Under the pieces are notes generated by a model that saw only the letters and a program-made list of their open reading frames with translations, had not been told where the DNA came from and ran no database searches. This document shows, piece by piece, positions 1 to 64,000 of a stretch of DNA of 64,000 nucleotides. Made by a program: the position numbers and the translations under genes. Origin of the DNA: a candidate division FCPU426 bacterium (GTDB lineage Bacteria > Oederibacteriota > JAAXVQ01 > JAUVAV01). The stretch covers positions 608,001-672,000 of the forward strand of contig JBFLYH010000001.1 in NCBI GenBank assembly GCA_040756875.1, given 5' to 3'. Positions within the stretch are counted from its first letter, which is position 1, and each line of letters opens with the position of its first letter.

Positions 1-1
1 C

Positions 2-1171
2 ATCAATCCCGCGGGCGGTGCCGGCGGCTGGAAGACGACCACGCCCTTGGCGCCAACGGCGCTGGCGCCTTCGCTCGGGCCGCGCTTCGACATGGCCGCT
101 TGTGTGGCATTCAATCGCATTTATCTTTTCGGCGGGCGCGATGCCACCGGCATTCCGCAGGATGACATCTTTTTCGCCACCATCAACGGCGACGGCACCT
201 TGGGGCCGTGGACCGAATTGATCACCTCGCCCCTCCCCTCGTTTTTGGCGGAACACCAAGTCTTGTTCACCAATGGCCGGTTTTACATCATAGGCGGAGC
301 GAACGAAACCGGATTGCTGCGCAACAGCGTTTACTACTGCACGGTGGATCCGGCCACGGGTTTGATTCCCGCGTTCCCCAACCCCGGGTCCTGGGAATTA
401 TCCAACACGACCCTGGAATATCCGGTTGCCGGTCACGCCGCAGTGGCCAACAACGGATTCATGTACGTGCTGGGCGGCCGGTATAATTCCGCGGATCCCC
501 ATACCTCCAGCGCTTATATGACCAGCATTGTCGATCTCTTCCAATCCATGGACATTTACTATGCCTGGGCCGGCACCTATGAGCGGTATATCGACCTTAA
601 CCGCGACCAGCTGATTCAAAATGTCGATTGGGTAGGGCAGGCCAATTTCGAAATTTTGCGGGTGAAATGCCGGTATGCCTTGGAGAAAGGGCAGTGGTCG
701 CCCTGGACGGCGGAGACCGACTTGGGCCCGCTGGACGTTCAACAGTTTGCCCGGTATATTCATTATAAAATCCGTCTGGAAACCCTCACCAATGAGCGGG
801 CGAACATCTATCGGACGCCGTTGATTTCTCAATTCGTGGTTGATTATGCCGAGACGAAACAGGTCGACAACGATAACTTCCAGATCAACCATAACCGCTT
901 CGATCCGCAGACCCAAACGCTGCTGATCACCTATAAAACCAGGGATCATTCAGTCAACGACGTCATTTTCAGGGTTTACAACCTCGAAGGAGAGCTGATC
1001 CGGAGGCAGGATATCACGATTCCGGCGGGAACCGCGTTGCCGGCCACCGGTTCCTGGATCTGGGACGGGACAAACGAAAACGCCGAGCAAGTGGCCAACG
1101 GCGTATACGTGATTCAATATAATTCGGGCAATACGCACAAACTGCGCAAGGTGGTCGTTTACAAACGCTGA
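2..1171 (+). CDS. Kelch-repeat beta-propeller protein with C-terminal FlgD-Ig/T9SS-CTD-like domain (5' partial)
   Basis: Frame is open from base 2. Kelch motifs RIYLFGG, RFYIIGG, FMYVLGG; C-terminus VYNLEGELIRR...WDGTNENAEQVANGVYVIQY...KVVVYKR. Confidence 0.8.
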   Translation: MNPAGGAGGWKTTTPLAPTALAPSLGPRFDMAACVAFNRIYLFGGRDATGIPQDDIFFATINGDGTLGPWTELITSPLPSFLAEHQVLFTNGRFYIIGGANETGLLRNSVYYCTVDPATGLIPAFPNPGSWELSNTTLEYPVAGHAAVANNGFMYVLGGRYNSADPHTSSAYMTSIVDLFQSMDIYYAWAGTYERYIDLNRDQLIQNVDWVGQANFEILRVKCRYALEKGQWSPWTAETDLGPLDVQQFARYIHYKIRLETLTNERANIYRTPLISQFVVDYAETKQVDNDNFQINHNRFDPQTQTLLITYKTRDHSVNDVIFRVYNLEGELIRRQDITIPAGTALPATGSWIWDGTNENAEQVANGVYVIQYNSGNTHKLRKVVVYKR

Positions 1172-1290
1172 CGGAACGGGCGCCTGAGGCGCCCCGAATT
1201 TTGCATGGATGGCCTGCCAACTTGGCCGGCGACGCGAGGCCTGCGGCGCGGTACACCCGCCCCGGGGCCCCCGACACAAAGGAGAGGGCT

Positions 1291-2238
1291 ATGCGTCAAT
1301 TGCTTGCTGGGCTCATGATTCTATTGCTGCTCCCCGCGGGTATGGTTTATGGCCGCGGCGTCGGCACTTCGGCCGCGAATTTTCTGAAGGTAGGCCAAGG
1401 GGCCAGACCTGCAGGCATGGGCAGCGCCTTCGTCGCCCTGGCCGACGACATCAACAGCCTGGAGTGGAACCCGGCCGGCTTGTCGCTGCTTACGCCGGAC
1501 TATTTTGATATGTCCTTTCAGCACTCGTTTTGGCTGGCTGATGTGGAGTATGAAATGTTGTCCTACGCCCAGTATTTGGGGGAAGCCTACGGCGCGGGAT
1601 TGATGCTGATGTACCGCCACATGCCCGATGTGGACAACAATCTCAGCGATGAGCAGCCCTTGCAGGTGTATGACTTTGCCGGCCAGCTTGGTTACGGTTT
1701 TCAAATTTCGAATTTCTCGGTGGGTTTGAACCTGAAAATCGTTACCACTCATCTGGGCACCGTGGATTTGACCGGCGAAGCCGTGGATTTGGGCATGCTG
1801 GTTCACTTCATGGAGCGCAAGCTCAACATCGGCCTGGTCATTCAAAACCTGGGCCCGGATGTTTCGAATGATTCGCTGCCCCTGGGCATCCGCGGCGGCT
1901 TCGGCTATAAAGACCTATTCGGTGAAAACAAGGAACACGCTTTCAATGCCGGCCTGGAAATCAACCAACCCTTGGACAACAAACTGAACCTCAATCTGGG
2001 CGCCGAATATTGGTATATGAAGACTTTTGCTCTGCGCCTCGGATTCCGCCAGCAATTGGGCGGCAATGACCTGCAGACAGATAATTTCCTGCACCGCATG
2101 ACGATCGGCACCAGCGTCGTATGGGCTGATCTGCAGTTGGATTATGCGTTCGCCTCGTTCGCCGACCTGGGCGCGACACATCGCCTCGCCCTCAAGCTCC
2201 ATTATGGTCCGCTGACGGACGAACTTAGCAAGTTTTGA
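1291..2238 (+). CDS. PorV/PorQ (UPF0164, FadL-like) family outer-membrane beta-barrel
   Basis: RBS AAGGAGAGGG before ATG 1291; signal peptide; signature [23 protein letters not shown]...WNPAGL; C-terminal [15 protein letters not shown]. Confidence 0.8.
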
Positions 2239-2351
2239 TTCTGCGCGGCGCTGACCCGGTTCGGGGGAATTGTTTTTTCCCTGACGCGGGAGGCGGCGCG
2301 ACTGAAAAAGGAGGAGGCGGCGGCGCAATCGGCCGTGGCGTTGAATCCACG

Positions 2352-3842
2352 ATGCGGATGAAGCGGTGGGGCGGGCTGAAGGCGGTTTTAGCCTTCGGTT
2401 TTGTAACGGCGATCATCGTGCCTTTTGAGGCGTGGGGTGCCGCACCGCCGACTGCCACTTTCACCGCAACCGATTCGCCGACAGAGACCATGACCGCGAC
2501 GGTAACCTCCACGCCGAGCCAAACCGGCACTTTCACCGTGACGCCGACCGATACGGCAACGTTTACGGTCACGCCGACATGGACCGTGACCTTTACGCCG
2601 ACGGACACGGCGACATTCACGCCGACATTCACGATTTCGCCCACCTCGACGGACACGGCGACGTCCACGGTCACCCGGACGTTTACCGTTACGCCCACGG
2701 ATACGTCCACCTTCACGGCCACGCCGACGATCACGCAAACACGGACCGACACCCCGACCTTCACTGTCACGCCGACGTTTACGGATACCTCCACCGCCAC
2801 GCCGACCCGCACCAGCACCGTGACGCGCACCTTCACCCATACCCCCACCCATACGCGGACCGCAACGCCTACGTTTACCGCCACGCCGACCTTTACGGCG
2901 ACGCCGACGTACACGCATACGCCGACGTTTACGGTCACGCGCACGGACACGGCCACGTTCACGGTCACGCCGACGGATACGCCGACATTTACGGTTACCC
3001 CCACGCGGACAGCCACGCCGACGCGGACGCATACGCCGACCTTTACCATGACGCCGACGGATACGCCGACGTTCACGGCCACACCGACATTCACGGCGAC
3101 GCCGACGCGGACGGCCACGCCGACGTTCACGATGACGCCGACGGACACGCCGACGCGGACTTTCACGCCGACCTTTACCATGACGCCGACGGATACGCCG
3201 ACGCGCACACATACACCGACGTTCACGGCCACGCCAACGTTTACGATGACGCCGACGGATACGCCGACGTTCACAGCCACGCCGACGGATACGCCGACGT
3301 TTACGGCGACACCGACGTTTACGGCGACGCCGACGCGGACAGCTACACCGACGCATACGCCGACGTTTACGGCGACGCCAACGCGAACAGCCACGCCGAC
3401 GCACACGCCGACGTTCACGGCGACGCCGACGCGAACGGCCACGCCGACACATACGCCGACGTTTACCGTCTCTCCTACTTCCACGCATACACCCACTGTG
3501 ACCACGACACCGACGATCACGCCGACGAATACGCCGACCACCACGGCTGAACCCGCTCGTAATCTTGACCGTCTGGTGGTCTATCCCAATCCCTATATCG
3601 AACGTTTCTCGTATTTCAAACGGATTACATTCGTTTATCTGACGTATCAGGCCCATGTCCGGGTCTATACCCTGACCGGGGATCTGGTGTGGGAAGGGGA
3701 AAAGAACAACGGCTCGGACCGTCTGGATTGGGTGGGCATACAAAATATGTCGGGCAACCGTCTGGCCTCGGGCATTTATCTGTATATCGTTACGAACAAT
3801 CAAGGGGAACGCAAGACGGGAAAAATAGCCATCGTGCGATAA
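2352..3842 (+). CDS. Secreted Thr/Pro-repeat (mucin-like) protein with T9SS type A-like C-terminal sorting domain
   Basis: Signal peptide MRMKRWGG...EAWG; ~365 aa of TxTxTP repeats; CTD VVYPNPY...[11 protein letters not shown]...[10 protein letters not shown]...KIAIVR. Confidence 0.8.
2451..3546 (+). repeat. Coding low-complexity repeat (ACN-NNN hexamer periodicity, frequent acgccg; TPTFTATPT-type units)
   Basis: Thr at almost every second codon; degenerate tandem units visible in the DNA. Confidence 0.9.
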
Positions 3843-3876
3843 AAGTCAAGGATACTCCGTGAGGGAGGGATGTAAA

Positions 3877-5760
3877 ATGTTTAATCGAACCGTGGGGCGG
3901 ACAAGCAAGGGAACTCGTTTGGTATGGCTGATGGCGGGACTATTCTGGCTCGCCTCGAATGCCGCGTGGGCGGAAGGCGAGGGTACGGCGGGAGCGCCAT
4001 TTTTGAAAATAGGCACTTCAGCCAGGGCGGAAGGCATGGGAGGCGCCTTCACCGCCGTCGTGGATGACGTCGATTCGACGTATTGGAACCCGGCCGGATT
4101 GATGCGCCTAAAACGCAGCAGCATCGGATTGACGCATCTTGAGTGGTTTGAGGACATTCGGTACGAATACATCTCCTATGCCGACAAGTATGATTATATC
4201 GGAGCGGTGGGCGTCGGTTTGGGGTTCCTGTATCTCGGCGACATTCCCAAGACCCTGGAGTCCCCCTCGGGCGACTATGACGCCGCCAACAGCGGCGGGA
4301 CCTTCGGTGCCTCCGACCTATTGCTCAACTTGGCCTGGGCGGGCAACCTGGGTCTTCAGGAAAACAAGCTCGGCATCGGGGTTAAAATCATCAACGAAAG
4401 CATTGATGAAAACCAGTCGTTTAGCTTCGGCGTGGATCTGGGCGACCAACTGCTGCTCTCGAAAACCAGATGGTACCGCAATCTGGCTGAAAAAAGCGCC
4501 GCGGCTTATTTCATTCCCTCCATGTTGGGCGTTTCGTTCAAGAACATCGGAACCCCGGTCAAGTTTTTCAACCAGAACGACCCCCTCCCGCTCACGGCAT
4601 CCTTCGGTTTGGCTTATCAATTCCTGGAAGAAGATTTGAACGTCGCCCTCGATTTTGATTATCAAACCGTCGAAAGCCTTTTGATTATCCGGGCAGGCGG
4701 AGAATACTGGATCCATACCGGCATTCGAGGAGCGCCGGATCAGATGCTGGATGTGGCCGTGCGCGGCGGTTACCGTACGGGATATGACGCCTCCAGCGCG
4801 CCAGGTTTTTCACTGGGCGCAGGCCTTCGCTATGCCAGCCTGGGTTTGGATTATGTTTATATGCCTTTCGGCGATTTGGGAGTCACGCATCGTATTTCCC
4901 TGAAATTTTCCTGGGGTGATATCCTGAAGGACAAAGCGCCGCCGAAACGCAAACGCGTCGTGAAACGCCAGTTGACGGCTTCGGAGCGCGCGTTGCAGGA
5001 ACGGGCCCAGCAAATGGTGAAATCGAAGAAATCCATGGAAGGCAAAGTGGTGGTGCAAAAGAGTCCGGAAGCCATGCGTTCCATGACGGCTGTGGAGGCC
5101 AAGAAACCGGAAGACCAGGCCGTGGTCAAGGAGACGCAGGAGTTGGGCGCCCCGGTGACGGGTAAAACGCTGGACAAGAGCGCGGCCACCGGCGCCATTA
5201 TCGCGGGGTCGGGGAAACCGACCAGAATCGACAGCGAGTTGATCGAACAAATCGCGCGCGGCCGGCAAACGTCGGACGGCCGGACGCGTTCACAGTATGT
5301 CCGCCGCTCGCAGGAAGATGCCGCCAGACAAGCGCGGCGGGAAGCCGAACAGGTGAGCCAGGCGTTCGACGAAGTCGAAGAAGCGGCCAAGGAAGACGCC
5401 CAGCAGACCAAATCGAAACTGGTCACACGCACGACGGTCTATTTCGCCAAAAACAGCGGCAAACTGAACAATCAATACCTGTTTGCCCTGGACAAGATCG
5501 CCGCTTCGTTCGACAAGTCGCCGCAGCGCACGATACTGGTCCACGGCTACACCTCGTCGGATGAAACCAATCCGGCCGGATTGTCCATGGAACGCGCCAA
5601 GGCGGTCAAAGACTATCTGGTGCAAATGAAGAGCATCCCCAGCAACAAGATATCCATCAAAGGTTTTGGAGACAAGGATCCGGTGGCCAGCAACAGCGAT
5701 TCTAATGCGCGCGCCCGCAACCGCCGTGTGCGGGTCCAGATCGTGAAGGCCGGCAACTGA
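3877..5760 (+). CDS. PorV/PorQ-like barrel fused via a charged linker to a C-terminal OmpA-like peptidoglycan-binding domain
   Basis: RBS GGAGGG; FLKIGTSARAEGMGGAFTAVVDD...WNPAGL; C-terminus VYFAKNS...LSMERAKAVKDYLV...GFGDKDPVASN...RNRRV. Confidence 0.8.
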   Translation: MFNRTVGRTSKGTRLVWLMAGLFWLASNAAWAEGEGTAGAPFLKIGTSARAEGMGGAFTAVVDDVDSTYWNPAGLMRLKRSSIGLTHLEWFEDIRYEYISYADKYDYIGAVGVGLGFLYLGDIPKTLESPSGDYDAANSGGTFGASDLLLNLAWAGNLGLQENKLGIGVKIINESIDENQSFSFGVDLGDQLLLSKTRWYRNLAEKSAAAYFIPSMLGVSFKNIGTPVKFFNQNDPLPLTASFGLAYQFLEEDLNVALDFDYQTVESLLIIRAGGEYWIHTGIRGAPDQMLDVAVRGGYRTGYDASSAPGFSLGAGLRYASLGLDYVYMPFGDLGVTHRISLKFSWGDILKDKAPPKRKRVVKRQLTASERALQERAQQMVKSKKSMEGKVVVQKSPEAMRSMTAVEAKKPEDQAVVKETQELGAPVTGKTLDKSAATGAIIAGSGKPTRIDSELIEQIARGRQTSDGRTRSQYVRRSQEDAARQARREAEQVSQAFDEVEEAAKEDAQQTKSKLVTRTTVYFAKNSGKLNNQYLFALDKIAASFDKSPQRTILVHGYTSSDETNPAGLSMERAKAVKDYLVQMKSIPSNKISIKGFGDKDPVASNSDSNARARNRRVRVQIVKAGN

Positions 5761-5791
5761 CAACGGGCGTTGAACCCGCGAGGAGGAAGGT

Positions 5792-7159
5792 ATGAGTCCG
5801 ATCTTCGACAAGGATAAAGACAAAGAAAAAAAGGACAAGGTTCCGGCCGAGGAGGAACGCCGAGAGTCCAAACTGGTTTCCTCCTACAACCTGACCTACG
5901 AGCAGATCAAGAAACAGGAGATGGGGGAGACCGGCGAGGAGAAAAAAACGGCGGCGCCGGCCCCTGCCGAACCGGCAGCCGAAGCGAAAAAGAAGCCGGC
6001 CGGACGCTTCTCCCGTTTGACTTCCCAGTTCAAACAAGTGGACGTCAAAGGCGCGATCGGAACCATTAAGTCCCAGCAGGCGCTGCTGAGTGGATGGATG
6101 ACCTGGCTGAAGGAACACAAGCTGGTCGCCATCGTCGGGATCGTAGTCATCGGGATGGTGTTGGCCTGGGGCGTTTCCCAGCTCTTTTTCGGCGGCAAAA
6201 AGAAACAAACCGAGGAAGCGGGTGGAGTGGCAGTTGCCGATCTGGGCACTCGCGTCAATGTCTTGAAGATCACCAAGACGGATTTTTCGGATTCCATCCT
6301 GGCCATGGGAACGATCAAGGGGTTTGCCCAGGTTAATCTGGGTTTTCAGATTTCCGGTGTGATTTCCGCCTTTTATTTCCGGGAAGGCGACGAGATTAAA
6401 GCCGGCCAAATCATCGCCCAGTTGGATCCGCAGGAGCAAATGCTTAAATATGAACAGGCCAAGGTTAATTATACCAACGCCCAGTCTCTCTATGATTTGG
6501 GCGCCATCATACCGTCCAAACTCGAGGAAGCGAAAATCAATCTGGAACTGGCCCAAAATGAACTGGGCAAAACGGCAATTATCGCGCCGTCGGACGGCAT
6601 CCTCGGCAGCCGCGACGTGGAAGTGGGCAGTGCCATCAACCCCAATCTGAAGGTGGGAACCTTCCTGGACATCGACGACGTATTCGCGGAAGTGGGGATC
6701 ATGGAACGCGAAATCAACAAAGTCGTGCTCGGCCAGTCCGTGAAAATCAACGTGGACGCCTATCCGGACCTTGATTTCGGCGGTACGGTGACGAACGTGG
6801 CGCCCATGGTAAAAGGGAAGAGCAAAACGCTCAATGTCAAAGTGCAGATTGCCAATCCCTACCGATTGCTGCTGCCTGGCATGTTCGTCCGCGTCCGCGT
6901 GAAAATATTCGAAACGAAAAACGCCATCATTATCCCCCGGCCTGCTTTAAAAAAGGTGAAGGGGGCCTACCATGTTTTTACGGTGAACCAGAACAACAAA
7001 GCGGAATTCAAGACGGTAAAATTGGGATATGTCACCACGGATAATGTGCAGATCACCGAGGGCCTGAATGAAGGCGAATTGGTGGTCGTGGAAGGCATGG
7101 AGGAGTTGAAGGACGGTTCCAAAGTCCAAATTATGGAATATCAAAGCGCGGCTTTTTAG
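5792..7159 (+). CDS. RND efflux membrane fusion protein (periplasmic adaptor) with N-terminal cytoplasmic extension
   Basis: RBS GAGGAGG; single TM; lipoyl halves (ISGVI..., IIAPSDGIL); LLPGMFVRV; GLNEGELVV. Confidence 0.9.
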   Translation: MSPIFDKDKDKEKKDKVPAEEERRESKLVSSYNLTYEQIKKQEMGETGEEKKTAAPAPAEPAAEAKKKPAGRFSRLTSQFKQVDVKGAIGTIKSQQALLSGWMTWLKEHKLVAIVGIVVIGMVLAWGVSQLFFGGKKKQTEEAGGVAVADLGTRVNVLKITKTDFSDSILAMGTIKGFAQVNLGFQISGVISAFYFREGDEIKAGQIIAQLDPQEQMLKYEQAKVNYTNAQSLYDLGAIIPSKLEEAKINLELAQNELGKTAIIAPSDGILGSRDVEVGSAINPNLKVGTFLDIDDVFAEVGIMEREINKVVLGQSVKINVDAYPDLDFGGTVTNVAPMVKGKSKTLNVKVQIANPYRLLLPGMFVRVRVKIFETKNAIIIPRPALKKVKGAYHVFTVNQNNKAEFKTVKLGYVTTDNVQITEGLNEGELVVVEGMEELKDGSKVQIMEYQSAAF

Positions 7160-7183
7160 CGTCCGCCCAAGGAGAATAGATCC

Positions 7184-10100
7184 GTGCTTGGCAATGCGCC
7201 CCGTTTAGCGGTCCGGCGTCCTGTTTTGGTGGCCATGATTTTTGTGGCTATCATTTTGTTGGGCGTCATTTCCTACATGCGCCTGCCCCGCGAGCTGTTT
7301 CCTCCCATTACATTCCCGCAGCTTACGGTCATGACCAATTATGAAAATGCAGCGCCCGAAGAAATTGAAGTGCTGATCACCAAGCCCATTGAAGAGGCAT
7401 GCAGTTCGGTCAACAACATCAAACGCATCAGTTCGACCTCCCGCGAAGGCGTTTCGCTGGTCATGCTTGAATTCGGCTGGGGCACGTCCATGGATTTTGC
7501 GGCCTTGAACGTCCGCGAAAAGATCGACTTGGTCAAGGAAAAGCTGCCTCGGGATTCCGAGGACCCGATCGTCATGAAATTCAACCCCTTTGAGCTCCCG
7601 GTCATGACGCTTTCGGTATCCGCCGACCTGCCGCTCTATGAAATACGTGAAATTTCAAAAAAAATAATTAAAAACCAGCTGGAAAAGGCTGAAGGAGTGG
7701 CTGCGGTACAGATCACGGGCGGCCTGGAGCGGGAAATTCTCGTCACCCTGGATTTGGGCCGTCTCAATGCGGCCAAGCTTTCCTCGCTGTCCGTTATGGA
7801 AGCCTTGAAGAATTCGAACGTCAATTATCCGGCAGGCACCATCCATGGGCATTTTTACGATTATCTGATCAGAACCATGGGCGAATTTACCTCGCTGGAG
7901 GATATTGAAGCTTCGCCTGTGGGATTGGATAAAAGCGAGGAATACGAGGCCCAGGAACAGCAAGAACTCAACATCACCCAAACACCGCTCACCGAACCGT
8001 CGGACGAGGAAAAACGCCTGGTCGACAACCGGGTGGTGCTGCTCAACGATGTAGGTGAAGTGCACGACGCCTTCAAAGACATCACTTCGATTTCCAGGTA
8101 TAATGGGCGGGAAAACGTTTCCGTTACGGTACAGAAACAGGCCGGAAGCAACACCTTGCAGGTGGTGGAAAACGTAAAGAAAGCTCTGAAATTGCTGAAA
8201 TCCGATCTGCCCAAAGGGCGAAATATCCGGATTACCACGGTATATGACCAGTCGATTTTCGTGCGCCAGTCCATCAATCGTGTTTTTGAAGATGCCATCG
8301 TCGGAGGCATCCTGGCTTTTCTCGTTATCCTGATTTTCCTCCGCAACTTGCGCAGTTCGACCATTGTCATCACCTCTATTCCTACCTCGATTCTGGCCAC
8401 TTTCTCGTTGATGTATTTTTCCGACATCACTCTGAACATGATGTCGTTGGGCGGTTTGGCGTTGGGCATCGGACGATTGGTCGACGATGCCATCGTAGTC
8501 ATAGAAAACATTTACCGTCATTGCCAGCTGGGCTTGAAACCCAAGGAAGCGGCGGTTGTGGGGGCCAGCGAAGTCTCCAATGCCATCATCGCTTCTACGC
8601 TGACTACAATCGTCGTTTTTCTTCCGATGATCTTTGTCAAGGGAGTAGCAGGCCAGCTTTTTTCACATATGGCCTTGACCGTCACTTTTTCTTTGCTCGC
8701 CTCCATGATTGGCGCCATGCTTTTAATACCCATGCTGGTATCCCGGGGCGGGGAAAACCAGTTACAGGAACTTCAATTTTTGCGCTTTTTTGAGAAGTTT
8801 TTAGACAAGGTGGAAGCGTTTTTCCTCAACGTGCTTCATTGGTTCCTCAATAACAGAATGAAATCCTTGGGTTCCGTCTTGATTGTGTTCGTCGCCAGCA
8901 TGTTCCTGGTTATCCCCATTAAAAAGGAATTCATGCCCAAGGTTGACCAAGGCCAGTTTGTCATTAAAATCAATCTTCCGACAGGCGCCTTGATCTCGGT
9001 GACCGATCGCGTGGCCCATCAGTTGGAGGACGTGTTGCTTTCGACGCCGGAAATCTACGACGTTACGCTGAACGTCGGTTCGTCCAAAGACGACGAACTC
9101 GGGCAAACGGCCGAATCCATGGGGCCGCATCAGGCGACGGTAATGGTCAACCTCAAGAAAGAACGCAAACGTTCGACCACGGACGTTGTGCAGGAGGTAA
9201 AAGCCCGGGTGGAAAAGGTAGATACCGGTCCGGCCCGCTTTGAGTATATGGTGCAGGACAGCGCCTTACAGGTTTCGGCCTTCACCGGTGGCGCACCGGT
9301 AGCGGTCATCATCAAGGGCCCGGACCTCAATCTAATGGAAAAAATGACCAAAGACATCGAAATGATGTTGATGGAAATCAAGGGTATCTACGGCATTAAA
9401 AACAGTTTGGTGGAGGAGGCGCCGGAGACAAAAGTCTATATTCAACGCGACAAAGCCGCGCTGTATAATTTATCCGTGGATGACATCTCCCGCACCGCCA
9501 AACTGGCCATAAAAGGCAATACGGAGACCAAGTTCAAGGAGCCCGGCAAAGACGAAGTGGATATACGCGTACGGCTGCGCGAGGAAGACCGCTCCAATGT
9601 GGCGGATCTGCGCCAGCTTTTCATCCATTCGCCGTTGGAAATGCAGGTGCCGCTGAACGAAGTGGCATACATCGGGGTGGGTGTGGGTCCGTCCGAAATC
9701 CGCCGTCAGGACCGGCAGCGGTACATCATGGTGACTGCCAACCTTTATAAGCGAAGCCTCAATGAAGTCATCACCGAACTACGAACCCGGCTCGCCAAGT
9801 ATCCCATTCCCGACCAGTATTTCATCGATTTCAGCGGCGAAAGCGAGCAAATGGCGGAATCGTTTCAAAGTCTGGTGTTCGCCCTCGCGCTCGCGATCCT
9901 GCTCGTCTATATGATTATGGCCTCGCAGTTCGAGTCACTCATTCAACCCTTCATCATCATGTTTTGCGTGCCCCTGTCCCTAATCGGCGTCATGTTGATT
10001 CTCTTTTTAACGGCCACGCCCATCTCGATCGTTGTTATTATCGGCATGATCATGTTAATCGGGATTGTTGTGTCCAATGGCATCATCCTCATTGATTACA

Positions 10101-10399
10101 CTAATTTATTGCGTGATCAGGGAGTGATGCCCGAAGACGCCATTGTACGCGCCAGTAAAGTCCGCATGCGGCCCATTCTTATGACGGCTTTTTCCACGGT
10201 CATCGCCTTAGTGCCCTTGGCACTGGCGATTGGAGAAGGCGCGGAATTAATGGCGCCCTTGGCAGTGACAGTCATTGGCGGATTGACTTCGTCCACCTTC
10301 CTGACCATCGTGGTGATTCCGGTCATTTACCTAATCACTGAAGAAGCCTACCAGCGGTTGACGCTGTTGATCAGGCGTCCGGTCGAGGAGGTCTCCTAA
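7184..10399 (+). CDS. RND (AcrB/AcrD/AcrF family) permease subunit 1
   Basis: 1071 aa; AVRRPV start; TM4 LVDDAIVVIENI; RMRPILMT. Confidence 0.93.
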   Translation: MLGNAPRLAVRRPVLVAMIFVAIILLGVISYMRLPRELFPPITFPQLTVMTNYENAAPEEIEVLITKPIEEACSSVNNIKRISSTSREGVSLVMLEFGWGTSMDFAALNVREKIDLVKEKLPRDSEDPIVMKFNPFELPVMTLSVSADLPLYEIREISKKIIKNQLEKAEGVAAVQITGGLEREILVTLDLGRLNAAKLSSLSVMEALKNSNVNYPAGTIHGHFYDYLIRTMGEFTSLEDIEASPVGLDKSEEYEAQEQQELNITQTPLTEPSDEEKRLVDNRVVLLNDVGEVHDAFKDITSISRYNGRENVSVTVQKQAGSNTLQVVENVKKALKLLKSDLPKGRNIRITTVYDQSIFVRQSINRVFEDAIVGGILAFLVILIFLRNLRSSTIVITSIPTSILATFSLMYFSDITLNMMSLGGLALGIGRLVDDAIVVIENIYRHCQLGLKPKEAAVVGASEVSNAIIASTLTTIVVFLPMIFVKGVAGQLFSHMALTVTFSLLASMIGAMLLIPMLVSRGGENQLQELQFLRFFEKFLDKVEAFFLNVLHWFLNNRMKSLGSVLIVFVASMFLVIPIKKEFMPKVDQGQFVIKINLPTGALISVTDRVAHQLEDVLLSTPEIYDVTLNVGSSKDDELGQTAESMGPHQATVMVNLKKERKRSTTDVVQEVKARVEKVDTGPARFEYMVQDSALQVSAFTGGAPVAVIIKGPDLNLMEKMTKDIEMMLMEIKGIYGIKNSLVEEAPETKVYIQRDKAALYNLSVDDISRTAKLAIKGNTETKFKEPGKDEVDIRVRLREEDRSNVADLRQLFIHSPLEMQVPLNEVAYIGVGVGPSEIRRQDRQRYIMVTANLYKRSLNEVITELRTRLAKYPIPDQYFIDFSGESEQMAESFQSLVFALALAILLVYMIMASQFESLIQPFIIMFCVPLSLIGVMLILFLTATPISIVVIIGMIMLIGIVVSNGIILIDYTNLLRDQGVMPEDAIVRASKVRMRPILMTAFSTVIALVPLALAIGEGAELMAPLAVTVIGGLTSSTFLTIVVIPVIYLITEEAYQRLTLLIRRPVEEVS

Positions 10400-10402
10400 T
10401 CC

Positions 10403-13400
10403 ATGGGGATGACGGCTTATTTCGTCAAACGACCGGTGACGATCAGCATGATTTTCCTTGGGATCACAGTGTTGGGTGTTGTTTCTTTGGCCCAACTTCC
10501 CGTGGAACTCATGCCCAATACCAGTTATCCCGTGGTTACCATCAATATCAATTACCCCGGCGTGCCACCCACCGAAGTTGAAAGCATGGTGACCATGAAA
10601 GTCGAGGAATCGGTCGCCACGGCCGCCCATCTGAGGAATATCGAGTCCTCTTCGGAGGATGGCAAATCCGAAACCATATTGGAATTCGAGCCGGGCACGG
10701 ATATGAATTTTGCGGCCCTTGAGGTACGCGAAAAATTCGCCAAAGTCCGCAACAAATTGCCCGAGGGCATCCGCAAGCCGATTTTAGGCAAGTACGACGT
10801 GGCCGATGCGCCTATCATGATCATGGCCATGCTCTCGGACACAGTCGCCACCGAATACATGCGTGAAATTGCGGACAAGGAATTAAAGGAACCGTTGAAC
10901 CGCGTTTCCGGAGTCTCCAACGTGGAGGTTTCCGGCGGACGAGAGCGGAAAATCCTGGTCGAAGTCGACCAAAGCCGTATTCAATCCTACGGGCTTTCCA
11001 TCGAACATATTGTGAAAGTCTTACATGATAACAACGTCAATCTCTTGGCGGGCAATTATGAGCGCGGCGATTACCGCTATCTGGTTCGCGCCATCGGCCA
11101 GTTCAACTCCATTAACGGCATCAAGCAGATCGGTGTGGCGGCAACACAGGAAGGGATGATCATTCGGCTGGGCGATGTTGCACGGGTATCAGATTCGTTT
11201 TTGGAAGCCGCCGGGTACGCACGTTACGATACGGCGGATACTGTATCGCTCTACATTCATAAAGAACGCCAGGCGAACACCATTCAGGTTTGCGACGGTA
11301 TTAAAGTGGCGATTAAGGAACTTGAGAAAAAGTTAAGGAGCGGAATCCGCTTGGTCACGGTTTTGGACCAATCGATCGGCATCCGCAGCGCCATTTCGAC
11401 GGTCAAGGATTCCTTGATCGAAGGGGCCATTCTGGCTGCGCTTATTCTGGTCATTACGCTGCGGAATTTTCGCAGCCCGTTGATCATTGCGGTTTCCATT
11501 CCCTTGGCCATTATCGCCACTTTTGTTCCCATGTTTTTCATGAACATCACCTTGAACACCATGACGCTCTCCGGGTTGGCGCTAGCCAGCGGTAGTTTGG
11601 TCGATGCGAGTATTGTCGTGCTGGATAATATTTTCAAACGGAACCGGGAGGGCATGCCGCTGAAGGAAGCGGTAGTGGTGGGGACCGAGGAAATGGGCCT
11701 GGCCATTGTTGCTTCGACTATCACGACGGTGGTGGTTTTTCTGCCCATGATCTTCGTTAACAAGGAAGTTCGCATGTTGTATGAAGGTCTGGCCATGACG
11801 GTTATTTTTTCCTTGATGGCCTCCTTGGTTGTAGCCCAAACTCTCCTGCCGGTAATTGCCGTGAAACTATTGAAGGCGGAAACAGTAGAGGTCAAACCTT
11901 GGACATACCGGGTCTATCCGAGTATCAAACAGGTATTTTTCACTGTTTATCGCAAATTACTTGGGTTGGCCATCCGTTTCCGTTATCCATTTTTAGGCAT
12001 AATGGTCCTGATGCTAGGAGTGGCGGTGTTTCTGAACACCAAGCTAGGTTCGGAATTTATGGGAAGCGTGGAACAAAACAAAGTGACAGTCAACCTCACG
12101 CTTCCAGCCGGGACCAAGCTGGACATTTCCAATGATATTGTCAAGCGCGTGGAACGGTTTTTGGCCAAAGTGCCGGAAGTGGAAAGCCTGTCATCCTTGG
12201 TAGAACAAAACCGGTCGGAAATCCACGTGGAATTCAAACCATCGGCCCAGCGTCGCCGTTCCACCAAGGAAATTCTAGACGATCTGCGTCCGCAATTGGC
12301 CCAGTTCCGTCCGGCTTATGTCTATTTCGAGGAAAAACAGGAAGTGGGCACTAAGACGCTGGTTTTGGACTTGTTTGGATATGATTATGTTATCCTGAAG
12401 CAACTCGCGATTTCCATCGCCAACCGCATGGAAACGCTTCCGGGTATGACGGATGTCCGCATCCGCATGAAGGAAGGGCGTCCGGAAATGCGTTTCATCG
12501 TGGATAAAGCCAAGGCCGCGGGATTTGATTTGAATGTTAAAACGCTGGCCGAGGAAATCAACACGCAGATGCGCGGTGTCATTGCCACCAATTATCACAC
12601 GGAAAGCACTGAAATCGAGACGATCGTACGCCTGCAGGAGCAGTTCCGCAAATCCCTGGATGACGTCAATAAATTGACGGTCGCCGCTCCCAACGGAGAC
12701 CAGATTTACTTATCGCAAATCGGCACTTTTTCACCAGGATTGGGGCCGTCGGAAATTTGGCGTAAAAATAAGTCCCGGATGATCCAAACTTCGGCCACGG
12801 TTTCCACGGACCTCGGCTCGGCAGTTAAAAAAGTCAGGGATGCCCTGACAGCCATTGATTTCCCAAAAGGATACTATTACCGTTTTGGCGGAAATTACGA
12901 AAAAATGATGGAGAGCTCACGCCAACTGTCGATGGCGGTTGTTTTAACTGTTATTCTGGTCTATATGGTATTGGCGGCGTTCTTCGAATCTTATTACCAG
13001 CCTTTTATCATTATGATATCCGTAGTCATGGCGGTTATTGGCGTAGTTATCGCCCTATACATCACCGGCAAACCGAAAAGCGTGGGTGTGTTCATCGGCA
13101 TGTTGATGCTGGCAGGCATGGTCGTCAACCCGGCGATCATCTTGGTGGATACGATCAACCAATTGACCCTGGAAGGGAAGAAACTCTACCGGGCTATTTT
13201 GTTGGCCTCGCAAAGCCGTTTACGGCCCATATGGATGACCGTATCCACGGCTATTTTGGGTTTATTGCCCATGGCGGTGGACACCAGTGAAAGTTCCAAC
13301 CTCTGGTCGCCTTTGGCCATCACCGTGGTGGGAGGATTGACGACGAGTACGATTTTAACTCTGTTGTTTGTGCCTTCGATCTATATTATTTTTGAGGATA

Positions 13401-13492
13401 TAGGCGCCTTAATCAGGAAAATATTTAATTGGCTACGGGTGAAAGTATTGGGTCTTGCACCTGTGCATACAACGCAACATGGCCCAGCCTAG
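10403..13492 (+). CDS. RND (AcrB/AcrD/AcrF family) permease subunit 2
   Basis: 1029 aa; FVKRPVT start; TM4 LVDASIVVLDNI; RLRPIWMT. Confidence 0.93.
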   Translation: MGMTAYFVKRPVTISMIFLGITVLGVVSLAQLPVELMPNTSYPVVTININYPGVPPTEVESMVTMKVEESVATAAHLRNIESSSEDGKSETILEFEPGTDMNFAALEVREKFAKVRNKLPEGIRKPILGKYDVADAPIMIMAMLSDTVATEYMREIADKELKEPLNRVSGVSNVEVSGGRERKILVEVDQSRIQSYGLSIEHIVKVLHDNNVNLLAGNYERGDYRYLVRAIGQFNSINGIKQIGVAATQEGMIIRLGDVARVSDSFLEAAGYARYDTADTVSLYIHKERQANTIQVCDGIKVAIKELEKKLRSGIRLVTVLDQSIGIRSAISTVKDSLIEGAILAALILVITLRNFRSPLIIAVSIPLAIIATFVPMFFMNITLNTMTLSGLALASGSLVDASIVVLDNIFKRNREGMPLKEAVVVGTEEMGLAIVASTITTVVVFLPMIFVNKEVRMLYEGLAMTVIFSLMASLVVAQTLLPVIAVKLLKAETVEVKPWTYRVYPSIKQVFFTVYRKLLGLAIRFRYPFLGIMVLMLGVAVFLNTKLGSEFMGSVEQNKVTVNLTLPAGTKLDISNDIVKRVERFLAKVPEVESLSSLVEQNRSEIHVEFKPSAQRRRSTKEILDDLRPQLAQFRPAYVYFEEKQEVGTKTLVLDLFGYDYVILKQLAISIANRMETLPGMTDVRIRMKEGRPEMRFIVDKAKAAGFDLNVKTLAEEINTQMRGVIATNYHTESTEIETIVRLQEQFRKSLDDVNKLTVAAPNGDQIYLSQIGTFSPGLGPSEIWRKNKSRMIQTSATVSTDLGSAVKKVRDALTAIDFPKGYYYRFGGNYEKMMESSRQLSMAVVLTVILVYMVLAAFFESYYQPFIIMISVVMAVIGVVIALYITGKPKSVGVFIGMLMLAGMVVNPAIILVDTINQLTLEGKKLYRAILLASQSRLRPIWMTVSTAILGLLPMAVDTSESSNLWSPLAITVVGGLTTSTILTLLFVPSIYIIFEDIGALIRKIFNWLRVKVLGLAPVHTTQHGPA

Positions 13493-13514
13493 ACCTCGCT
13501 CACAGGAGAATACT

Positions 13515-15464
13515 ATGCGTAGGTGGTTTTTAAGCATCTGCATGGCCCTCGGTCTTTTCGTCGGCCTGTCCGGATGGTTGTTGCCCGCGGCATCGGCCCA
13601 GGACGAAGAAGAAGAGATAATTTATGAAGATGTAACGGACGAAGAGGCCACTCAGCCTGCGGAAGAGGGCGCTGAAGAAGAAGTGTGGGAGGAATACATC
13701 GAAGAGCCGCAATCCGCAGCACCTGCCCCAACGCCCGCACCTGCGGCCCCGACCATGGCGCCCACACCCGCGCCGCAGGCCGAACCCGAAGATGAAGTGG
13801 TTGTAGAAGAGGAAGAGGAATATTTGCCTGAGCCGGAATTCGAAGCCCAACCGGCCAAACCGGCTCCGACGCCTGAAACAAAACAACAGACTTTGCCTCC
13901 GGTCATTGAGGAAGAGATGGAGGAGGAAGCCACCAGCGAGGAAGAGGAAATCTCAACGGAGGATTTTGGCGCCATCGAGGAAGAGGCGCCTGCAGCCGAA
14001 GAAAAAGGGCCCGAAGTCGAATATGAAGACGAATTCGGGGAGGAATACTGGGAGGAAGCACCGGAAGCCGCCCAGGAGATGGCTGAAATCGAAACAGCCC
14101 TCGAAGAGTCCCAAAAGATACCAACCGTGCTGACTTCACTGGAGGATTGTAAACGCGTCGCGCTGTTGAATGATCCGCGCATTCAGGTTGCCATACGGGA
14201 AGTGCGCTACGAACGCTATAAAGTGCTCCAGGCGGAGCGCGATTTCCTGCCCGCCTTGAAAGGCAATTGGGAAAAGCAGGAAGGTGAAACGGACACCAGC
14301 GGCGGTGGCAGTGCGGGCGGTGGCGGCAATTATAATGGATTGAAATACGGGCTGGAAACCACGCAGGTGGTCTTTCAGGGCGGTAAACTGACCTATACGC
14401 TGAAACAAGCCAAAACCGATTTGAATGTTGCCCGTAAAAAGTATGAACAAGCGAAACAGGAAGCCATCTACAAAGTGGAAAAAGCCTATTATGAGCTGGT
14501 CAAGACCCAAATGGTTTTTGAGATCCAGGCGGACCTTTCCAAAGCTGCGGAATCGGCCCTCTCCTTTTCACGCGAAGCCTATCGGCAGGGTTTGAATTCG
14601 TATCAGGAATTTCTCAACGTACAATCCCAAACCGACCATACCTATTACCAATTGCTGTCTTCGCAGCAGGACATCGCTTTGGCGGAAGTGGAACTTCGCA
14701 AGGCATGCAACGTTGATACCAGCATCGGCGTACAAATCAACGCCGTTTTGACCTTTACGGATTTTGACTTCAATTATTCTCTCGATGAGTGCCTGAGTCT
14801 GGGCTTTAAAAACCGTCCGGACCTGGCTGTCAACGAATTAACCACGCTTTCCGACCTTTACGGCATTAAAATTTCCATGGCGGAAGATCAGCCTAAAATC
14901 GAATTTGTCGGAAGCGTGGGTAAAAACGGCCAATCGCAGACCGGAGAAGGTCTGAACCTGAGCGACGAATGGTCGGTCAAGCTGCAAGCTACTTGGATCG
15001 TGGGCGCCAACTCGGCGCAATACAGCTGGGAAAAGAAAAAGAGCGTTCCGACCAAGTATGGCGCCCAAGACAACACCAAAGGCTCAAAAACCCAGTCTGT
15101 CTCCCTGGCCTTTTTCGATAAAATCGAGAATTTCGCCAACGTCGCCAAAAGTAAAGTGGACAAGGCCACTTCGGAAGCCGATCTGGTCGAATTACGGCAG
15201 AACGTGACCAAGGAAGTTGAAGAAAATTACTTTAATTACCAAAAAGCCATGACCATGGTGACAGCCTCCCTGTCCATGATTAAATTCAGGGAGAAGGATC
15301 TGGAAATCAACCGGGCCAAGCAAATGATGAATGAGATTCCGCTTTCACAGGTTTTGCAATCCGAATTACAATTGGGCGAGGAACGGGTAAATTATGTCCA
15401 GGCATTGTCGGACTATTACACTTCCATTTCCGGGTTGTTTAAAGCCATGGGTTTGTCTAAATAG
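13515..15464 (+). CDS. TolC-family outer-membrane factor with long acidic N-terminal extension
   Basis: RBS AGGAG; signal peptide; two OEP-like repeats (SLEDCKRVALLNDP, SLDECLSLGFKNRPDL); follows the RND genes. Confidence 0.85.
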   Translation: MRRWFLSICMALGLFVGLSGWLLPAASAQDEEEEIIYEDVTDEEATQPAEEGAEEEVWEEYIEEPQSAAPAPTPAPAAPTMAPTPAPQAEPEDEVVVEEEEEYLPEPEFEAQPAKPAPTPETKQQTLPPVIEEEMEEEATSEEEEISTEDFGAIEEEAPAAEEKGPEVEYEDEFGEEYWEEAPEAAQEMAEIETALEESQKIPTVLTSLEDCKRVALLNDPRIQVAIREVRYERYKVLQAERDFLPALKGNWEKQEGETDTSGGGSAGGGGNYNGLKYGLETTQVVFQGGKLTYTLKQAKTDLNVARKKYEQAKQEAIYKVEKAYYELVKTQMVFEIQADLSKAAESALSFSREAYRQGLNSYQEFLNVQSQTDHTYYQLLSSQQDIALAEVELRKACNVDTSIGVQINAVLTFTDFDFNYSLDECLSLGFKNRPDLAVNELTTLSDLYGIKISMAEDQPKIEFVGSVGKNGQSQTGEGLNLSDEWSVKLQATWIVGANSAQYSWEKKKSVPTKYGAQDNTKGSKTQSVSLAFFDKIENFANVAKSKVDKATSEADLVELRQNVTKEVEENYFNYQKAMTMVTASLSMIKFREKDLEINRAKQMMNEIPLSQVLQSELQLGEERVNYVQALSDYYTSISGLFKAMGLSK

Positions 15465-15465
15465 C

Positions 15466-15496
15466 CGCGGGACGGTATTGACGTAGCCGTCCCGCG
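15466..15496 (+). terminator. GC-rich hairpin after tolC (putative terminator or stabiliser)
   Basis: cgcgggacgg (15466-75) / ccgtcccgcg (15487-96) perfect 10-bp IR; no U-tract. Confidence 0.45.
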
Positions 15497-15522
15497 CGGA
15501 GAACCCTCGGCAGGTTCCCCCC

Positions 15523-15552
15523 TTGACAGTGCCGCGAGCCTATCAGTATAAT
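15523..15552 (+). promoter_or_regulatory. Sigma70-type promoter of the hom operon
   Basis: TTGACA (15523-28), 18 nt spacer, TATAAT (15547-52). Confidence 0.8.
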
Positions 15553-15636
15553 GCCGCTTTAAAAGTCGCCTTCGTGTTTGGCAAATAAAGGGAAAACCGC
15601 GCAGGGAAGGCCAAGAAAAGGGGACGGGAGTTCGCG

Positions 15637-16953
15637 ATGAGCGAAATGATTAAAGTGGGGTTGTTGGGATGGGGAACTGTCGGCGTGGGGGTGACGAAGG
15701 TATTTCAGAGGAATGCCGCGTTACTGGCCCAGCGCTCGGGAATCGAGATCGAGTTAGCCCGTATCGCCGATTTGAATTTGGAACGGGATCGAGGCGTGAA
15801 AGTCGACCGCAAGCTGTTGACGCCACGCGCGGAAGAAATCATCGACGATCCGGCCATTCAGATCGTGGTCGAATTGATCGGCGGCATTGAACCGGCCAAA
15901 ACCTTTATTTTGAAAGCGTTGAAAGCCGGCAAGCACGTGGTAACCGCCAATAAAGCACTCTTATCCGAGCATTGGGACGAGATCATGCGCACTGCCCGGG
16001 AATCCTCGGCGGATATTTATTTCGAGGCGGCGGTCGGCGGCGGTATTCCGGTCGTGCAGGCGTTGAACGATGGGCTGGCGCCCAACCGAATTCAGGGCAT
16101 CTACGGCATCATCAACGGGACATCCAATTATATCCTCACTCAAATGAAAAAAGGGCAGGATTTCAGCGAAGCTTTGAAGCAGGCCCAGGCCAAAGGCTTC
16201 GCCGAAGCGGATCCGACCTTGGATGTCGAAGGTGGAGACACCCGGCATAAACTGGTCATTCTGGCTTCGCTGGCTTTCGGCAAACGGGTGGATACGGATG
16301 ATGTATATGTGGAAGGCATCACCCATATTACCGCCCAGGACATTCTCTATGCGCGGGAAGAGCTGGACAAGGAAATCAAATTGTTGGGTATTGCCAAGCA
16401 AAATGAAGAAGGGAAAATACAGGTCAGGGTGCATCCCACGCTGATCCCGACTCAGCACCTGCTGGCCTCGGTCCAGGGCGTGTACAACGGCATTTATGTC
16501 GTCGGCGATGCGGTGGGCTCGACCATGTTTTATGGCAAGGGCGCCGGAGAGATGCCGACCGCTTCAGCCGTCGTTTCGGATATCATATTCATCGCCCGTA
16601 ATATTCACATGGGCGTCGCCGGCAATGTGCCGTCGGTCTATTATCTGCCGTCGCCGACCAAACGTAAACTGCCGGTGGAGCCGATCGCGGATCTTTTGAC
16701 CCAATATTACCTTCGCTTCACCGTGCGCGAAGAGATCGGCGTTATCGCGAAGATCGCGGGGATCCTCAGCGAAAAAAGCATTTCCCTGGCTTCAGTAATC
16801 CAAAAAGACACACATCGCGAGGACGCGGTTCCTTTGGTAATCACCACCCATAAAGCCAGGGAGAAGGACATCCTATCCGCCCTGGAGCAGATCGACCGGA
16901 TGCCGTTTGTGGTACAACCGACCTTGAAGATAAGGATGGAAAACATTGACTAA
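15637..16953 (+). CDS. hom: Homoserine dehydrogenase with ACT domain
   Basis: [41 protein letters not shown]-terminal ACT. Confidence 0.96.
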
Positions 16954-18049
16954 GCATTTGGGTATCATCGAAAACTATCGTTCCTATCTTCCAGTAACGG
17001 ATCAAACACCCGTGGTAACTCTGTTGGAGGGGAATACGCCGCTCATTCCCGCGCCTTCATTGGCTGCTCTGGTGGGTATTGAGGGATTTCAGGTTTTTTT
17101 AAAGTACGAGGGCGCCAACCCGACTGGTTCGTTTAAGGATCGCGGTATGACGATGGCGATTTCCAAGGCCAAGGAAGCGGGTTCCAAGGCTGTCATTTGC
17201 GCTTCGACCGGAAACACTTCGGCTTCAGCTGCCGCTTATTCAGCCCGGGCGGGAATTACCTGTTTTGTCATTTTACCCAAAGGGGCGATCGCGCTGGGAA
17301 AATTGGCCCAGGCCATGATGCACGGAGCCAAGGTTATTGCAGTAAATGGCAACTTTGACCAAGCTTTGGAAATAGTTAAAGTAATATCCGATAAATACAA
17401 TGTAACTCTTGTAAATTCAATAAATCCATATAGAATAGAAGGGCAGAAAACCGGCGCTTTTGAGATTGTTGAACAACTAGGCGGGAAATGCCCTGATTTT
17501 CATTTTATTCCGGTAGGCAACGCGGGAAACATTACCGCCTATTGGAAAGGCTATTGCGAATACCAGCGGCTGGGAAAGATCAGAACCCTGCCGAAAATGA
17601 TGGGATGGCAAGCCGCCAAATCGGCGCCCATTGTCGAAGGGCATGCTATTTCACATCCTCAAACCATTGCCACGGCCATTAAAATCGGAAATCCCGCATC
17701 CTGGCAACAGGCGGTGGCGGCCCGGGATGAATCAAAAGGGATGATCGGCAAGGTGACAGATGATGAGATACTGTCCGCCTACCGTCATTTAAGCAGGGTA
17801 GAAGGCGTTTTTTGCGAACCTGCGTCCGCAGCCTCGGTGGCAGGGCTGATAAAATTGGCCGGGGAAGGATATTTCAAAAAAGAGGCACCTTCCTCCAGCA
17901 CCGCAGTCTGCATTCTAACCGGACATGGTTTAAAAGACCCGGATCGCGCTATCAGCGAATCCGCCAAATTTGTGACATGCGCGCCTAAGGTGGAGGCAGT
18001 ACTGAAAATCATGGCGCTTGAACGTTCATCCGGAAACAAGGACCACTGA
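16946..18049 (+). CDS. thrC: Threonine synthase
   Basis: TTG start overlapping hom; [34 protein letters not shown]. Confidence 0.96.
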
Positions 18050-18051
18050 AA

Positions 18052-19317
18052 ATGAAATACATTCTTCTGGTCGGAGACGGGATGGCTGATCATCCCCATC
18101 CGGAATTAGGCCAACGTACCCCTTTGCAGGCGGCCAACACGCCTAACCTGGATTTTCTCGCCTGCCATGGTATTTTCGGCACTGTGCATACCTTGGTTTC
18201 GGGGTATCCGCTGGGATCGGATGTTGCCAATTTAGTCTTGATGGGTTATGACCCGAAAGTGTATTACTCCGGCCGATCTCCCCTGGAAGCGGCCAACATC
18301 GGGGTGGATCTGGGCCCCAAAGACGTGGCGTTCCGCTGCAATCTGGTGTCGGTCCGCAATGGAATCATGCAGGATTTTTCATCCGGTCACATCCCCACGG
18401 ACGAAGCCAAGCCCCTTGTAAAGCTGCTTGATCAAAAATTTGGGACGGACAAGATCAAGTTCTACACAGGAACCAGCTACCGCCACCTGGTCGTTTGGCG
18501 GAACGGTCCTTTGCAGGCCCGCTGCACCCCGCCCCATGACATTAGCGGCCAGGAGATTGCCGGATACCTGCCCAAAGGGCCCGGGCATCGGGACCTGGTC
18601 CAGCTCATGCAGGATTCCCAGCTGCTGTTGGAGGGGCATGAAATCAACCGTGAACGCCGGCGCGAAGGCAAGCCGCCGGCCAATATGGCCTGGTTGTGGG
18701 GCCAGGGCACCAAACCCAACATGCCGACCCTAACCGAACGTTACCAACTCAGCGGCAGCGTGATTTCGGCCGTGGATCTGGTCAAAGGCATAGGTATTTA
18801 TGCTGGTTTATCGGTGGTGAACGTACCCGGCGCTACCGGTTATTTGGATACGAATTATGCCGGAAAGGTCGAAGCCGCTTTGAAGGTGTTAAAAAAGCAT
18901 GATTTTGTCTTTATTCACGTGGAAGCGCCGGACGAGTGCGGACACAATGGGGATGTAAAAGGCAAAGTGAAGGCCATTGAGGATTTCGATGAAAAAATCG
19001 TGGGAGCCGTACTGAAAGGCCTGGAAGGCGTGAAAGAATACCGTTTGCTGGTGTTGCCAGACCATCCCACGCCCCTGGATGTCCGTACGCATGTGGATGA
19101 GCCGGTGCCTTTTGTCATCTATCAGCCGGGCCGTGAGCCGAATGCGGGGATCACGGGGTACGATGAAACCCAAGCGGCCGCCTCGGGCACGCACTTGGAA
19201 GAAGGGTGGCGCTTGATGGATTTCTTCATTACCGGACAAAAACCGGAGCCTGAGCCTCAATCCCAGGAATCTCCGGATGCGACCCAAGCCGTTTCAAGCC
19301 AGGGGGAGGTTGCGTAA
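18052..19317 (+). CDS. Cofactor-independent phosphoglycerate mutase (archaeal ApgM type) / proposed homoserine kinase
   Basis: GDGMAD; GSDVANL; FIHVEAPDECGHNGD; PDHPTP...H; located in the thr operon. Confidence 0.88.
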   Translation: MKYILLVGDGMADHPHPELGQRTPLQAANTPNLDFLACHGIFGTVHTLVSGYPLGSDVANLVLMGYDPKVYYSGRSPLEAANIGVDLGPKDVAFRCNLVSVRNGIMQDFSSGHIPTDEAKPLVKLLDQKFGTDKIKFYTGTSYRHLVVWRNGPLQARCTPPHDISGQEIAGYLPKGPGHRDLVQLMQDSQLLLEGHEINRERRREGKPPANMAWLWGQGTKPNMPTLTERYQLSGSVISAVDLVKGIGIYAGLSVVNVPGATGYLDTNYAGKVEAALKVLKKHDFVFIHVEAPDECGHNGDVKGKVKAIEDFDEKIVGAVLKGLEGVKEYRLLVLPDHPTPLDVRTHVDEPVPFVIYQPGREPNAGITGYDETQAAASGTHLEEGWRLMDFFITGQKPEPEPQSQESPDATQAVSSQGEVA

Positions 19318-19319
19318 GG

Positions 19320-20546
19320 ATGCTAAAGAATCTTTCGGTCTTGAAATTCGGGGGCGCCACCCTGGCCACGCCGGAATTGATGAAAGGCGTGGCACAGAGG
19401 ATCAACGAGATCAAGAATCAAGGCAGTGATGTGGTGGTCGTGGTGTCGGCGCCGGGGGATATGACCGACGAATTGATCGCCAAGGCTAAAGCGATCACTC
19501 CCTTTCCGGACGAACGGGAGATGGACATGCTGCTGGCCACGGGCGAGCAACAATCCATCGCCCTGATGGCCATCGCCCTGAAATCCCTCAATTGCGATGC
19601 GATTTCATTCACGGGCCCCCAGGTGGGGATCATCACCGATGATGCGCACAACAAGGCCCGGATCGTCAAAATGGGCGGAGACAAAATCCGCAAAGCGCTT
19701 CATCTGGGAAAAGTTGTGATTGTGGCCGGTTTTCAAGGTGAAACCGAGGACGAGGAAATAACCACCCTGGGGCGGGGCGGATCGGATTTGACGGCAGTGG
19801 CTCTGGCAGCCGCCCTGAGCGCCACGATTTGCGAGTTTTACAAGGATGTGGACGGAGTGTTTACTGCGGATCCGCGAGTGGTGCCCAACGCCTCCAAGCT
19901 GAGTCAGCTGACCTACGATGAAATGCTGGAAATGGCCAGTTCGGGCGCCCAGGTACTGTTCAATCGCTCGGTCGAATTCGCCAAAAAGAACAAGATTGTA
20001 CTGCATGTCCGCTCCAGCACCAAACCGGATTCGGGCACGCTGATCATGGAGGAGGTCCGACAAATGGAAGGGGTTCTGGTTTCGGGAGTTACCCATACCA
20101 AGGATGAAGCTAAAATCACCATTCTGTGGGTGCCGGATAAACCCGGAATTGCCGCCAAGATATTCAGCCGCCTGGCGGATGAAGACCTGAATATCGACGT
20201 CATCGTGCAGGATATTTCGGAGGAAGGCTCCACCAACATTTCCTTCACGATTCCCGAAAAGGATCTGCCGAAAGCCAAACGCGTCGTGGAGGCTTTGGTG
20301 GCCGAGATCGGAGCCAAAGGATTCCAGGCGGATGACCGGATCGGCAAAGTCAGCGTGGTTGGAGTGGGTATGCGTTCACATTCCGGCGTGGCGGCGGCGA
20401 TGTTTCAAGCCTTGTATGAAAAGGGCATAAACATCCTGATGATTTCAACCTCGGAAATAAAGATATCCTGCATTGTGAACGAAGACCGGGTGGAAGAAGC
20501 AGTAAGGGCGATTCATGAGCGTTTCAAGCTGTCCAATCTGACTTGA
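19320..20546 (+). CDS. lysC: Aspartate kinase with two ACT domains
   Basis: KFGG; TTLGRGGSDLTA; DVDGVFTADPR; ISTSEIKIS. Confidence 0.95.
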   Translation: MLKNLSVLKFGGATLATPELMKGVAQRINEIKNQGSDVVVVVSAPGDMTDELIAKAKAITPFPDEREMDMLLATGEQQSIALMAIALKSLNCDAISFTGPQVGIITDDAHNKARIVKMGGDKIRKALHLGKVVIVAGFQGETEDEEITTLGRGGSDLTAVALAAALSATICEFYKDVDGVFTADPRVVPNASKLSQLTYDEMLEMASSGAQVLFNRSVEFAKKNKIVLHVRSSTKPDSGTLIMEEVRQMEGVLVSGVTHTKDEAKITILWVPDKPGIAAKIFSRLADEDLNIDVIVQDISEEGSTNISFTIPEKDLPKAKRVVEALVAEIGAKGFQADDRIGKVSVVGVGMRSHSGVAAAMFQALYEKGINILMISTSEIKISCIVNEDRVEEAVRAIHERFKLSNLT

Positions 20547-20638
20547 TTGCATAAAGGCTTAAAATAAGGGGATTTTCTCGCCGTTACACTTGACGGGGTA
20601 ATGAGGCCCGAAGGGGTCGTTAGGATCAAGAGGGATCA

Positions 20639-20962
20639 ATGCTTGACGTTAATGATCAGACGTTCGACCGGGAAGTAATCAAATCAGAAAGCCTGGTGGT
20701 CGTGGACTTTTGGGCTGCCTGGTGCGGACCCTGCCGCATGCTGGCACCGGTCGTGGAAGAATTCGCCCGCGATTACCAGGGGCGTTTGAAAGTATTCCGC
20801 CTGGACGTGGATGCCAATCCCAATGCTGCCGGGCGTTTTGCGATACGGTCCATCCCGTCCCTGCTTTTTTTTAAAAACGGCCGGCTGGTTAACCAGTTGG
20901 TCGGCGCCTGTACAAAATCCAAAATGGCATCAATTGCCGATGAAATTCTGGGCGGCCGATGA
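20639..20962 (+). CDS. trxA: Thioredoxin
   Basis: DFWAAWCGPC; IRSIP. Confidence 0.95.
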   Translation: MLDVNDQTFDREVIKSESLVVVDFWAAWCGPCRMLAPVVEEFARDYQGRLKVFRLDVDANPNAAGRFAIRSIPSLLFFKNGRLVNQLVGACTKSKMASIADEILGGR

Positions 20963-21903
20963 GTGATCCGGCTGCAGGCATCGACATCCTCATCATAGGC
21001 GGCGGCCCGGCCGGGCTCGCAGCCGGCTTATATGCGGTCCGGACCGGCCGTTCGGTGCTGCTGCTGGAGCAATTCGTGCCCGGCGGCCAAGTGGGGAATA
21101 CCTGGCAGGTCGACAATTATCCCGGGCTGGCGCATATTTCAGGCCCGGATCTTATGCAGAAGATGGAAAGCCAGGTTCGGGATCTCGGCCTGACCATAGA
21201 AACTTCGCCAGTAACCGGAGTAACCCCCGGGCCGATCCACACGGTTCATACGCCAGCAAAGGATTATTCCGCCCGGACGGTGATCCTGGCCGTGGGTGCT
21301 GTGCCCAAACCACTTGGGATTCCGGGCGAACAAGAATACCGCGGACGGGGCGTTTCGTATTGCGGAACTTGCGATGGCCCCTTTTTCCGCCAGCAGCCAG
21401 TGGCGGTCATCGGGGGTGGTAATACTGCTCTGGAAGAAGCTGAATTTTTAACTCGTTTTGCCTCCAAAGTTTACCTTGTACACCGACGCCCCCAATTCCG
21501 CGCCGACCACATTGTCCAGGAACATGTCCTGAAGAACCCGAAAATCGAAATCGTCACTCCCTATGTTCCGCAGGAGGTTCTCGGAAAGGAACAGGGCGTG
21601 ACCGGATTGAGGATCAGCCACCGCGAACAACCCGAGTGCCGCGATCTGGAAGTGAAAGGGGTCTTTGTGTTTGTGGGATGGACGCCCCAAACCGAGGCGT
21701 TTCGAAAGACCGTGGATTGCGATGATGAAGGATATATCCGGACTGATCAAACTTTCGGCACTTCGGTGCCTGGAATCTTTGCCGCCGGGGATTGCAGGGC
21801 CAACCTGCTCAAACAAATCGTGGTCGCGGCCGGGGAAGGCGCGACCGCCGCGGTCATGGCTGACCGGTTTCTGGCGACCCATGCCGCCCCGGCTCGAAAA
21901 TAA
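20959..21903 (+). CDS. trxB: Thioredoxin-disulfide reductase
   Basis: GGGPAG; GVSYCGTCDG; GGGNTALEEA; VHRR; AAGD. Confidence 0.95.
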   Translation: MSDPAAGIDILIIGGGPAGLAAGLYAVRTGRSVLLLEQFVPGGQVGNTWQVDNYPGLAHISGPDLMQKMESQVRDLGLTIETSPVTGVTPGPIHTVHTPAKDYSARTVILAVGAVPKPLGIPGEQEYRGRGVSYCGTCDGPFFRQQPVAVIGGGNTALEEAEFLTRFASKVYLVHRRPQFRADHIVQEHVLKNPKIEIVTPYVPQEVLGKEQGVTGLRISHREQPECRDLEVKGVFVFVGWTPQTEAFRKTVDCDDEGYIRTDQTFGTSVPGIFAAGDCRANLLKQIVVAAGEGATAAVMADRFLATHAAPARK

Positions 21904-21904
21904 T

Positions 21905-21933
21905 TTGCACTTCCCACCATCGTCTGCTAAACT
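21905..21933 (+). promoter_or_regulatory. Putative sigma70 promoter for the second barrel/cargo cluster
   Basis: TTGCAC, 17 nt spacer, TAAACT, with extended -10 TG. Confidence 0.5.
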
Positions 21934-21990
21934 TTTATTTCCTTGCCTATTCCATTCCTTCAATCCCATCATCTGGGTTGGGAGCGCTGC

Positions 21991-23334
21991 ATGCGCCATA
22001 TTTTAAGCGCCTTATTGGCCGGTGTCTTGTTTTTCTGCGGCGCGGTTTCTCAAGGCGCCCAAGTGGAATACCGCTCTGCCCGCATGAGCAACGCGTTTTT
22101 AGATGTGGGAGTCGGCGCCCGGGGCGTCGCTTTGGGAGAGGCCTTCACAGGCGCAGCGGATGACGTGTCCAGTTTGTACTGGAATCCCGCGGGACTGGGG
22201 CACCTGCGCGCCTGGCAGGTGCAATTGATGCACAACCTGTGGTTTGCGGGCATCAGCCAGGAGTTTGCCGCCTGCGCCATACCCCTGGGCCGCGGAACCG
22301 CCGGCGTTTCGGTCAGCTGGTTCAATTATGGAGAACTGACACGGGCCGACGAGTTCGGCAGGGATTTGGGCCAGTTCAATGCGTATGATCTTAATCCGGG
22401 CATTGGGTACGGCCAGCAGTTTTCCCCCTTTTTCAGCGGAGGGGCCGCTCTTTATATTCCCGTCTCAATGATCGATGACTCGTCGCAAATCTCTTTTGCC
22501 CTCACGCTCGGCGCCCAATATCAATTGCCCAGTTATTCGCCCCTGACCCTCGGCCTGACGGTTCGCAATCTCGGGAGCGGCATTGGGCATGGGTCCCAAC
22601 CCAGTCAGGTGCTCCTGGGCGCGGCCTGGACCGGCGCGTTTCCCGATTTGCGGTTGTCGCTGGATCTCGGCAAACGGCTGGCGGAGGATGTGACCAGCTT
22701 CAATCTGGGGGCGGAGTACAACTGGCAGGGGTTGCTGTGGCCCCGCCTTGGCTACCATTCCACCAATGAAACCAGCGGGTTGGGGAACGGTCTGGCCGGG
22801 TTGTCCGCAGGCGTGGGATATCACCAACCGCTCGGCGATCTGGTCTTGATCCTTGATTATGCCTTCGTGCCATACGGTGATTTGGGGGCCACCCATCGTC
22901 TGGCCATAAGCGTTGAATTCGGCTCGCTTCCCGCGGCCCAACCGTCAGCCGCGGTTCCTGCCGCTGCGCAAATCGCTCCGGCCAAGGCGGCTGCGCTTCC
23001 TCCCAAAACAACGGCAGCGCCGGTTCAGGCCGTTAAAACCGAAAAAGCGCCGGAAAAAGCGTCTCCCCCGGCCAAAGTGAAAGCCAAAACGTTGGGGCCC
23101 AAGATCAAGCTGTCCTGGCAACCCGGGCCGTCGGCCGCGGCAGGATATCAAGTATTCATGAAATCCGGCGCCAAAGGCCGGTATGAACGCCTGAATGCCC
23201 ACCCCGTGCAACGGGAAGAATTCACCACCAAAACGCTGAAACGCAAACGGACGTATTATTTCCAAATCAAGGCCGTTGACCGGCAGGGGCGCTTGAGCGA
23301 GGCTTCGCCGGAGCTGAAAGTCTATTTGAAGTAA
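21991..23334 (+). CDS. PorV/PorQ-like barrel with Ala/Pro/Lys linker and C-terminal fibronectin type III-like domain
   Basis: FLDVGVGARGVALGEAFTGAADD...WNPAGL; DYAFVPYGDLGATHR; FN3 pattern KLSW...GYQV...TYYFQIKAVDRQGRLS. Confidence 0.78.
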   Translation: MRHILSALLAGVLFFCGAVSQGAQVEYRSARMSNAFLDVGVGARGVALGEAFTGAADDVSSLYWNPAGLGHLRAWQVQLMHNLWFAGISQEFAACAIPLGRGTAGVSVSWFNYGELTRADEFGRDLGQFNAYDLNPGIGYGQQFSPFFSGGAALYIPVSMIDDSSQISFALTLGAQYQLPSYSPLTLGLTVRNLGSGIGHGSQPSQVLLGAAWTGAFPDLRLSLDLGKRLAEDVTSFNLGAEYNWQGLLWPRLGYHSTNETSGLGNGLAGLSAGVGYHQPLGDLVLILDYAFVPYGDLGATHRLAISVEFGSLPAAQPSAAVPAAAQIAPAKAAALPPKTTAAPVQAVKTEKAPEKASPPAKVKAKTLGPKIKLSWQPGPSAAAGYQVFMKSGAKGRYERLNAHPVQREEFTTKTLKRKRTYYFQIKAVDRQGRLSEASPELKVYLK

Positions 23335-23382
23335 AACGTCGCCTCTGACTTCATGCTGAGCATTCAAAGAGGAGGGGTAAAT

Positions 23383-25215
23383 ATGCACAAGCAAGGGATG
23401 AAAAAAATGATTTGGCTGGCCTGCGCTGCCTGGCTGGCCCTGCCGGCAGCCACCTGGGCGGCGTATTCCTGGGTGATCGAAGGAGGCGGTACGCTGAATT
23501 CGGACAATACCCGGGACGGCGCGTTCGGCTCCCTGGCCAGCGACGGCACGCAAATGTATACCGCCTACATCGAAAACATCGCCCAACCGACTCCTCCTTC
23601 CAGGTTCTGGGTCTATGTGAAGTTTTACAACGGTTCGGGCTGGCAAATGGTGGGGAACACCACCTGCAGCTATACCACGGGCCGGTCATGCAAATATCCT
23701 GACATCATCGCCGCGGGCACCAACAATCTCTGGGTGGCTTTCCCGCAATTCGACGCCGGTGGAAACACCTATACCACCCAGCTGGCCATTTCCCACTGGA
23801 ATGGTTCCGATTGGAACCAGAAGTGGTCCCTGCGGCATGACGACGGCTACTGGTGTGAATTTCCTTCCGTTGCCCAATACAACGGCACGCCGTATGTCGT
23901 CTGGCAGGAGAACACCCGCGGGAATGGGTACGACTTTAACGGCCACATTTATGCCGCGCGCCTGAACGGCAGCACATGGGATTTCCTGGGCGGGAATTTG
24001 GACACTTATTCTGGCGGGGAATACGCCACCACGCCGGATGTCTGCGTGGATCCGGCCACCGGGGTCCCTTACGCGACCTATATCGACAGCAATAATGTCT
24101 ATGTGAAGAAGTGGAACGGCAACGATTGGGAACAAGTCGGCGGGCAAGTCAATGTCGGACATTATTACGCCTACAATCCCACCATTGACCATGACGGGAC
24201 CCATCTGGTGGTCACTTACAGCCACTGGTATTCCGGATACATGGTTCGGATTTACGTGCACCGTTGGAACGGCTCGAGCTGGGAACAGATTGGAAATGCG
24301 CTTAACAACGACACCAGCCACGATGCCTGGTATCCTATCGTCAAACTCTACGGCGGAGCCATGTATGTGGCGTTTGAAGAGAGCTTTTATTATCCCAATG
24401 CCTTCAATTATCTTAAAACCTTTAATGGCACCAGCTGGGAAACCCTGGCCGGCGCCCTGTCATACGATGTCTCCCAAAATGTCTTTGAGCCGGACATGGC
24501 CTTCCATAACGGCGTGCCGTACGTGACGTGGTACGAGCCGCTGGCAGGGCCCGGAACCAACCTGGCCTATACCGCCCGTTTGGACAATGTCATCCCCACC
24601 TCGACCGTGACCTCCACGTTCACGATTACTCCCACGGTCACAGTCACCCCGACCTTGACGGAAACGGAGATTGTGACCGCAACACCCACTTCGACCATCA
24701 GCCCCACGGACACCCCCGTGCCGCCGGGTTCCACGGAAACCGACACGCCGACTTCCACGGAGACAGTCACCCGGACGTTCACAACCACGCCGACGCGGAC
24801 CATTTCGCCTACGCGCACGCCGACGCCCACTCATACTCCGGTGCTGAGCCCGACGATCACCCCGACCCCGACGGCCACGCAGACCATCTCCCGGACCGTA
24901 ACGCCCACGATCACGCTCACTCCCTATCCGATCCTCGATCAGGAAATCGTGGCTTACCCGAATCCGGCCAAAGACCGCGTGGTGTTCGCCTACCGCCTGG
25001 ATGCCGCCTCGGATGTTACGATCCGGATTTACGACCTGAACGGCAGCGAAGTGGCGCGCATCAACAATCCCGGCCAAGCCGTCAGCGCTGGTGCGCAAAG
25101 CGTCTGGACGCTGGAGAAAGCCGCCAGCGGCATTTATCTGGTGCGGGTAGTCATCGAGCCGTTGAACGGTTCGGCCAAACGCGAAAAGACCCTGAAAATT
25201 GCGGTTGTGAAATAA
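23383..25215 (+). CDS. Secreted Trp/Tyr-rich beta-propeller-like protein + T/P linker + T9SS type A-like CTD
   Basis: RBS GGAGG; signal peptide; repeats of (W/F)NG(S/N/T)xW; T/P linker ~24595-24924; CTD VAYPNP...IRIYDLNG...ASGIYLV...KIAVVK. Confidence 0.78.
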
Positions 25216-25222
25216 CCCGGAG

Positions 25223-26179
25223 GTGACGCACATGCACAAATCCTCGACTTGGTTGATTTTGGGAACCCTCGTGTTCTGTTGCGGCGGGACGCTGTGGGCG
25301 GAACAAGTGAATTTCGCAGCCGGCGAAACGGCGGCTGCTTATCTCAACCTGCCGGTGAACGCCAGGCAAACCGGCATGGCCGGCGCCGGCGTGGCCGTAG
25401 CCGACGATCTGGGGGCGCTGACCGTCAACCCGGCCGGTTTGAGCCGCATGCAGGGCGCTGAGCTTCAGGCGTTGCACGGCTTTTGGGTGCAGGATATTTT
25501 TTATGATTATTTGGCATTCGGCCAGCCCGTGGACGCGGGAACAGCGGTGGCCGCCAGCCTGGCTTACTTCAATTTCGGATCCATGGACAAATACGTCATG
25601 GATGCGATCGGCAATCCGGTGGCCCAAGGCACGTTCACACCGTATGTCTATTTGCTGACAGCCGGCGTGGGTCAGAGCGTGCTGCCTGAACTCGGCGTGG
25701 GGCTGAACCTTAAATACTTGTCGCAGAACATCGACACCAGTTCTTCCACGGCCTTTGCCGTCGACCTGGGCGCCGCCTACGCGACCGACATCAAGGGCTT
25801 GAACGTGGGCCTGACCTTGAGCAACATCGGCAGCGAACTGGACGGGAAATCATTGCCCCTGGACGTCAACCTGGGCGCCGCCTATCAGCTGGCACTGCAG
25901 GGATTGGGCCAGGACCAGCTCAATGTCACCGCCGAAGCGGCGATCCCCACGATGGCCAGCGATAATTACGACGTCATGCTCGGCGCTGAATACTGGTACA
26001 ACCGCCTCCTGGCCTTGCGCGTCGGGTATCAGCTGGATGCGGATGCCGGTTTGGGCGGGATCGAAGGGTTGACCGCCGGACTGGGGTTCAATTACCAGAT
26101 GTTGAGCGTTCAATTCGGGTTTACTTCCCTGGGTGTGCTTGGGGAAGTGTATCAAATCGGCTTGGGATTGAAACTGTAA
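25223..26179 (+). CDS. PorV/PorQ-like outer-membrane beta-barrel
   Basis: YLNLPVNARQTGMAGAGVAVADD...NPAGLS; GAEYWY..LALRVGY; C-terminal amphipathic strand; true start may be ATG 25232. Confidence 0.78.
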   Translation: MTHMHKSSTWLILGTLVFCCGGTLWAEQVNFAAGETAAAYLNLPVNARQTGMAGAGVAVADDLGALTVNPAGLSRMQGAELQALHGFWVQDIFYDYLAFGQPVDAGTAVAASLAYFNFGSMDKYVMDAIGNPVAQGTFTPYVYLLTAGVGQSVLPELGVGLNLKYLSQNIDTSSSTAFAVDLGAAYATDIKGLNVGLTLSNIGSELDGKSLPLDVNLGAAYQLALQGLGQDQLNVTAEAAIPTMASDNYDVMLGAEYWYNRLLALRVGYQLDADAGLGGIEGLTAGLGFNYQMLSVQFGFTSLGVLGEVYQIGLGLKL

Positions 26180-26204
26180 GCGTGGGAAGGGAAGGCGGAG
26201 CGTA

Positions 26205-28469
26205 ATGTCCAGCGGGATAGTGCGGCGCAGCCTCGGCGCGCTGGCGATAGTCATGGCGGGATGTCTTTCGGCGCAAGCCGGTCAAAATACCTGGACCAGC
26301 GCTGGGCCGGAAGGCGCCCGGGTTTTTCAGGCGGCCGTGGACCCGGGCAACTCCCTGACCGTGTTTTGCGCCCTGGGCGAAGGACTCTACCGCACCACGG
26401 ATCAGGGGCAAACCTGGGCGCCGCGCCAAACGGGGCTAGGCGCAGCACCGCGGATCCGAGATTTGGCCATGGATCCGACCAATGGCCAGCGGCTGTATTG
26501 CATCCTGGATAATGACGGCTTTTTCCGCACCCAGGACGGCGGTGCCACCTGGGTCCGACCCGCCGGCGGGATCAACTTTACCGGTCAGGCGCTGGACGGC
26601 ATCGAACTCTCGGCCGGTAATCCGAACATTCTCTATGTGTGGGCGGGCGCGCCGCCCGGGCACCTGTATTTGAGCACGGATTACGGCGATTCCTTCCGGG
26701 AAGTGGGCGGGCAGGGCCTGCCGCTCTCGCAAGGCCGCCTGACGAGCGTGCTGGCCAGCAGCGGCACTTCCAACACGCGGGAAGCTTTTGCGGGATTTGA
26801 CGACGGATTGGGACTGTACTTCACGGCGGACAGCGGCGAGCATTGGTTTCACCACACCGGGTCCATCGGGTATGAATTGCCGGATCCCCTGTCCGTGCTG
26901 TGGATCTGCGAATGTGCTGACACGGCTTTGTATACCTGGGTGGCCATCGGCACGCGGGACAATGCCGTCTGGGTCACGGACGGGTTCGGCGGCCGCTGGT
27001 TCAAGCGGGACGGCAATCTATCATCCAGCGACGACGTCTCGTACCTCTTCAGCCATCCGGCCGCACCGACCACGGTTTATGCCCTGGTGGATCGGAGCGA
27101 CGGCACCCGGAATTTGCTCCGTTCCACCTGGTCCATCACGCCCAGCAACTGGTATTGGAGCACGGTTGAAACCGGCACGGACTCCCTCCGGTTATCTGGT
27201 CCGGATTCGGGTTCAGGCGCGCTGTGGAGCGTCGGGGAATCCGGGTTAAGGTATTCGGAAAACCAGGGAAGTTCCTGGACCAGCCGGATGGGTGGCATAT
27301 ACCAATCCTATGTCACCTCGGTAAGCCAAGGAGCAGGGCACCTGCTGGCGATCATTGGGAACAAGCAATTGGCCTGGAGCCCGGACTTGGGATCGAGCTG
27401 GCAGTCGCTTTCCCATCCTGCCTGGCCTCTGAAAGACAGCTTGGTGATTCCCGCCGCTGTTCCGGCCGGCGTGGATACGTTGCTGCTGGCGACGGATGGC
27501 GGCGGCATCCAGGAGAGTGTCACTACGGGCACGGCGTGGTCCGGCGTGTCTTTTGCCCTGCCGTCGGTTAGCCTGCTGGCTCCGGGAACCAACACGAATA
27601 CATGTTTCGCCGTTACGCCGGCTGGCGAGATCTATATCGGTCAGAAACAGGGGAGTTTTTCCTGGATCTGGACCGCTATGGATGACGGGCTTCCGGCTTC
27701 CCTGACAATCACCGGGATGGCCCAGGATCCGCATGTAACGGAAAACTGGTTTCTTTTCACCTCTGACCGGCAACTCTGGCGGAAATCTGGGGATGCCGAT
27801 TGGCAGCAGGTGACGGCCTGGCAGAATCAGGCGCAAATTTACAGTTTGGCCTTTGATCCGGTCATCCCCGATTCGCTGTATGTCAGCACGGATCAAGGTG
27901 TGTTTTTCAGCGCGGACCAGGGCGCTTCCTGGGGTTCACTGGGGCTGACCTCGCAAACCGTGACTGGAGTTGCCGCCTACCGAAACAGCATTGTCTATGC
28001 AGCCACGCGCGCCCAGGGGGTTCATTGGAAATACCGTCCCGGGGCCACCTGGGACGGCATGACCACGGGATTTCCGGCCAACGGCGAAATCCTGGACTTC
28101 ACGCTGGCCCAGGAATCCCAAACCTTGGTGGCTGCCGTGGCTGATCATGGCGTCCAGGTTTACACGGTGACCGGAGTCAGTCCGGTGGAACCGGATGCCT
28201 CTTCTCAGGCTGGCTGCAAAGTGTTTCCCAATCCGGCCACCGGCGAGATGTTCCAAGTCCGCTTCAATGCCACGGAAACCGGGGAGGCGCAAATCGCGGT
28301 TCTGAACATTGCCGGCCGTCTGGTGACCCAGACCCGCCAGACCGTGGTTTCCACCGGCCTCCAACTGGCGGTCATGGAACTGGGCCGCATGGCCAATGGC
28401 ATTTATATTGTCGTGGTGCGGGTGAACGATAAACAGGTGGGAACCGTCAAGCTCGCGGTCAAACGCTAG
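26205..28469 (+). CDS. Secreted BNR/Asp-box (sortilin/GH74-like) beta-propeller protein with T9SS type A-like CTD
   Basis: Asp-boxes RTTDQGQTW, RTQDGGATW, STDYGDSF, TADSGEHW, SADQGASW; CTD VFPNPA...NIAGRLV...MANGIYIV...KLAVKR. Confidence 0.8.
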   Translation: MSSGIVRRSLGALAIVMAGCLSAQAGQNTWTSAGPEGARVFQAAVDPGNSLTVFCALGEGLYRTTDQGQTWAPRQTGLGAAPRIRDLAMDPTNGQRLYCILDNDGFFRTQDGGATWVRPAGGINFTGQALDGIELSAGNPNILYVWAGAPPGHLYLSTDYGDSFREVGGQGLPLSQGRLTSVLASSGTSNTREAFAGFDDGLGLYFTADSGEHWFHHTGSIGYELPDPLSVLWICECADTALYTWVAIGTRDNAVWVTDGFGGRWFKRDGNLSSSDDVSYLFSHPAAPTTVYALVDRSDGTRNLLRSTWSITPSNWYWSTVETGTDSLRLSGPDSGSGALWSVGESGLRYSENQGSSWTSRMGGIYQSYVTSVSQGAGHLLAIIGNKQLAWSPDLGSSWQSLSHPAWPLKDSLVIPAAVPAGVDTLLLATDGGGIQESVTTGTAWSGVSFALPSVSLLAPGTNTNTCFAVTPAGEIYIGQKQGSFSWIWTAMDDGLPASLTITGMAQDPHVTENWFLFTSDRQLWRKSGDADWQQVTAWQNQAQIYSLAFDPVIPDSLYVSTDQGVFFSADQGASWGSLGLTSQTVTGVAAYRNSIVYAATRAQGVHWKYRPGATWDGMTTGFPANGEILDFTLAQESQTLVAAVADHGVQVYTVTGVSPVEPDASSQAGCKVFPNPATGEMFQVRFNATETGEAQIAVLNIAGRLVTQTRQTVVSTGLQLAVMELGRMANGIYIVVVRVNDKQVGTVKLAVKR

Positions 28470-28529
28470 GAACCCCTGGCAGGCTGGAATTCCCATTTCC
28501 GCTGGAATCTTGCGGACCGAACGACAGGA

Positions 28530-28628
28530 TCATTGCTTCTTGTTCAATACCCTCCGGAAGCAGAACACCCCGGCCGCAATAATCATCCCCCAGGAAACCA
28601 ATAGGAAAACCCAGCCGCCCCAATTCAT
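28530..28628 (-). CDS. 32-aa single-TM protein, putative MetS-like small subunit of the NSS transporter (not in ORF track)
   Basis: MNWGGWVFLLVSWGMIIAAGVFCFRRVLNKKQ*; RBS AAGGAGG 7 nt upstream; starts 2 nt after the transporter stop. Confidence 0.7.
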   Translation of the reverse strand: MNWGGWVFLLVSWGMIIAAGVFCFRRVLNKKQ

Positions 28629-28630
28629 GA

Positions 28631-30184
28631 TCAAGCCTCCTTGTTTACCGCCCGGCTGCGCCGGCGCCAGGACAACCAGACTCCCAAACACAAGCCGGTA
28701 AAGATCAGCAGCAGCATGAGCCGGACCGCCAGAACCACGGACCGGTTTTCAGCCGGCACGTTTTTCATCAGCAAGGTGGGCAGGCCCTCCTGCGCCAGCC
28801 AGAAACCGAGAATGACCAACAGAAAAACCGGCGTGACGTACTTGATGATGAACTTATAAATGCGGGGCAGGGTCAAATCAGCCCCTGTATGGATCTCCTC
28901 CCAGGCCTTTTCCATCCCGAAAATCCAGGCGAACAGAATCGCCTCGATTGTCCCGAAGAGCACCAGGCTGAACGTGCCGCCCCAAAAATCCAGTTCGTCC
29001 ACTACGCCATGCGCCAGGCCGAAGATCGCCGGCTGGCAGAGAAGAAAAGCGGCAATCCCGAAGAACCAGACCGCCTTCTTGCGGCCCACGTTGAATTCGT
29101 CCTCGATGAACGCCACGGCCGGCTGGGCCAGGGACACCGAGGAGGTCACGCCGGCCAAAAACAGGAGGGCGAACCAGAGGAAGGCAAACAGCGGACCCAG
29201 GGGAATTTTTTCGAAAATCAGGGGCATGGTTACGAATCCCAGGTTGAAGGAACCGCTTTTGGCAATGGCCTGAATTTCACCCGGCCCGAAAAAGGCGAAC
29301 GCCATGGGGATGACGATGCTGCCTCCCAACACCACTTCCGCGAATTCGTTGGTGCTGACAGCCGTAAGCCCCGACAGGACCACGTCGTCTTCTTTTTTCA
29401 GGTAGCTGGCATAGGTCAGGATGACACCGATGCCCACGCTGAGCGTAAAGAATATTTGGCCGGCTGCGGCCAGCCAGGTTTTGGCGCTAAGCAGCGCGGA
29501 AAAATCCGGGTTCCAGAGGAACCCCAGGCCATTGGCGATGTTCCAGTCGGGGTGGGAGGCGTTCGGGGCGCCAAGCGTCAACACCCGGATGAGGATGATC
29601 AGGGCGAAACACAGCAGCATGGGCATTGCCAGTTTGCTCAGCCGTTCGATGCCACCTTTAATGCCAAAGTACACCACGCTCATGTTCAGGCTGAAAGTGA
29701 TCAGAAAAAAGATGTAGGCAGGCCCCAGGGTGCTGAAATACTCGTTCTGCACCAACCCCTGAAATCCGCTGAGAAAGGCTTTCATGCTGCCCTCGGTGGT
29801 GGCGGCGGCATACTGCCCGGAAAGGGAGAAGAAACTGTAGGCCAGCAACCAGGATTCGATATAGGTGTAATAAATAAAAATGACCATTGGCCCGAAAATG
29901 CCGATGACGCCAAAATACTTGATGAAACGGTTCTTGCGCCAAGCGCTATGGAAAATACCCGGCGCCGTGGAGTGTTCGAACCCGCCCCCGTAGCGTCCGA
30001 GCGTCCATTCGATCCACATGAGGGGAATGCCGAGGAGGAGCAGGGAGATGAAATAGGGGATCATGAAAGCTCCGCCGCCGTTCTGGGCCGCCTGAACCGG
30101 GAAACGCAGGAAATTGCCCAAGCCCACTGCGCTGCCCGCCACAGCCATGATTACGCCGAGTTTTGAACCCCAGGTTTGACGCAT
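28631..30184 (-). CDS. Sodium-dependent neurotransmitter:sodium symporter (NSS/SLC6, LeuT-like) amino-acid transporter
   Basis: AGSAVGLGNFLRFPVQAAQNGGGAFMIPY; AAAGQIFFTLS; ~12 TM. Confidence 0.93.
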   Translation of the reverse strand: MRQTWGSKLGVIMAVAGSAVGLGNFLRFPVQAAQNGGGAFMIPYFISLLLLGIPLMWIEWTLGRYGGGFEHSTAPGIFHSAWRKNRFIKYFGVIGIFGPMVIFIYYTYIESWLLAYSFFSLSGQYAAATTEGSMKAFLSGFQGLVQNEYFSTLGPAYIFFLITFSLNMSVVYFGIKGGIERLSKLAMPMLLCFALIILIRVLTLGAPNASHPDWNIANGLGFLWNPDFSALLSAKTWLAAAGQIFFTLSVGIGVILTYASYLKKEDDVVLSGLTAVSTNEFAEVVLGGSIVIPMAFAFFGPGEIQAIAKSGSFNLGFVTMPLIFEKIPLGPLFAFLWFALLFLAGVTSSVSLAQPAVAFIEDEFNVGRKKAVWFFGIAAFLLCQPAIFGLAHGVVDELDFWGGTFSLVLFGTIEAILFAWIFGMEKAWEEIHTGADLTLPRIYKFIIKYVTPVFLLVILGFWLAQEGLPTLLMKNVPAENRSVVLAVRLMLLLIFTGLCLGVWLSWRRRSRAVNKEA

Positions 30185-30402
30185 TCCGACACACCTCTTC
30201 TGCAGAGCGTTGCCATTAACTTACCGAATAATTGCCGTGAACACAATGAAAAAGCCGCTGTCAGCTATCTTTACTTGACCGGGGGGTTGTGATATGATTC
30301 ACAGTCTTCTTCCCCCACAAGACCTATACAAACCCCGCCCTTGCCTATGGGAATGAAAGGGTATATTGGGTTGCACGGGGTATTCGATCCGGAGGAACTA
30401 CC

Positions 30403-31593
30403 ATGCAGATTGCCAGAAGAATGCAAAGGATCTCGCCTTCACCCACGTTGGCCATTGACGCCAAAGCCAAACAGATGAAAGCCTCAGGGATCGACATTAT
30501 CAATTTCGGAGCCGGGGAGCCGGATTTTGACACCCCCGAGTACATCAAACAGGCCGCGATTGCCGCCATTCAAGCCGGGTACACCAAATACACTCCGGCT
30601 TCCGGCTCGCCTGAATTAAAAGAGGCGGTATGCGAGAAATTCCGCCGGGAGAACGGGCTCGATTATTCCATGAAGGAAGTCATCATCAATTGCGGGGCCA
30701 AGCATTCCATCTACAATGTTTTTCAGGTGTTGATCAACCCGGGCGACGAGGTCTTGATCCCCGCGCCCTATTGGGTGACCTATCCGGAGGCCGTCAAGCT
30801 GGCCGGCGGAAAACCGGTTTTCATCAAGACCACCGAAAAGACCGGTTTCAAAGTGCCGGCTTCGGTTCTGAGACGGAAAATTACGGCTAAAACGAAAATG
30901 GTGGTCATTAACTCTCCCAGCAATCCCACCGGCGGGGTATATACTCCTGAAGAGTTGAAGGAATTAATGAAGGTGGCCATGGGGAAAAAGATTTATGTCC
31001 TTTCCGACGAGATCTACGAGCATCTGGTTTACGACGGCGCCAAGCACGTCTCGCCGGCTGCGGTGCTGCCCGAGGCCAAAGCCTGGACCGTGGTGATCAA
31101 CGGCGTGTCAAAATCCTTTTCGATGACCGGCTGGCGGATCGGTTACACAGCCGGCCCGGAAGCGGTGATTTCGGCCATGGGCAATCTGCAAAGTCACTCC
31201 ACGTCCAATCCCACCAGCATCGCCATGAAAGCGGCCGTGGCAGCCCTGACCAAACCTGCGCAGGAACTGCCCAAGATGCAGGCGGCCTTCAAGGAACGTC
31301 GCGATTTTATCGTGAGCCGGCTGAATGCCATCGGAGGGGTGACCTGCCTCAAACCCCAGGGCGCCTTTTATGTCTTTCCGAACATAGGGGCCCTGCTGGG
31401 GCAACGGTTGGGCGGAACCCTGATGTCCACCGGTCAGCAAATCGCGGAATACCTGCTGGAAAAAGCCCGGGTGGCCGTGGTCCCCGGCGACGGCTTTGGC
31501 GCGGATGAATACCTGCGCATCTCCTATGCCACTTCCATGGAGAATCTCAAGCAGGGCATGGCCAGGATCGAGGCGGCCCTGGCTGAAGCCTGA
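30403..31593 (+). CDS. PLP-dependent aminotransferase class I (aspartate aminotransferase-like)
   Basis: GEPDFDTP; NSPSNPTG; DEIYE; SKSFSMTGWRIGY. Confidence 0.93.
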   Translation: MQIARRMQRISPSPTLAIDAKAKQMKASGIDIINFGAGEPDFDTPEYIKQAAIAAIQAGYTKYTPASGSPELKEAVCEKFRRENGLDYSMKEVIINCGAKHSIYNVFQVLINPGDEVLIPAPYWVTYPEAVKLAGGKPVFIKTTEKTGFKVPASVLRRKITAKTKMVVINSPSNPTGGVYTPEELKELMKVAMGKKIYVLSDEIYEHLVYDGAKHVSPAAVLPEAKAWTVVINGVSKSFSMTGWRIGYTAGPEAVISAMGNLQSHSTSNPTSIAMKAAVAALTKPAQELPKMQAAFKERRDFIVSRLNAIGGVTCLKPQGAFYVFPNIGALLGQRLGGTLMSTGQQIAEYLLEKARVAVVPGDGFGADEYLRISYATSMENLKQGMARIEAALAEA

Positions 31594-31632
31594 GGCTGTG
31601 CTTCAATAATCCGATAAACCGAAGGAAACATC

Positions 31633-34287
31633 ATGATCAATTGGCTATTGACCAAACTGTTTGGTACCAAATCCCAACGGGACATTAAACGGCTGCTCCC
31701 GATCGTGGAACGGATCAACGGCCTGGAACCCGGGCTGAAATCCCTGAGCGATGAGCAGCTGCGCGCCAAAACCGAAGAGTTCCGTCAGCGCCTGAAAACC
31801 GGAGAGACGCTCGACGACTTGCTGCCCGAAGCATTCGCGGTCGTGCGCGAGACCTCGGTCAGGACGCTGGGATTGAGGCATTTCGACGTCCAGATGATGG
31901 GCGGCATCGTTCTTCACCAGGGTAAAATCGCCGAAATGAAGACGGGGGAAGGCAAGACCCTGGTGGCGACCCTGCCCGTGTATCTCAACGCCCTGACCGG
32001 GGCGGGCGTGCATCTCATTACAGTCAACGATTATCTTGCCGAACGCGATTCCATGGGCGCCGGAAACTTCCGCGGGATGGGCGAGATTTACCGGTTTTTG
32101 GGTCTGACCGTGGGTTGCATCAAGCATGGATTGAACTCGAGGGAGCGCCAGACCGCTTACGCCTGCGACGTGACCTATGGCACCAACAATGAATTTGGAT
32201 TCGATTACCTCCGGGACAACATGGCCATTCATCCGGACGAACGGGTGCAGCGAAAGCTGAATTTCTGCATCGTCGACGAAGTGGATTCCATTCTGATCGA
32301 CGAAGCCCGGACGCCGTTGATTATTTCGGGGCCGGCCGAGGAATCCACGGATAAATATTACCGTGTCGACAAGATCATTCCGCGCCTCAATGCCGCCGCC
32401 GATTATACCATTGACGAAAAGTCCCGGACCGCGGTTCTGACCGAAGAGGGGATTGCTCACGCGGAAAAATTAATGGCCGTGGGCAACCTATACGACCCCC
32501 GCAACGTGGAGATTCTGCACCACATTCATCAGGCCCTGAAAGCCCACGCTTTGTTCAAACGCGACCGTGATTACGTCGTCCAGGAAGACCAGGTGGTGAT
32601 TGTGGACGAGTTCACGGGGCGGCTCATGCCAGGGCGGCGTTTTTCCGAAGGGCTGCACCAGGCGCTGGAAGCCAAAGAAGGCGTTCGCATCCAGCGGGAG
32701 AACCAAACCCTGGCCTCCATCACTTTCCAGAATTATTTCCGTCTCTACAACAAATTGAGTGGAATGACCGGAACGGCCGACACCGAGGCCGAGGAATTCA
32801 TGCACATCTACAAACTGGACGTGGTCGTCGTTCCAACCAACCGCCCCATGATCCGCGCAGACCACGGCGACCAAATCTTCCGAACGGAACGGGAAAAATT
32901 TGCGGCCGTGGCGCAGGAAATCAAGGAAGCTTATACGCAGGGAAAGCCGATTCTGGTCGGCACGATCTCCATCGAAAAAAACGAGACGTTGTCCGAACTT
33001 CTGAAACGGCAGGGCATACCCCACCAGGTCTTGAATGCCAAGCACCATGCCCGTGAAGCCGAGATCGTCGCCCTGGCCGGGCAACCCAAAGCTGTAACCA
33101 TCGCGACCAATATGGCCGGACGGGGAACGGACATCGTGCTGGGGCCGGGCGTCAGGGACCTGGGCGGATTGCACATCATTGGCACCGAAAGGCACGAAAG
33201 CCGCCGGATTGACAACCAGCTGCGCGGGCGCTCGGGGCGGCAAGGCGATCCGGGTTCCTCCCGATTTTACGTCTCCCTGGACGACGATTTGATGCGCATT
33301 TTCGGTTCCGAACGGGTAGGGAATATGCTGCAGAAGCTGGGACTGCAGGAAGGCGAAGTCATTGAGCATCCCTGGATCACCAAGGCCCTGGAGCGCGCCC
33401 AGCGGACGGTTGAGGGGCACAACTTCGACATCCGCAAGCATCTTTTGGAATACGACGATGTCATGAACAAACAGCGCTCGGTGATTTACGAAGAGCGGAC
33501 CCGGGTACTGGAAGGCGAAGACCTTCACGAGCACATCCTGGGGATGATCGACGACATCATCGACACCGGGCTGCCCGAGTTGACGCCGGAAAAAGTTTAT
33601 CCGGAGGAATGGGAATGGGATCATTTGCGCGCCTGGGCCCGCCAATATCGCGTGGAACTGCCCTGGACGCAGGAAACCTATCATGAGGCCAGCCGCGAAA
33701 AAATTGCGGAAGCGTTCAGGGCCGGGGTGTTAAACGGTTTTTCGCAGCAGGAAACCACCATGGGGCCGGAAGTCATGCGGCAGTTGGAAAGGGCCCTGTT
33801 GCTGCAAATCGTAGATCAGCACTGGAAAGAGCATTTGTACGATATGGATAAACTGAAGGAAGGCATTGGCTTGCGCGCTTATGGGCAAAAAGACCCGTTG
33901 CTGGAGTATAAACGGGAAGGATTCGAGATGTTTGCGGCCATGATCCTGCAGATCAAGCAAGAGCTGATCCAGCTGTTGTTGAAAATCCAGGCGTATAATC
34001 CCTCAGAACAGCGGCCACGTTCGGCATTGGCGGGAGGCCGTTGGACCGAATCGAGGCCAGAATTCGTCCAACCGCAGCGGCCGGTCGAACCCGCGGGAGT
34101 CATGGCGCCGCCGGGAGCCGGCGGAATGCCGATGATGGGGCAGGGCCCCAGGGATATGACCCAGGCCGTGCCTACCGGAGGCCAGACGAAAGTCGAGCCC
34201 ATCCGCCGGGCAACTCCCAAAGTCGGGCGTAATGACCCGTGTCCTTGCGGTTCGGGGAAGAAATATAAAAAGTGTCATGGACAATAA
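31633..34287 (+). CDS. secA: Preprotein translocase ATPase SecA
   Basis: [38 protein letters not shown] motif [19 protein letters not shown]. Confidence 0.98.
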
Positions 34288-34353
34288 CTGACATCGAATT
34301 GCCTAAAATACTAGGCGGAAACGTTTCTGTCGTAATCTGTAAATGAAATAAGA

Positions 34354-34382
34354 TTGACAGACGAAAATCAATCTGTTACTAT
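34354..34382 (+). promoter_or_regulatory. Sigma70 promoter for the tRNA pair
   Basis: TTGACA, 17 nt spacer, TACTAT, with extended -10 TG. Confidence 0.7.
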
Positions 34383-34406
34383 TTGTCCTCTTTTGACATG
34401 GATTAC

Positions 34407-34482
<76 letters not shown>

Positions 34483-34598
34483 GATTTTCGCTGCGCGAAA
34501 ATCAGAGCAATCGTGTAATTGGCAATTGAACAATACGCCACTCGCCTTGCGGTTTGTTGTTCACTGGCTCTATTTTCTCGTGTGTAAATATACATTTT

Positions 34599-34674
<76 letters not shown>

Positions 34675-34705
34675 GAAAAGAACAAACCTATGGTTTTTGA
34701 AATCG

Positions 34706-34748
34706 CCTAAGTCAATCCCTCCGCAGGAGGAGAGGATCTTAGGTTTTT
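34706..34748 (+). terminator. Putative intrinsic terminator between the tRNAs and rpsP
   Basis: cctaag...cctccgcaggagg...cttagg followed by TTTTT. Confidence 0.5.
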
Positions 34749-34806
34749 GCGGAGGGAGCCCCGGACGTTTGTCCGGGGGGGCACTCCACTACAGAAGGAG
34801 AAACTC

Positions 34807-35076
34807 ATGGCAACCTTGATCAAACTGCAGCGATACGGAACCGTTCATAAACCGTTCTGGCGTATTGTTGTGACGGATTCCCGTAAACCGAAAGGGTGCA
34901 TCGAGCAATTGGGGACGTATGACAATTTGCGGAAACCGGTCAAACTGACGTTGAACGAAGACAAGGCGAAACTGTGGATTTCCCGCGGTGCCGTGTTGAC
35001 GATGTCGGTGCGGAAGATATTCCACCGCCGCGGTTTGTTGGCCGCTTCGAATAAAACCTCCGGTGCATCCGCGTGA
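34807..35076 (+). CDS. rpsP: 30S ribosomal protein S16
   Basis: RBS AAGGAG; IKLQRYG...FWRIVVTDSR...IEQLGTYD; conserved operon context. Confidence 0.93.
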   Translation: MATLIKLQRYGTVHKPFWRIVVTDSRKPKGCIEQLGTYDNLRKPVKLTLNEDKAKLWISRGAVLTMSVRKIFHRRGLLAASNKTSGASA

Positions 35077-35303
35077 AACAGTTGGTGGAATTCATCGCCA
35101 CTTCCTTGGTTGACAATCCCGGCGCAGTCAGCGTCCAGGAGGAAAACGGAACCGAGGGCCTCGTGATCAAACTCAAGGTTGCCAGCGAGGATTTGGGGCG
35201 CATTATCGGGCAAAAAGGGCAGACCGTAAAAGCGATCAGGCAACTTCTGACCGCTGCTGCCGCCAGGACAAAGAGCCGGGTCTCCCTCATCGTTCAGGAA
35301 TGA
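35073..35303 (+). CDS. khpA: KH-domain RNA-binding protein
   Basis: LVDNP; DLGRIIGQKGQTVKAIR; between rpsP and rimM. Confidence 0.9.
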   Translation: MKQLVEFIATSLVDNPGAVSVQEENGTEGLVIKLKVASEDLGRIIGQKGQTVKAIRQLLTAAAARTKSRVSLIVQE

Positions 35304-35833
35304 GTCCTCAGGCCGACCGTCCGGCCGCCTCCGAGGAATGGGTGTTTATCGGCAAAATCGGAGCTGCGCACGGCATACACGGCGAAGTCAAGTTGTTTCC
35401 GCTCAGCGACGTGCCCGGGCGTTTTCAAAACCTGAAACGTGTTTTTTGGATCGGACCGAAAGCCGAAGCGCGAACCCTTCAAGTCGCCGCCTGCCGGGCG
35501 ATGGACCGGTTTTATTTAGTGGCGTTTGAGGGGATAGAAACCAGGGAGCAAGCGTCCGGTTTAACCAATGGCCATCTGGCCTTGCCGCGACAGGAACGCG
35601 GCAGCTTGCCTTCGGGCCAGTATTTTGTGGACGATATCGTCGGAATGGAAGTCGTCGGCGAGGATGGGAAATCTTTTGGCCGGGTGGCTGCGGTCTGGCA
35701 GACAGGATCGAACGACGTCTACGAAGTCCGGGGCCCGGAAGGCGAACGCATGCTTCCGGCGGTGCAGGGGATTATATTGCGGATTGACCTGGCGGAGCGC
35801 CGAATGATCGTGCGCCCGCCTGATGAGGCGTGA
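35300..35833 (+). CDS. rimM: 16S rRNA processing protein RimM
   Basis: IGKIGAAHGIHGEVK; TGSNDVY. Confidence 0.93.
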   Translation: MSPQADRPAASEEWVFIGKIGAAHGIHGEVKLFPLSDVPGRFQNLKRVFWIGPKAEARTLQVAACRAMDRFYLVAFEGIETREQASGLTNGHLALPRQERGSLPSGQYFVDDIVGMEVVGEDGKSFGRVAAVWQTGSNDVYEVRGPEGERMLPAVQGIILRIDLAERRMIVRPPDEA

Positions 35834-36606
35834 CCATGGCTGGTGAACCGACCCGGGTGGTTACGATTTTGACCTTGTTTCCCGAAATATTGAAAGCCGC
35901 GTTCGGGCAGTCGATTTTATTGCGGGCCCAGCGAAAGGGTTTATTTGAACCGAGGCTGATCGACATTCGCGACTATGCCCGCGACAAGCACCGCACGGTG
36001 GACGATAAACCCTACGGCGGCGGCAGCGGGATGGTTATGAAGGTCGAGCCCATCGCCCGGGCATTGGCAGCCGCGAGGCGCGCGGGCTCCTTGGGGAAGG
36101 TGTATTTGCTGACTCCGACCGGCCGGCGCTTCGATCAGGCCATGGCGCAGGAAATGGCCCAGGCGCAGGCTTTCACCCTGCTGTGTGGAAGGTATGAAGG
36201 GATCGACCAGCGGGTTGAAGATCATCTCTGCGACGGTGCGATTTCCGTCGGCGATTATGTCCTAAGCGGCGGGGAACCGGCTGCATACGTGGTCGTGGAT
36301 GCCGTCATGCGCCTGGTGCCCGGCGTGCTGGGGGCTGGGGATTCGGCATTATTGGACTCTTTTTCCGGTGGCTTGCTGGATTACCCGCATTATACGCGTC
36401 CGCCGCGGTATCGTTCCTGGCAGGTGCCGAAAGAGCTGCTCTCCGGACATCACCACCAGGTAACGGTCTGGAGGCGTGAACAACAAATAAAGCTCACCGA
36501 ACAGCGACGACCGGATCTTATCCGGGTCGCGGAGAGCAAACCGCATAAGACACAGGCGGAATCGCGACGGCTGCCAAAACGCCGTAAAGCAGGAGGAAAG
36601 CCATGA
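35830..36606 (+). CDS. trmD: tRNA (guanine-N1)-methyltransferase
   Basis: VDDKPYGGGSGMVM; CGRYEGIDQR; SVGDYVLSGGE; YPHYTRP. Confidence 0.96.
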   Translation: MTMAGEPTRVVTILTLFPEILKAAFGQSILLRAQRKGLFEPRLIDIRDYARDKHRTVDDKPYGGGSGMVMKVEPIARALAAARRAGSLGKVYLLTPTGRRFDQAMAQEMAQAQAFTLLCGRYEGIDQRVEDHLCDGAISVGDYVLSGGEPAAYVVVDAVMRLVPGVLGAGDSALLDSFSGGLLDYPHYTRPPRYRSWQVPKELLSGHHHQVTVWRREQQIKLTEQRRPDLIRVAESKPHKTQAESRRLPKRRKAGGKP

Positions 36607-37091
36607 ATATCGGGGAAACCATCAAGCAAGTCGAAAAAGCCTATTTGCGGAAGAAGCGCCTTCCCACCTTCAAACCTGGCGATGTCATCAAGGTATTCAG
36701 CCGGATCAAGGAAGGTGAAAAAGAGCGCATTCAGGTTTTTGAAGGAATGGTTATAGGCCGCAAAGGCACCCATTTGCGTGAAATGATCAAGGTTCGCCGA
36801 ATCGCTTCCGGGGTTGGAGTGGAAAGGATCTTCAATCTTCATTCGCCCATGATCAGTGAAATCAAGGTCGTGAAACATGGAGAAGCTTCGCGCGCCAAGT
36901 TGTACTATCTACGGGGGAAAACCGGGAAACATGCCCGTGTCCGGCAAATGAGAAGGGAAAAAATGCTGCAATTGCAGGCACAGGAGCAAAGCGCCATGGA
37001 AGCGGAGCAAGTCGCCTCAGCCCTGGCGGCGGCCCAGGAGGCCGCTCCGATCGCGGCAGACAAGGATGCGTCCAAATCCACCGAGGCGTGA
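36603..37091 (+). CDS. rplS: 50S ribosomal protein L19 (with C-terminal extension)
   Basis: FKPGD; EGEKERIQVFEG; GVGVERIF; RAKLYYLR. Confidence 0.95.
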   Translation: MNIGETIKQVEKAYLRKKRLPTFKPGDVIKVFSRIKEGEKERIQVFEGMVIGRKGTHLREMIKVRRIASGVGVERIFNLHSPMISEIKVVKHGEASRAKLYYLRGKTGKHARVRQMRREKMLQLQAQEQSAMEAEQVASALAAAQEAAPIAADKDASKSTEA

Positions 37092-37753
37092 GCATGGGCC
37101 CGATAACGCTTTCCGCTTCAGGAAAGCTGGGGACGAGACTCCAATTCGAAATAAAGGCGCGTACCGAGGGATATAAACGGGTGGCCGGACTGGATGAAGC
37201 CGGCCGCGGACCCCTGGCCGGCCCTGTCGTTGCTGCCTGCGTGATTTTACCCGAAGATTGTCAAGGACTGGAAGACCTGGACGATTCCAAGAAGCTTTCA
37301 GCCGAAAAACGCCGTGAACTTTTTATTCTCATCCATGAACGGGCCTTGCATGTGGGAGTCGGCATCGTGGATGCCGGCACCATCGATCGGATCAATATCC
37401 TCCAAGCCACCTTTCTGGCCATGCGCAAAGCGGTGGCCGCGCTATCGGCCCAACCCGATTATTTGCTTATTGACGGCAACCGGCGCCCGGAATGGGCCGG
37501 AGCGGCCGCTTCCTGCCTGGTACGTGGCGAATCGCAATCCTTATCCATTGCCGGCGCTTCCATTATTGCCAAAGAAACCCGGGATCGGATCATGCTCGAC
37601 TACGACCATTTGTATCCGCATTGGGGTTTTGCGCGGCATAAAGGCTATGGCACCCAAGCCCATTTGGAAGCCATACGACGCCACGGCGTCTGCGATCTTC
37701 ACCGCCGCAGTTTTGCTCCTATACAGCAACTGACCCTGGCATGGGCCGATTAA
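37088..37753 (+). CDS. rnhB: Ribonuclease HII
   Basis: GLDEAGRGPLAGPVVAA; DSKKLS; HKGYGT; HRRSF. Confidence 0.95.
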   Translation: MSMGPITLSASGKLGTRLQFEIKARTEGYKRVAGLDEAGRGPLAGPVVAACVILPEDCQGLEDLDDSKKLSAEKRRELFILIHERALHVGVGIVDAGTIDRINILQATFLAMRKAVAALSAQPDYLLIDGNRRPEWAGAAASCLVRGESQSLSIAGASIIAKETRDRIMLDYDHLYPHWGFARHKGYGTQAHLEAIRRHGVCDLHRRSFAPIQQLTLAWAD

Positions 37754-38097
37754 ACCGCAGCAGCGGTCTGGCAGGCGAGAAAGCCGCAGCCGAATATCTT
37801 CTGCGCCATGGGTACAGCATCCTGGAAAAAAATTATCGTACACCCTGGGGTGAAATTGATCTTATTGCCAAGCAAGAAGACTGCTTGTGCTTTATTGAAG
37901 TAAAAAACAGAAGACAGGGTGTATACGGGCATCCCTTGGAAGCCGTAAGCGCGTTAAAGCAAAAAAGAATCACGCGGGCAGCCCAAGCATATCTATCAGA
38001 AAAATTCATTTCCCAAGAACCTAGTTGCCGGTTTGAAGTAATCGGCATTGATGAAAATGGTGAAATTACGCATATTAAAGATGCTTTTCAAGCATAA
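37741..38097 (+). CDS. yraN: YraN family (UPF0102) endonuclease-like protein
   Basis: GEKAA...NYRTPWGEIDLIA...FIEVK; follows rnhB. Confidence 0.9.
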   Translation: MGRLNRSSGLAGEKAAAEYLLRHGYSILEKNYRTPWGEIDLIAKQEDCLCFIEVKNRRQGVYGHPLEAVSALKQKRITRAAQAYLSEKFISQEPSCRFEVIGIDENGEITHIKDAFQA

Positions 38098-38265
38098 ATA
38101 AAACATTTCTTTGTTCCGTTCACTAAACCTATAATAAACAAATGCGATTCAGCCATTTGTAAATAACTGCAATAAATCCAATGTAAATAATATACAACGG
38201 AAAGTATCGATTGCGAATTGTATGCCTAAATAGGGCACACCATATAAAGGGAAAGTAAAAATATC

Positions 38266-38294
38266 TTGCGCAAAATATAGTATTGGACTATAAT
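38266..38294 (+). promoter_or_regulatory. Putative sigma70 promoter of the HU gene
   Basis: TTGCGC, 17 nt spacer, TATAAT, in AT-rich intergenic DNA. Confidence 0.6.
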
Positions 38295-38368
38295 TCGGCC
38301 AAGATAAGCGGAAGAACAAAACCTCAGCGTATTTCCGCAAAAATTCGAACAGGGAGGCGATCCAGAAA

Positions 38369-38650
38369 GTGATTACAAAAACCGAAATGTTGACGCAATT
38401 GGCAACCTCGACCGGGTTAAAGAAGAAAGATGTGCAAACCGTGCTGGATGCACAAACTAAACTTCTGTACAAAATTCTGAAGCGCGATAAAAAGTACAAA
38501 TTGCAAGGCTTGGGAATTTTTGCTGTGAAAAACCGTAAAGCCAGATTAGCCCGCAATCCGCAGACCGGCGAAGTCGTAAAAGTACCCGCCAAGACTGTCG
38601 TGAAATTCAGGGTTGGCAAGGATCTGAAGTCCAACGTTTTGGGAAAATAA
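38369..38650 (+). CDS. hup: HU family DNA-binding protein
   Basis: RBS GGAGG; GLGIF...RKARLARNPQTGE...PAKTVVKFR. Confidence 0.92.
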   Translation: MITKTEMLTQLATSTGLKKKDVQTVLDAQTKLLYKILKRDKKYKLQGLGIFAVKNRKARLARNPQTGEVVKVPAKTVVKFRVGKDLKSNVLGK

Positions 38651-38663
38651 CGAAATCAAGCGG

Positions 38664-38716
38664 AAACGGCTGCTCTCGGAGGAAATGACCTCCCACGAGA
38701 GCAGCCGTTTTTTTTT
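38664..38716 (+). terminator. Intrinsic terminator of hup
   Basis: aaacggctgctctcg / cgagagcagccgttt 15-bp IR followed by a T-run. Confidence 0.85.
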
Positions 38717-38718
38717 GC

Positions 38719-38747
38719 TTGACGTCAAGACCCCCTCTTTATACTAT
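38719..38747 (+). promoter_or_regulatory. Putative sigma70 promoter of the ATPase operon, with a palindrome over the -35
   Basis: TTGACG, 17 nt spacer, TACTAT; CTTGACGTCAAG palindrome 38718-38729. Confidence 0.6.
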
Positions 38748-38788
38748 AAAGCATAAACTATACCAACCAGAATAATAGGAGTCGATAG

Positions 38789-39895
38789 GTGAACAAGAAT
38801 CCTTTTCGTCACGGAGAAGCAGTAGGCGGCGATTATTTCACAGATCGATACAAAGAACGCGAGTTTTTATTAGCCGAGCTTTCCACGGGCCATAATGTGC
38901 TGCTTTCCGGGCCGCCTCAGTTCGGTAAATCATCCTTGGCCCGTAAAGTCATGTCCGAATTCGAACAACGCGGTGTAATGTCCGTTTATATCGATTTGGA
39001 CCGCGCCTATTCGCCCGCGAAGTTCATCGAAGTTTACCTGGCCGAATTGTTGCGCGCCGCTTTCCGCCAGACCAAGGAACTTCGGAGCTTTATTCAGGAC
39101 TTGACTCCCGAGGTGAAAAAGGACCTGCAACTGAAGGTGGAAAACAATGACGAACTGATTTTGGATCTGAATGAAAGTAGTAACTTGGAAGCCATGGCCA
39201 GCGCTGTGTTGGAATTGGCGCAACACACGGTAGATTATAAAAAACGCCCCTGTGTCGTGTGTTTCGACGAAATAACGATGGGCGGAAACCTTCCGGCCGC
39301 ACTGCGGGAACGCTTTGCCGAGGTGGCGCAGGCGCACGCTGGCGTGGGATATTTGCTGGTCAGCCTGGAACCACAGCTTCCAAAAGCGGGGGACAATAAC
39401 TGGCTATCCCTGCCCCTGGACAAGATCGAAGACCGCTATTTAAAGGGATTCATAAAAACCCGTTTTGAAAACACGGGGTTTCGCATCGTGGAACCGATCA
39501 TCGATGAAATCATTGAAATGACCTATGGACATCCCCATTATACCCAGATGGTCTGCCGTCAGCTGTGGAACCAGGGCATCCATGGGAAAATTATCACCAG
39601 CAAAAATTTAACACAAGCCATCGAGTCTATTTTGGAAGTCAACGAGGAGTTTTATGCGTTTTTATGGACGGATCTTTCGTTGCATCAGAAAAATCTGATG
39701 CTGGCTCTGTGCCGGGGCGGTGGCCAGAAAATCTTTTCGCAGGATTATGTGGTGCGTTTCGGACTGGGCAGTTTCTCTACTGTGCAAAAATCCCTCAACC
39801 GCCTGCTGGAACGCCAATTGGTGGAAAAACAAAAAGACCAGTACGCAATCCGGGATATGTTTTTCCAGCGTTGGCTGACCCGCAGAATGCTATAA
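38789..39895 (+). CDS. P-loop ATPase (archaeal-ATPase/STAND-like) with probable C-terminal winged helix
   Basis: NPF.HG...FTDR..E; Walker A GPPQFGKS; Walker B VVCFDE; GHPHYTQ. Confidence 0.8.
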   Translation: MNKNPFRHGEAVGGDYFTDRYKEREFLLAELSTGHNVLLSGPPQFGKSSLARKVMSEFEQRGVMSVYIDLDRAYSPAKFIEVYLAELLRAAFRQTKELRSFIQDLTPEVKKDLQLKVENNDELILDLNESSNLEAMASAVLELAQHTVDYKKRPCVVCFDEITMGGNLPAALRERFAEVAQAHAGVGYLLVSLEPQLPKAGDNNWLSLPLDKIEDRYLKGFIKTRFENTGFRIVEPIIDEIIEMTYGHPHYTQMVCRQLWNQGIHGKIITSKNLTQAIESILEVNEEFYAFLWTDLSLHQKNLMLALCRGGGQKIFSQDYVVRFGLGSFSTVQKSLNRLLERQLVEKQKDQYAIRDMFFQRWLTRRML

Positions 39896-39912
39896 GCCCG
39901 GCGGTTTGAAGC

Positions 39913-40422
39913 ATGTCAACCACGCGGGCCAAAGTTCCGGTTTATTTGGATATAGAAACCTCCTACCGCGGCGAAATCACCATTGTCGGGCTCTATACCC
40001 CCCGTCGGGGGACCAAGCAATTGGTGGGGGGGGAAGTAACGGCGTTGAACCTTTTGGAAGCGCTCAGGGATGCCGAAATCATCAAGACCTACAACGGAGA
40101 CCGATTTGACCTGCCGGTGATCCAACAACGGCTGGGTGTCGATCTCAAAGCGCTTTTGCCCCATGAAGACATCATGTACCGCTGTTGGCGCCACCATTTA
40201 AAGGGTGGCTTGAAGGCTGTTGAGCGTCAGTTGGGGCTTCATCGTCAATCGCAGGGCGTGGACGGGCTTCAAGCCATGGCATTATGGGCTGATTGGCAGG
40301 CTTCCGGCCGGCGGGAATCCCTGGAGATCCTGTTGCAGTACAATCGCGAGGATGTGGAACTGCTGGAACAAGTGGAATTGCGACTGGCGGAATTGGAAAA
40401 AAGCCGGAATAATGCAGGATAA
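39913..40422 (+). CDS. RNase H-like (RNase_H_2/YprB-like) 3'-5' exonuclease domain protein
   Basis: YLDIET; TYNGDRFDLP; GGLKAVE; YNREDV. Confidence 0.85.
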   Translation: MSTTRAKVPVYLDIETSYRGEITIVGLYTPRRGTKQLVGGEVTALNLLEALRDAEIIKTYNGDRFDLPVIQQRLGVDLKALLPHEDIMYRCWRHHLKGGLKAVERQLGLHRQSQGVDGLQAMALWADWQASGRRESLEILLQYNREDVELLEQVELRLAELEKSRNNAG

Positions 40423-40499
40423 ATCCGGTTGTCCGGCTTTTCCTTGAAATGCGCTTCTATTCCGCCAGCCTTTGTGGTAAGTTGTGGGAGGGAGCGCCT

Positions 40500-41327
40500 A
40501 TGAAAGCATTGCTGAATAAAATTACATTGGAGCATCTCCAACGCCGTCTGGAAGCCTCGACCCGGCTGTTGCTGTACGTGGATTACGATTACGTATTGCG
40601 GCCGCAGTCGGGGGGGGGCGGAGAGATGTCTTTGCCAGCCGCGGACCGGGATCATTTGCGTGAATTGTCCGAGAAAAACGGCTTGACGCTGATCCTGGTC
40701 AGCAATTGCTCCTTGAGCCGGCTTAAAAAGATGGTGGGTTTTTCCGGCCTGTACTTGATCGCCAACAATGGCATGGAGATTTCCGGTCCGGATTTGAATG
40801 TGGTGCATGGCGAAGCCAAACGATTCCGCCAGGAACTGGCTCCGGTCGTTGAAAAACTGCAGTCCCAGCTGTCTGAACTGCCTGAAGTGGAGTTGGATGA
40901 CCGGGAGTACTCCCTGGCTGTGAATATTTATCAAGCCAAGCCGCCGGTGCAAAGGCGGGCGAGGATGCTGTTGGAGCAAGCCTGGACGCCGGTGATGGAT
41001 TCCTTTACTTTGTTTGAAAATCGCCACGAGTTAATCATGCGTCCGCGCCTGGGGTGGGGAAAAAGCAGGGCTTTTCTTTTCGTTTGGAACAAGTTTTCAT
41101 CCCCGCGGCGAAGGCCGTTTGTGATTTACATCGGTACTGAGGAAGGCGATGAGGAAATCTTCAGCCAACTGGGACGCGAAGGCATGGGCGTGGTCGTCGG
41201 CAGTCCGGCCCGGGCCGCCCATTCCAAGGCTGGCTATCATTTGAAAAATCGGGCCGAAGTCGCGAAGTTCATCTCGTGGCTCTCGACCAATATCGCGCGC
41301 ATTCCAACCTCCACCCTGGCGGGTTGA
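40500..41327 (+). CDS. Trehalose-6-phosphate phosphatase-like HAD protein with degenerate motifs
   Basis: OtsB-like layout (LLLYVDYD, NNGMEI, WGKSRA, IYIG, A.YHL..EV..F) with altered catalytic motifs. Confidence 0.7.
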   Translation: MKALLNKITLEHLQRRLEASTRLLLYVDYDYVLRPQSGGGGEMSLPAADRDHLRELSEKNGLTLILVSNCSLSRLKKMVGFSGLYLIANNGMEISGPDLNVVHGEAKRFRQELAPVVEKLQSQLSELPEVELDDREYSLAVNIYQAKPPVQRRARMLLEQAWTPVMDSFTLFENRHELIMRPRLGWGKSRAFLFVWNKFSSPRRRPFVIYIGTEEGDEEIFSQLGREGMGVVVGSPARAAHSKAGYHLKNRAEVAKFISWLSTNIARIPTSTLAG

Positions 41328-41492
41328 TCTCTCGCACTCAGAGCCGAAAGAACCTTTGAAACATCCCGTGGGTCTAAACCTGAGGTTTTGAGCCCCTATC
41401 CTCCACTCGGCCGAAGCCCACGGTGCATATTAAATGCCTGCCCGGGCAGTATGCCTGGGATGGCATGGTGAAACGAGGAGCTGGTCAGCGAC

Positions 41493-44400
41493 GTGAACGT
41501 GCTTGTGCACCAACATTCACCGGCGACGGTTGCGGGTTTATGGCTGCGGCGGGGCGTGTTCGTCCTCGTTTCCTTGTTTTGGCTGGGGAACGGCCTGACG
41601 GCACATGCGGAAATGCCGCCGGAGCAGCTTTTTCAATTTGGCCTGAACCTTTATCAGGGCGGCACGTATGCGCTCGCCCGGGCCCAATTTCATAAATTCC
41701 TGGAGCTGTATCCGCGTCATCCCCGCGCTGGCGACAGCCAATACTTGCTGGCCGAAAGCTGGTACCGCGGCGGAGAACTGGCGCGCGCCGAAAGCGCCTT
41801 TCGCCGGGTTTTGGAATTATATCCGCTCAGCCATTACCGGGCCGAGGCCCGCTATCGGTTGGGAAGGACCCTGCTGGATTTGGAGCGGTTCCCCGAAGCC
41901 GAACAGGAATTTTCGGTTTTTCTTAAAGAAACGCCACGGCACTATCTGGCTCCTGAAGCCTTGTACTGGATGGCGGAAGCGCGTTTTCACGAAACCAAGC
42001 TGTCCCAGGCCGCCGAGGATTTTGCCACGTTTGGCAAACGGTATCCGAACCATGCCCTGGCGCCCTATGCCTGGTACTCTTCAGGATGGTCCTATTACAA
42101 TCTGGCCAGGCAGGAAGCGGTCGGCAACACGACCCCCGGCTTTGGCGCGGAGCATTTCAAGCTCGCGGAACAGGCGTTCAATTCAGTACTCGATCTCTTT
42201 CCCGATTCCGCCCTGCGGCCGGAATCCCTTTACTATCGAGCGGAATCCCTCGTGGCGCTGGACCGTTATCAGGAAGCGCTTCCATTGTACCGTGAGCTGT
42301 CCAAGCAGTCTCCCGACCATCCGCTTGCGGTATATGCCGAGTACGGACAGGCAGTGACCCAGCTGCTGGCGGGCAAGGCCGAAGCGGCCGAAGCCATTTT
42401 AAACGTGCTTATCCCCCGGCTGAACCAGCATCCTTTGCAGCCTTTGGCGATTTTCCGTCTGGGAATGGCTCTGGCCAATCAAAACCGGCTGGACGAGGCG
42501 GTCAGACAGCTCCTGACCGTCAAACTGCGCTTCCAGAACAGCCCTGTGGTTCCGCGCGCCTTGTATACCGCCGCCTGGTGCCGGATGCAGCAGATGAAAT
42601 ACAACGAAGCCATCCATTATTTTCAGGAGTTGCTGGATCTTCCCGTTACGCCGGAATTGGCGGCACAGTCCCTGTTCCTGATGGGAAACGCTTTTTACAA
42701 GCTGGAACGGCTGGATTCAGCTTCGCAGGTTTATCAGGACGTGGCGGCGAATTACCCCCGGTCCTTGTGGGCGCCGCTGGCGGTTTTTTGGAACGGGTGG
42801 TGCGAACTGAAACTCGGGCGGCTGGAAGAGGCGCAAAAGGCATTTGAACGTTTTATAGCCGCTTATCCGGGCCACGAACTGGCGGCAGAAGCCAAGCTTC
42901 GCCTGGCGGATGTTTGGTATCAACGCGGGGAGGACGAGGCCTCCCGGGGCCTGTATGCCCAGGTCTTGAAGGAGTTTCCCCTGGGACGGGAAGCGGTTCT
43001 GGCCCAGTCGGGAATTGCCTGGACTTATTTTCGTTCCGGGCAATATGATCAAGCCGAACAATCTTTCAAGCAAATCGTGCTGCTTTATCCGGCTGGCCCC
43101 GCCCAGGCGGATGCACTGTTAAGGCTGGGAGACATTGCCTTTAACCGGAAGCAGTTCGAAGTGGCTGACGAGTATTATTCCCGGGTCGTCTCGCAATATC
43201 CGGGCAGTCCGGAATACGCCGAAGGCTTGTATCAAAGCGGCTGGTGTGCCTACCGGTTGGAGCATTTCGTCCGTGCCATCAACCGCTGGGAACGCCTCGC
43301 TTCCGAACGGAAAGAACACCCGCTGGCCGGTGAAGCCCGTTATTGGACGGCGTGGGCTCAATTTCGGCAGGGCCAATACACGGAAGCGCTCGCGACTTTT
43401 CGGAACATGCGGGCGCAGTATCCCAAAAGCCATTTGGCGGCCGACGCCCTGTTCCGCATGGGCACCTGTCATTACAACGCCAAGCAATATGCGGACGCCA
43501 TCGCGGACTACCAAAAATTCGTCGACGCCTATCCGCAGGACCCCCTGGTCCCCGATGCCTTGTATGGCATTCAGTGGTCCTACTATCAGCAGGGGAAAAT
43601 CCAGCAGGCGGTCGAAGCCTCCCGGAAATTTATCAAACAGTATCCCAACAGCCCCTTGTCCGCCGATGTGCAATACCGCATCGCCGAGCATTATTACCAC
43701 CAAGGCCAATATGACCGCGCCCGCCGGGAATTTCAGGATGTCATCGCCAAATACCCCAACAGCGCCTTGGTGGTCAACGCGCAATATTGGCTCGCCTGGT
43801 GCGACTTCAAGGAACGCCAATATACCGCGGCGATGCAGAATTTCCGGAAGGTGGCGGAAGAGCACTCCGGGCACGAGCTGGCGCCCCACGCGCGTTTTTG
43901 GATGGGAAGCTGCTATTATAAACTGCAGGAGTACGATCAGGCGATTCACGTCTACGATCAGTTCATTTCGGATTTTCCTGAACATAAGCTGGCCGCGGAC
44001 GCCCGCTTCAACAAAGCCCTGGCCTACAAACGCCTGGGTTTGGATGTGGAGGCCCGGGAGGCTTACGCGGACGTCATGGAGCATTATCCGCAGACGGATA
44101 TGGCGTTCAAGGCGCAGATGCATATCGGATACATGCTGCAGGACAGCCATCAGGATGCCCAGGCGCTTGAGGTCTACCGCCAGATCGTCGCCAATGCGCC
44201 GCCGTCCTTTGCCGCGGAAGCCCAGTTTTGGATCGGCGATTTGCTGGAGACTAAAAAGGATCTGGACGCAGCTTTGCCTGAATACTACAAAGTGGCGGAC
44301 CGCTACGCCTCTGTGCAGCGCTGGTCGGTGACCGCCCTGGCACGCGCCGCGGAAATCCAGGAACGCACCGGCCGCTTCGAAGCGGCGATCAGCACCTATC

Positions 44401-44555
44401 AGCGCATTACGCGCATGAGCCAAGACTCGCGCTGGAAAAAATCCGCCCGCGCACGGATCAAGCTGATCCGGGAAAAACTGCAGACCCTGAACACGCCGCC
44501 GGCTCCGGTCCCCGATGCGGCCAAGGAACCGGAAAACAGGCAGGCCCAACCATGA
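41493..44555 (+). CDS. Large exported tetratricopeptide-repeat protein (BamD/CpoB-like repeats)
   Basis: Signal peptide; >20 repeats of F...YP.(S/H)..A..A.Y..(A/G). Confidence 0.88.
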   Translation: MNVLVHQHSPATVAGLWLRRGVFVLVSLFWLGNGLTAHAEMPPEQLFQFGLNLYQGGTYALARAQFHKFLELYPRHPRAGDSQYLLAESWYRGGELARAESAFRRVLELYPLSHYRAEARYRLGRTLLDLERFPEAEQEFSVFLKETPRHYLAPEALYWMAEARFHETKLSQAAEDFATFGKRYPNHALAPYAWYSSGWSYYNLARQEAVGNTTPGFGAEHFKLAEQAFNSVLDLFPDSALRPESLYYRAESLVALDRYQEALPLYRELSKQSPDHPLAVYAEYGQAVTQLLAGKAEAAEAILNVLIPRLNQHPLQPLAIFRLGMALANQNRLDEAVRQLLTVKLRFQNSPVVPRALYTAAWCRMQQMKYNEAIHYFQELLDLPVTPELAAQSLFLMGNAFYKLERLDSASQVYQDVAANYPRSLWAPLAVFWNGWCELKLGRLEEAQKAFERFIAAYPGHELAAEAKLRLADVWYQRGEDEASRGLYAQVLKEFPLGREAVLAQSGIAWTYFRSGQYDQAEQSFKQIVLLYPAGPAQADALLRLGDIAFNRKQFEVADEYYSRVVSQYPGSPEYAEGLYQSGWCAYRLEHFVRAINRWERLASERKEHPLAGEARYWTAWAQFRQGQYTEALATFRNMRAQYPKSHLAADALFRMGTCHYNAKQYADAIADYQKFVDAYPQDPLVPDALYGIQWSYYQQGKIQQAVEASRKFIKQYPNSPLSADVQYRIAEHYYHQGQYDRARREFQDVIAKYPNSALVVNAQYWLAWCDFKERQYTAAMQNFRKVAEEHSGHELAPHARFWMGSCYYKLQEYDQAIHVYDQFISDFPEHKLAADARFNKALAYKRLGLDVEAREAYADVMEHYPQTDMAFKAQMHIGYMLQDSHQDAQALEVYRQIVANAPPSFAAEAQFWIGDLLETKKDLDAALPEYYKVADRYASVQRWSVTALARAAEIQERTGRFEAAISTYQRITRMSQDSRWKKSARARIKLIREKLQTLNTPPAPVPDAAKEPENRQAQP

Positions 44556-46306
44556 CTCCGATCCGCCTGACATTTGCCTCTTTTGTGACATCCGTCGCGA
44601 TGACGGCGACGGCGTTCATGTCCATCGCCCCTGCCGTTGCCTTGGCGGTGGAACGGAGCGAAGACCTGTCCGGCGAAGCGGAAGTCACCCAGCCTTCGCT
44701 GGCTACACCTGAAAGCGCTGAGCCGGACCGAGGGCTGGCCGGCGCGGCCAAAGAGCGTCCGGTTTTGAAGTTGCCCGAAGTGGTGGTTAAAGGTGACCGG
44801 CAGTACCGCGTCAGCGCGGAACGCCGCGACCTGCTGCTGATGGATCCCATGTGGGGGATCAAGGAGATTCCGGCGGACATGGCCCAAGTGGCAGTGCCCG
44901 GCCTAAAGGAACAGAAAGCCGCTCCGCAGGGTGACACCTTGAACGCCCGGCCGTACGTTTTGACCGTGGAAGGCGGCGCCGGCAGCAGCCGCCTGGGACT
45001 CGGGCGCCTGGTGGCTGGCTGGGAAAACCGTTCCTTTCACGCCGGCATCCGCGCCGAGTACGAAGCCGGGGAATACCCCGAGGCTTTCGGCGTGACGCCG
45101 TTCGACCAGGCAGCCGAAGCGGTGGTGGATATAGGCGGGTCTCCGCTGGCCGGGTGGGAAATGACCGGAGAAGCGACTGGACGCGGCGGCAGCCATCGCC
45201 AGCCGGCCGGGGGATGGGGCGAGTGGCTGGAAAAGGGCCTGGGCCAGGTTCGCCTGGGGAACGAGTTCAGGCTTACGCCGCATACGCAATTATCCGCGGC
45301 CGCGGGTTGGAGCGCAGGGGTTGAGCAGGGGATCGACGGCCAAGCGGGTTGGTTGCAAGCCCGCCTATTGGAGGTCCAAACGGGTTTTGAACAGGATATC
45401 ACCGGCCTTACGGTCAGCGACCTTAATCTGGCCTTCCAGTACCGCTTGTGGCGGCAAAGTACATCCGTGCACGCCGCCGGCCGGGAACCGGTGATCGATG
45501 AAACGCGGCATCAAGCAGTAGCCCGCTTGCGTGTGCGCCCGGTTTCGGCATTGCTTCTGGACGGAGGCGTCCGTTGGGACGAATACAACGGGCCGGTTCC
45601 GCGCAACGCGGCCAATGTGGTGGGGCAGCTGTCCATTATGCTTCCGATCGGAAGCGTGCTTTACGGGAGCGTGGACGCCGGCTTGGAGTGGCAGCCGGCT
45701 TCGGAATGGATATTTGCGCATCCCCGGCCTGCGGTTTTTTGGAACCCGGAAGCCGAAAAAGTGCTGGGGCATTACCGTTTGGGCTGGCGGCAGCGCTGGA
45801 GCGAGCAGGTTTCTATGGATGTGGTCGGATTCCGCCGGGAGGCGGAATGGACGCCGGTGTGGATGGATGAAAACCATGACGGCCTGTTCACCCTGACTAC
45901 GCTCCCGCGGACGCTGGTGACCGGGGGGACTGTGGCAGTGGAAGCCCGCTACACCGCCCAGCTGACCCAGGGTTTTTCATATACCTACCGCCAGAGCGAA
46001 GCCAGCGGCCGTTCCTATCCTTACCTGCCGCGGCATGAAGCTTCGACCGAAGTGCGCTGGAGCACCGGAGAATTCAGCCTGGAACTAAGATACCGCTACC
46101 TGGGCGCGCGCGCCTCGCTTCCTGAAACAGAGGACAACGCCTTGTCGCCGGCCCAGCTGTTGGAAAGCCGGGCTGATTTCAACCTTCTGCGGAACTTGGA
46201 TGGTTTTGTTGACCTTCGCAACCTGCTGAATTATGCTTGGGAGGAATGGCAGGGGTATCCGAGCCGCGGATTCAGCTTCCTGGCAGGATTGAGATTGCAT
46301 TATTAG
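44552..46306 (+). CDS. TonB-dependent-receptor-like outer-membrane beta-barrel
   Basis: Signal peptide; TonB-box-like LPEVVVKG; amphipathic strands; C-terminus RNLLN...GYPSRGFSFLAGLRLHY. Confidence 0.72.
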   Translation: MTPIRLTFASFVTSVAMTATAFMSIAPAVALAVERSEDLSGEAEVTQPSLATPESAEPDRGLAGAAKERPVLKLPEVVVKGDRQYRVSAERRDLLLMDPMWGIKEIPADMAQVAVPGLKEQKAAPQGDTLNARPYVLTVEGGAGSSRLGLGRLVAGWENRSFHAGIRAEYEAGEYPEAFGVTPFDQAAEAVVDIGGSPLAGWEMTGEATGRGGSHRQPAGGWGEWLEKGLGQVRLGNEFRLTPHTQLSAAAGWSAGVEQGIDGQAGWLQARLLEVQTGFEQDITGLTVSDLNLAFQYRLWRQSTSVHAAGREPVIDETRHQAVARLRVRPVSALLLDGGVRWDEYNGPVPRNAANVVGQLSIMLPIGSVLYGSVDAGLEWQPASEWIFAHPRPAVFWNPEAEKVLGHYRLGWRQRWSEQVSMDVVGFRREAEWTPVWMDENHDGLFTLTTLPRTLVTGGTVAVEARYTAQLTQGFSYTYRQSEASGRSYPYLPRHEASTEVRWSTGEFSLELRYRYLGARASLPETEDNALSPAQLLESRADFNLLRNLDGFVDLRNLLNYAWEEWQGYPSRGFSFLAGLRLHY

Positions 46307-46383
46307 CAGGGTGCTGAAAAATTTATATATTTTCTGCTAGCACCCTGTTACCCTATGAAAAATCTCTGATTTTTCATAGGGTA
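46307..46383. repeat. Two adjacent inverted repeats (REP/MITE-like or bidirectional terminator)
   Basis: cagggtgct/agcaccctg (46307-46347); perfect 16-bp IR taccctatgaaaaatc/gatttttcatagggta (46349-46383). Confidence 0.7.
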
Positions 46384-46480
46384 TTCCATGCAACGCAATC
46401 GACTATAGTCATCAGCTTTAAAACCCGGAATTCCCGGCTGTACGGCGCGGGAACCGCACCCCCCAGAGGAGGAAAGCATT

Positions 46481-47161
46481 ATGTTCGAAAATTTGACCTT
46501 TTGGCAGCTGCTGGCCAAGGGCGGCTGGACCATGATCGTGTTGCTGGCCTTTTCGCTCATTGCCTGGTACATCATCCTGGAGCGGGCCATCCGGTTTAAA
46601 ATGGCCAAAATCGACGTGGAACGGTTTCTTCTGAAAATCAAGAAACTGGTGCTGAGCGGGAAACACGTGGAAGCCGGCGATTTGTGCCAGGAGACTCCGG
46701 GCCCCGTGGCCGCGGCGCTTAAAGCGGGTTTGCGGCATTTTCACCGCGGGCCGGTGTCCGTGCGCGAAGCCATGGAGAGGACCAGCGCCCTCGAACTGAT
46801 CCGCCTGGAGCATTTATTGTCGACCCTGGCCACCATCGGATCGGTTTCGCCGTTCGTCGGCTTGTTCGGCACCGTGCTGGGCATCATCAACGCCTTTTCG
46901 GCTTTGGCCGGGTCCTCGGCCGCCGGCGCCTCGGTGGTCGCCAATGGGATCGCCGAAGCCCTGGTGGCGACCGCTGCCGGCTTGTTTACCGCGGTTCCGG
47001 CGGTCATCGGGTACAATTATTTCGTGCGCCAGGTGACCCGTTATGACACGGAAATGAATACCGCCTCCTCGGACCTCCTGGACACCCTGTTTGGGACCCC
47101 GGAAACGCAAAACACGGCAGCAGCCCGTGCGGCCGCTCCGGGAAGGAAGGTGGAGGCATGA
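46481..47161 (+). CDS. MotA/TolQ/ExbB proton channel family protein
   Basis: LATIGSVSPFVGLFGTVLGII; GIAEALVATAAGL. Confidence 0.93.
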   Translation: MFENLTFWQLLAKGGWTMIVLLAFSLIAWYIILERAIRFKMAKIDVERFLLKIKKLVLSGKHVEAGDLCQETPGPVAAALKAGLRHFHRGPVSVREAMERTSALELIRLEHLLSTLATIGSVSPFVGLFGTVLGIINAFSALAGSSAAGASVVANGIAEALVATAAGLFTAVPAVIGYNYFVRQVTRYDTEMNTASSDLLDTLFGTPETQNTAAARAAAPGRKVEA

Positions 47162-47601
47162 AACGCCCCGGCTCCCGCAACCGGGTGATGAGCGAGATCA
47201 ACATCACGCCGCTGACGGATGTGATGATGGTCCTGCTGGTCATCTTCATGGTCACCACGCCGTTGATCATGAAGGCCAGCATCGACATCAACCTGCCCCA
47301 GGCGCATGCCAAGCAGGATGCGCCGGTTGAGCGCCTGCAGATCATGCTGACCCAGGACGGCAAAATCTACCTGGAACGCGAACCCCTGTCCCTGGGTGAA
47401 CTGGGTGCGAAACTCCAGTCCTATTTTCAGAAGGCCGGCGCCGGCGAGACCAGCGTCACCGTGGCGGCGGACAAGCTCGTTCCTTACGGCGACGCTGTGA
47501 GAGTCCTGGATATAGCCCGGCAGGCAGGCGCCCAGAAGCTGGTGTTGGCTGCCGACCCCCTGCCGGTCAAACCTTTGTCCGAGGAGATTTGGTCCAAGTG
47601 A
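47158..47601 (+). CDS. ExbD/TolR biopolymer transporter
   Basis: EINITPLTDVMMVLLVIFMVT; ADKLVPYG. Confidence 0.93.
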   Translation: MKRPGSRNRVMSEINITPLTDVMMVLLVIFMVTTPLIMKASIDINLPQAHAKQDAPVERLQIMLTQDGKIYLEREPLSLGELGAKLQSYFQKAGAGETSVTVAADKLVPYGDAVRVLDIARQAGAQKLVLAADPLPVKPLSEEIWSK

Positions 47602-48287
47602 CTATTGACCGCACGTCCGGCATTTCCCTGGCTGCTACCGGCCTGCTGCACGCGGGTCTGGTGGCGATTCTGGGCGTGATCCACCTGTCCTTCACCACGC
47701 CGGCCGAGGTGCCCATGCTCATCGAAGTGACCCTGAGCGGCACCAGCGCTCCACGGTCGCAGACCGAAGGCGTCAAGGCCGAAGGCGAGGTTATCGCACC
47801 CCGCGCCGAGGAGGAGACGCCGGGCCTCACGGCCGAACAGCTCAAAGCGTGGCAGGAACAGCGGCGGCTGGAAATCAGCCGCGAACTAGCCAGGGATAAA
47901 ACCGGCGCCAATATCGGCGAATCCGCGCAACAGCTGAGAAAAGCCAGCGACGGGCTGGCCGCCGGCCGGGGAGCCGGGGAATCCGGCCAACCGGGATCGC
48001 CCAAAGGGACCTTGAGCCTCAGCGGGGATATCGCCACCCGGGGGTACCGTGAGCCGGATTTCAGCGTCTTGAAAGGCATGATTACCGAAGAAACCCGCCT
48101 CCGCCTGTTGCTGGTGGTGCTGCCCGAAGGGGAAGTGAAAAAAGCCCTGTTGCTGGAAACGTCCGGCTATCCTTTTGTGGATCAAAAGGCGATTGAACTG
48201 GCGCGCAAAATCGTGTTCGATCCTCTGCCGTTGGAATGGAAACAGGTCGAACAGCAGGGCGTTCTGACCGTCAAGCTCAAGCTGTAA
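47598..48287 (+). CDS. TonB/TolA-like energy transducer
   Basis: GTG overlapping the exbD stop, RBS GAGGAG; TM with conserved His (TGLLHA); TonB-C pattern V.PEGEV...ETSGYPFVDQKAIE. Confidence 0.8.
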   Translation: MTIDRTSGISLAATGLLHAGLVAILGVIHLSFTTPAEVPMLIEVTLSGTSAPRSQTEGVKAEGEVIAPRAEEETPGLTAEQLKAWQEQRRLEISRELARDKTGANIGESAQQLRKASDGLAAGRGAGESGQPGSPKGTLSLSGDIATRGYREPDFSVLKGMITEETRLRLLLVVLPEGEVKKALLLETSGYPFVDQKAIELARKIVFDPLPLEWKQVEQQGVLTVKLKL

Positions 48288-51212
48288 ATGCCCCTGGCGC
48301 CCCGTTCCGATCCGACCGAACCCATCCTTGCGGGGCTCAATCCCGCCCAGCGCGAAGCGGTTATGCACGGCACCGGGCCCCAGCTGGTCGTAGCCGGGGC
48401 CGGCACCGGAAAAACCGCCGTCATCACCCGGCGTATAGCCAGGCTGGTAGCTGACAAGCAATGCACCCCTCGGGAGATCCTGGCCCTGACCTTCACCGAA
48501 AAAGCCGCGGAAGAGATGGAAAGCCGGGTTGATTTGCTGGTCCCCTATGGATTTACCGACAGCACGATCTGCACTTTTCATGCTTTCGGCGACCGTGTTC
48601 TGCGCGAAAAGGGGTTGTTGCTGGGCTTGAACCCCGCTTATACCATTCTCTCTGCCGCGGAACAGCTGGTTTTCCTCAGGCAGCATCTGTTTGAATTCCC
48701 CTTGCAAGCCTTGCGCCCCCTCTCGGATCCCACCCGCCATTTGCAGCTCCTGGCCGGCATAATCTCCCGCGCCCAGGACGAAGATGTCGACCCCGAAGCG
48801 TATCTGGCCTTTTGTCAGGCCCGACTGGATCAGTCTTCATCCGGAGACCCGGCTGACAAGGCGGCCTGGTCGAAACAGGCGGAAGTCGCCCGGGTGTACC
48901 AGCTTTATCAGCAGCGCCTGCTGGAGCAGGGGTTGCTGGATTTCGGCAGCCTGATCCGGCTGACGCTGGAACTCTTCCGGCGCCATCCGGACGCGTTGGC
49001 TGATTATAAGCAGAGGTACCGATATATTTTAGTGGATGAATTTCAGGACACGAACGCCGCGCAATTCGAATTGGTTCAACTGCTGGCCGGCGCGAACGGC
49101 AATTTGACCGTGGTGGGGGACGACGACCAAAGCATCTACAAATTCAGGGGCGCGGCCATTTCCAACATCCTGCAATTCACCCGGCATTACCCGCAGGCGC
49201 GCCTGACCGTTTTGACCGAAAACTACCGCTCCACCCAGACCATTCTGGATGCCGCTTACCGCCTGATTCAGCACAACAACCCGGAACGCCTGGAAACCCG
49301 CCAGGGGATCAGTAAAAAATTGAAATCAGTCCGGGAAGCCGGCCAACCCGTGCGTTTTGAAGGCTTTGCGACGGTTTCGGACGAAGCAGACTGGGTGGCA
49401 GGGGAAATCCGGCGGCAAAAGGACGCTTTGGGGCGCCCCTGGTCGGATTTTGCCGTGTTGGTCAGAACCAACCGCCAGGCCGACCCATTCCTGCGCGCCT
49501 GCAATGTAAAGGAAATCCCGGTGCGGTTCTCGGGCGCCCGGGGATTTTACCGCCGGCCCGAGATCCGTTTGTGCACTGCGTTTTTGCGCACGCTCGCCGA
49601 TCCCTCGGCCCCGCTGCCCATGTACGAACTCTGCGCCTCCGAGGTCTATGAACTGCCGGCCGAGGATTTGGCCGGCCTGGCTGCGCACAGCCGGCGCCAG
49701 CACCTGCCCCTGCGGAATGCCATGCGGCTGGCCCTGGCCGGACAAATCCCCCTGGAACTGTCGCCGGCAGGGCGTGAAGCCGTTGAACGCCTCCTGAGGG
49801 ACCTGACAACCTATCTGGAAATGTCCAGGCGATCATCTGCCGGGCAGGTGCTATATCATTTTTTAAACGCCGCCGGGTTGCTGGCAAAATATACGGCTGC
49901 CAATACCTTGGCTGCCGACGGAATCATTCGGAACTGGGCCAAATTGTTCAAGCTGATTCAACGCTTCCAGGAAATCTCGCGCCAGGAGCGCATTCTGCCG
50001 CTGGTTGAGCAACTGGACCTTCTGGATGAAGTGGCGGACGAGGCGGGAAGCGAGGAGATGGAAGCCGAAGCGGATGCTGTCCGGGTTTTAACCGTGCACC
50101 GGGCGAAAGGCCTGGAATTCCCCGTAGTTTTCCTGGCCGGCATGGCGGCAAACCGTTTCCCGGCGGTCAACCGCCAGGCCGCTCTTTCGTTTCCGCCGGA
50201 ATTGGCCAAGGAGGAGCCTCCACCGGACGATCAGACCCTGGCTGAGGAGAGGCGTTTGTGCTATGTAGCCATTACCAGGGCAGCGGAAACCCTGTATTTG
50301 ACCGCAGCCAATGATTACGGAGGAAGCCGGCGGTACAAAGTTTCACGCTTTGTCATGGAAGCGCTGGATATGCCGGAAATGATTGAAAAACAGACCCAAA
50401 CCTCGGCCATGGAGCAAATCCGACGGGCCCAGGACCCTATGGGCACTGAACCCGTGCCATTGACGCTTGAAAACCGGGCTTTATCGCTGTCTTTTTATCA
50501 GGTGGATGATTACCTGACTTGCCCGCTAAAATACAAGTACATTCACCTGCTGGAAATTCCGGTTTTGCCCCAGCATGCCGTGGTTTACGGCAAAGCGCTG
50601 CATACTGCGGTTACTGCCTATCATCGCGCCCAACTGGAAGGCGTGGAATTAGGTGAAAAGGAACTGGTAGACATCTTCATGGGAGCCTGGGTGAACGCGG
50701 GTTTTATATCCAGGGAACATGAAGAAATGCGGCAAAAAGCCGGAATCAATGCCATAAAGTTATTTATTAATAATACCAATATAAATCTATCTAAGCCAAT
50801 ATATATTGAAAAGTCATTCTCGTATAACATTAACGATATTAAAATTATCGGACGCATGGATAGGGTGGATCTCCTTGCACCTGGAAAAGCGCGCATCATC
50901 GATTATAAAAGTTCGGAAACCAGCGAACAGGAAGACGCGGACAAAAAGGCCAAGGAAAGCCTGCAGTTGAAAATATATGCGCAAGCTTGGTATCATGAAC
51001 AGGGCTATTGGCCGGAATCGGTCCATTTGCATTTTTTAGACAGTGGATTAACAGGTTCCTGGGTCGTGGATCCGGCGAAAGTGGAAAAGGATACCGCGGT
51101 CATTCTGGCTGTCGCCCAGGGGATCCGGGAAAAAAAGTTTCGGGCAACTCCTTCGGTCTGGGTATGCAATTACTGCCCATACCGGGCAATTTGTCCTGAA
51201 GCGATAAAATGA
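48288..51212 (+). CDS. UvrD/PcrA-like SF1 helicase fused to a C-terminal PD-(D/E)XK nuclease with four Cys
   Basis: AGAGTGKT; VDEFQD; GDDDQSIYKFRGA; KGLEF; YVAITRA; nuclease CPLKY...GRMDR...IDYKS...QL..Y...CNYCPYRAIC. Confidence 0.92.
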   Translation: MPLAPRSDPTEPILAGLNPAQREAVMHGTGPQLVVAGAGTGKTAVITRRIARLVADKQCTPREILALTFTEKAAEEMESRVDLLVPYGFTDSTICTFHAFGDRVLREKGLLLGLNPAYTILSAAEQLVFLRQHLFEFPLQALRPLSDPTRHLQLLAGIISRAQDEDVDPEAYLAFCQARLDQSSSGDPADKAAWSKQAEVARVYQLYQQRLLEQGLLDFGSLIRLTLELFRRHPDALADYKQRYRYILVDEFQDTNAAQFELVQLLAGANGNLTVVGDDDQSIYKFRGAAISNILQFTRHYPQARLTVLTENYRSTQTILDAAYRLIQHNNPERLETRQGISKKLKSVREAGQPVRFEGFATVSDEADWVAGEIRRQKDALGRPWSDFAVLVRTNRQADPFLRACNVKEIPVRFSGARGFYRRPEIRLCTAFLRTLADPSAPLPMYELCASEVYELPAEDLAGLAAHSRRQHLPLRNAMRLALAGQIPLELSPAGREAVERLLRDLTTYLEMSRRSSAGQVLYHFLNAAGLLAKYTAANTLAADGIIRNWAKLFKLIQRFQEISRQERILPLVEQLDLLDEVADEAGSEEMEAEADAVRVLTVHRAKGLEFPVVFLAGMAANRFPAVNRQAALSFPPELAKEEPPPDDQTLAEERRLCYVAITRAAETLYLTAANDYGGSRRYKVSRFVMEALDMPEMIEKQTQTSAMEQIRRAQDPMGTEPVPLTLENRALSLSFYQVDDYLTCPLKYKYIHLLEIPVLPQHAVVYGKALHTAVTAYHRAQLEGVELGEKELVDIFMGAWVNAGFISREHEEMRQKAGINAIKLFINNTNINLSKPIYIEKSFSYNINDIKIIGRMDRVDLLAPGKARIIDYKSSETSEQEDADKKAKESLQLKIYAQAWYHEQGYWPESVHLHFLDSGLTGSWVVDPAKVEKDTAVILAVAQGIREKKFRATPSVWVCNYCPYRAICPEAIK

Positions 51213-51258
51213 AATTCTTGAATAAAGCGAAAACTTTGTGCGAGGAGAACTGCAAAGC

Positions 51259-52479
51259 ATGAAAAAAATCCATGATGCGGCGATTATGCCGGCGAGGATA
51301 ATCGTCGGTTTGCTTTTGTTATTAAACGGTATTATTGCAGGGTGCGCAACGACCAGGACAAGTATTAAAATATTGCCCGATGAAACCTCGGAAGCTTCGG
51401 CTGGAGGGCGAAAGCTTCAAAACATCCGGGTGTTATTGGTGGCCAACTCGAAGCGAGTCACGATGAACGCGGCGCAGGAAGTCAAAATGTATGATATGCG
51501 GACCAAGCAAATATCCGACCGCGGGATATTAAACACCGATTTTCAAATTTTAGCCCGCGATGGACGGCTGGTTCTGGGAGGCAAGTTTAGCGCTGCCTCA
51601 GTAGTCAGGTTTGTGCCTTCGGCCGGGGATTTCCTGGGGGTGAACGGAAAACGCTACCGCGGCCAGATCGAAGTGGCGGTCAATTCCGGAGGCGGTGGGT
51701 TGCAGGTCATCAACTACTTGCCATTGGAAAGCTATGTGGCCGGCGTGGTGCCCAATGAAGTGAGCCCGGCCTGGCCTGAAGAGGCCCTCAAAGTGCAGGC
51801 GATCGCGGCCAGGACTTTTGCCTTGTATAAAATGAGCGGCCGGTCGCAAATGGCCTACGATTTGGACGATTCGGTCAGCAGCCAGGTATACGGGGGCGTG
51901 GATTCCGAACGGCCGAGCACGACGGCGGCGGTTAAAGCCACCACGAGCGTGGTGGCCATGTACACCGGAAAATTCATTGCCGCGTTTTACCATTCCAATT
52001 GCGGCGGCCGCACGGCCAATGTCAGGGAGGTCTGGGGCGGGGACATGGATTATTTAAACGGCGTAGAATGCGGTTTCTGCGACCAGGCGCCGCACGCCCG
52101 TTGGAACGGGGAATTGAGCGGCGAAGATCTGCGCCGGAAACTTCAAAAAAGCGTGGCCGGCCTGAAAGCGGTCACGGGTTTGGACTTGAAGGACAGGGAC
52201 GCCAGCGCCAGGGTCAAGACCGTCGTGGTTCGCCACCCCGGCGGGGCGGAAGAAATGAAAGGGCCTGTTTTCCGCATGCTGGTCGGACCGGATTTTATAC
52301 GCAGCACGCGGTTTACTGTGGTGCCCCGGGGCGCGAGCTGGGAATTCACCGGCCAGGGCTGGGGGCACGGCGTCGGCCTTTGCCAGGAAGGCGCCCTGGG
52401 AATGGCCCAAAATGGGTATAATTACCGCGATATTCTGAGGCATTATTATCCCGGGATCGAATTGCGGAATTGGCCATAA
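51259..52479 (+). CDS. SpoIID/LytB-domain lytic transglycosylase, probable lipoprotein
   Basis: Lipobox IAGC; YVAGVVPNE; ALKVQAIAARTF; SQVYGG; GWGHGVGLCQEGA; ILRHYYPG. Confidence 0.9.
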   Translation: MKKIHDAAIMPARIIVGLLLLLNGIIAGCATTRTSIKILPDETSEASAGGRKLQNIRVLLVANSKRVTMNAAQEVKMYDMRTKQISDRGILNTDFQILARDGRLVLGGKFSAASVVRFVPSAGDFLGVNGKRYRGQIEVAVNSGGGGLQVINYLPLESYVAGVVPNEVSPAWPEEALKVQAIAARTFALYKMSGRSQMAYDLDDSVSSQVYGGVDSERPSTTAAVKATTSVVAMYTGKFIAAFYHSNCGGRTANVREVWGGDMDYLNGVECGFCDQAPHARWNGELSGEDLRRKLQKSVAGLKAVTGLDLKDRDASARVKTVVVRHPGGAEEMKGPVFRMLVGPDFIRSTRFTVVPRGASWEFTGQGWGHGVGLCQEGALGMAQNGYNYRDILRHYYPGIELRNWP

Positions 52480-52492
52480 ACCTGTCTGAGTC

Positions 52493-53557
52493 ATGACAGC
52501 AGCCAACCCATCCCCGCTCGAGCGGTTTGATTTTGACCTGCCGGCATCCAGGATCGCCCAACAGGCAAAACGCAGGGGTTTTTCCAGGCTGATGGTTTTG
52601 CCTCCGGGAAAAGACGCGCCTCCGGTACATGCGGTTTTCCGGCAATTGCCCGGCTGGCTTGCGCCCGGTGATTGCATGGTGGTAAATGATTCCCGCGTGC
52701 TGCCCGCACGGCTCTGGGCGGTTAAAAAGGACACCGGCGGGTCGGTGGAATTGCTTTTGCACAGGGAAGTGAAGCCGGCGATGTGGGAGGCTTTGTCACG
52801 GCCCTACCGCCGCCTGAAGCCCGGGACGGAACTGATTCTGGGAGCGACGGTGGCCACGGTTCAAGAACTGCTGGGGGAAGGGAAAATCACGCTGTCATTC
52901 GGTTCTCCGGCTCTGGCCCGGGCCGCGATCCGGCAGGTGGGCGTGGTTCCGCTTCCGCCGTACATCCGGCGGTCGTTCCGGTCGCCAAACGCAGAAGAAC
53001 GGAAGGACCGGCGCCGGTATCAGACGATTTTTGCCCGGACCGAAGGCTCGGTGGCCGCGCCGACCGCTGGTTTGCACTTTTCCAAACCCTTGGTCACTGA
53101 GCTCCGGCGGCAGGGTGTCCGCGTCGCGCCTGTCACGCTGCACGTGGGTTGGGGAACCTTTGCCCCCTTGTCGGAGCAGTCCTGGCAGGCCCGGCGGCTT
53201 CATCCCGAGACCTATGCCATTTCCGCGGAAACCGCCGGGGAAATAGCGGAATGCCGGAGGCGCAAGGGACGCGTAATTGCCTGCGGAACCACGGTGGCCA
53301 GAACGCTTGAAAGCGCGGCCGGCAAGAGGGGCCTGGTGAAGGCGGGCGAAGGCCGGACCGAGCTGTTCATCCAGCCCGGCCACCGCTGGCAGGTGGTGGA
53401 CGGGTTGCTGACGAATTTCCACCTTCCGCGTTCGTCGCTGCTGGTGCTGGTGTGCGCCCTCGCCGGTCCGGAACGGGTGATGGCAGCCTATGCCGAAGCC
53501 GTCCGCCGCGAGTACCGGTTTTACAGCTATGGCGACGCCATGTTGGTTTTTCGCTAA
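52493..53557 (+). CDS. queA: S-adenosylmethionine:tRNA ribosyltransferase-isomerase
   Basis: PLPPYI; YQTIFA; GSVAAPTAGLHF; TNFHLPRSSL; YRFYSYGDAM. Confidence 0.95.
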   Translation: MTAANPSPLERFDFDLPASRIAQQAKRRGFSRLMVLPPGKDAPPVHAVFRQLPGWLAPGDCMVVNDSRVLPARLWAVKKDTGGSVELLLHREVKPAMWEALSRPYRRLKPGTELILGATVATVQELLGEGKITLSFGSPALARAAIRQVGVVPLPPYIRRSFRSPNAEERKDRRRYQTIFARTEGSVAAPTAGLHFSKPLVTELRRQGVRVAPVTLHVGWGTFAPLSEQSWQARRLHPETYAISAETAGEIAECRRRKGRVIACGTTVARTLESAAGKRGLVKAGEGRTELFIQPGHRWQVVDGLLTNFHLPRSSLLVLVCALAGPERVMAAYAEAVRREYRFYSYGDAMLVFR

Positions 53558-53737
53558 ACCAAGGCACCGATCTGTGCGACAATACTCCCAGGCAGTGTCA
53601 AGCGAGCGGAGGCTCCCCTGAGTCGGAGTCCAGGTCACCCTTCCGCTGCAGACCGATTCCGCAATTCTCTCCCGGACAGCGAGGGACCGCTGGCCAGAGC
53701 TTGTTGCGGAGGGATCGGAAATCGACTTGTTCCTGAT

Positions 53738-55822
53738 ATGACGAAAAAAAAGCGTCTCCCAGCGAACGACCCCTATGAAGCCCTGTACCTCCTGCTTGAC
53801 CTGGCGGTCAAACGCCGGGCCAAGCTGTTGGCGCGTCTGCGGCAGGAAAAGACCCTGGCTGCGGTGGCGCCGGACAGCCTGGCCGAGGCTGCGCCCTCCT
53901 GGGAGGCGTCCTGGGAGTTCCTGTTCCGCTGGTTGCCCGGCCTTCTGCCCAAACTCCGGACCGGCGGAGCCCGCGAGTTCTTGAGCGCGGTTCGCAAAAA
54001 AACCCAGCAAGCCGCTCCGCTGCCCAAACGCTTCCAGTTGCTCGTCGCTTCGTGGATCCTGCTGCCTGAAATCATGGCTGCTGCGGCCGGCGATTTGCCG
54101 GTTGCGCGCCGTACCCAGGCCCTGCAATCCGGCGACGGATTGTGGCGCATCGGGCTGCAGAATATGCTGGAGGGTTTTGCATCCTATACCGACCGGCTGC
54201 TCCACGAAAAGAGCCTCGAAAGCGCGGTGTTGTTCCACACCACCCAGACGGTGACCACCGAACTGGATTTGAACGTGCTCCTGAACAAAGTGGTGCTGCA
54301 CGCCGGCATGCTGATTCAAAACAAACAGGTGTACCTGTTTCTCGCAGAACCCAAGCCCCTGGACGCCCGGCTGCGCCAGCGCCTTTACCTGCGCGCTTCC
54401 AATCAGCCGTTCGAAGCCTACGGGGAATACAGCCTCCAGGTCGGCGAAGGGCTGGTCGGCGAAACGGCGGAAACGCGGCTGCCCATCATCGACAACGCCT
54501 ACCGGAACAATCCCAAGAAGATCCCCTGGCTGAAGGATGCCGCCTGCCTCCTGGCCGTGCCCATTTGCTTCGGCAGCGAGGTTTTGGGAGTGTTGCTGGC
54601 CGCCACGCCCAAAAGCCAGGAGCCTTTTACCACGGACGATCAGATGCGGTTGACCATGTACAGCCAGCAGATCGCGGTGAATTTCAAAAATCTGCTGCTC
54701 TATCAGCAGCAGGCGCAGAACGCGCAGGAACTGGAAGAGAAAAACCAGATGCTGGAATCGCAGGCGGACATGATCCTGCGCAAATCCGCCCAGTTGGAGG
54801 TGTTGAACGAGGTTTCGCAGCAGGTCAACTCCTCGCTGGAATTGAAGGAAGTTTTGAATCTGGTCGCCCGCCAGGCTGCCCAGAGCATCGGCCTGGACCG
54901 GGGCGTGGTGTGGCTGTTGAGCGGGCCGGTCACCCTGGAGGCGGTGGCGGCATTCGGCCTGCCGGCCAAGTTCCTTGCGAATCTGAACCTGGACCTGCCC
55001 GCGATCCGGGATACGGCCCTGTTCAGGACGTTTTCGGAGCGCGTCTCCACGACCATTCTGAGCGGGCAGGACGAGGAGCTGTTCGTCCAGAAATTGCACG
55101 GCTATCTGACGCCCAAGGCCATGCTGGCCTGCCCGCTGGTGTTCAAGGACGAGTCCATCGGCCTGCTGGTGGTGGATGACACGCGGGAAGCGCACGAATT
55201 CCTCGACGATGAAATCGGACTGGTCATGTCCGTTGCCAACCACGCGGTCATGGCGATCGAGAATGCGCGGCTTTTCCAAAAGGTCAAGGAGCAAGCCATC
55301 ACCGACGGCCTGACCGGCGTTTACAACCACCGCTTTTTCCAGCTGCGCTTCGCGGACGAGTTCGCCCACTGCCGCCGGTATGGAAACGACATGAGCCTGA
55401 TCATGATGGACATCGACCATTTCAAGCACTACAACGACACCTACGGCCACGTGGCCGGAGACCTGGCGCTGAAGGAAATCGCCAACCTGACGCGGGCTTC
55501 GGTGAGGGAAAACGATTTGGTCGCCCGCTACGGCGGTGAGGAGTTCGCCATCATCCTGCCCATGACCAACCTGGGCGGCGCCCAGGTGGTGGCTGAACGC
55601 ATCCGCCAGTCCATCCAGGAATGCCGGTTTCTGGGGGATGTTCACATGCCGCAGGTCGGGATGACGGTTTCGCTGGGCGTAGCCTCCTACGGCCAGCAGG
55701 TCCAAAGCCGCGAGGAACTGGTCCGGCAGGCCGATGCCGCACTCTACGAAGCCAAGGCCCAGGGCCGCAACCGTTGCATCTACTTCAAGCCCAAACCCGC
55801 GGAGGGAACGGATACCGCCTGA
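53738..55822 (+). CDS. Cytoplasmic GAF-GAF-GGDEF diguanylate cyclase
   Basis: Two GAF-like segments; TDGLTG; DIDHFK.YND.YGH; RxxD I-site (REND) and GGEEF. Confidence 0.92.
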   Translation: MTKKKRLPANDPYEALYLLLDLAVKRRAKLLARLRQEKTLAAVAPDSLAEAAPSWEASWEFLFRWLPGLLPKLRTGGAREFLSAVRKKTQQAAPLPKRFQLLVASWILLPEIMAAAAGDLPVARRTQALQSGDGLWRIGLQNMLEGFASYTDRLLHEKSLESAVLFHTTQTVTTELDLNVLLNKVVLHAGMLIQNKQVYLFLAEPKPLDARLRQRLYLRASNQPFEAYGEYSLQVGEGLVGETAETRLPIIDNAYRNNPKKIPWLKDAACLLAVPICFGSEVLGVLLAATPKSQEPFTTDDQMRLTMYSQQIAVNFKNLLLYQQQAQNAQELEEKNQMLESQADMILRKSAQLEVLNEVSQQVNSSLELKEVLNLVARQAAQSIGLDRGVVWLLSGPVTLEAVAAFGLPAKFLANLNLDLPAIRDTALFRTFSERVSTTILSGQDEELFVQKLHGYLTPKAMLACPLVFKDESIGLLVVDDTREAHEFLDDEIGLVMSVANHAVMAIENARLFQKVKEQAITDGLTGVYNHRFFQLRFADEFAHCRRYGNDMSLIMMDIDHFKHYNDTYGHVAGDLALKEIANLTRASVRENDLVARYGGEEFAIILPMTNLGGAQVVAERIRQSIQECRFLGDVHMPQVGMTVSLGVASYGQQVQSREELVRQADAALYEAKAQGRNRCIYFKPKPAEGTDTA

Positions 55823-55871
55823 AATCAGCGCTTCCTTCATTGCTTCGTCCTGCAAGCCCGCCTGAAAAACC

Positions 55872-55901
55872 TTGCCGCTCGTTTTGAACCGGTGGTATAA
55901 T
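55872..55901 (+). promoter_or_regulatory. Putative sigma70 promoter of the kaiC-like operon
   Basis: TTGCCG, 18 nt spacer, TATAAT, with extended -10 TG. Confidence 0.6.
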
Positions 55902-56082
55902 CGTGCGTTGTTTTAAAGCTGATCCGGCCGGCGTGCGCCGGGAAAAGTCTGCTTTTTAAGCGGTTTTCAGGCGGGACCAGCAGATAAATCGCAAGGAGTA
56001 TTTCATCCCTCCGCAGGTGCAGAGGATCGCGGGATTTTTGCGGAAGAAGAAAGACCAATATCCTGAAACGAGGTGGCTCTGC

Positions 56083-57912
56083 GTGACAGCGCAGAAATTG
56101 AAAACCGGAGTCGCGGGTCTGGACGAGATCCTAATCGGCGGGATTTTGGAGGGCGAGAGCATATTGCTTGAAGGCCTGCCTGGCACGGGCAAAACCACGC
56201 TGGGCCTGCATTTCATCCTGCAGGGGATCGCCGAGGGCCAGCCGGGGCTGATTATTACCTTCGAGGAATTTCCCGCCCAGTATTACCGCGATGCGCTCAA
56301 TTTCGGCTGGGATTTGAAGAAACTGGAAAAGGAAAAGAAACTCAAGCTCGTCATGACCTCGCCGAAAGTTTTGGTCCAGGAACTGGAGCGGCCGGGCGGC
56401 ATGTTTGACGAAATCACGCGCGAACTCGGCCTGCAGCGCGTTCTGGTGGACTCGATCAATTTTCTCTACCACCATCAATCCGATCCCCGCAATGCGCGCG
56501 ACTTGATCAACCGCTTCATCAACGGATTCAAGCGGCAGGGCGTGACCAGCATGCTGATCAAGGATATCGAGGGCGAGGAATTGTCCCACTGGGGCATGTA
56601 CTCGGTGGATTGCTACATCCGCCTGCGTTTCGAGCTGGTGCGCGATTTCCAGCGCCGCCGCCTGATTGAAGTCTTCAAAGCCCGCGGGCAGAGGCATTTG
56701 TACGGCCAGCATCCCTTTGAAATCACGGAGACCGGCGTGGAAGTCTATCCCGCCGCCCTGCCCAATGAAATTGCCGCCGCCTCGCCGGCTGAAGAGCAGG
56801 AGGTCCTGAGGATCGGCAGCGGCGTGGCCGGCCTGGATGACATGCTGGGGGGCGGTTTTTTTACGGGTCAGAGCGTCTTACTGACCGGGACTTCGGGCAC
56901 CGGGAAAACCAACCTGGCCATGTGCTTTTTGGCGGAAGGAATGAGGCAAGGCGAGACCGGGCTCTATCTTTCCATGGAGGAAACAGGCCGTTCGCTGCTG
57001 CAGCATACCCGGACCTTGGGCCTGGATTTGGCGTCCGCCGTCCGCCAGGACCGCTTGACCCTCCTAAACATCCCGAGCGCCGGACTGAGCGAAGGAGCGT
57101 TCCTGCATCTGCTGCGGAAAAATTTGGCGGAAATCAAACCCAAACGCCTGGTGATTGATCCGATCAACTTCCTGAATTCCATCGCCGCTTCGCCGGAAAT
57201 GGTGCGCCTCACGTTCCAGACCATGATCCGGATCCTGCGCGAAGCCGGGGTCACCACGGTCTGCACCTCGGAAATCTCGGAAGTCGTGGGGGATTTCAAA
57301 CTCAACGAGTTCAACTACCTGGTGGACACCGTCGTGCTGCTGCGGCTGGCGGAAATCGACACGTCGCTGCGCAAGGCCATTATGATCATCAAGCACAGCG
57401 GATCAGACCATGACCGCAACCTCCGGGAGCTCCTCCTGGATTCCCAGGGCGTCCGCGTGGGCGATCCGTTCGTCAGTTACGAAGGCATTCTGGCTGGCCG
57501 CACCCACCGCCGCAGCGGCGGCGAGCCCTCCAAGCTGCTGATCGTGGACGACGACGCTCAGATGCTGGAATTGATCAAGGCCAGCTTCCGGGACGAGCAT
57601 TTCACACTGCTGACCTGCGAAGACGGCGAAGTGGCTTTGCAGCTGGCGCTGGCCGAAGGGCCGGATTTGATCCTTTTGGATCTGATGCTTCCGAAAATCA
57701 ACGGGTTCGAGGTTTGCCAGCGCTTGAAGGCCGATAAAACCACCGCGAACATACCCATCATCATGCTCTCCGCCAAAGGGGAGACGGAATCCAAGGTCCA
57801 GGGCATTAAAATCGGCGCGGACGATTACATCACCAAGCCGTTTTCCCCCCAGGAATTGGTGGCGCGGGTCAAGATGATCCTGCGGAGAGTGTACGGCAAG
57901 AGGCAGGCCTGA
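56083..57912 (+). CDS. KaiC-like double RecA-type ATPase fused to a C-terminal response-regulator receiver domain
   Basis: GTG after GAGGTGG; two Walker A motifs (GLPGTGKT, GTSGTGKT) with EE motifs; REC LIVDDD...LLDLMLP...SAK...KPF. Confidence 0.88.
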   Translation: MTAQKLKTGVAGLDEILIGGILEGESILLEGLPGTGKTTLGLHFILQGIAEGQPGLIITFEEFPAQYYRDALNFGWDLKKLEKEKKLKLVMTSPKVLVQELERPGGMFDEITRELGLQRVLVDSINFLYHHQSDPRNARDLINRFINGFKRQGVTSMLIKDIEGEELSHWGMYSVDCYIRLRFELVRDFQRRRLIEVFKARGQRHLYGQHPFEITETGVEVYPAALPNEIAAASPAEEQEVLRIGSGVAGLDDMLGGGFFTGQSVLLTGTSGTGKTNLAMCFLAEGMRQGETGLYLSMEETGRSLLQHTRTLGLDLASAVRQDRLTLLNIPSAGLSEGAFLHLLRKNLAEIKPKRLVIDPINFLNSIAASPEMVRLTFQTMIRILREAGVTTVCTSEISEVVGDFKLNEFNYLVDTVVLLRLAEIDTSLRKAIMIIKHSGSDHDRNLRELLLDSQGVRVGDPFVSYEGILAGRTHRRSGGEPSKLLIVDDDAQMLELIKASFRDEHFTLLTCEDGEVALQLALAEGPDLILLDLMLPKINGFEVCQRLKADKTTANIPIIMLSAKGETESKVQGIKIGADDYITKPFSPQELVARVKMILRRVYGKRQA

Positions 57913-59969
57913 TGATCCGCATTCGGCCATGGGTGTGGCTGCTGCCGGGCGTGCTTCTGGCCCTGCCCTTGGTCCTGCAGGCCAAATCTTCCCCCGAGGC
58001 CGCCGTTTCGCGCCTGACGGTCGGCGGCCCCCGCGATCTTGCCCCTTACGCCTATTGGGACCGGTCGGGTGTATACACCGGTTTTTCCGTGGACATGGTG
58101 CGCGCCGCGGGCGAGCGCGCCGGCATCGACAGCGTCCTGTTTTTCCCCGGCAGCCAGGATCAAAACTTGAAGCAGCTGTCCAACGGCGAGATCGACTGCG
58201 TTCAATTCGTCCGTTACACCCCCGCTTTGGCGAGAAATTTCGAATTCGCCGTCATCTATCTGGACAGCCCCTCCGTGATCTTCGTTCCCAGCGATACGTA
58301 CAACCTGGCCACCAAGGAGGACCTGGAAGGGAAACGCGTCGCCGTACAGCCGGAAGACCCGGTCTGGCCGACGCTCCGGGCCCAGCGCCGGGTTTATTTG
58401 GTTTCGGTGAACAAGCCCGCCGAAGCATTCGATCTGCTGCGGGACAAGCGCGTAGACGCCTACATCGGCGAACGGCTGACGGCCTTGCATTATCTGGGCG
58501 CGCGGGGCTGGCAGGACCAGTTTAAAATCGTGGGGGCTGAAGTCGCGCGTTCCCGTTTTGGCATGCTCGTGAGGCAGGGCGACCGGGAGAAAGCCCACCT
58601 GCTTTCCCGGGCCTTTCAGACTTTGGAGCGGACCGGCGAACGCGACCGCGTTTTTTACCAGTGGTTCGGGGAGGGCTTCCATCCGCAACCCTTCATGTCC
58701 CGCCAAACCCTGCGGTGGGTGATGATTTTTGTCGGCTCTTCGCTGCTGGTGGCCATGATCGTGCTGGGCTGGAACCTGCTGCTGCAAAGGGAACTGGAAC
58801 TCAAGGCCGTGGCCGTGGAAAAAGCCGAACTCAGCCGCAAGGTGGCCGAAGAAAAAAGCCGGTTCGAAGCCACGGTGCAGTCCATGACCGAAGGCCTGAT
58901 GCTGGTGGAACCCGCCGGCGCGATCGTCTACGTCAACGCGCCGGGCGCCCAGTACCTGGGCCGGCGGATCGAGGATCTGCTGCACCATCCCCTCAACGTG
59001 CTGCAGGAGCATCTTCTGACCAAGGTCAAGGAGCCCGACCTGCTGGCGCGGCGGCTGGAATTGATCGAGGCCAATCCGACGCGGCCGGCGGTGGTCGAAT
59101 ACACCGTGACCACCACCAAGCGCCAGGACATCCGGCTGAAATTCTTTCCGGTCCGCGACCGCAGGGGCGAGTTCGCGGGCCGCGGCATCCTGATCGAGGA
59201 CGTGACCCACGAGCGGGAGGTGGACCGCCTCAAGTCGGAATTCGTATCCATCGCCAGCCATGAACTGCGCACGCCCATGACGAGCATTTTGGGGTTTTCC
59301 GAGATCATGCTGACCAAATCCCTGCCTCCGGAGATGGTCAAACGCTACCTGACCCAGATTCACGGCGAGGCGGAACGCCTGACCCGCATCCTGAACGACA
59401 TGCTGGATTTAAGCTACCTCGAGAGCGGCGAGGGCGTGCTGGAGAAAAAGCCGGTCGCCATCGTGGAGCTGGTGAACGAGGTGGTCGAAAATTTCCGCGC
59501 GCAAATCAAGGACCGGAGGGAATTGCGCGTGCAGATCGACGGGGCGTCCTCCGTGCTGATGGCCGACCGGGACAAGGTTTCGCAGGTGTTGTGGAATTTG
59601 CTCTCCAACGCGGATAAATACTCCTTTCCCGGCCGCAAAGTGCTGGTGGACGTGGTGGAGCGCCGCGCGCCGGAACCCGAATGGCGGTTTACTGCGGAGG
59701 AACTGTCCGCTTTGCTGCCCGGCGTGGAACTGGCGGTGACCGATTTCGGAGAAGGGATCCAGGAGGACCAGTTGTCGCTGATTTTCCTTCCGTTCTACCG
59801 CGTGGAAACGGCCGTGCACACCATACGGGGAACGGGACTGGGATTGGCGATCGTCAAACGCATCGTGGAAGCGCACGGCGGCAGGGTTTGGGCCCGCAGC
59901 GAACTGGGCAAGCAAACGGTTTTTTCCGTGCTGCTGCCCCTGCCCAAATCCGCGCCGGGGGAGGGGTGA
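57912..59969 (+). CDS. Sensor histidine kinase: extracytoplasmic solute-binding (family 3) domain + TM + PAS + HisKA + HATPase
   Basis: GFSVDMV; one TM; ASHELRTPMT; NLLSNA; GTGLGLAIVK. Confidence 0.9.
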   Translation: MIRIRPWVWLLPGVLLALPLVLQAKSSPEAAVSRLTVGGPRDLAPYAYWDRSGVYTGFSVDMVRAAGERAGIDSVLFFPGSQDQNLKQLSNGEIDCVQFVRYTPALARNFEFAVIYLDSPSVIFVPSDTYNLATKEDLEGKRVAVQPEDPVWPTLRAQRRVYLVSVNKPAEAFDLLRDKRVDAYIGERLTALHYLGARGWQDQFKIVGAEVARSRFGMLVRQGDREKAHLLSRAFQTLERTGERDRVFYQWFGEGFHPQPFMSRQTLRWVMIFVGSSLLVAMIVLGWNLLLQRELELKAVAVEKAELSRKVAEEKSRFEATVQSMTEGLMLVEPAGAIVYVNAPGAQYLGRRIEDLLHHPLNVLQEHLLTKVKEPDLLARRLELIEANPTRPAVVEYTVTTTKRQDIRLKFFPVRDRRGEFAGRGILIEDVTHEREVDRLKSEFVSIASHELRTPMTSILGFSEIMLTKSLPPEMVKRYLTQIHGEAERLTRILNDMLDLSYLESGEGVLEKKPVAIVELVNEVVENFRAQIKDRRELRVQIDGASSVLMADRDKVSQVLWNLLSNADKYSFPGRKVLVDVVERRAPEPEWRFTAEELSALLPGVELAVTDFGEGIQEDQLSLIFLPFYRVETAVHTIRGTGLGLAIVKRIVEAHGGRVWARSELGKQTVFSVLLPLPKSAPGEG

Positions 59970-59970
59970 A

Positions 59971-62115
59971 ATGCCGAATCCGATGATCGACCGCCTGCTG
60001 GAACGGGAATCCGAGGTGGTTCGGGAGTGCCTGGAAGAAGGAGAGCGGCGTTTTCCATTCTATCGGCAGGCCGCGGGGGTGCAGCGCAGCACCATCGAGG
60101 AGGCCTGTTCGATCCAGCTGAAAATGGCGCTCCAGGCCTTGGAACAGTCGGGACAGGAACGGCCGGCCTGGGAAAAAACCATGCGCCAGCAGGGCGAGAC
60201 CCTGGCCCGCCTGGGAGTGCCCCTGATGGAAGTCCTGGGCATGATCCAGCTGCTGAAGGAAAAAACCCGCCTGAAGTTGCAGACTCTGCTGGCGGAGCAG
60301 CCGGAGGTCCCTTGCCAGGCCATCGTCGAGTTTGATCTGGCTTTCAGCCGGATTTTCAGCAGTATTGAGCTCGACCTGCTGACGCCTTTTTTGGAAGTTC
60401 AAACCCAGATCATCCAGTCCCAGGAGGCCTTTTTAAAGCACAAATTCAGCAGCCTTTATCGCCTGGTCGAGGCCATTTCCAACAACCTCGACATCCAGCA
60501 ATGCTGCGAACTGCTCCTGGATTATGTCTGCCGGTTCTACGACGTCAAGCTCTCCGGTGTTTTCCTGCTGGACGAAAAAGCCCGCGAACTCTACCCCCAG
60601 CACATGACCGGCCTTTCCCGCAAACTGAAAAGCCAGCTCCGCTACCGGGCCGTGGACGAACCGTTCCGCCAGTGCCTCCAGGAAGGGAAGCCCGTGTTCG
60701 TGATCGACACCCCGTATCATGCGGACGACATTACCGTACCCGTGCCGGAACGCGAGCAGCCGCCCCAGGCGGCCACCCGGAGTTCGGCGGATTATCCGGC
60801 CCTGGCCTCCTTGTACGCTCCGATGATCGGACGCCAGCGCACGTACGGCGTGGCGGCTTTGCACGCCTGGAAACTGGCCCAGTTCACGGAAAGCGAGGTC
60901 CAGCAATTCACGACCCTGGCGCGCATCGTGGCCGTGGCGCTCGAAAACGCGGGCATCTATCAAAGCCTGACCGAGGAAAAGAGCAAGCTGGACGCGATCG
61001 TCAACTCGATTTCCGACGGGTTGATTCTGGTGGATCTGCGCGAGGAGATCGTTTTCATCAACGCCCTGGCGGCCAAATACCTGCAACAGCCTCCGTACCG
61101 GCTCCTGGGCGCTTCGGCCTCCATCATTCCGGACCGGCTCCTGGCCAATGCCCAGGATCCGCTGACCATTCAATCCCGCTATCTCCGGGCCCAGAACAGC
61201 ATCGCGGAGATGCCTGTGCTTGATTTCACGCTGGAGCGCCCGGAAGTGGCCGATATCCGCATGCATTTTTTCCCGGTCAGGGACCGCGAACAACGGCTGA
61301 TGGGGCACGGGCTGCTGATCGAGGACGTGAGCCATGAGCAGGAAGTCAACCGTATGAAGACCGAATTCGCCGCCATCGCCAGCCATACCATGCGCACGCC
61401 CATGACCAGCATCCTGGGTTTCGCCACGCTGCTCATCGAAAAACAACTGCCCGCCGAGACGCAGCGGAAATACATTCAGAACATTTACCGGGAATCCCAG
61501 CGGCTCACGAATATTTTCAACGATATGCTCGATCTGGCCAACATCGAAGCCGGGCTGGTCTCGCTGAAGCTGGCTCCCCTGGATGTGTGGGAAACCGCGC
61601 AGACGGCGGCGCGGGACGTGCGCGCCCTGTCGAACCGCACGATCGAGCTGGTCCGCGGCAATAAAACCTTCCCCCTGCTGATCGCCGACCAGCAGAAAGT
61701 GCAGCAGGCCTTGGGGAGCCTGTTGACCAACGCCACCAAATTCACCGCCGGCAAGATCGTCCTGCAGGTCAAAAAAGTGACCCAGGTGAAATTCCGCTCC
61801 GGATGGATGCACTCCCAGGTCGGACTCGAAGCGCCCGGCTTGTTTCCGGCGATTCTTTACCTGATCGAGGACGAGGGCGAGGGCATACCGGCCGAGCACT
61901 TGGACGGCATTTTCGAGGCCTTTCATAAAGTGCCCCAGGACAAGCGTTGGAACGAGGGCTCGGGCCTGGGCCTGACCATCGTGCGGCACATTGCCGAGGC
62001 GCATGGGGGCCGCGTGTGGGTCGAATCCGCACCGGGTAAAGGCAGCGCGTTCTCCCTGCTGCTCCCCCTGGAGCTTACGTCCCCGGAAACCAATGTCGGC
62101 CGTTTTACTTCCTGA
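59971..62115 (+). CDS. Cytoplasmic histidine kinase: helical (globin/RsbR-like?) N-domain + GAF + PAS + HisKA + HATPase
   Basis: ASHTMRTPMT; LLTNATKFT; DEGEGIP; GSGLGLTIV; no TM. Confidence 0.88.
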   Translation: MPNPMIDRLLERESEVVRECLEEGERRFPFYRQAAGVQRSTIEEACSIQLKMALQALEQSGQERPAWEKTMRQQGETLARLGVPLMEVLGMIQLLKEKTRLKLQTLLAEQPEVPCQAIVEFDLAFSRIFSSIELDLLTPFLEVQTQIIQSQEAFLKHKFSSLYRLVEAISNNLDIQQCCELLLDYVCRFYDVKLSGVFLLDEKARELYPQHMTGLSRKLKSQLRYRAVDEPFRQCLQEGKPVFVIDTPYHADDITVPVPEREQPPQAATRSSADYPALASLYAPMIGRQRTYGVAALHAWKLAQFTESEVQQFTTLARIVAVALENAGIYQSLTEEKSKLDAIVNSISDGLILVDLREEIVFINALAAKYLQQPPYRLLGASASIIPDRLLANAQDPLTIQSRYLRAQNSIAEMPVLDFTLERPEVADIRMHFFPVRDREQRLMGHGLLIEDVSHEQEVNRMKTEFAAIASHTMRTPMTSILGFATLLIEKQLPAETQRKYIQNIYRESQRLTNIFNDMLDLANIEAGLVSLKLAPLDVWETAQTAARDVRALSNRTIELVRGNKTFPLLIADQQKVQQALGSLLTNATKFTAGKIVLQVKKVTQVKFRSGWMHSQVGLEAPGLFPAILYLIEDEGEGIPAEHLDGIFEAFHKVPQDKRWNEGSGLGLTIVRHIAEAHGGRVWVESAPGKGSAFSLLLPLELTSPETNVGRFTS

Positions 62116-62915
62116 TGGCGCATCCCATCCATATCGGAACCTCGGGCTTTTCCTATGCGGATTGGAAGGGGCCTTTTTATCCCCCGGCCCTCCGGACCGG
62201 GGACATGCTGGGTTTCTACAGCCGCCATTTTTCCGCCTGCGAGCTCAATGCGAGTTATTACCGCCTTCCCACGGCCGCCACGACCGCGGCCCTGATCCGC
62301 AAATCGGAAGGCCGGGTCCGTTTCGTCATCAAGGCGCACGGGAGCATGACCCACGAACGGACCGCCGCGGAGGCCGAGTACCGGCAGTTCAACGAGGCGC
62401 TGCGCCCGCTCCAGGACGCAGGACTGCTCGGCGCCGTGATTGCCCAGTTTCCGTATTCCTTTCCCAACAGCCTGGACAACCGGGGATATGTGGCGGACCT
62501 TCGCGCCCGGCTGCCCGAAGGCACGGAACTGGTGGTCGAGTTCAGGCACCGCAGCTGGAATCACGCCCAAGTGGTCGAATGGCTGGCCGGACTCGGGGTC
62601 GGGTTGGTGAACGTCGACGAGCCTGACCTGAAGGGCCTTTTGCCGCCGACCGACCACGTAACCAGCCCCGTGGGATATGTCCGGTTTCACGGACGCAACC
62701 GCGAAAAATGGTTTCAGAAGCAGGCCCAGCCCTGGGAGCGGTACGATTATTTATACCAGGAGGAGGAATTGCGGGAATGGGTGCCGCGCATCCGGAGAAT
62801 CGCGGACCAGGCCGGACAGACTTTTGTGTTTTTCAACAATCACTGGCAGTCGCAGGCCGTGACCAATGCCAAGCAGCTGGCGGCTTTGCTCGGAGGACAA
62901 GCGGGGAATGGCTGA
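62115..62915 (+). CDS. DUF72 domain protein
   Basis: IGTSGFSY.DW.G.FYP; ELNASYY; EFRHRSW; YVRFHGRN; FNNH. Confidence 0.92.
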   Translation: MAHPIHIGTSGFSYADWKGPFYPPALRTGDMLGFYSRHFSACELNASYYRLPTAATTAALIRKSEGRVRFVIKAHGSMTHERTAAEAEYRQFNEALRPLQDAGLLGAVIAQFPYSFPNSLDNRGYVADLRARLPEGTELVVEFRHRSWNHAQVVEWLAGLGVGLVNVDEPDLKGLLPPTDHVTSPVGYVRFHGRNREKWFQKQAQPWERYDYLYQEEELREWVPRIRRIADQAGQTFVFFNNHWQSQAVTNAKQLAALLGGQAGNG

Positions 62916-62990
62916 TTGAATGAGGAAGCGGCCGTTTACGGGCCAGCCTGAGCAGGGCTTGGATTTGTGGGGGGAGAGAACCGGCCGGCG

Positions 62991-63998
62991 CTAGACCTTC
63001 ATGTTGCGGGTGGCTTCCTGCAGGGAGGCGGCGGCCGTCGAGATTTCCTGGATGCTGGACGTGACCGTGGTCATGGAGTTGTTCAGTTCCTCCATGCTGG
63101 CGGCGATTTCCTCCAGGGCGGAGGCGTTGTCCTCGGCGAAAGAAATGACTTCCTTCATGTTGCCTTGGACCACGTCGGTGCGCTCCAGCTGGGACTGCGA
63201 AAGGGCGGACATGGAGGCCACGCGCTGTTCCAGGTTGCTGACCGATTCCACGATGGTGGTCAGGGATTTTTCCGATTCGGTCATGGCCTCGCGGCCGGAA
63301 GTGACGTGCTTGGTGCCGTCGTTCATGGAGTCGACGGTGGCGCGGTTCTCGGCCTGAATGCGCATGACCAGGGCCGCGATTTGCTTGGTGGCGTCCCCGG
63401 ATTCCTCGGCCAGTTTTTTGATTTCGTCGGCCACGACCGCAAACCCGCGGCCGGCGTCGCCGGCGCGGGCCGCCTCGATGGCGGCGTTCAGGGCGAGCAG
63501 GTTGGTTTGCTCCGCAATCTGGGTGATGACTTCCAGCACCTGGTCGATCTCCTGGATGGTGCCGGACAGGGCTTCCACCTGGCGGGCGTTCTGGTCGAAG
63601 ATGTTGAACAGCAGAGTGATTTTTTCGATGGCGGATTGGATGATTTTGCTGCTATTTTCGGCCGTGGAGTGGGTGATGCGCGCCAGGCCGCTGGACTCAT
63701 TGAGGGCGGTCAGGAATTCCCGGAGCGACAGGGCCTGTTCCTGGATGGTTTTGGCGGAATTGACCGTGTGTTCCCGCTGCTGTTCCGCGTTGGTGGCCAC
63801 GGAGGAAATGTTGCTGGTGACTTCCTCGGTGGCCGCGCTGATTTCCTGGGCCAGGGACGACAGGTGTTCGGAAATGCGCTGCAGAGTCTCGGTCAGCGAC
63901 TTGGTTTGGAAAATGATGGTTTGAATGGCTTCGATGAATTGGTTGAAGGAAGCGGCCAGTTTGCCGCTTTTTTCCTCGCCGGCGTAGTCCAGGCGGGT
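62991..63998 (-). CDS. Methyl-accepting chemotaxis protein (5' partial; HAMP + signalling domain)
   Basis: [37 protein letters not shown]; frame stays open to the window end ([21 protein letters not shown]). Confidence 0.93.
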
Positions 63999-64000
63999 AG

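Follow-up and report, generated by a model that had tools for sequence, protein, structure and literature searches.

Gene content of the two clusters

The window, by which we mean the whole stretch of 64,000 nucleotides that was analyzed, carries two gene clusters in which PorV-like outer-membrane barrels alternate with proteins (cargos) that end in a C-terminal domain of the type A kind (CTD). The ORF listing of the window places the eight genes on the + strand, at the same coordinates as the earlier note on this DNA:

Cargo 1, 2..1171, + strand: 3' part of a 1071-aa gene (G000:C1:605956-609171) whose start lies 5' of the window
Barrel 1, 1291..2238, + strand: PorV/PorQ-family outer-membrane barrel with signal peptide, without extension
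Cargo 2, 2352..3842 (open frame from 2235), + strand: signal peptide, Thr/Pro-rich stalk, CTD
Barrel 2, 3877..5760, + strand: PorV/PorQ-family barrel, charged linker, C-terminal OmpA peptidoglycan-binding domain
Barrel 3, 21991..23334, + strand: PorV/PorQ-family barrel, Ala/Pro/Lys linker, C-terminal Fn3 domain
Cargo 3, 23353..25215, + strand: signal peptide, N-terminal domain, Thr/Pro linker, CTD
Barrel 4, 25223..26179, + strand: PorV/PorQ-family barrel alone
Cargo 4, 26205..28469, + strand: signal peptide, Sortilin/BNR-type repeats, CTD

The region between the clusters (5792-21903) is unrelated and holds an RND efflux operon, threonine-pathway genes, and thioredoxin with its reductase. The order had been described as cargo-barrel-cargo-barrel followed by barrel-cargo-barrel-cargo; the genes lie as placed, but the second cluster is better read as barrel 3 / cargo 3-barrel 4 / cargo 4, because the recurrent unit across the genome is a cargo followed by a barrel. 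Upstream of barrel 3 lies the thioredoxin reductase gene and no CTD gene (its class is "downstream only"), cargo 3 starts 18 bases 3' of it, and a paralogue of this barrel, C3_204569, has the same architecture and the same gene order. Barrel 4 starts 7 bases past the stop codon of cargo 3, and cargo 4 has no barrel behind it, the next gene being on the opposite strand.

All four barrels exceeded the 90-bit cut-off of the PorV/PorQ family model NF033709 (155.9, 154.4, 146.5 and 170.0 bits for barrels 1 to 4), a model also matched by all 34 aligned barrels of the genome. None of the four reached the PorV, PorQ or PorV2 equivalog cut-offs, and no barrel of the genome set reached that of PorV or PorQ. 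Against a profile built from this genome's barrels, barrel 1 scored 296 bits. The signature FL..ARx.(M/L)..A...DD....NPAGL was found in all four as claimed, except that barrel 4 reads YL for FL. The C-terminal domains of barrel 2 (OmpA, PF00691, 66.9 bits, residues 528-622) and barrel 3 (fn3, 27.5 bits) are additions to what had been recorded for this locus.

The earlier note had named a FadL-type identity as the alternative to be checked, and the comparison preferred PorV: the barrel profile found Flavobacterium johnsoniae PorV with E 1.4e-36 versus 1.4e-5 for TodX, and the structure model of barrel 4 (pLDDT 93.2) was best matched in fold by the PorV chains 8gl6_F (TMq 0.81) and 6h3i_F (0.79), versus 0.65 for FadL and 0.55 for BamG. 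These results support the assignment of the window barrels as PorV-like and not generic FadL. The model has 290 modelled residues in the barrel versus 345-367 in PorV (TMt 0.65-0.67), and the profile alignment indicates that about 60 residues of PorV are missing from the barrels.

The cargos matched the type A CTD model TIGR04183 at their extreme C-termini with 19.0, 26.6, 33.4 and 38.8 bits for cargos 1 to 4; cargo 1 alone falls under the cut-off of 23 bits, and a profile made from this genome's own CTDs matched it with E 2.8e-13. The alternation of four PorV-like barrels with four CTD cargos, the central observation of the earlier note, is thus confirmed by family matches on both sides, and so are the tail motifs: the four basic terminal strands (KVVVYKR, KIAIVR, KIAVVK and KLAVKR), (Y/F)PNP in cargos 2 to 4 and GxY in all four. 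Cargo 1 contains Kelch repeats, and its Ig-like CTD at about 914-1168 matched FlgD_ig (22.1 bits) and Por_Secre_tail (18 bits). The start of cargo 2 is probably the ATG at 2352, directly before the signal peptide; its Thr/Pro-rich low-complexity stalk of about 400 aa is followed by a CTD at 3585-3839 that matched the PorZ C-terminus (NF052228 positions 663-757, 56.4 bits) and CHU_C (26.4 bits), and one CTD subclass, which includes cargo 2, is best matched by the PorZ C-terminus. The N-terminal domain of cargo 3 had no confident family match, and the model of its CTD (24958-25212; pLDDT 94.7) is an Ig-like beta-sandwich whose fold matches include PorU 6za2 at rank 2 and PorZ 5m11 at rank 11. 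Cargo 4 matched Sortilin-Vps10 (54.6 bits), and its repeats resemble the F510_1955-like glycosylhydrolase family (NF045728, 113.2 bits, under the cut-off of 175).

Pairing across the genome and among relatives

The genome encodes 43 barrels and 102 CTD proteins. For 32 of the 43 barrels a CTD gene ends directly upstream on the same strand, versus 0.42 on average and never more than 4 when genes were placed at random (2000 trials). The gap between cargo and barrel is exactly -4, a 4-base overlap, in 16 of the 32 pairs and at most 40 bases in 29. Counting either side, 36/43 barrels adjoin a CTD gene and the other seven have no CTD neighbour on either side. For 70 of the 102 CTD proteins no barrel gene follows. 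Periplasmic C-terminal modules are present on 28/43 barrels (OmpA on 12, TPR on 8, Ig-like on 8, six of these together with OmpA, and Fn3 on 2) and such an extension is absent from 15.

Barrel distances correlated with the distances of the upstream CTDs (Mantel r 0.33, a value reached in 1 of 5000 permutations), and in the CTD tree the paired members group together, with 13 changes versus 26.7 when shuffled and none of 500 shuffles as low. Barrels and upstream CTDs have diversified jointly. In 10/31 cases the closest barrel and the closest CTD belong to the same pair; for barrel 4, for example, the nearest paralogue has a cargo whose CTD is the closest to the CTD of cargo 3. A strict one-to-one rule does not hold. 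Certain cargos in one cluster have a common CTD subtype and a common nearby barrel, and some paired CTDs fall within mostly unpaired clades, one of them with 12 members around C1:1.39-1.43 Mb, an argument against strictly private barrel-CTD pairs.

Barrel expansion was found in 61/61 sampled genomes of the phylum. The order cargo 1-barrel 1-cargo 2-barrel 2 is syntenic in four genomes of the same family (G004, G005, G007 and G008) and in G011 of the same order, and in G014, also of the same order, where this pair was examined, cargo 2 and barrel 2 are adjacent. Orthologues of barrel 1 occur in five relatives, always behind a cargo-1-like CTD gene, and those of barrel 2 in eight (61-89% identity); among the cargo 2 relatives the CTD is conserved and the stalk varies in length. 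Barrel 2 also outlives cargo 2: it is retained at 89% identity in G001 (same genus) and at 63% in G012 with no cargo 2 gene before it, and the best cargo-2-type CTD elsewhere in these genomes is merely 45-46% identical. Barrel 4 has no close orthologue, the same genus included (40% identity), and at 19 loci with its best relatives in other genomes a terminal CTD gene lies directly upstream in 6, is ambiguous in 1 and is lacking in 12. In G018, a single-contig genome of a different family, 16/35 barrels have a TIGR04183 match within 500 nt upstream, versus 0.13 at random. The earlier suggestion of a dedicated barrel for each cargo therefore keeps pairing beyond chance, co-diversification and conserved pairs in its favor, while its strict form fails on the shared subtypes, the persistence of barrel 2, the many barrel-less CTDs and the seven orphan barrels.

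Secretion machinery and known systems

The earlier note had also suggested that a canonical T9SS core may be lacking. This held for PorK/L/M/N (GldK/L/M/N), of which no homologues were found in the genome or 20 relatives by searches run without a positive control, but not for SprA/Sov, of which a divergent homologue of 2111 aa is present (224.2 bits versus a curated cut-off of 200) and recurs in 40/41 genomes of the phylum. A PorU-like C25 peptidase occurs in just 5/41 genomes; the one in this genome bears a CTD and has no adjacent barrel (the nearest are C2_383578 and C2_500751). PorZ was not found, its matches being confined to the CTD region. Because the peptidase is rare and no PorZ was found, covalent sortase-type anchoring is unlikely as a general route. 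The earlier interpretation as a whole is thus partly supported.

Four known systems were compared. In Porphyromonas gingivalis, PorU and PorZ keep their type A CTDs and are held at the surface by PorV and PorQ, as described in PMC10202324. The barrels here belong to the same NCBIfam family, and the CTDs of cargos 2 and 3 resemble those of PorZ, and of PorU and PorZ, respectively. The systems differ in that some 43 barrels are found here instead of two, most pairs are gene-linked, the partners are ordinary surface proteins and not machinery parts, many barrels carry a fused OmpA, TPR, Ig-like or Fn3 module, the PorV/PorQ equivalog cut-offs are not reached, and neither PorZ nor a peptidase gene beside a barrel was found. 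In P. gingivalis the porU gene immediately precedes porV. The type B systems (F. johnsoniae SprB-SprF and Fjoh_3952-3951-3950; P. gingivalis PG1035-PorP-PorE) follow the same logic, with substrate genes clustered with those of cognate PorP/SprF shuttles and PorE homologues, some crosstalk and orphans, and a peptidoglycan-binding partner that yields static wall-anchored complexes, as reported in PMC12618676. The barrels here are nevertheless not PorP/SprF (TIGR03519 at most 23.6 bits versus a cut-off of 90.55), the CTDs are not type B (no TIGR04131 matches; weak CHU_C matches in 9/29 paired CTDs), and the TPR, Ig-like and OmpA modules are barrel-fused and not separate lipoproteins as in PorE. 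F. johnsoniae PorV-SprA (PDB 6h3i, 8gl6) is the closest relative of the barrels in solved structure and sequence, and an SprA homologue and Ig-like, type-A-like CTDs are shared. There, however, PorV is longer, one PorV serves all type A CTDs (PMC12618676), its extracellular loops bind the CTD, and the motor, whose genes were not found here, is needed to free the carrier-substrate complex from SprA (PMC10994853). With FadL, TodX and BamG the barrels share the superfamily fold and a conserved N-terminal segment with an NPA-type motif; similarity in sequence and fold is far weaker than to PorV, and those families are not known to be linked to CTD genes.

Proposed role of the barrels

We consider it somewhat probable that the barrels are dedicated carriers and anchors that hold the tails of their cargos, many of them tethered to the cell wall, in a genome-wide surface display system built from T9SS parts, of which the window would hold four units. 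A cargo with its Sec signal peptide and, at the C-terminus, an Ig-like domain of the type A CTD / FlgD_ig kind would probably pass the outer membrane via the conserved, divergent SprA/Sov translocon. Its CTD would then be taken by the PorV/PorQ-family barrel, of the 14-strand type, encoded directly behind it and often translationally coupled to it. The barrel may remain bound to a CTD that is not cleaved and serve as a non-covalent anchor in the membrane, as PorQ does for PorZ, PorV for PorU and PorP/SprF barrels for type B CTD proteins; the hypothesis that cognate PorV-like barrels shield CTDs from cleavage appears in print (PMC10202324). The C-terminal modules would fasten this anchor to peptidoglycan or periplasmic partners, doing within one chain the job that PorE does for PorP, and barrel-less cargos probably use barrels matched to their CTD subtype or the seven orphans. 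Against this reading count the majority of CTD proteins without a barrel of their own, the persistence of barrel 2 without cargo 2, and the predominance of barrel 4-relative loci without an upstream CTD gene, together with its lack of a close orthologue. The shortness of the barrels relative to PorV, whose extracellular loops bind the CTD, and the motor, required in F. johnsoniae and not found here, count against it as well.

It is unlikely, though it deserves weight, that the barrels are instead cargo-specific transient shuttles that take cargo from SprA and pass it on for release or other attachment, as PorV does for type A substrates. PorV is described as a shuttle and PorP/SprF as specialised shuttles (PMC12618676, PMC10202324), the 15 extension-free barrels would be able to diffuse, and a C25 peptidase with a CTD is present in this genome. 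A peptidoglycan-binding OmpA domain on 12 barrels, however, fits poorly with a freely moving shuttle, the peptidase is confined to few genomes, PorZ was not found and no conserved acceptor station was seen.

Interchangeable generic carriers, of which each cargo operon brings a stoichiometric supply so that pairing reflects dosage or co-expression and not recognition, seem a good deal less probable. One plastic PorV pocket handles all type A CTDs of F. johnsoniae (PMC12618676, PMC10994853), and the cargos without their own barrel, the survival of barrel 2 in G001 and G012 and the intermixing of paired and unpaired CTDs in some clades would agree with such carriers. Yet the barrels are just about 25-39% identical to one another (34-member alignment), they co-diversify with the upstream CTD, and orthologous CTDs are conserved although the passenger stalk varies in length; dosage alone is a poor explanation for 43 diverged paralogues.

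Two-partner secretion operons resemble the cargo-barrel order with overlapping genes. This likeness and the motor not being found would suit a barrel that itself exports or inserts the neighbouring cargo independently of SprA, which we regard as very unlikely, given the small plugged FadL/PorV-type fold with its conserved N-terminal NPAGL segment, a lumen through which the passage of folded proteins reaching thousands of residues is not to be expected, and the retention of SprA throughout nearly all genomes of the phylum. A role as FadL-type uptake channels or BamG-like BAM accessories, with purely regulatory adjacency, is scarcely credible for the barrels: FadL, TodX and BamG chains do appear among the fold matches and barrel 4 weakly matches Toluene_X (Pfam) and BamG (NCBIfam), but sequence and fold both favor PorV, and CTD-gene linkage, co-diversification and synteny are not expected of uptake channels. 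The PDB titles among the fold matches include a FadL "delta NPA" mutant.

PorV-like barrels and CTD cargos in the window

The earlier note had described an alternation of PorV-like barrels with genes that end in a C-terminal domain (CTD) of the kind borne by type IX secretion system (T9SS) substrates, and this alternation was confirmed as four barrel and four cargo genes, all on the forward strand, and was extended genome-wide. The models TIGR04183 (cut-off 23 bits) and PF18962 represent the T9SS type A CTD, and NF033709 is the NCBIfam model of the PorV/PorQ family, with a curated cut-off of 90 bits. The eight genes are:

Cargo 1, 2-1171 (+): 3' part of a gene; Kelch repeats; TIGR04183 19.0 bits, below the cut-off
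Barrel 1, 1291-2238 (+): passes NF033709
Cargo 2, 2235/2352-3842 (+): Thr/Pro-rich stalk; TIGR04183 26.6 bits
Barrel 2, 3877-5760 (+): passes NF033709; charged linker, then a C-terminal OmpA domain
Barrel 3, 21991-23334 (+): passes NF033709; Ala/Pro/Lys linker, then an Fn3 domain
Cargo 3, 23353-25215 (+): passenger domain without a confident family match; TIGR04183 33.4 bits
Barrel 4, 25223-26179 (+): passes NF033709
Cargo 4, 26205-28469 (+): Sortilin/BNR-type repeats; TIGR04183 38.8 bits

The passengers of the four cargos are mutually unrelated, and what is common to all is the terminal Ig-like domain, which ends within 3 residues of the C-terminus in each. Common to all four window barrels are a signal peptide and the N-terminal motif ..(F/Y)L..G.(G/S)AR..(A/G)(M/L)G.A..A..DD.....NPAGL; the cargo tails and motifs and the barrel signature of the earlier note are present, except that barrel 4 has YL where FL had been given. 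Predicted promoters in the two clusters are modestly above shuffled sequences (6 vs 2.5 and 7 vs 2.8) and predicted terminators are at or below shuffled counts, and neither marks out transcription units. Two antisense ORFs, 2225-3544 (-, 439 aa, Val/Gly-rich) and 2388-3803 (-, 471 aa, Arg-rich), were rejected as frame artefacts caused by the repeats that encode the Thr/Pro-rich stalk of cargo 2.

With NF033709 the barrels of the window reach 146.5-170.0 bits, and all 34 aligned barrels of the genome match this model. The equivalog cut-offs for PorV (NF033710, 250 bits), PorQ (NF033711, 220 bits) and PorV2 (NF052325, 325 bits) are reached by no window barrel, the top scores being 89.6, 104.7 and 84.0 bits respectively; the best E-values among the 34 aligned barrels are 2e-24, 1.3e-31 and 1.1e-24 in the same order. 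A profile of the 34 barrels searched against the PDB retrieved F. johnsoniae PorV with an E-value of 1.4e-36, the next entry being TodX at 1.4e-5. The AlphaFold model of barrel 4 (pLDDT 93.2, pTM 0.88) is closest in fold to PorV, as solved in the translocon with substrate bound (8gl6_F, TMq 0.81) and in 6h3i_F (0.79), ahead of FadL (0.65) and BamG (0.55), and at 290 residues it is shorter than the 345-367 residues of solved PorV chains. Both the sequences and the model fold are nearer to PorV than to FadL or TodX, which bears out the PorV-like identity claimed for these barrels.

Fifteen of the 43 barrels identified genome-wide have no extension and 28 carry more than 100 residues beyond the barrel. 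By Pfam content these 28 extensions contain OmpA (12), TPR (8, of which 2 assignments fall below the cut-off), Ig alone (2), Fn3 (2), a periplasmic binding-protein domain (1) or no match (3), and a FlgD_ig-type Ig domain precedes OmpA in 6 of the 12 OmpA-bearing barrels. An even-stranded barrel has both of its ends on the periplasmic side, so the C-terminal modules of the barrels should be periplasmic. PorE has four domains, three of which are TPR, Ig-like and OmpA (PMC12773672), and these domain types recur among the extensions here. Two orphan barrel-OmpA proteins (barrels with no CTD neighbour), located at G000:C2:666385-667794 (-, 469 aa) and C2:227223-228986 (-, 587 aa) of the source genome, are among the top PorV-family scorers and are candidates for carrying, in a general way, the CTD proteins that have no barrel. 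Relatives contain frames of comparable size (about 480 and about 590 aa), some of them in other families of the phylum, with orthology assigned by length and score only.

The paired CTDs, meaning those of cargo genes with a barrel gene directly behind, match FlgD_ig (21), Por_Secre_tail (18) and CHU_C (9) at E <= 0.01 (n = 29). The model of the cargo 3 CTD is a beta-sandwich (pLDDT 94.7) with six strands of at least 3 residues by DSSP, and its fold matches include PorU 6za2 (23% identity, E 5e-4) and PorZ 5m11 (26%, E 5e-3), weak E-values that are expected for a small Ig-like domain. The type B CTD model TIGR04131 gave no matches, the controls being equally silent, and the barrels score no higher than 23.6 bits with the PorP/SprF model TIGR03519, whose cut-off is 90.55; membership in the type B CTD and PorP/SprF families was rejected on these results. 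The motif WDGxN..G..VAxGxY was found in 11/31 paired vs 4/70 unpaired CTDs and (Y/F)PNP in 17/31 paired vs 58/70 unpaired ones. When the label "paired" is traced on a poorly resolved tree of 101 CTDs, 13 changes are required vs 26.7 in shuffles (0 of 500 shuffles were as low), and the paired CTDs do not form a single clade.

Pairing across the genome and among relatives

The source genome (G000; 3.22 Mb in 7 contigs, rated 100% complete), of which the window is C1:608001-672000, gave 44 matches to NF033709 and, with a profile built from these, 43 barrel genes (E < 1e-15); TIGR04183 gave 72 matches, and a profile of the genome's own CTDs gave 102 proteins. The one read set found to contain this DNA, a groundwater metagenome, may be its source; no RNA set was among the matches. 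CTD proteins and barrels make up 8.7% and 2.0% of the genome (about 11%). In 101 of the 102 proteins the CTD stops no more than 3 residues short of the C-terminus, the exception being a giant of 7689 aa. This protein (G000:C1:1006273-1030323, -) contains 12 matched CTD-like stretches, the last ending 43 residues short of the C-terminus, and a 322-aa protein encoded 12 bases behind it aligns with the barrel profile over the C-terminal portion alone (positions 107-282 of 283). An 8355-aa CTD protein lies upstream of a barrel in G018, a relative from another family.

A same-strand CTD gene lies directly upstream of 32 of the 43 barrels, compared to 0.42 such pairs on average, and never more than 4, in 2000 trials of random barrel placement. 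The gap between cargo and barrel is exactly -4 bases in 16 of these 32 pairs and at most 40 bases in 29. Four barrels, including barrel 3, have a CTD gene downstream only and 7 have one on neither side, and 70 of the CTD proteins are not followed by a barrel. The pairing of barrels with CTD cargos goes far beyond random expectation, but a dedicated barrel for each cargo does not agree with the 70 unpaired CTDs and the 7 orphan barrels. Because cargo-then-barrel is the unit that recurs across the genome, the second window cluster is best parsed as barrel 3, cargo 3-barrel 4 and cargo 4; the pairs barrel 3-cargo 3 and barrel 4-cargo 4, as the earlier note read them, are a possible alternative.

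Co-diversification of barrels with their adjacent CTDs, a check suggested for this DNA, was run and found. Barrel and CTD distances across 31 pairs are correlated (Mantel Spearman r 0.33, reached by 1 of 5000 permutations), and in 10 of the 31 the closest barrel paralogue comes from the same other pair as the closest CTD. This shows that barrel-CTD pairs duplicated and diverged as units, which is not proof of recognition. Synteny in relatives is stronger evidence than the distance correlation that barrel and cargo belong together. Orthologues of barrel 2 with 61-75% identity occur in G004, G005, G007 and G008 of the same family and in G011 of the same order, each preceded by a cargo-2-type CTD gene whose Thr/Pro stalk varies (open frames of 351-738 aa), and further upstream, where the sequence extends far enough, lie an orthologue of barrel 1 and a CTD gene of the cargo 1 type. 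In G014, of the same order, a cargo-2-type CTD (61% identical) ends 99 bases ahead of the barrel 2 orthologue. Outside the family, the single-contig genome G018 has a TIGR04183 match ending at most 500 bases upstream in 16 of 35 barrels, where 0.13 is expected at random, and all 61 genomes sampled from the phylum show the barrel expansion itself, with match counts of 8 to about 30 and at most 29 scored candidates per genome. A single-protein search for related loci found one distant locus, in a marine MAG.

Of 8 assessable relatives, 6 have cargo 2 ahead of their barrel 2 orthologue; G013 is split across two contigs. In the remaining two, G001 of the same genus (locus L074, C5:124000-131500) and G012 of the same order (locus L069, C14), barrel 1 is followed directly by barrel 2, which is 89% and 63% identical respectively, and the best cargo-2-type CTD elsewhere in these genomes is 45-46% identical, the level of a paralogue. 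No close orthologue of barrel 4 was found even within the genus (40% identity); at 19 loci of its best relatives a terminal CTD gene is directly upstream in 6, ambiguous in 1 and missing in 12. In the source genome a 40-kb run (G000:C1:1393170-1432827, -) encodes nine CTD proteins of 303 to 3163 aa with three interspersed barrels, and the nine genes are mostly of one CTD subtype that is also found on unlinked cargos of contig C2. From the missing cargo 2 cases, the barrel 4 loci and this run, the pairing looks like one barrel per CTD subtype with crosstalk and orphans rather than strict privacy. The type-B pairs of F. johnsoniae likewise show crosstalk and orphans, according to PMC12618676. 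Taken as a whole, the interpretation in the earlier note is partly supported: its pairing and its PorV-like barrels hold, and its strict one-to-one relation does not.

Secretion machinery and a proposed role for the barrels

The earlier suggestion that a canonical T9SS core might be missing stands only in part. A SprA/Sov protein of 2111 aa is encoded at G000:C1:863,629-869,964 (-) and scores 224.2 bits with TIGR04189, above the equivalog cut-off of 200, and all but one of the 41 genomes sampled from the phylum have a SprA-like frame of about 1,700-2,300 aa, with 4 exceeding the cut-off by summed pieces. The GldK, GldL, GldM and GldN (PorK/L/M/N) profiles found no match in the source genome in searches run without a T9SS-bearing positive control, the 14 control genomes all being without a T9SS. 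Among 20 relatives, under the same limitation, GldM and GldN gave no matches (GldM was also blank in the genome G064), GldL gave 1 weak match and GldK matched in 6, all far below the cut-off. The sole PorU-like protein of the source genome (1188 aa) combines a Peptidase_C25 domain (PF01364, 167 bits) with a CTD, has no adjoining barrel and scores 84.3 bits with the PorU model NF033707, whose cut-off is 420; across the phylum, just 5 of 41 genomes have a C25 peptidase. The PorZ model matched CTD regions only, with at most 58.3 bits against a cut-off of 260. The conserved set is SprA, PorV-like barrels and CTD proteins, and the motor, the ring and the sortase station are either not detected or not conserved. 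According to PMC11285876, several FCB phyla may have a T9SS and others lack it.

In the route that we propose, the cargo would leave the cytoplasm by Sec and then cross the outer membrane through SprA, and the barrel encoded on the same transcript would take up the cargo CTD by a predicted binding. Because the sortase station is missing in most of the phylum, the CTD would probably be retained, with the barrel acting as an anchor, and the barrels bearing OmpA or TPR domains would tie the cargo-barrel complex to the wall. That the barrel is an anchor holding the retained CTD is the reading we favor, with moderate confidence. A CTD held by a barrel has been described for PorZ-PorQ and PorU-PorV, and cognate PorV-like barrels have been proposed, citing PorZ/PorQ, to shield CTDs from cleavage (PMC10202324); a comparable anchoring has been proposed for type-B CTD/PorP-PorE complexes (PMC12618676). 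In F. johnsoniae the step that requires energy is the one that frees the carrier-substrate complex from SprA (PMC10994853), whereas no motor is seen here and our proposal does not explain this step.

Among the other readings, we regard barrels serving as transient, cargo-specific shuttles, with the sortase station missing from most of the phylum, as unlikely. Less likely again, the barrels could be generic carriers kept in stoichiometric supply, a reading to be weighed with the unpaired CTDs on one side and the joint divergence of barrels and CTDs on the other. Autonomous export by the barrels themselves, with a SprA-like frame retained across the phylum, appears very improbable, and an unrelated role of FadL or BamG type deserves hardly any credence, as this is not the best fit and PorV is ahead in both sequence and fold.

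If anchoring by the barrels is taken further, the surface of this whole uncultured phylum could tentatively be pictured as built by a stripped-down type IX system, in which SprA would serve dozens of mutually orthogonal "socket" barrels, each recognizing a single surface protein, or a small group of them, by the Ig-like tail and many bolted to the wall, with neither the PorKLMN motor and ring nor the PorU/PorZ sortase station; we hold this broader picture to be possible and doubtful. Were it true, the CTD-barrel pairs would amount to a recognition code and export would be powered by something besides the known T9SS motor. According to PMC12618676, all type-A CTDs use one PorV and gene-linked specialized barrels are described only for type-B CTDs. 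Our search of open-access papers and bioRxiv, which could miss a phylum-specific paper, found no description of a PorV/PorQ barrel expansion gene-linked to type-A-like CTD proteins. Here the private-barrel principle would extend to type-A-like tails with PorV/PorQ-type barrels, involving about 43 barrels in this genome, and phylum-wide. It bears on how T9SS substrates are sorted past the translocon, where release, covalent attachment and retention by a barrel are the alternatives, and it provides a natural case of T9SS-like export with neither motor nor sortase detectable. The natural cognate pairs number in the dozens and include both conserved and fast-evolving ones, which makes them a source for specificity rules, and they offer a modular tag-and-socket pair for surface display.

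Other features of the window

The region 5792-21903 between the two clusters contains housekeeping and efflux genes unrelated to the barrels and cargos, and further genes of the window were also annotated:

5792-7159 (+): HlyD-type adaptor of an RND efflux operon
7184-10399 and 10403-13492 (+): two pump genes in tandem, each coding for about 1,050 aa, AcrB-like by reading of the translations
13455-15464 (+): TolC/OEP-type channel of the RND efflux operon (5792-15464)
Within 41493-48287 (+): 1020-aa TPR protein with a YfiO/BamD-like N-terminus
Within 41493-48287 (+): 584-aa protein without a Pfam match
46481-47161 (+): MotA/ExbB/TolQ-family channel
Within 41493-48287 (+): 232-aa protein without a match
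53738-55822: GGDEF-GAF protein, upstream of the KaiC-type ATPase gene
56017-57912 (+): KaiC-type double ATPase with a fused receiver domain

The first ~200 residues of the TolC/OEP-type channel are acidic, Glu-rich and of low complexity. The genes within 41493-48287 may form a Tol- or Ton-type envelope module, with no shown link to the barrels. The G+C content dips to 0.459 at 38001-40000, vs 0.51-0.63 elsewhere in the window, and this stretch, in which a 368-aa AAA-type ATPase gene with weak AAA_16/ATPase_2 matches lies at 38789-39895, may be a small foreign insert. Within 56017-62115 (+), two histidine kinases follow the KaiC-type ATPase, one with a periplasmic solute-binding domain and one with GAF.
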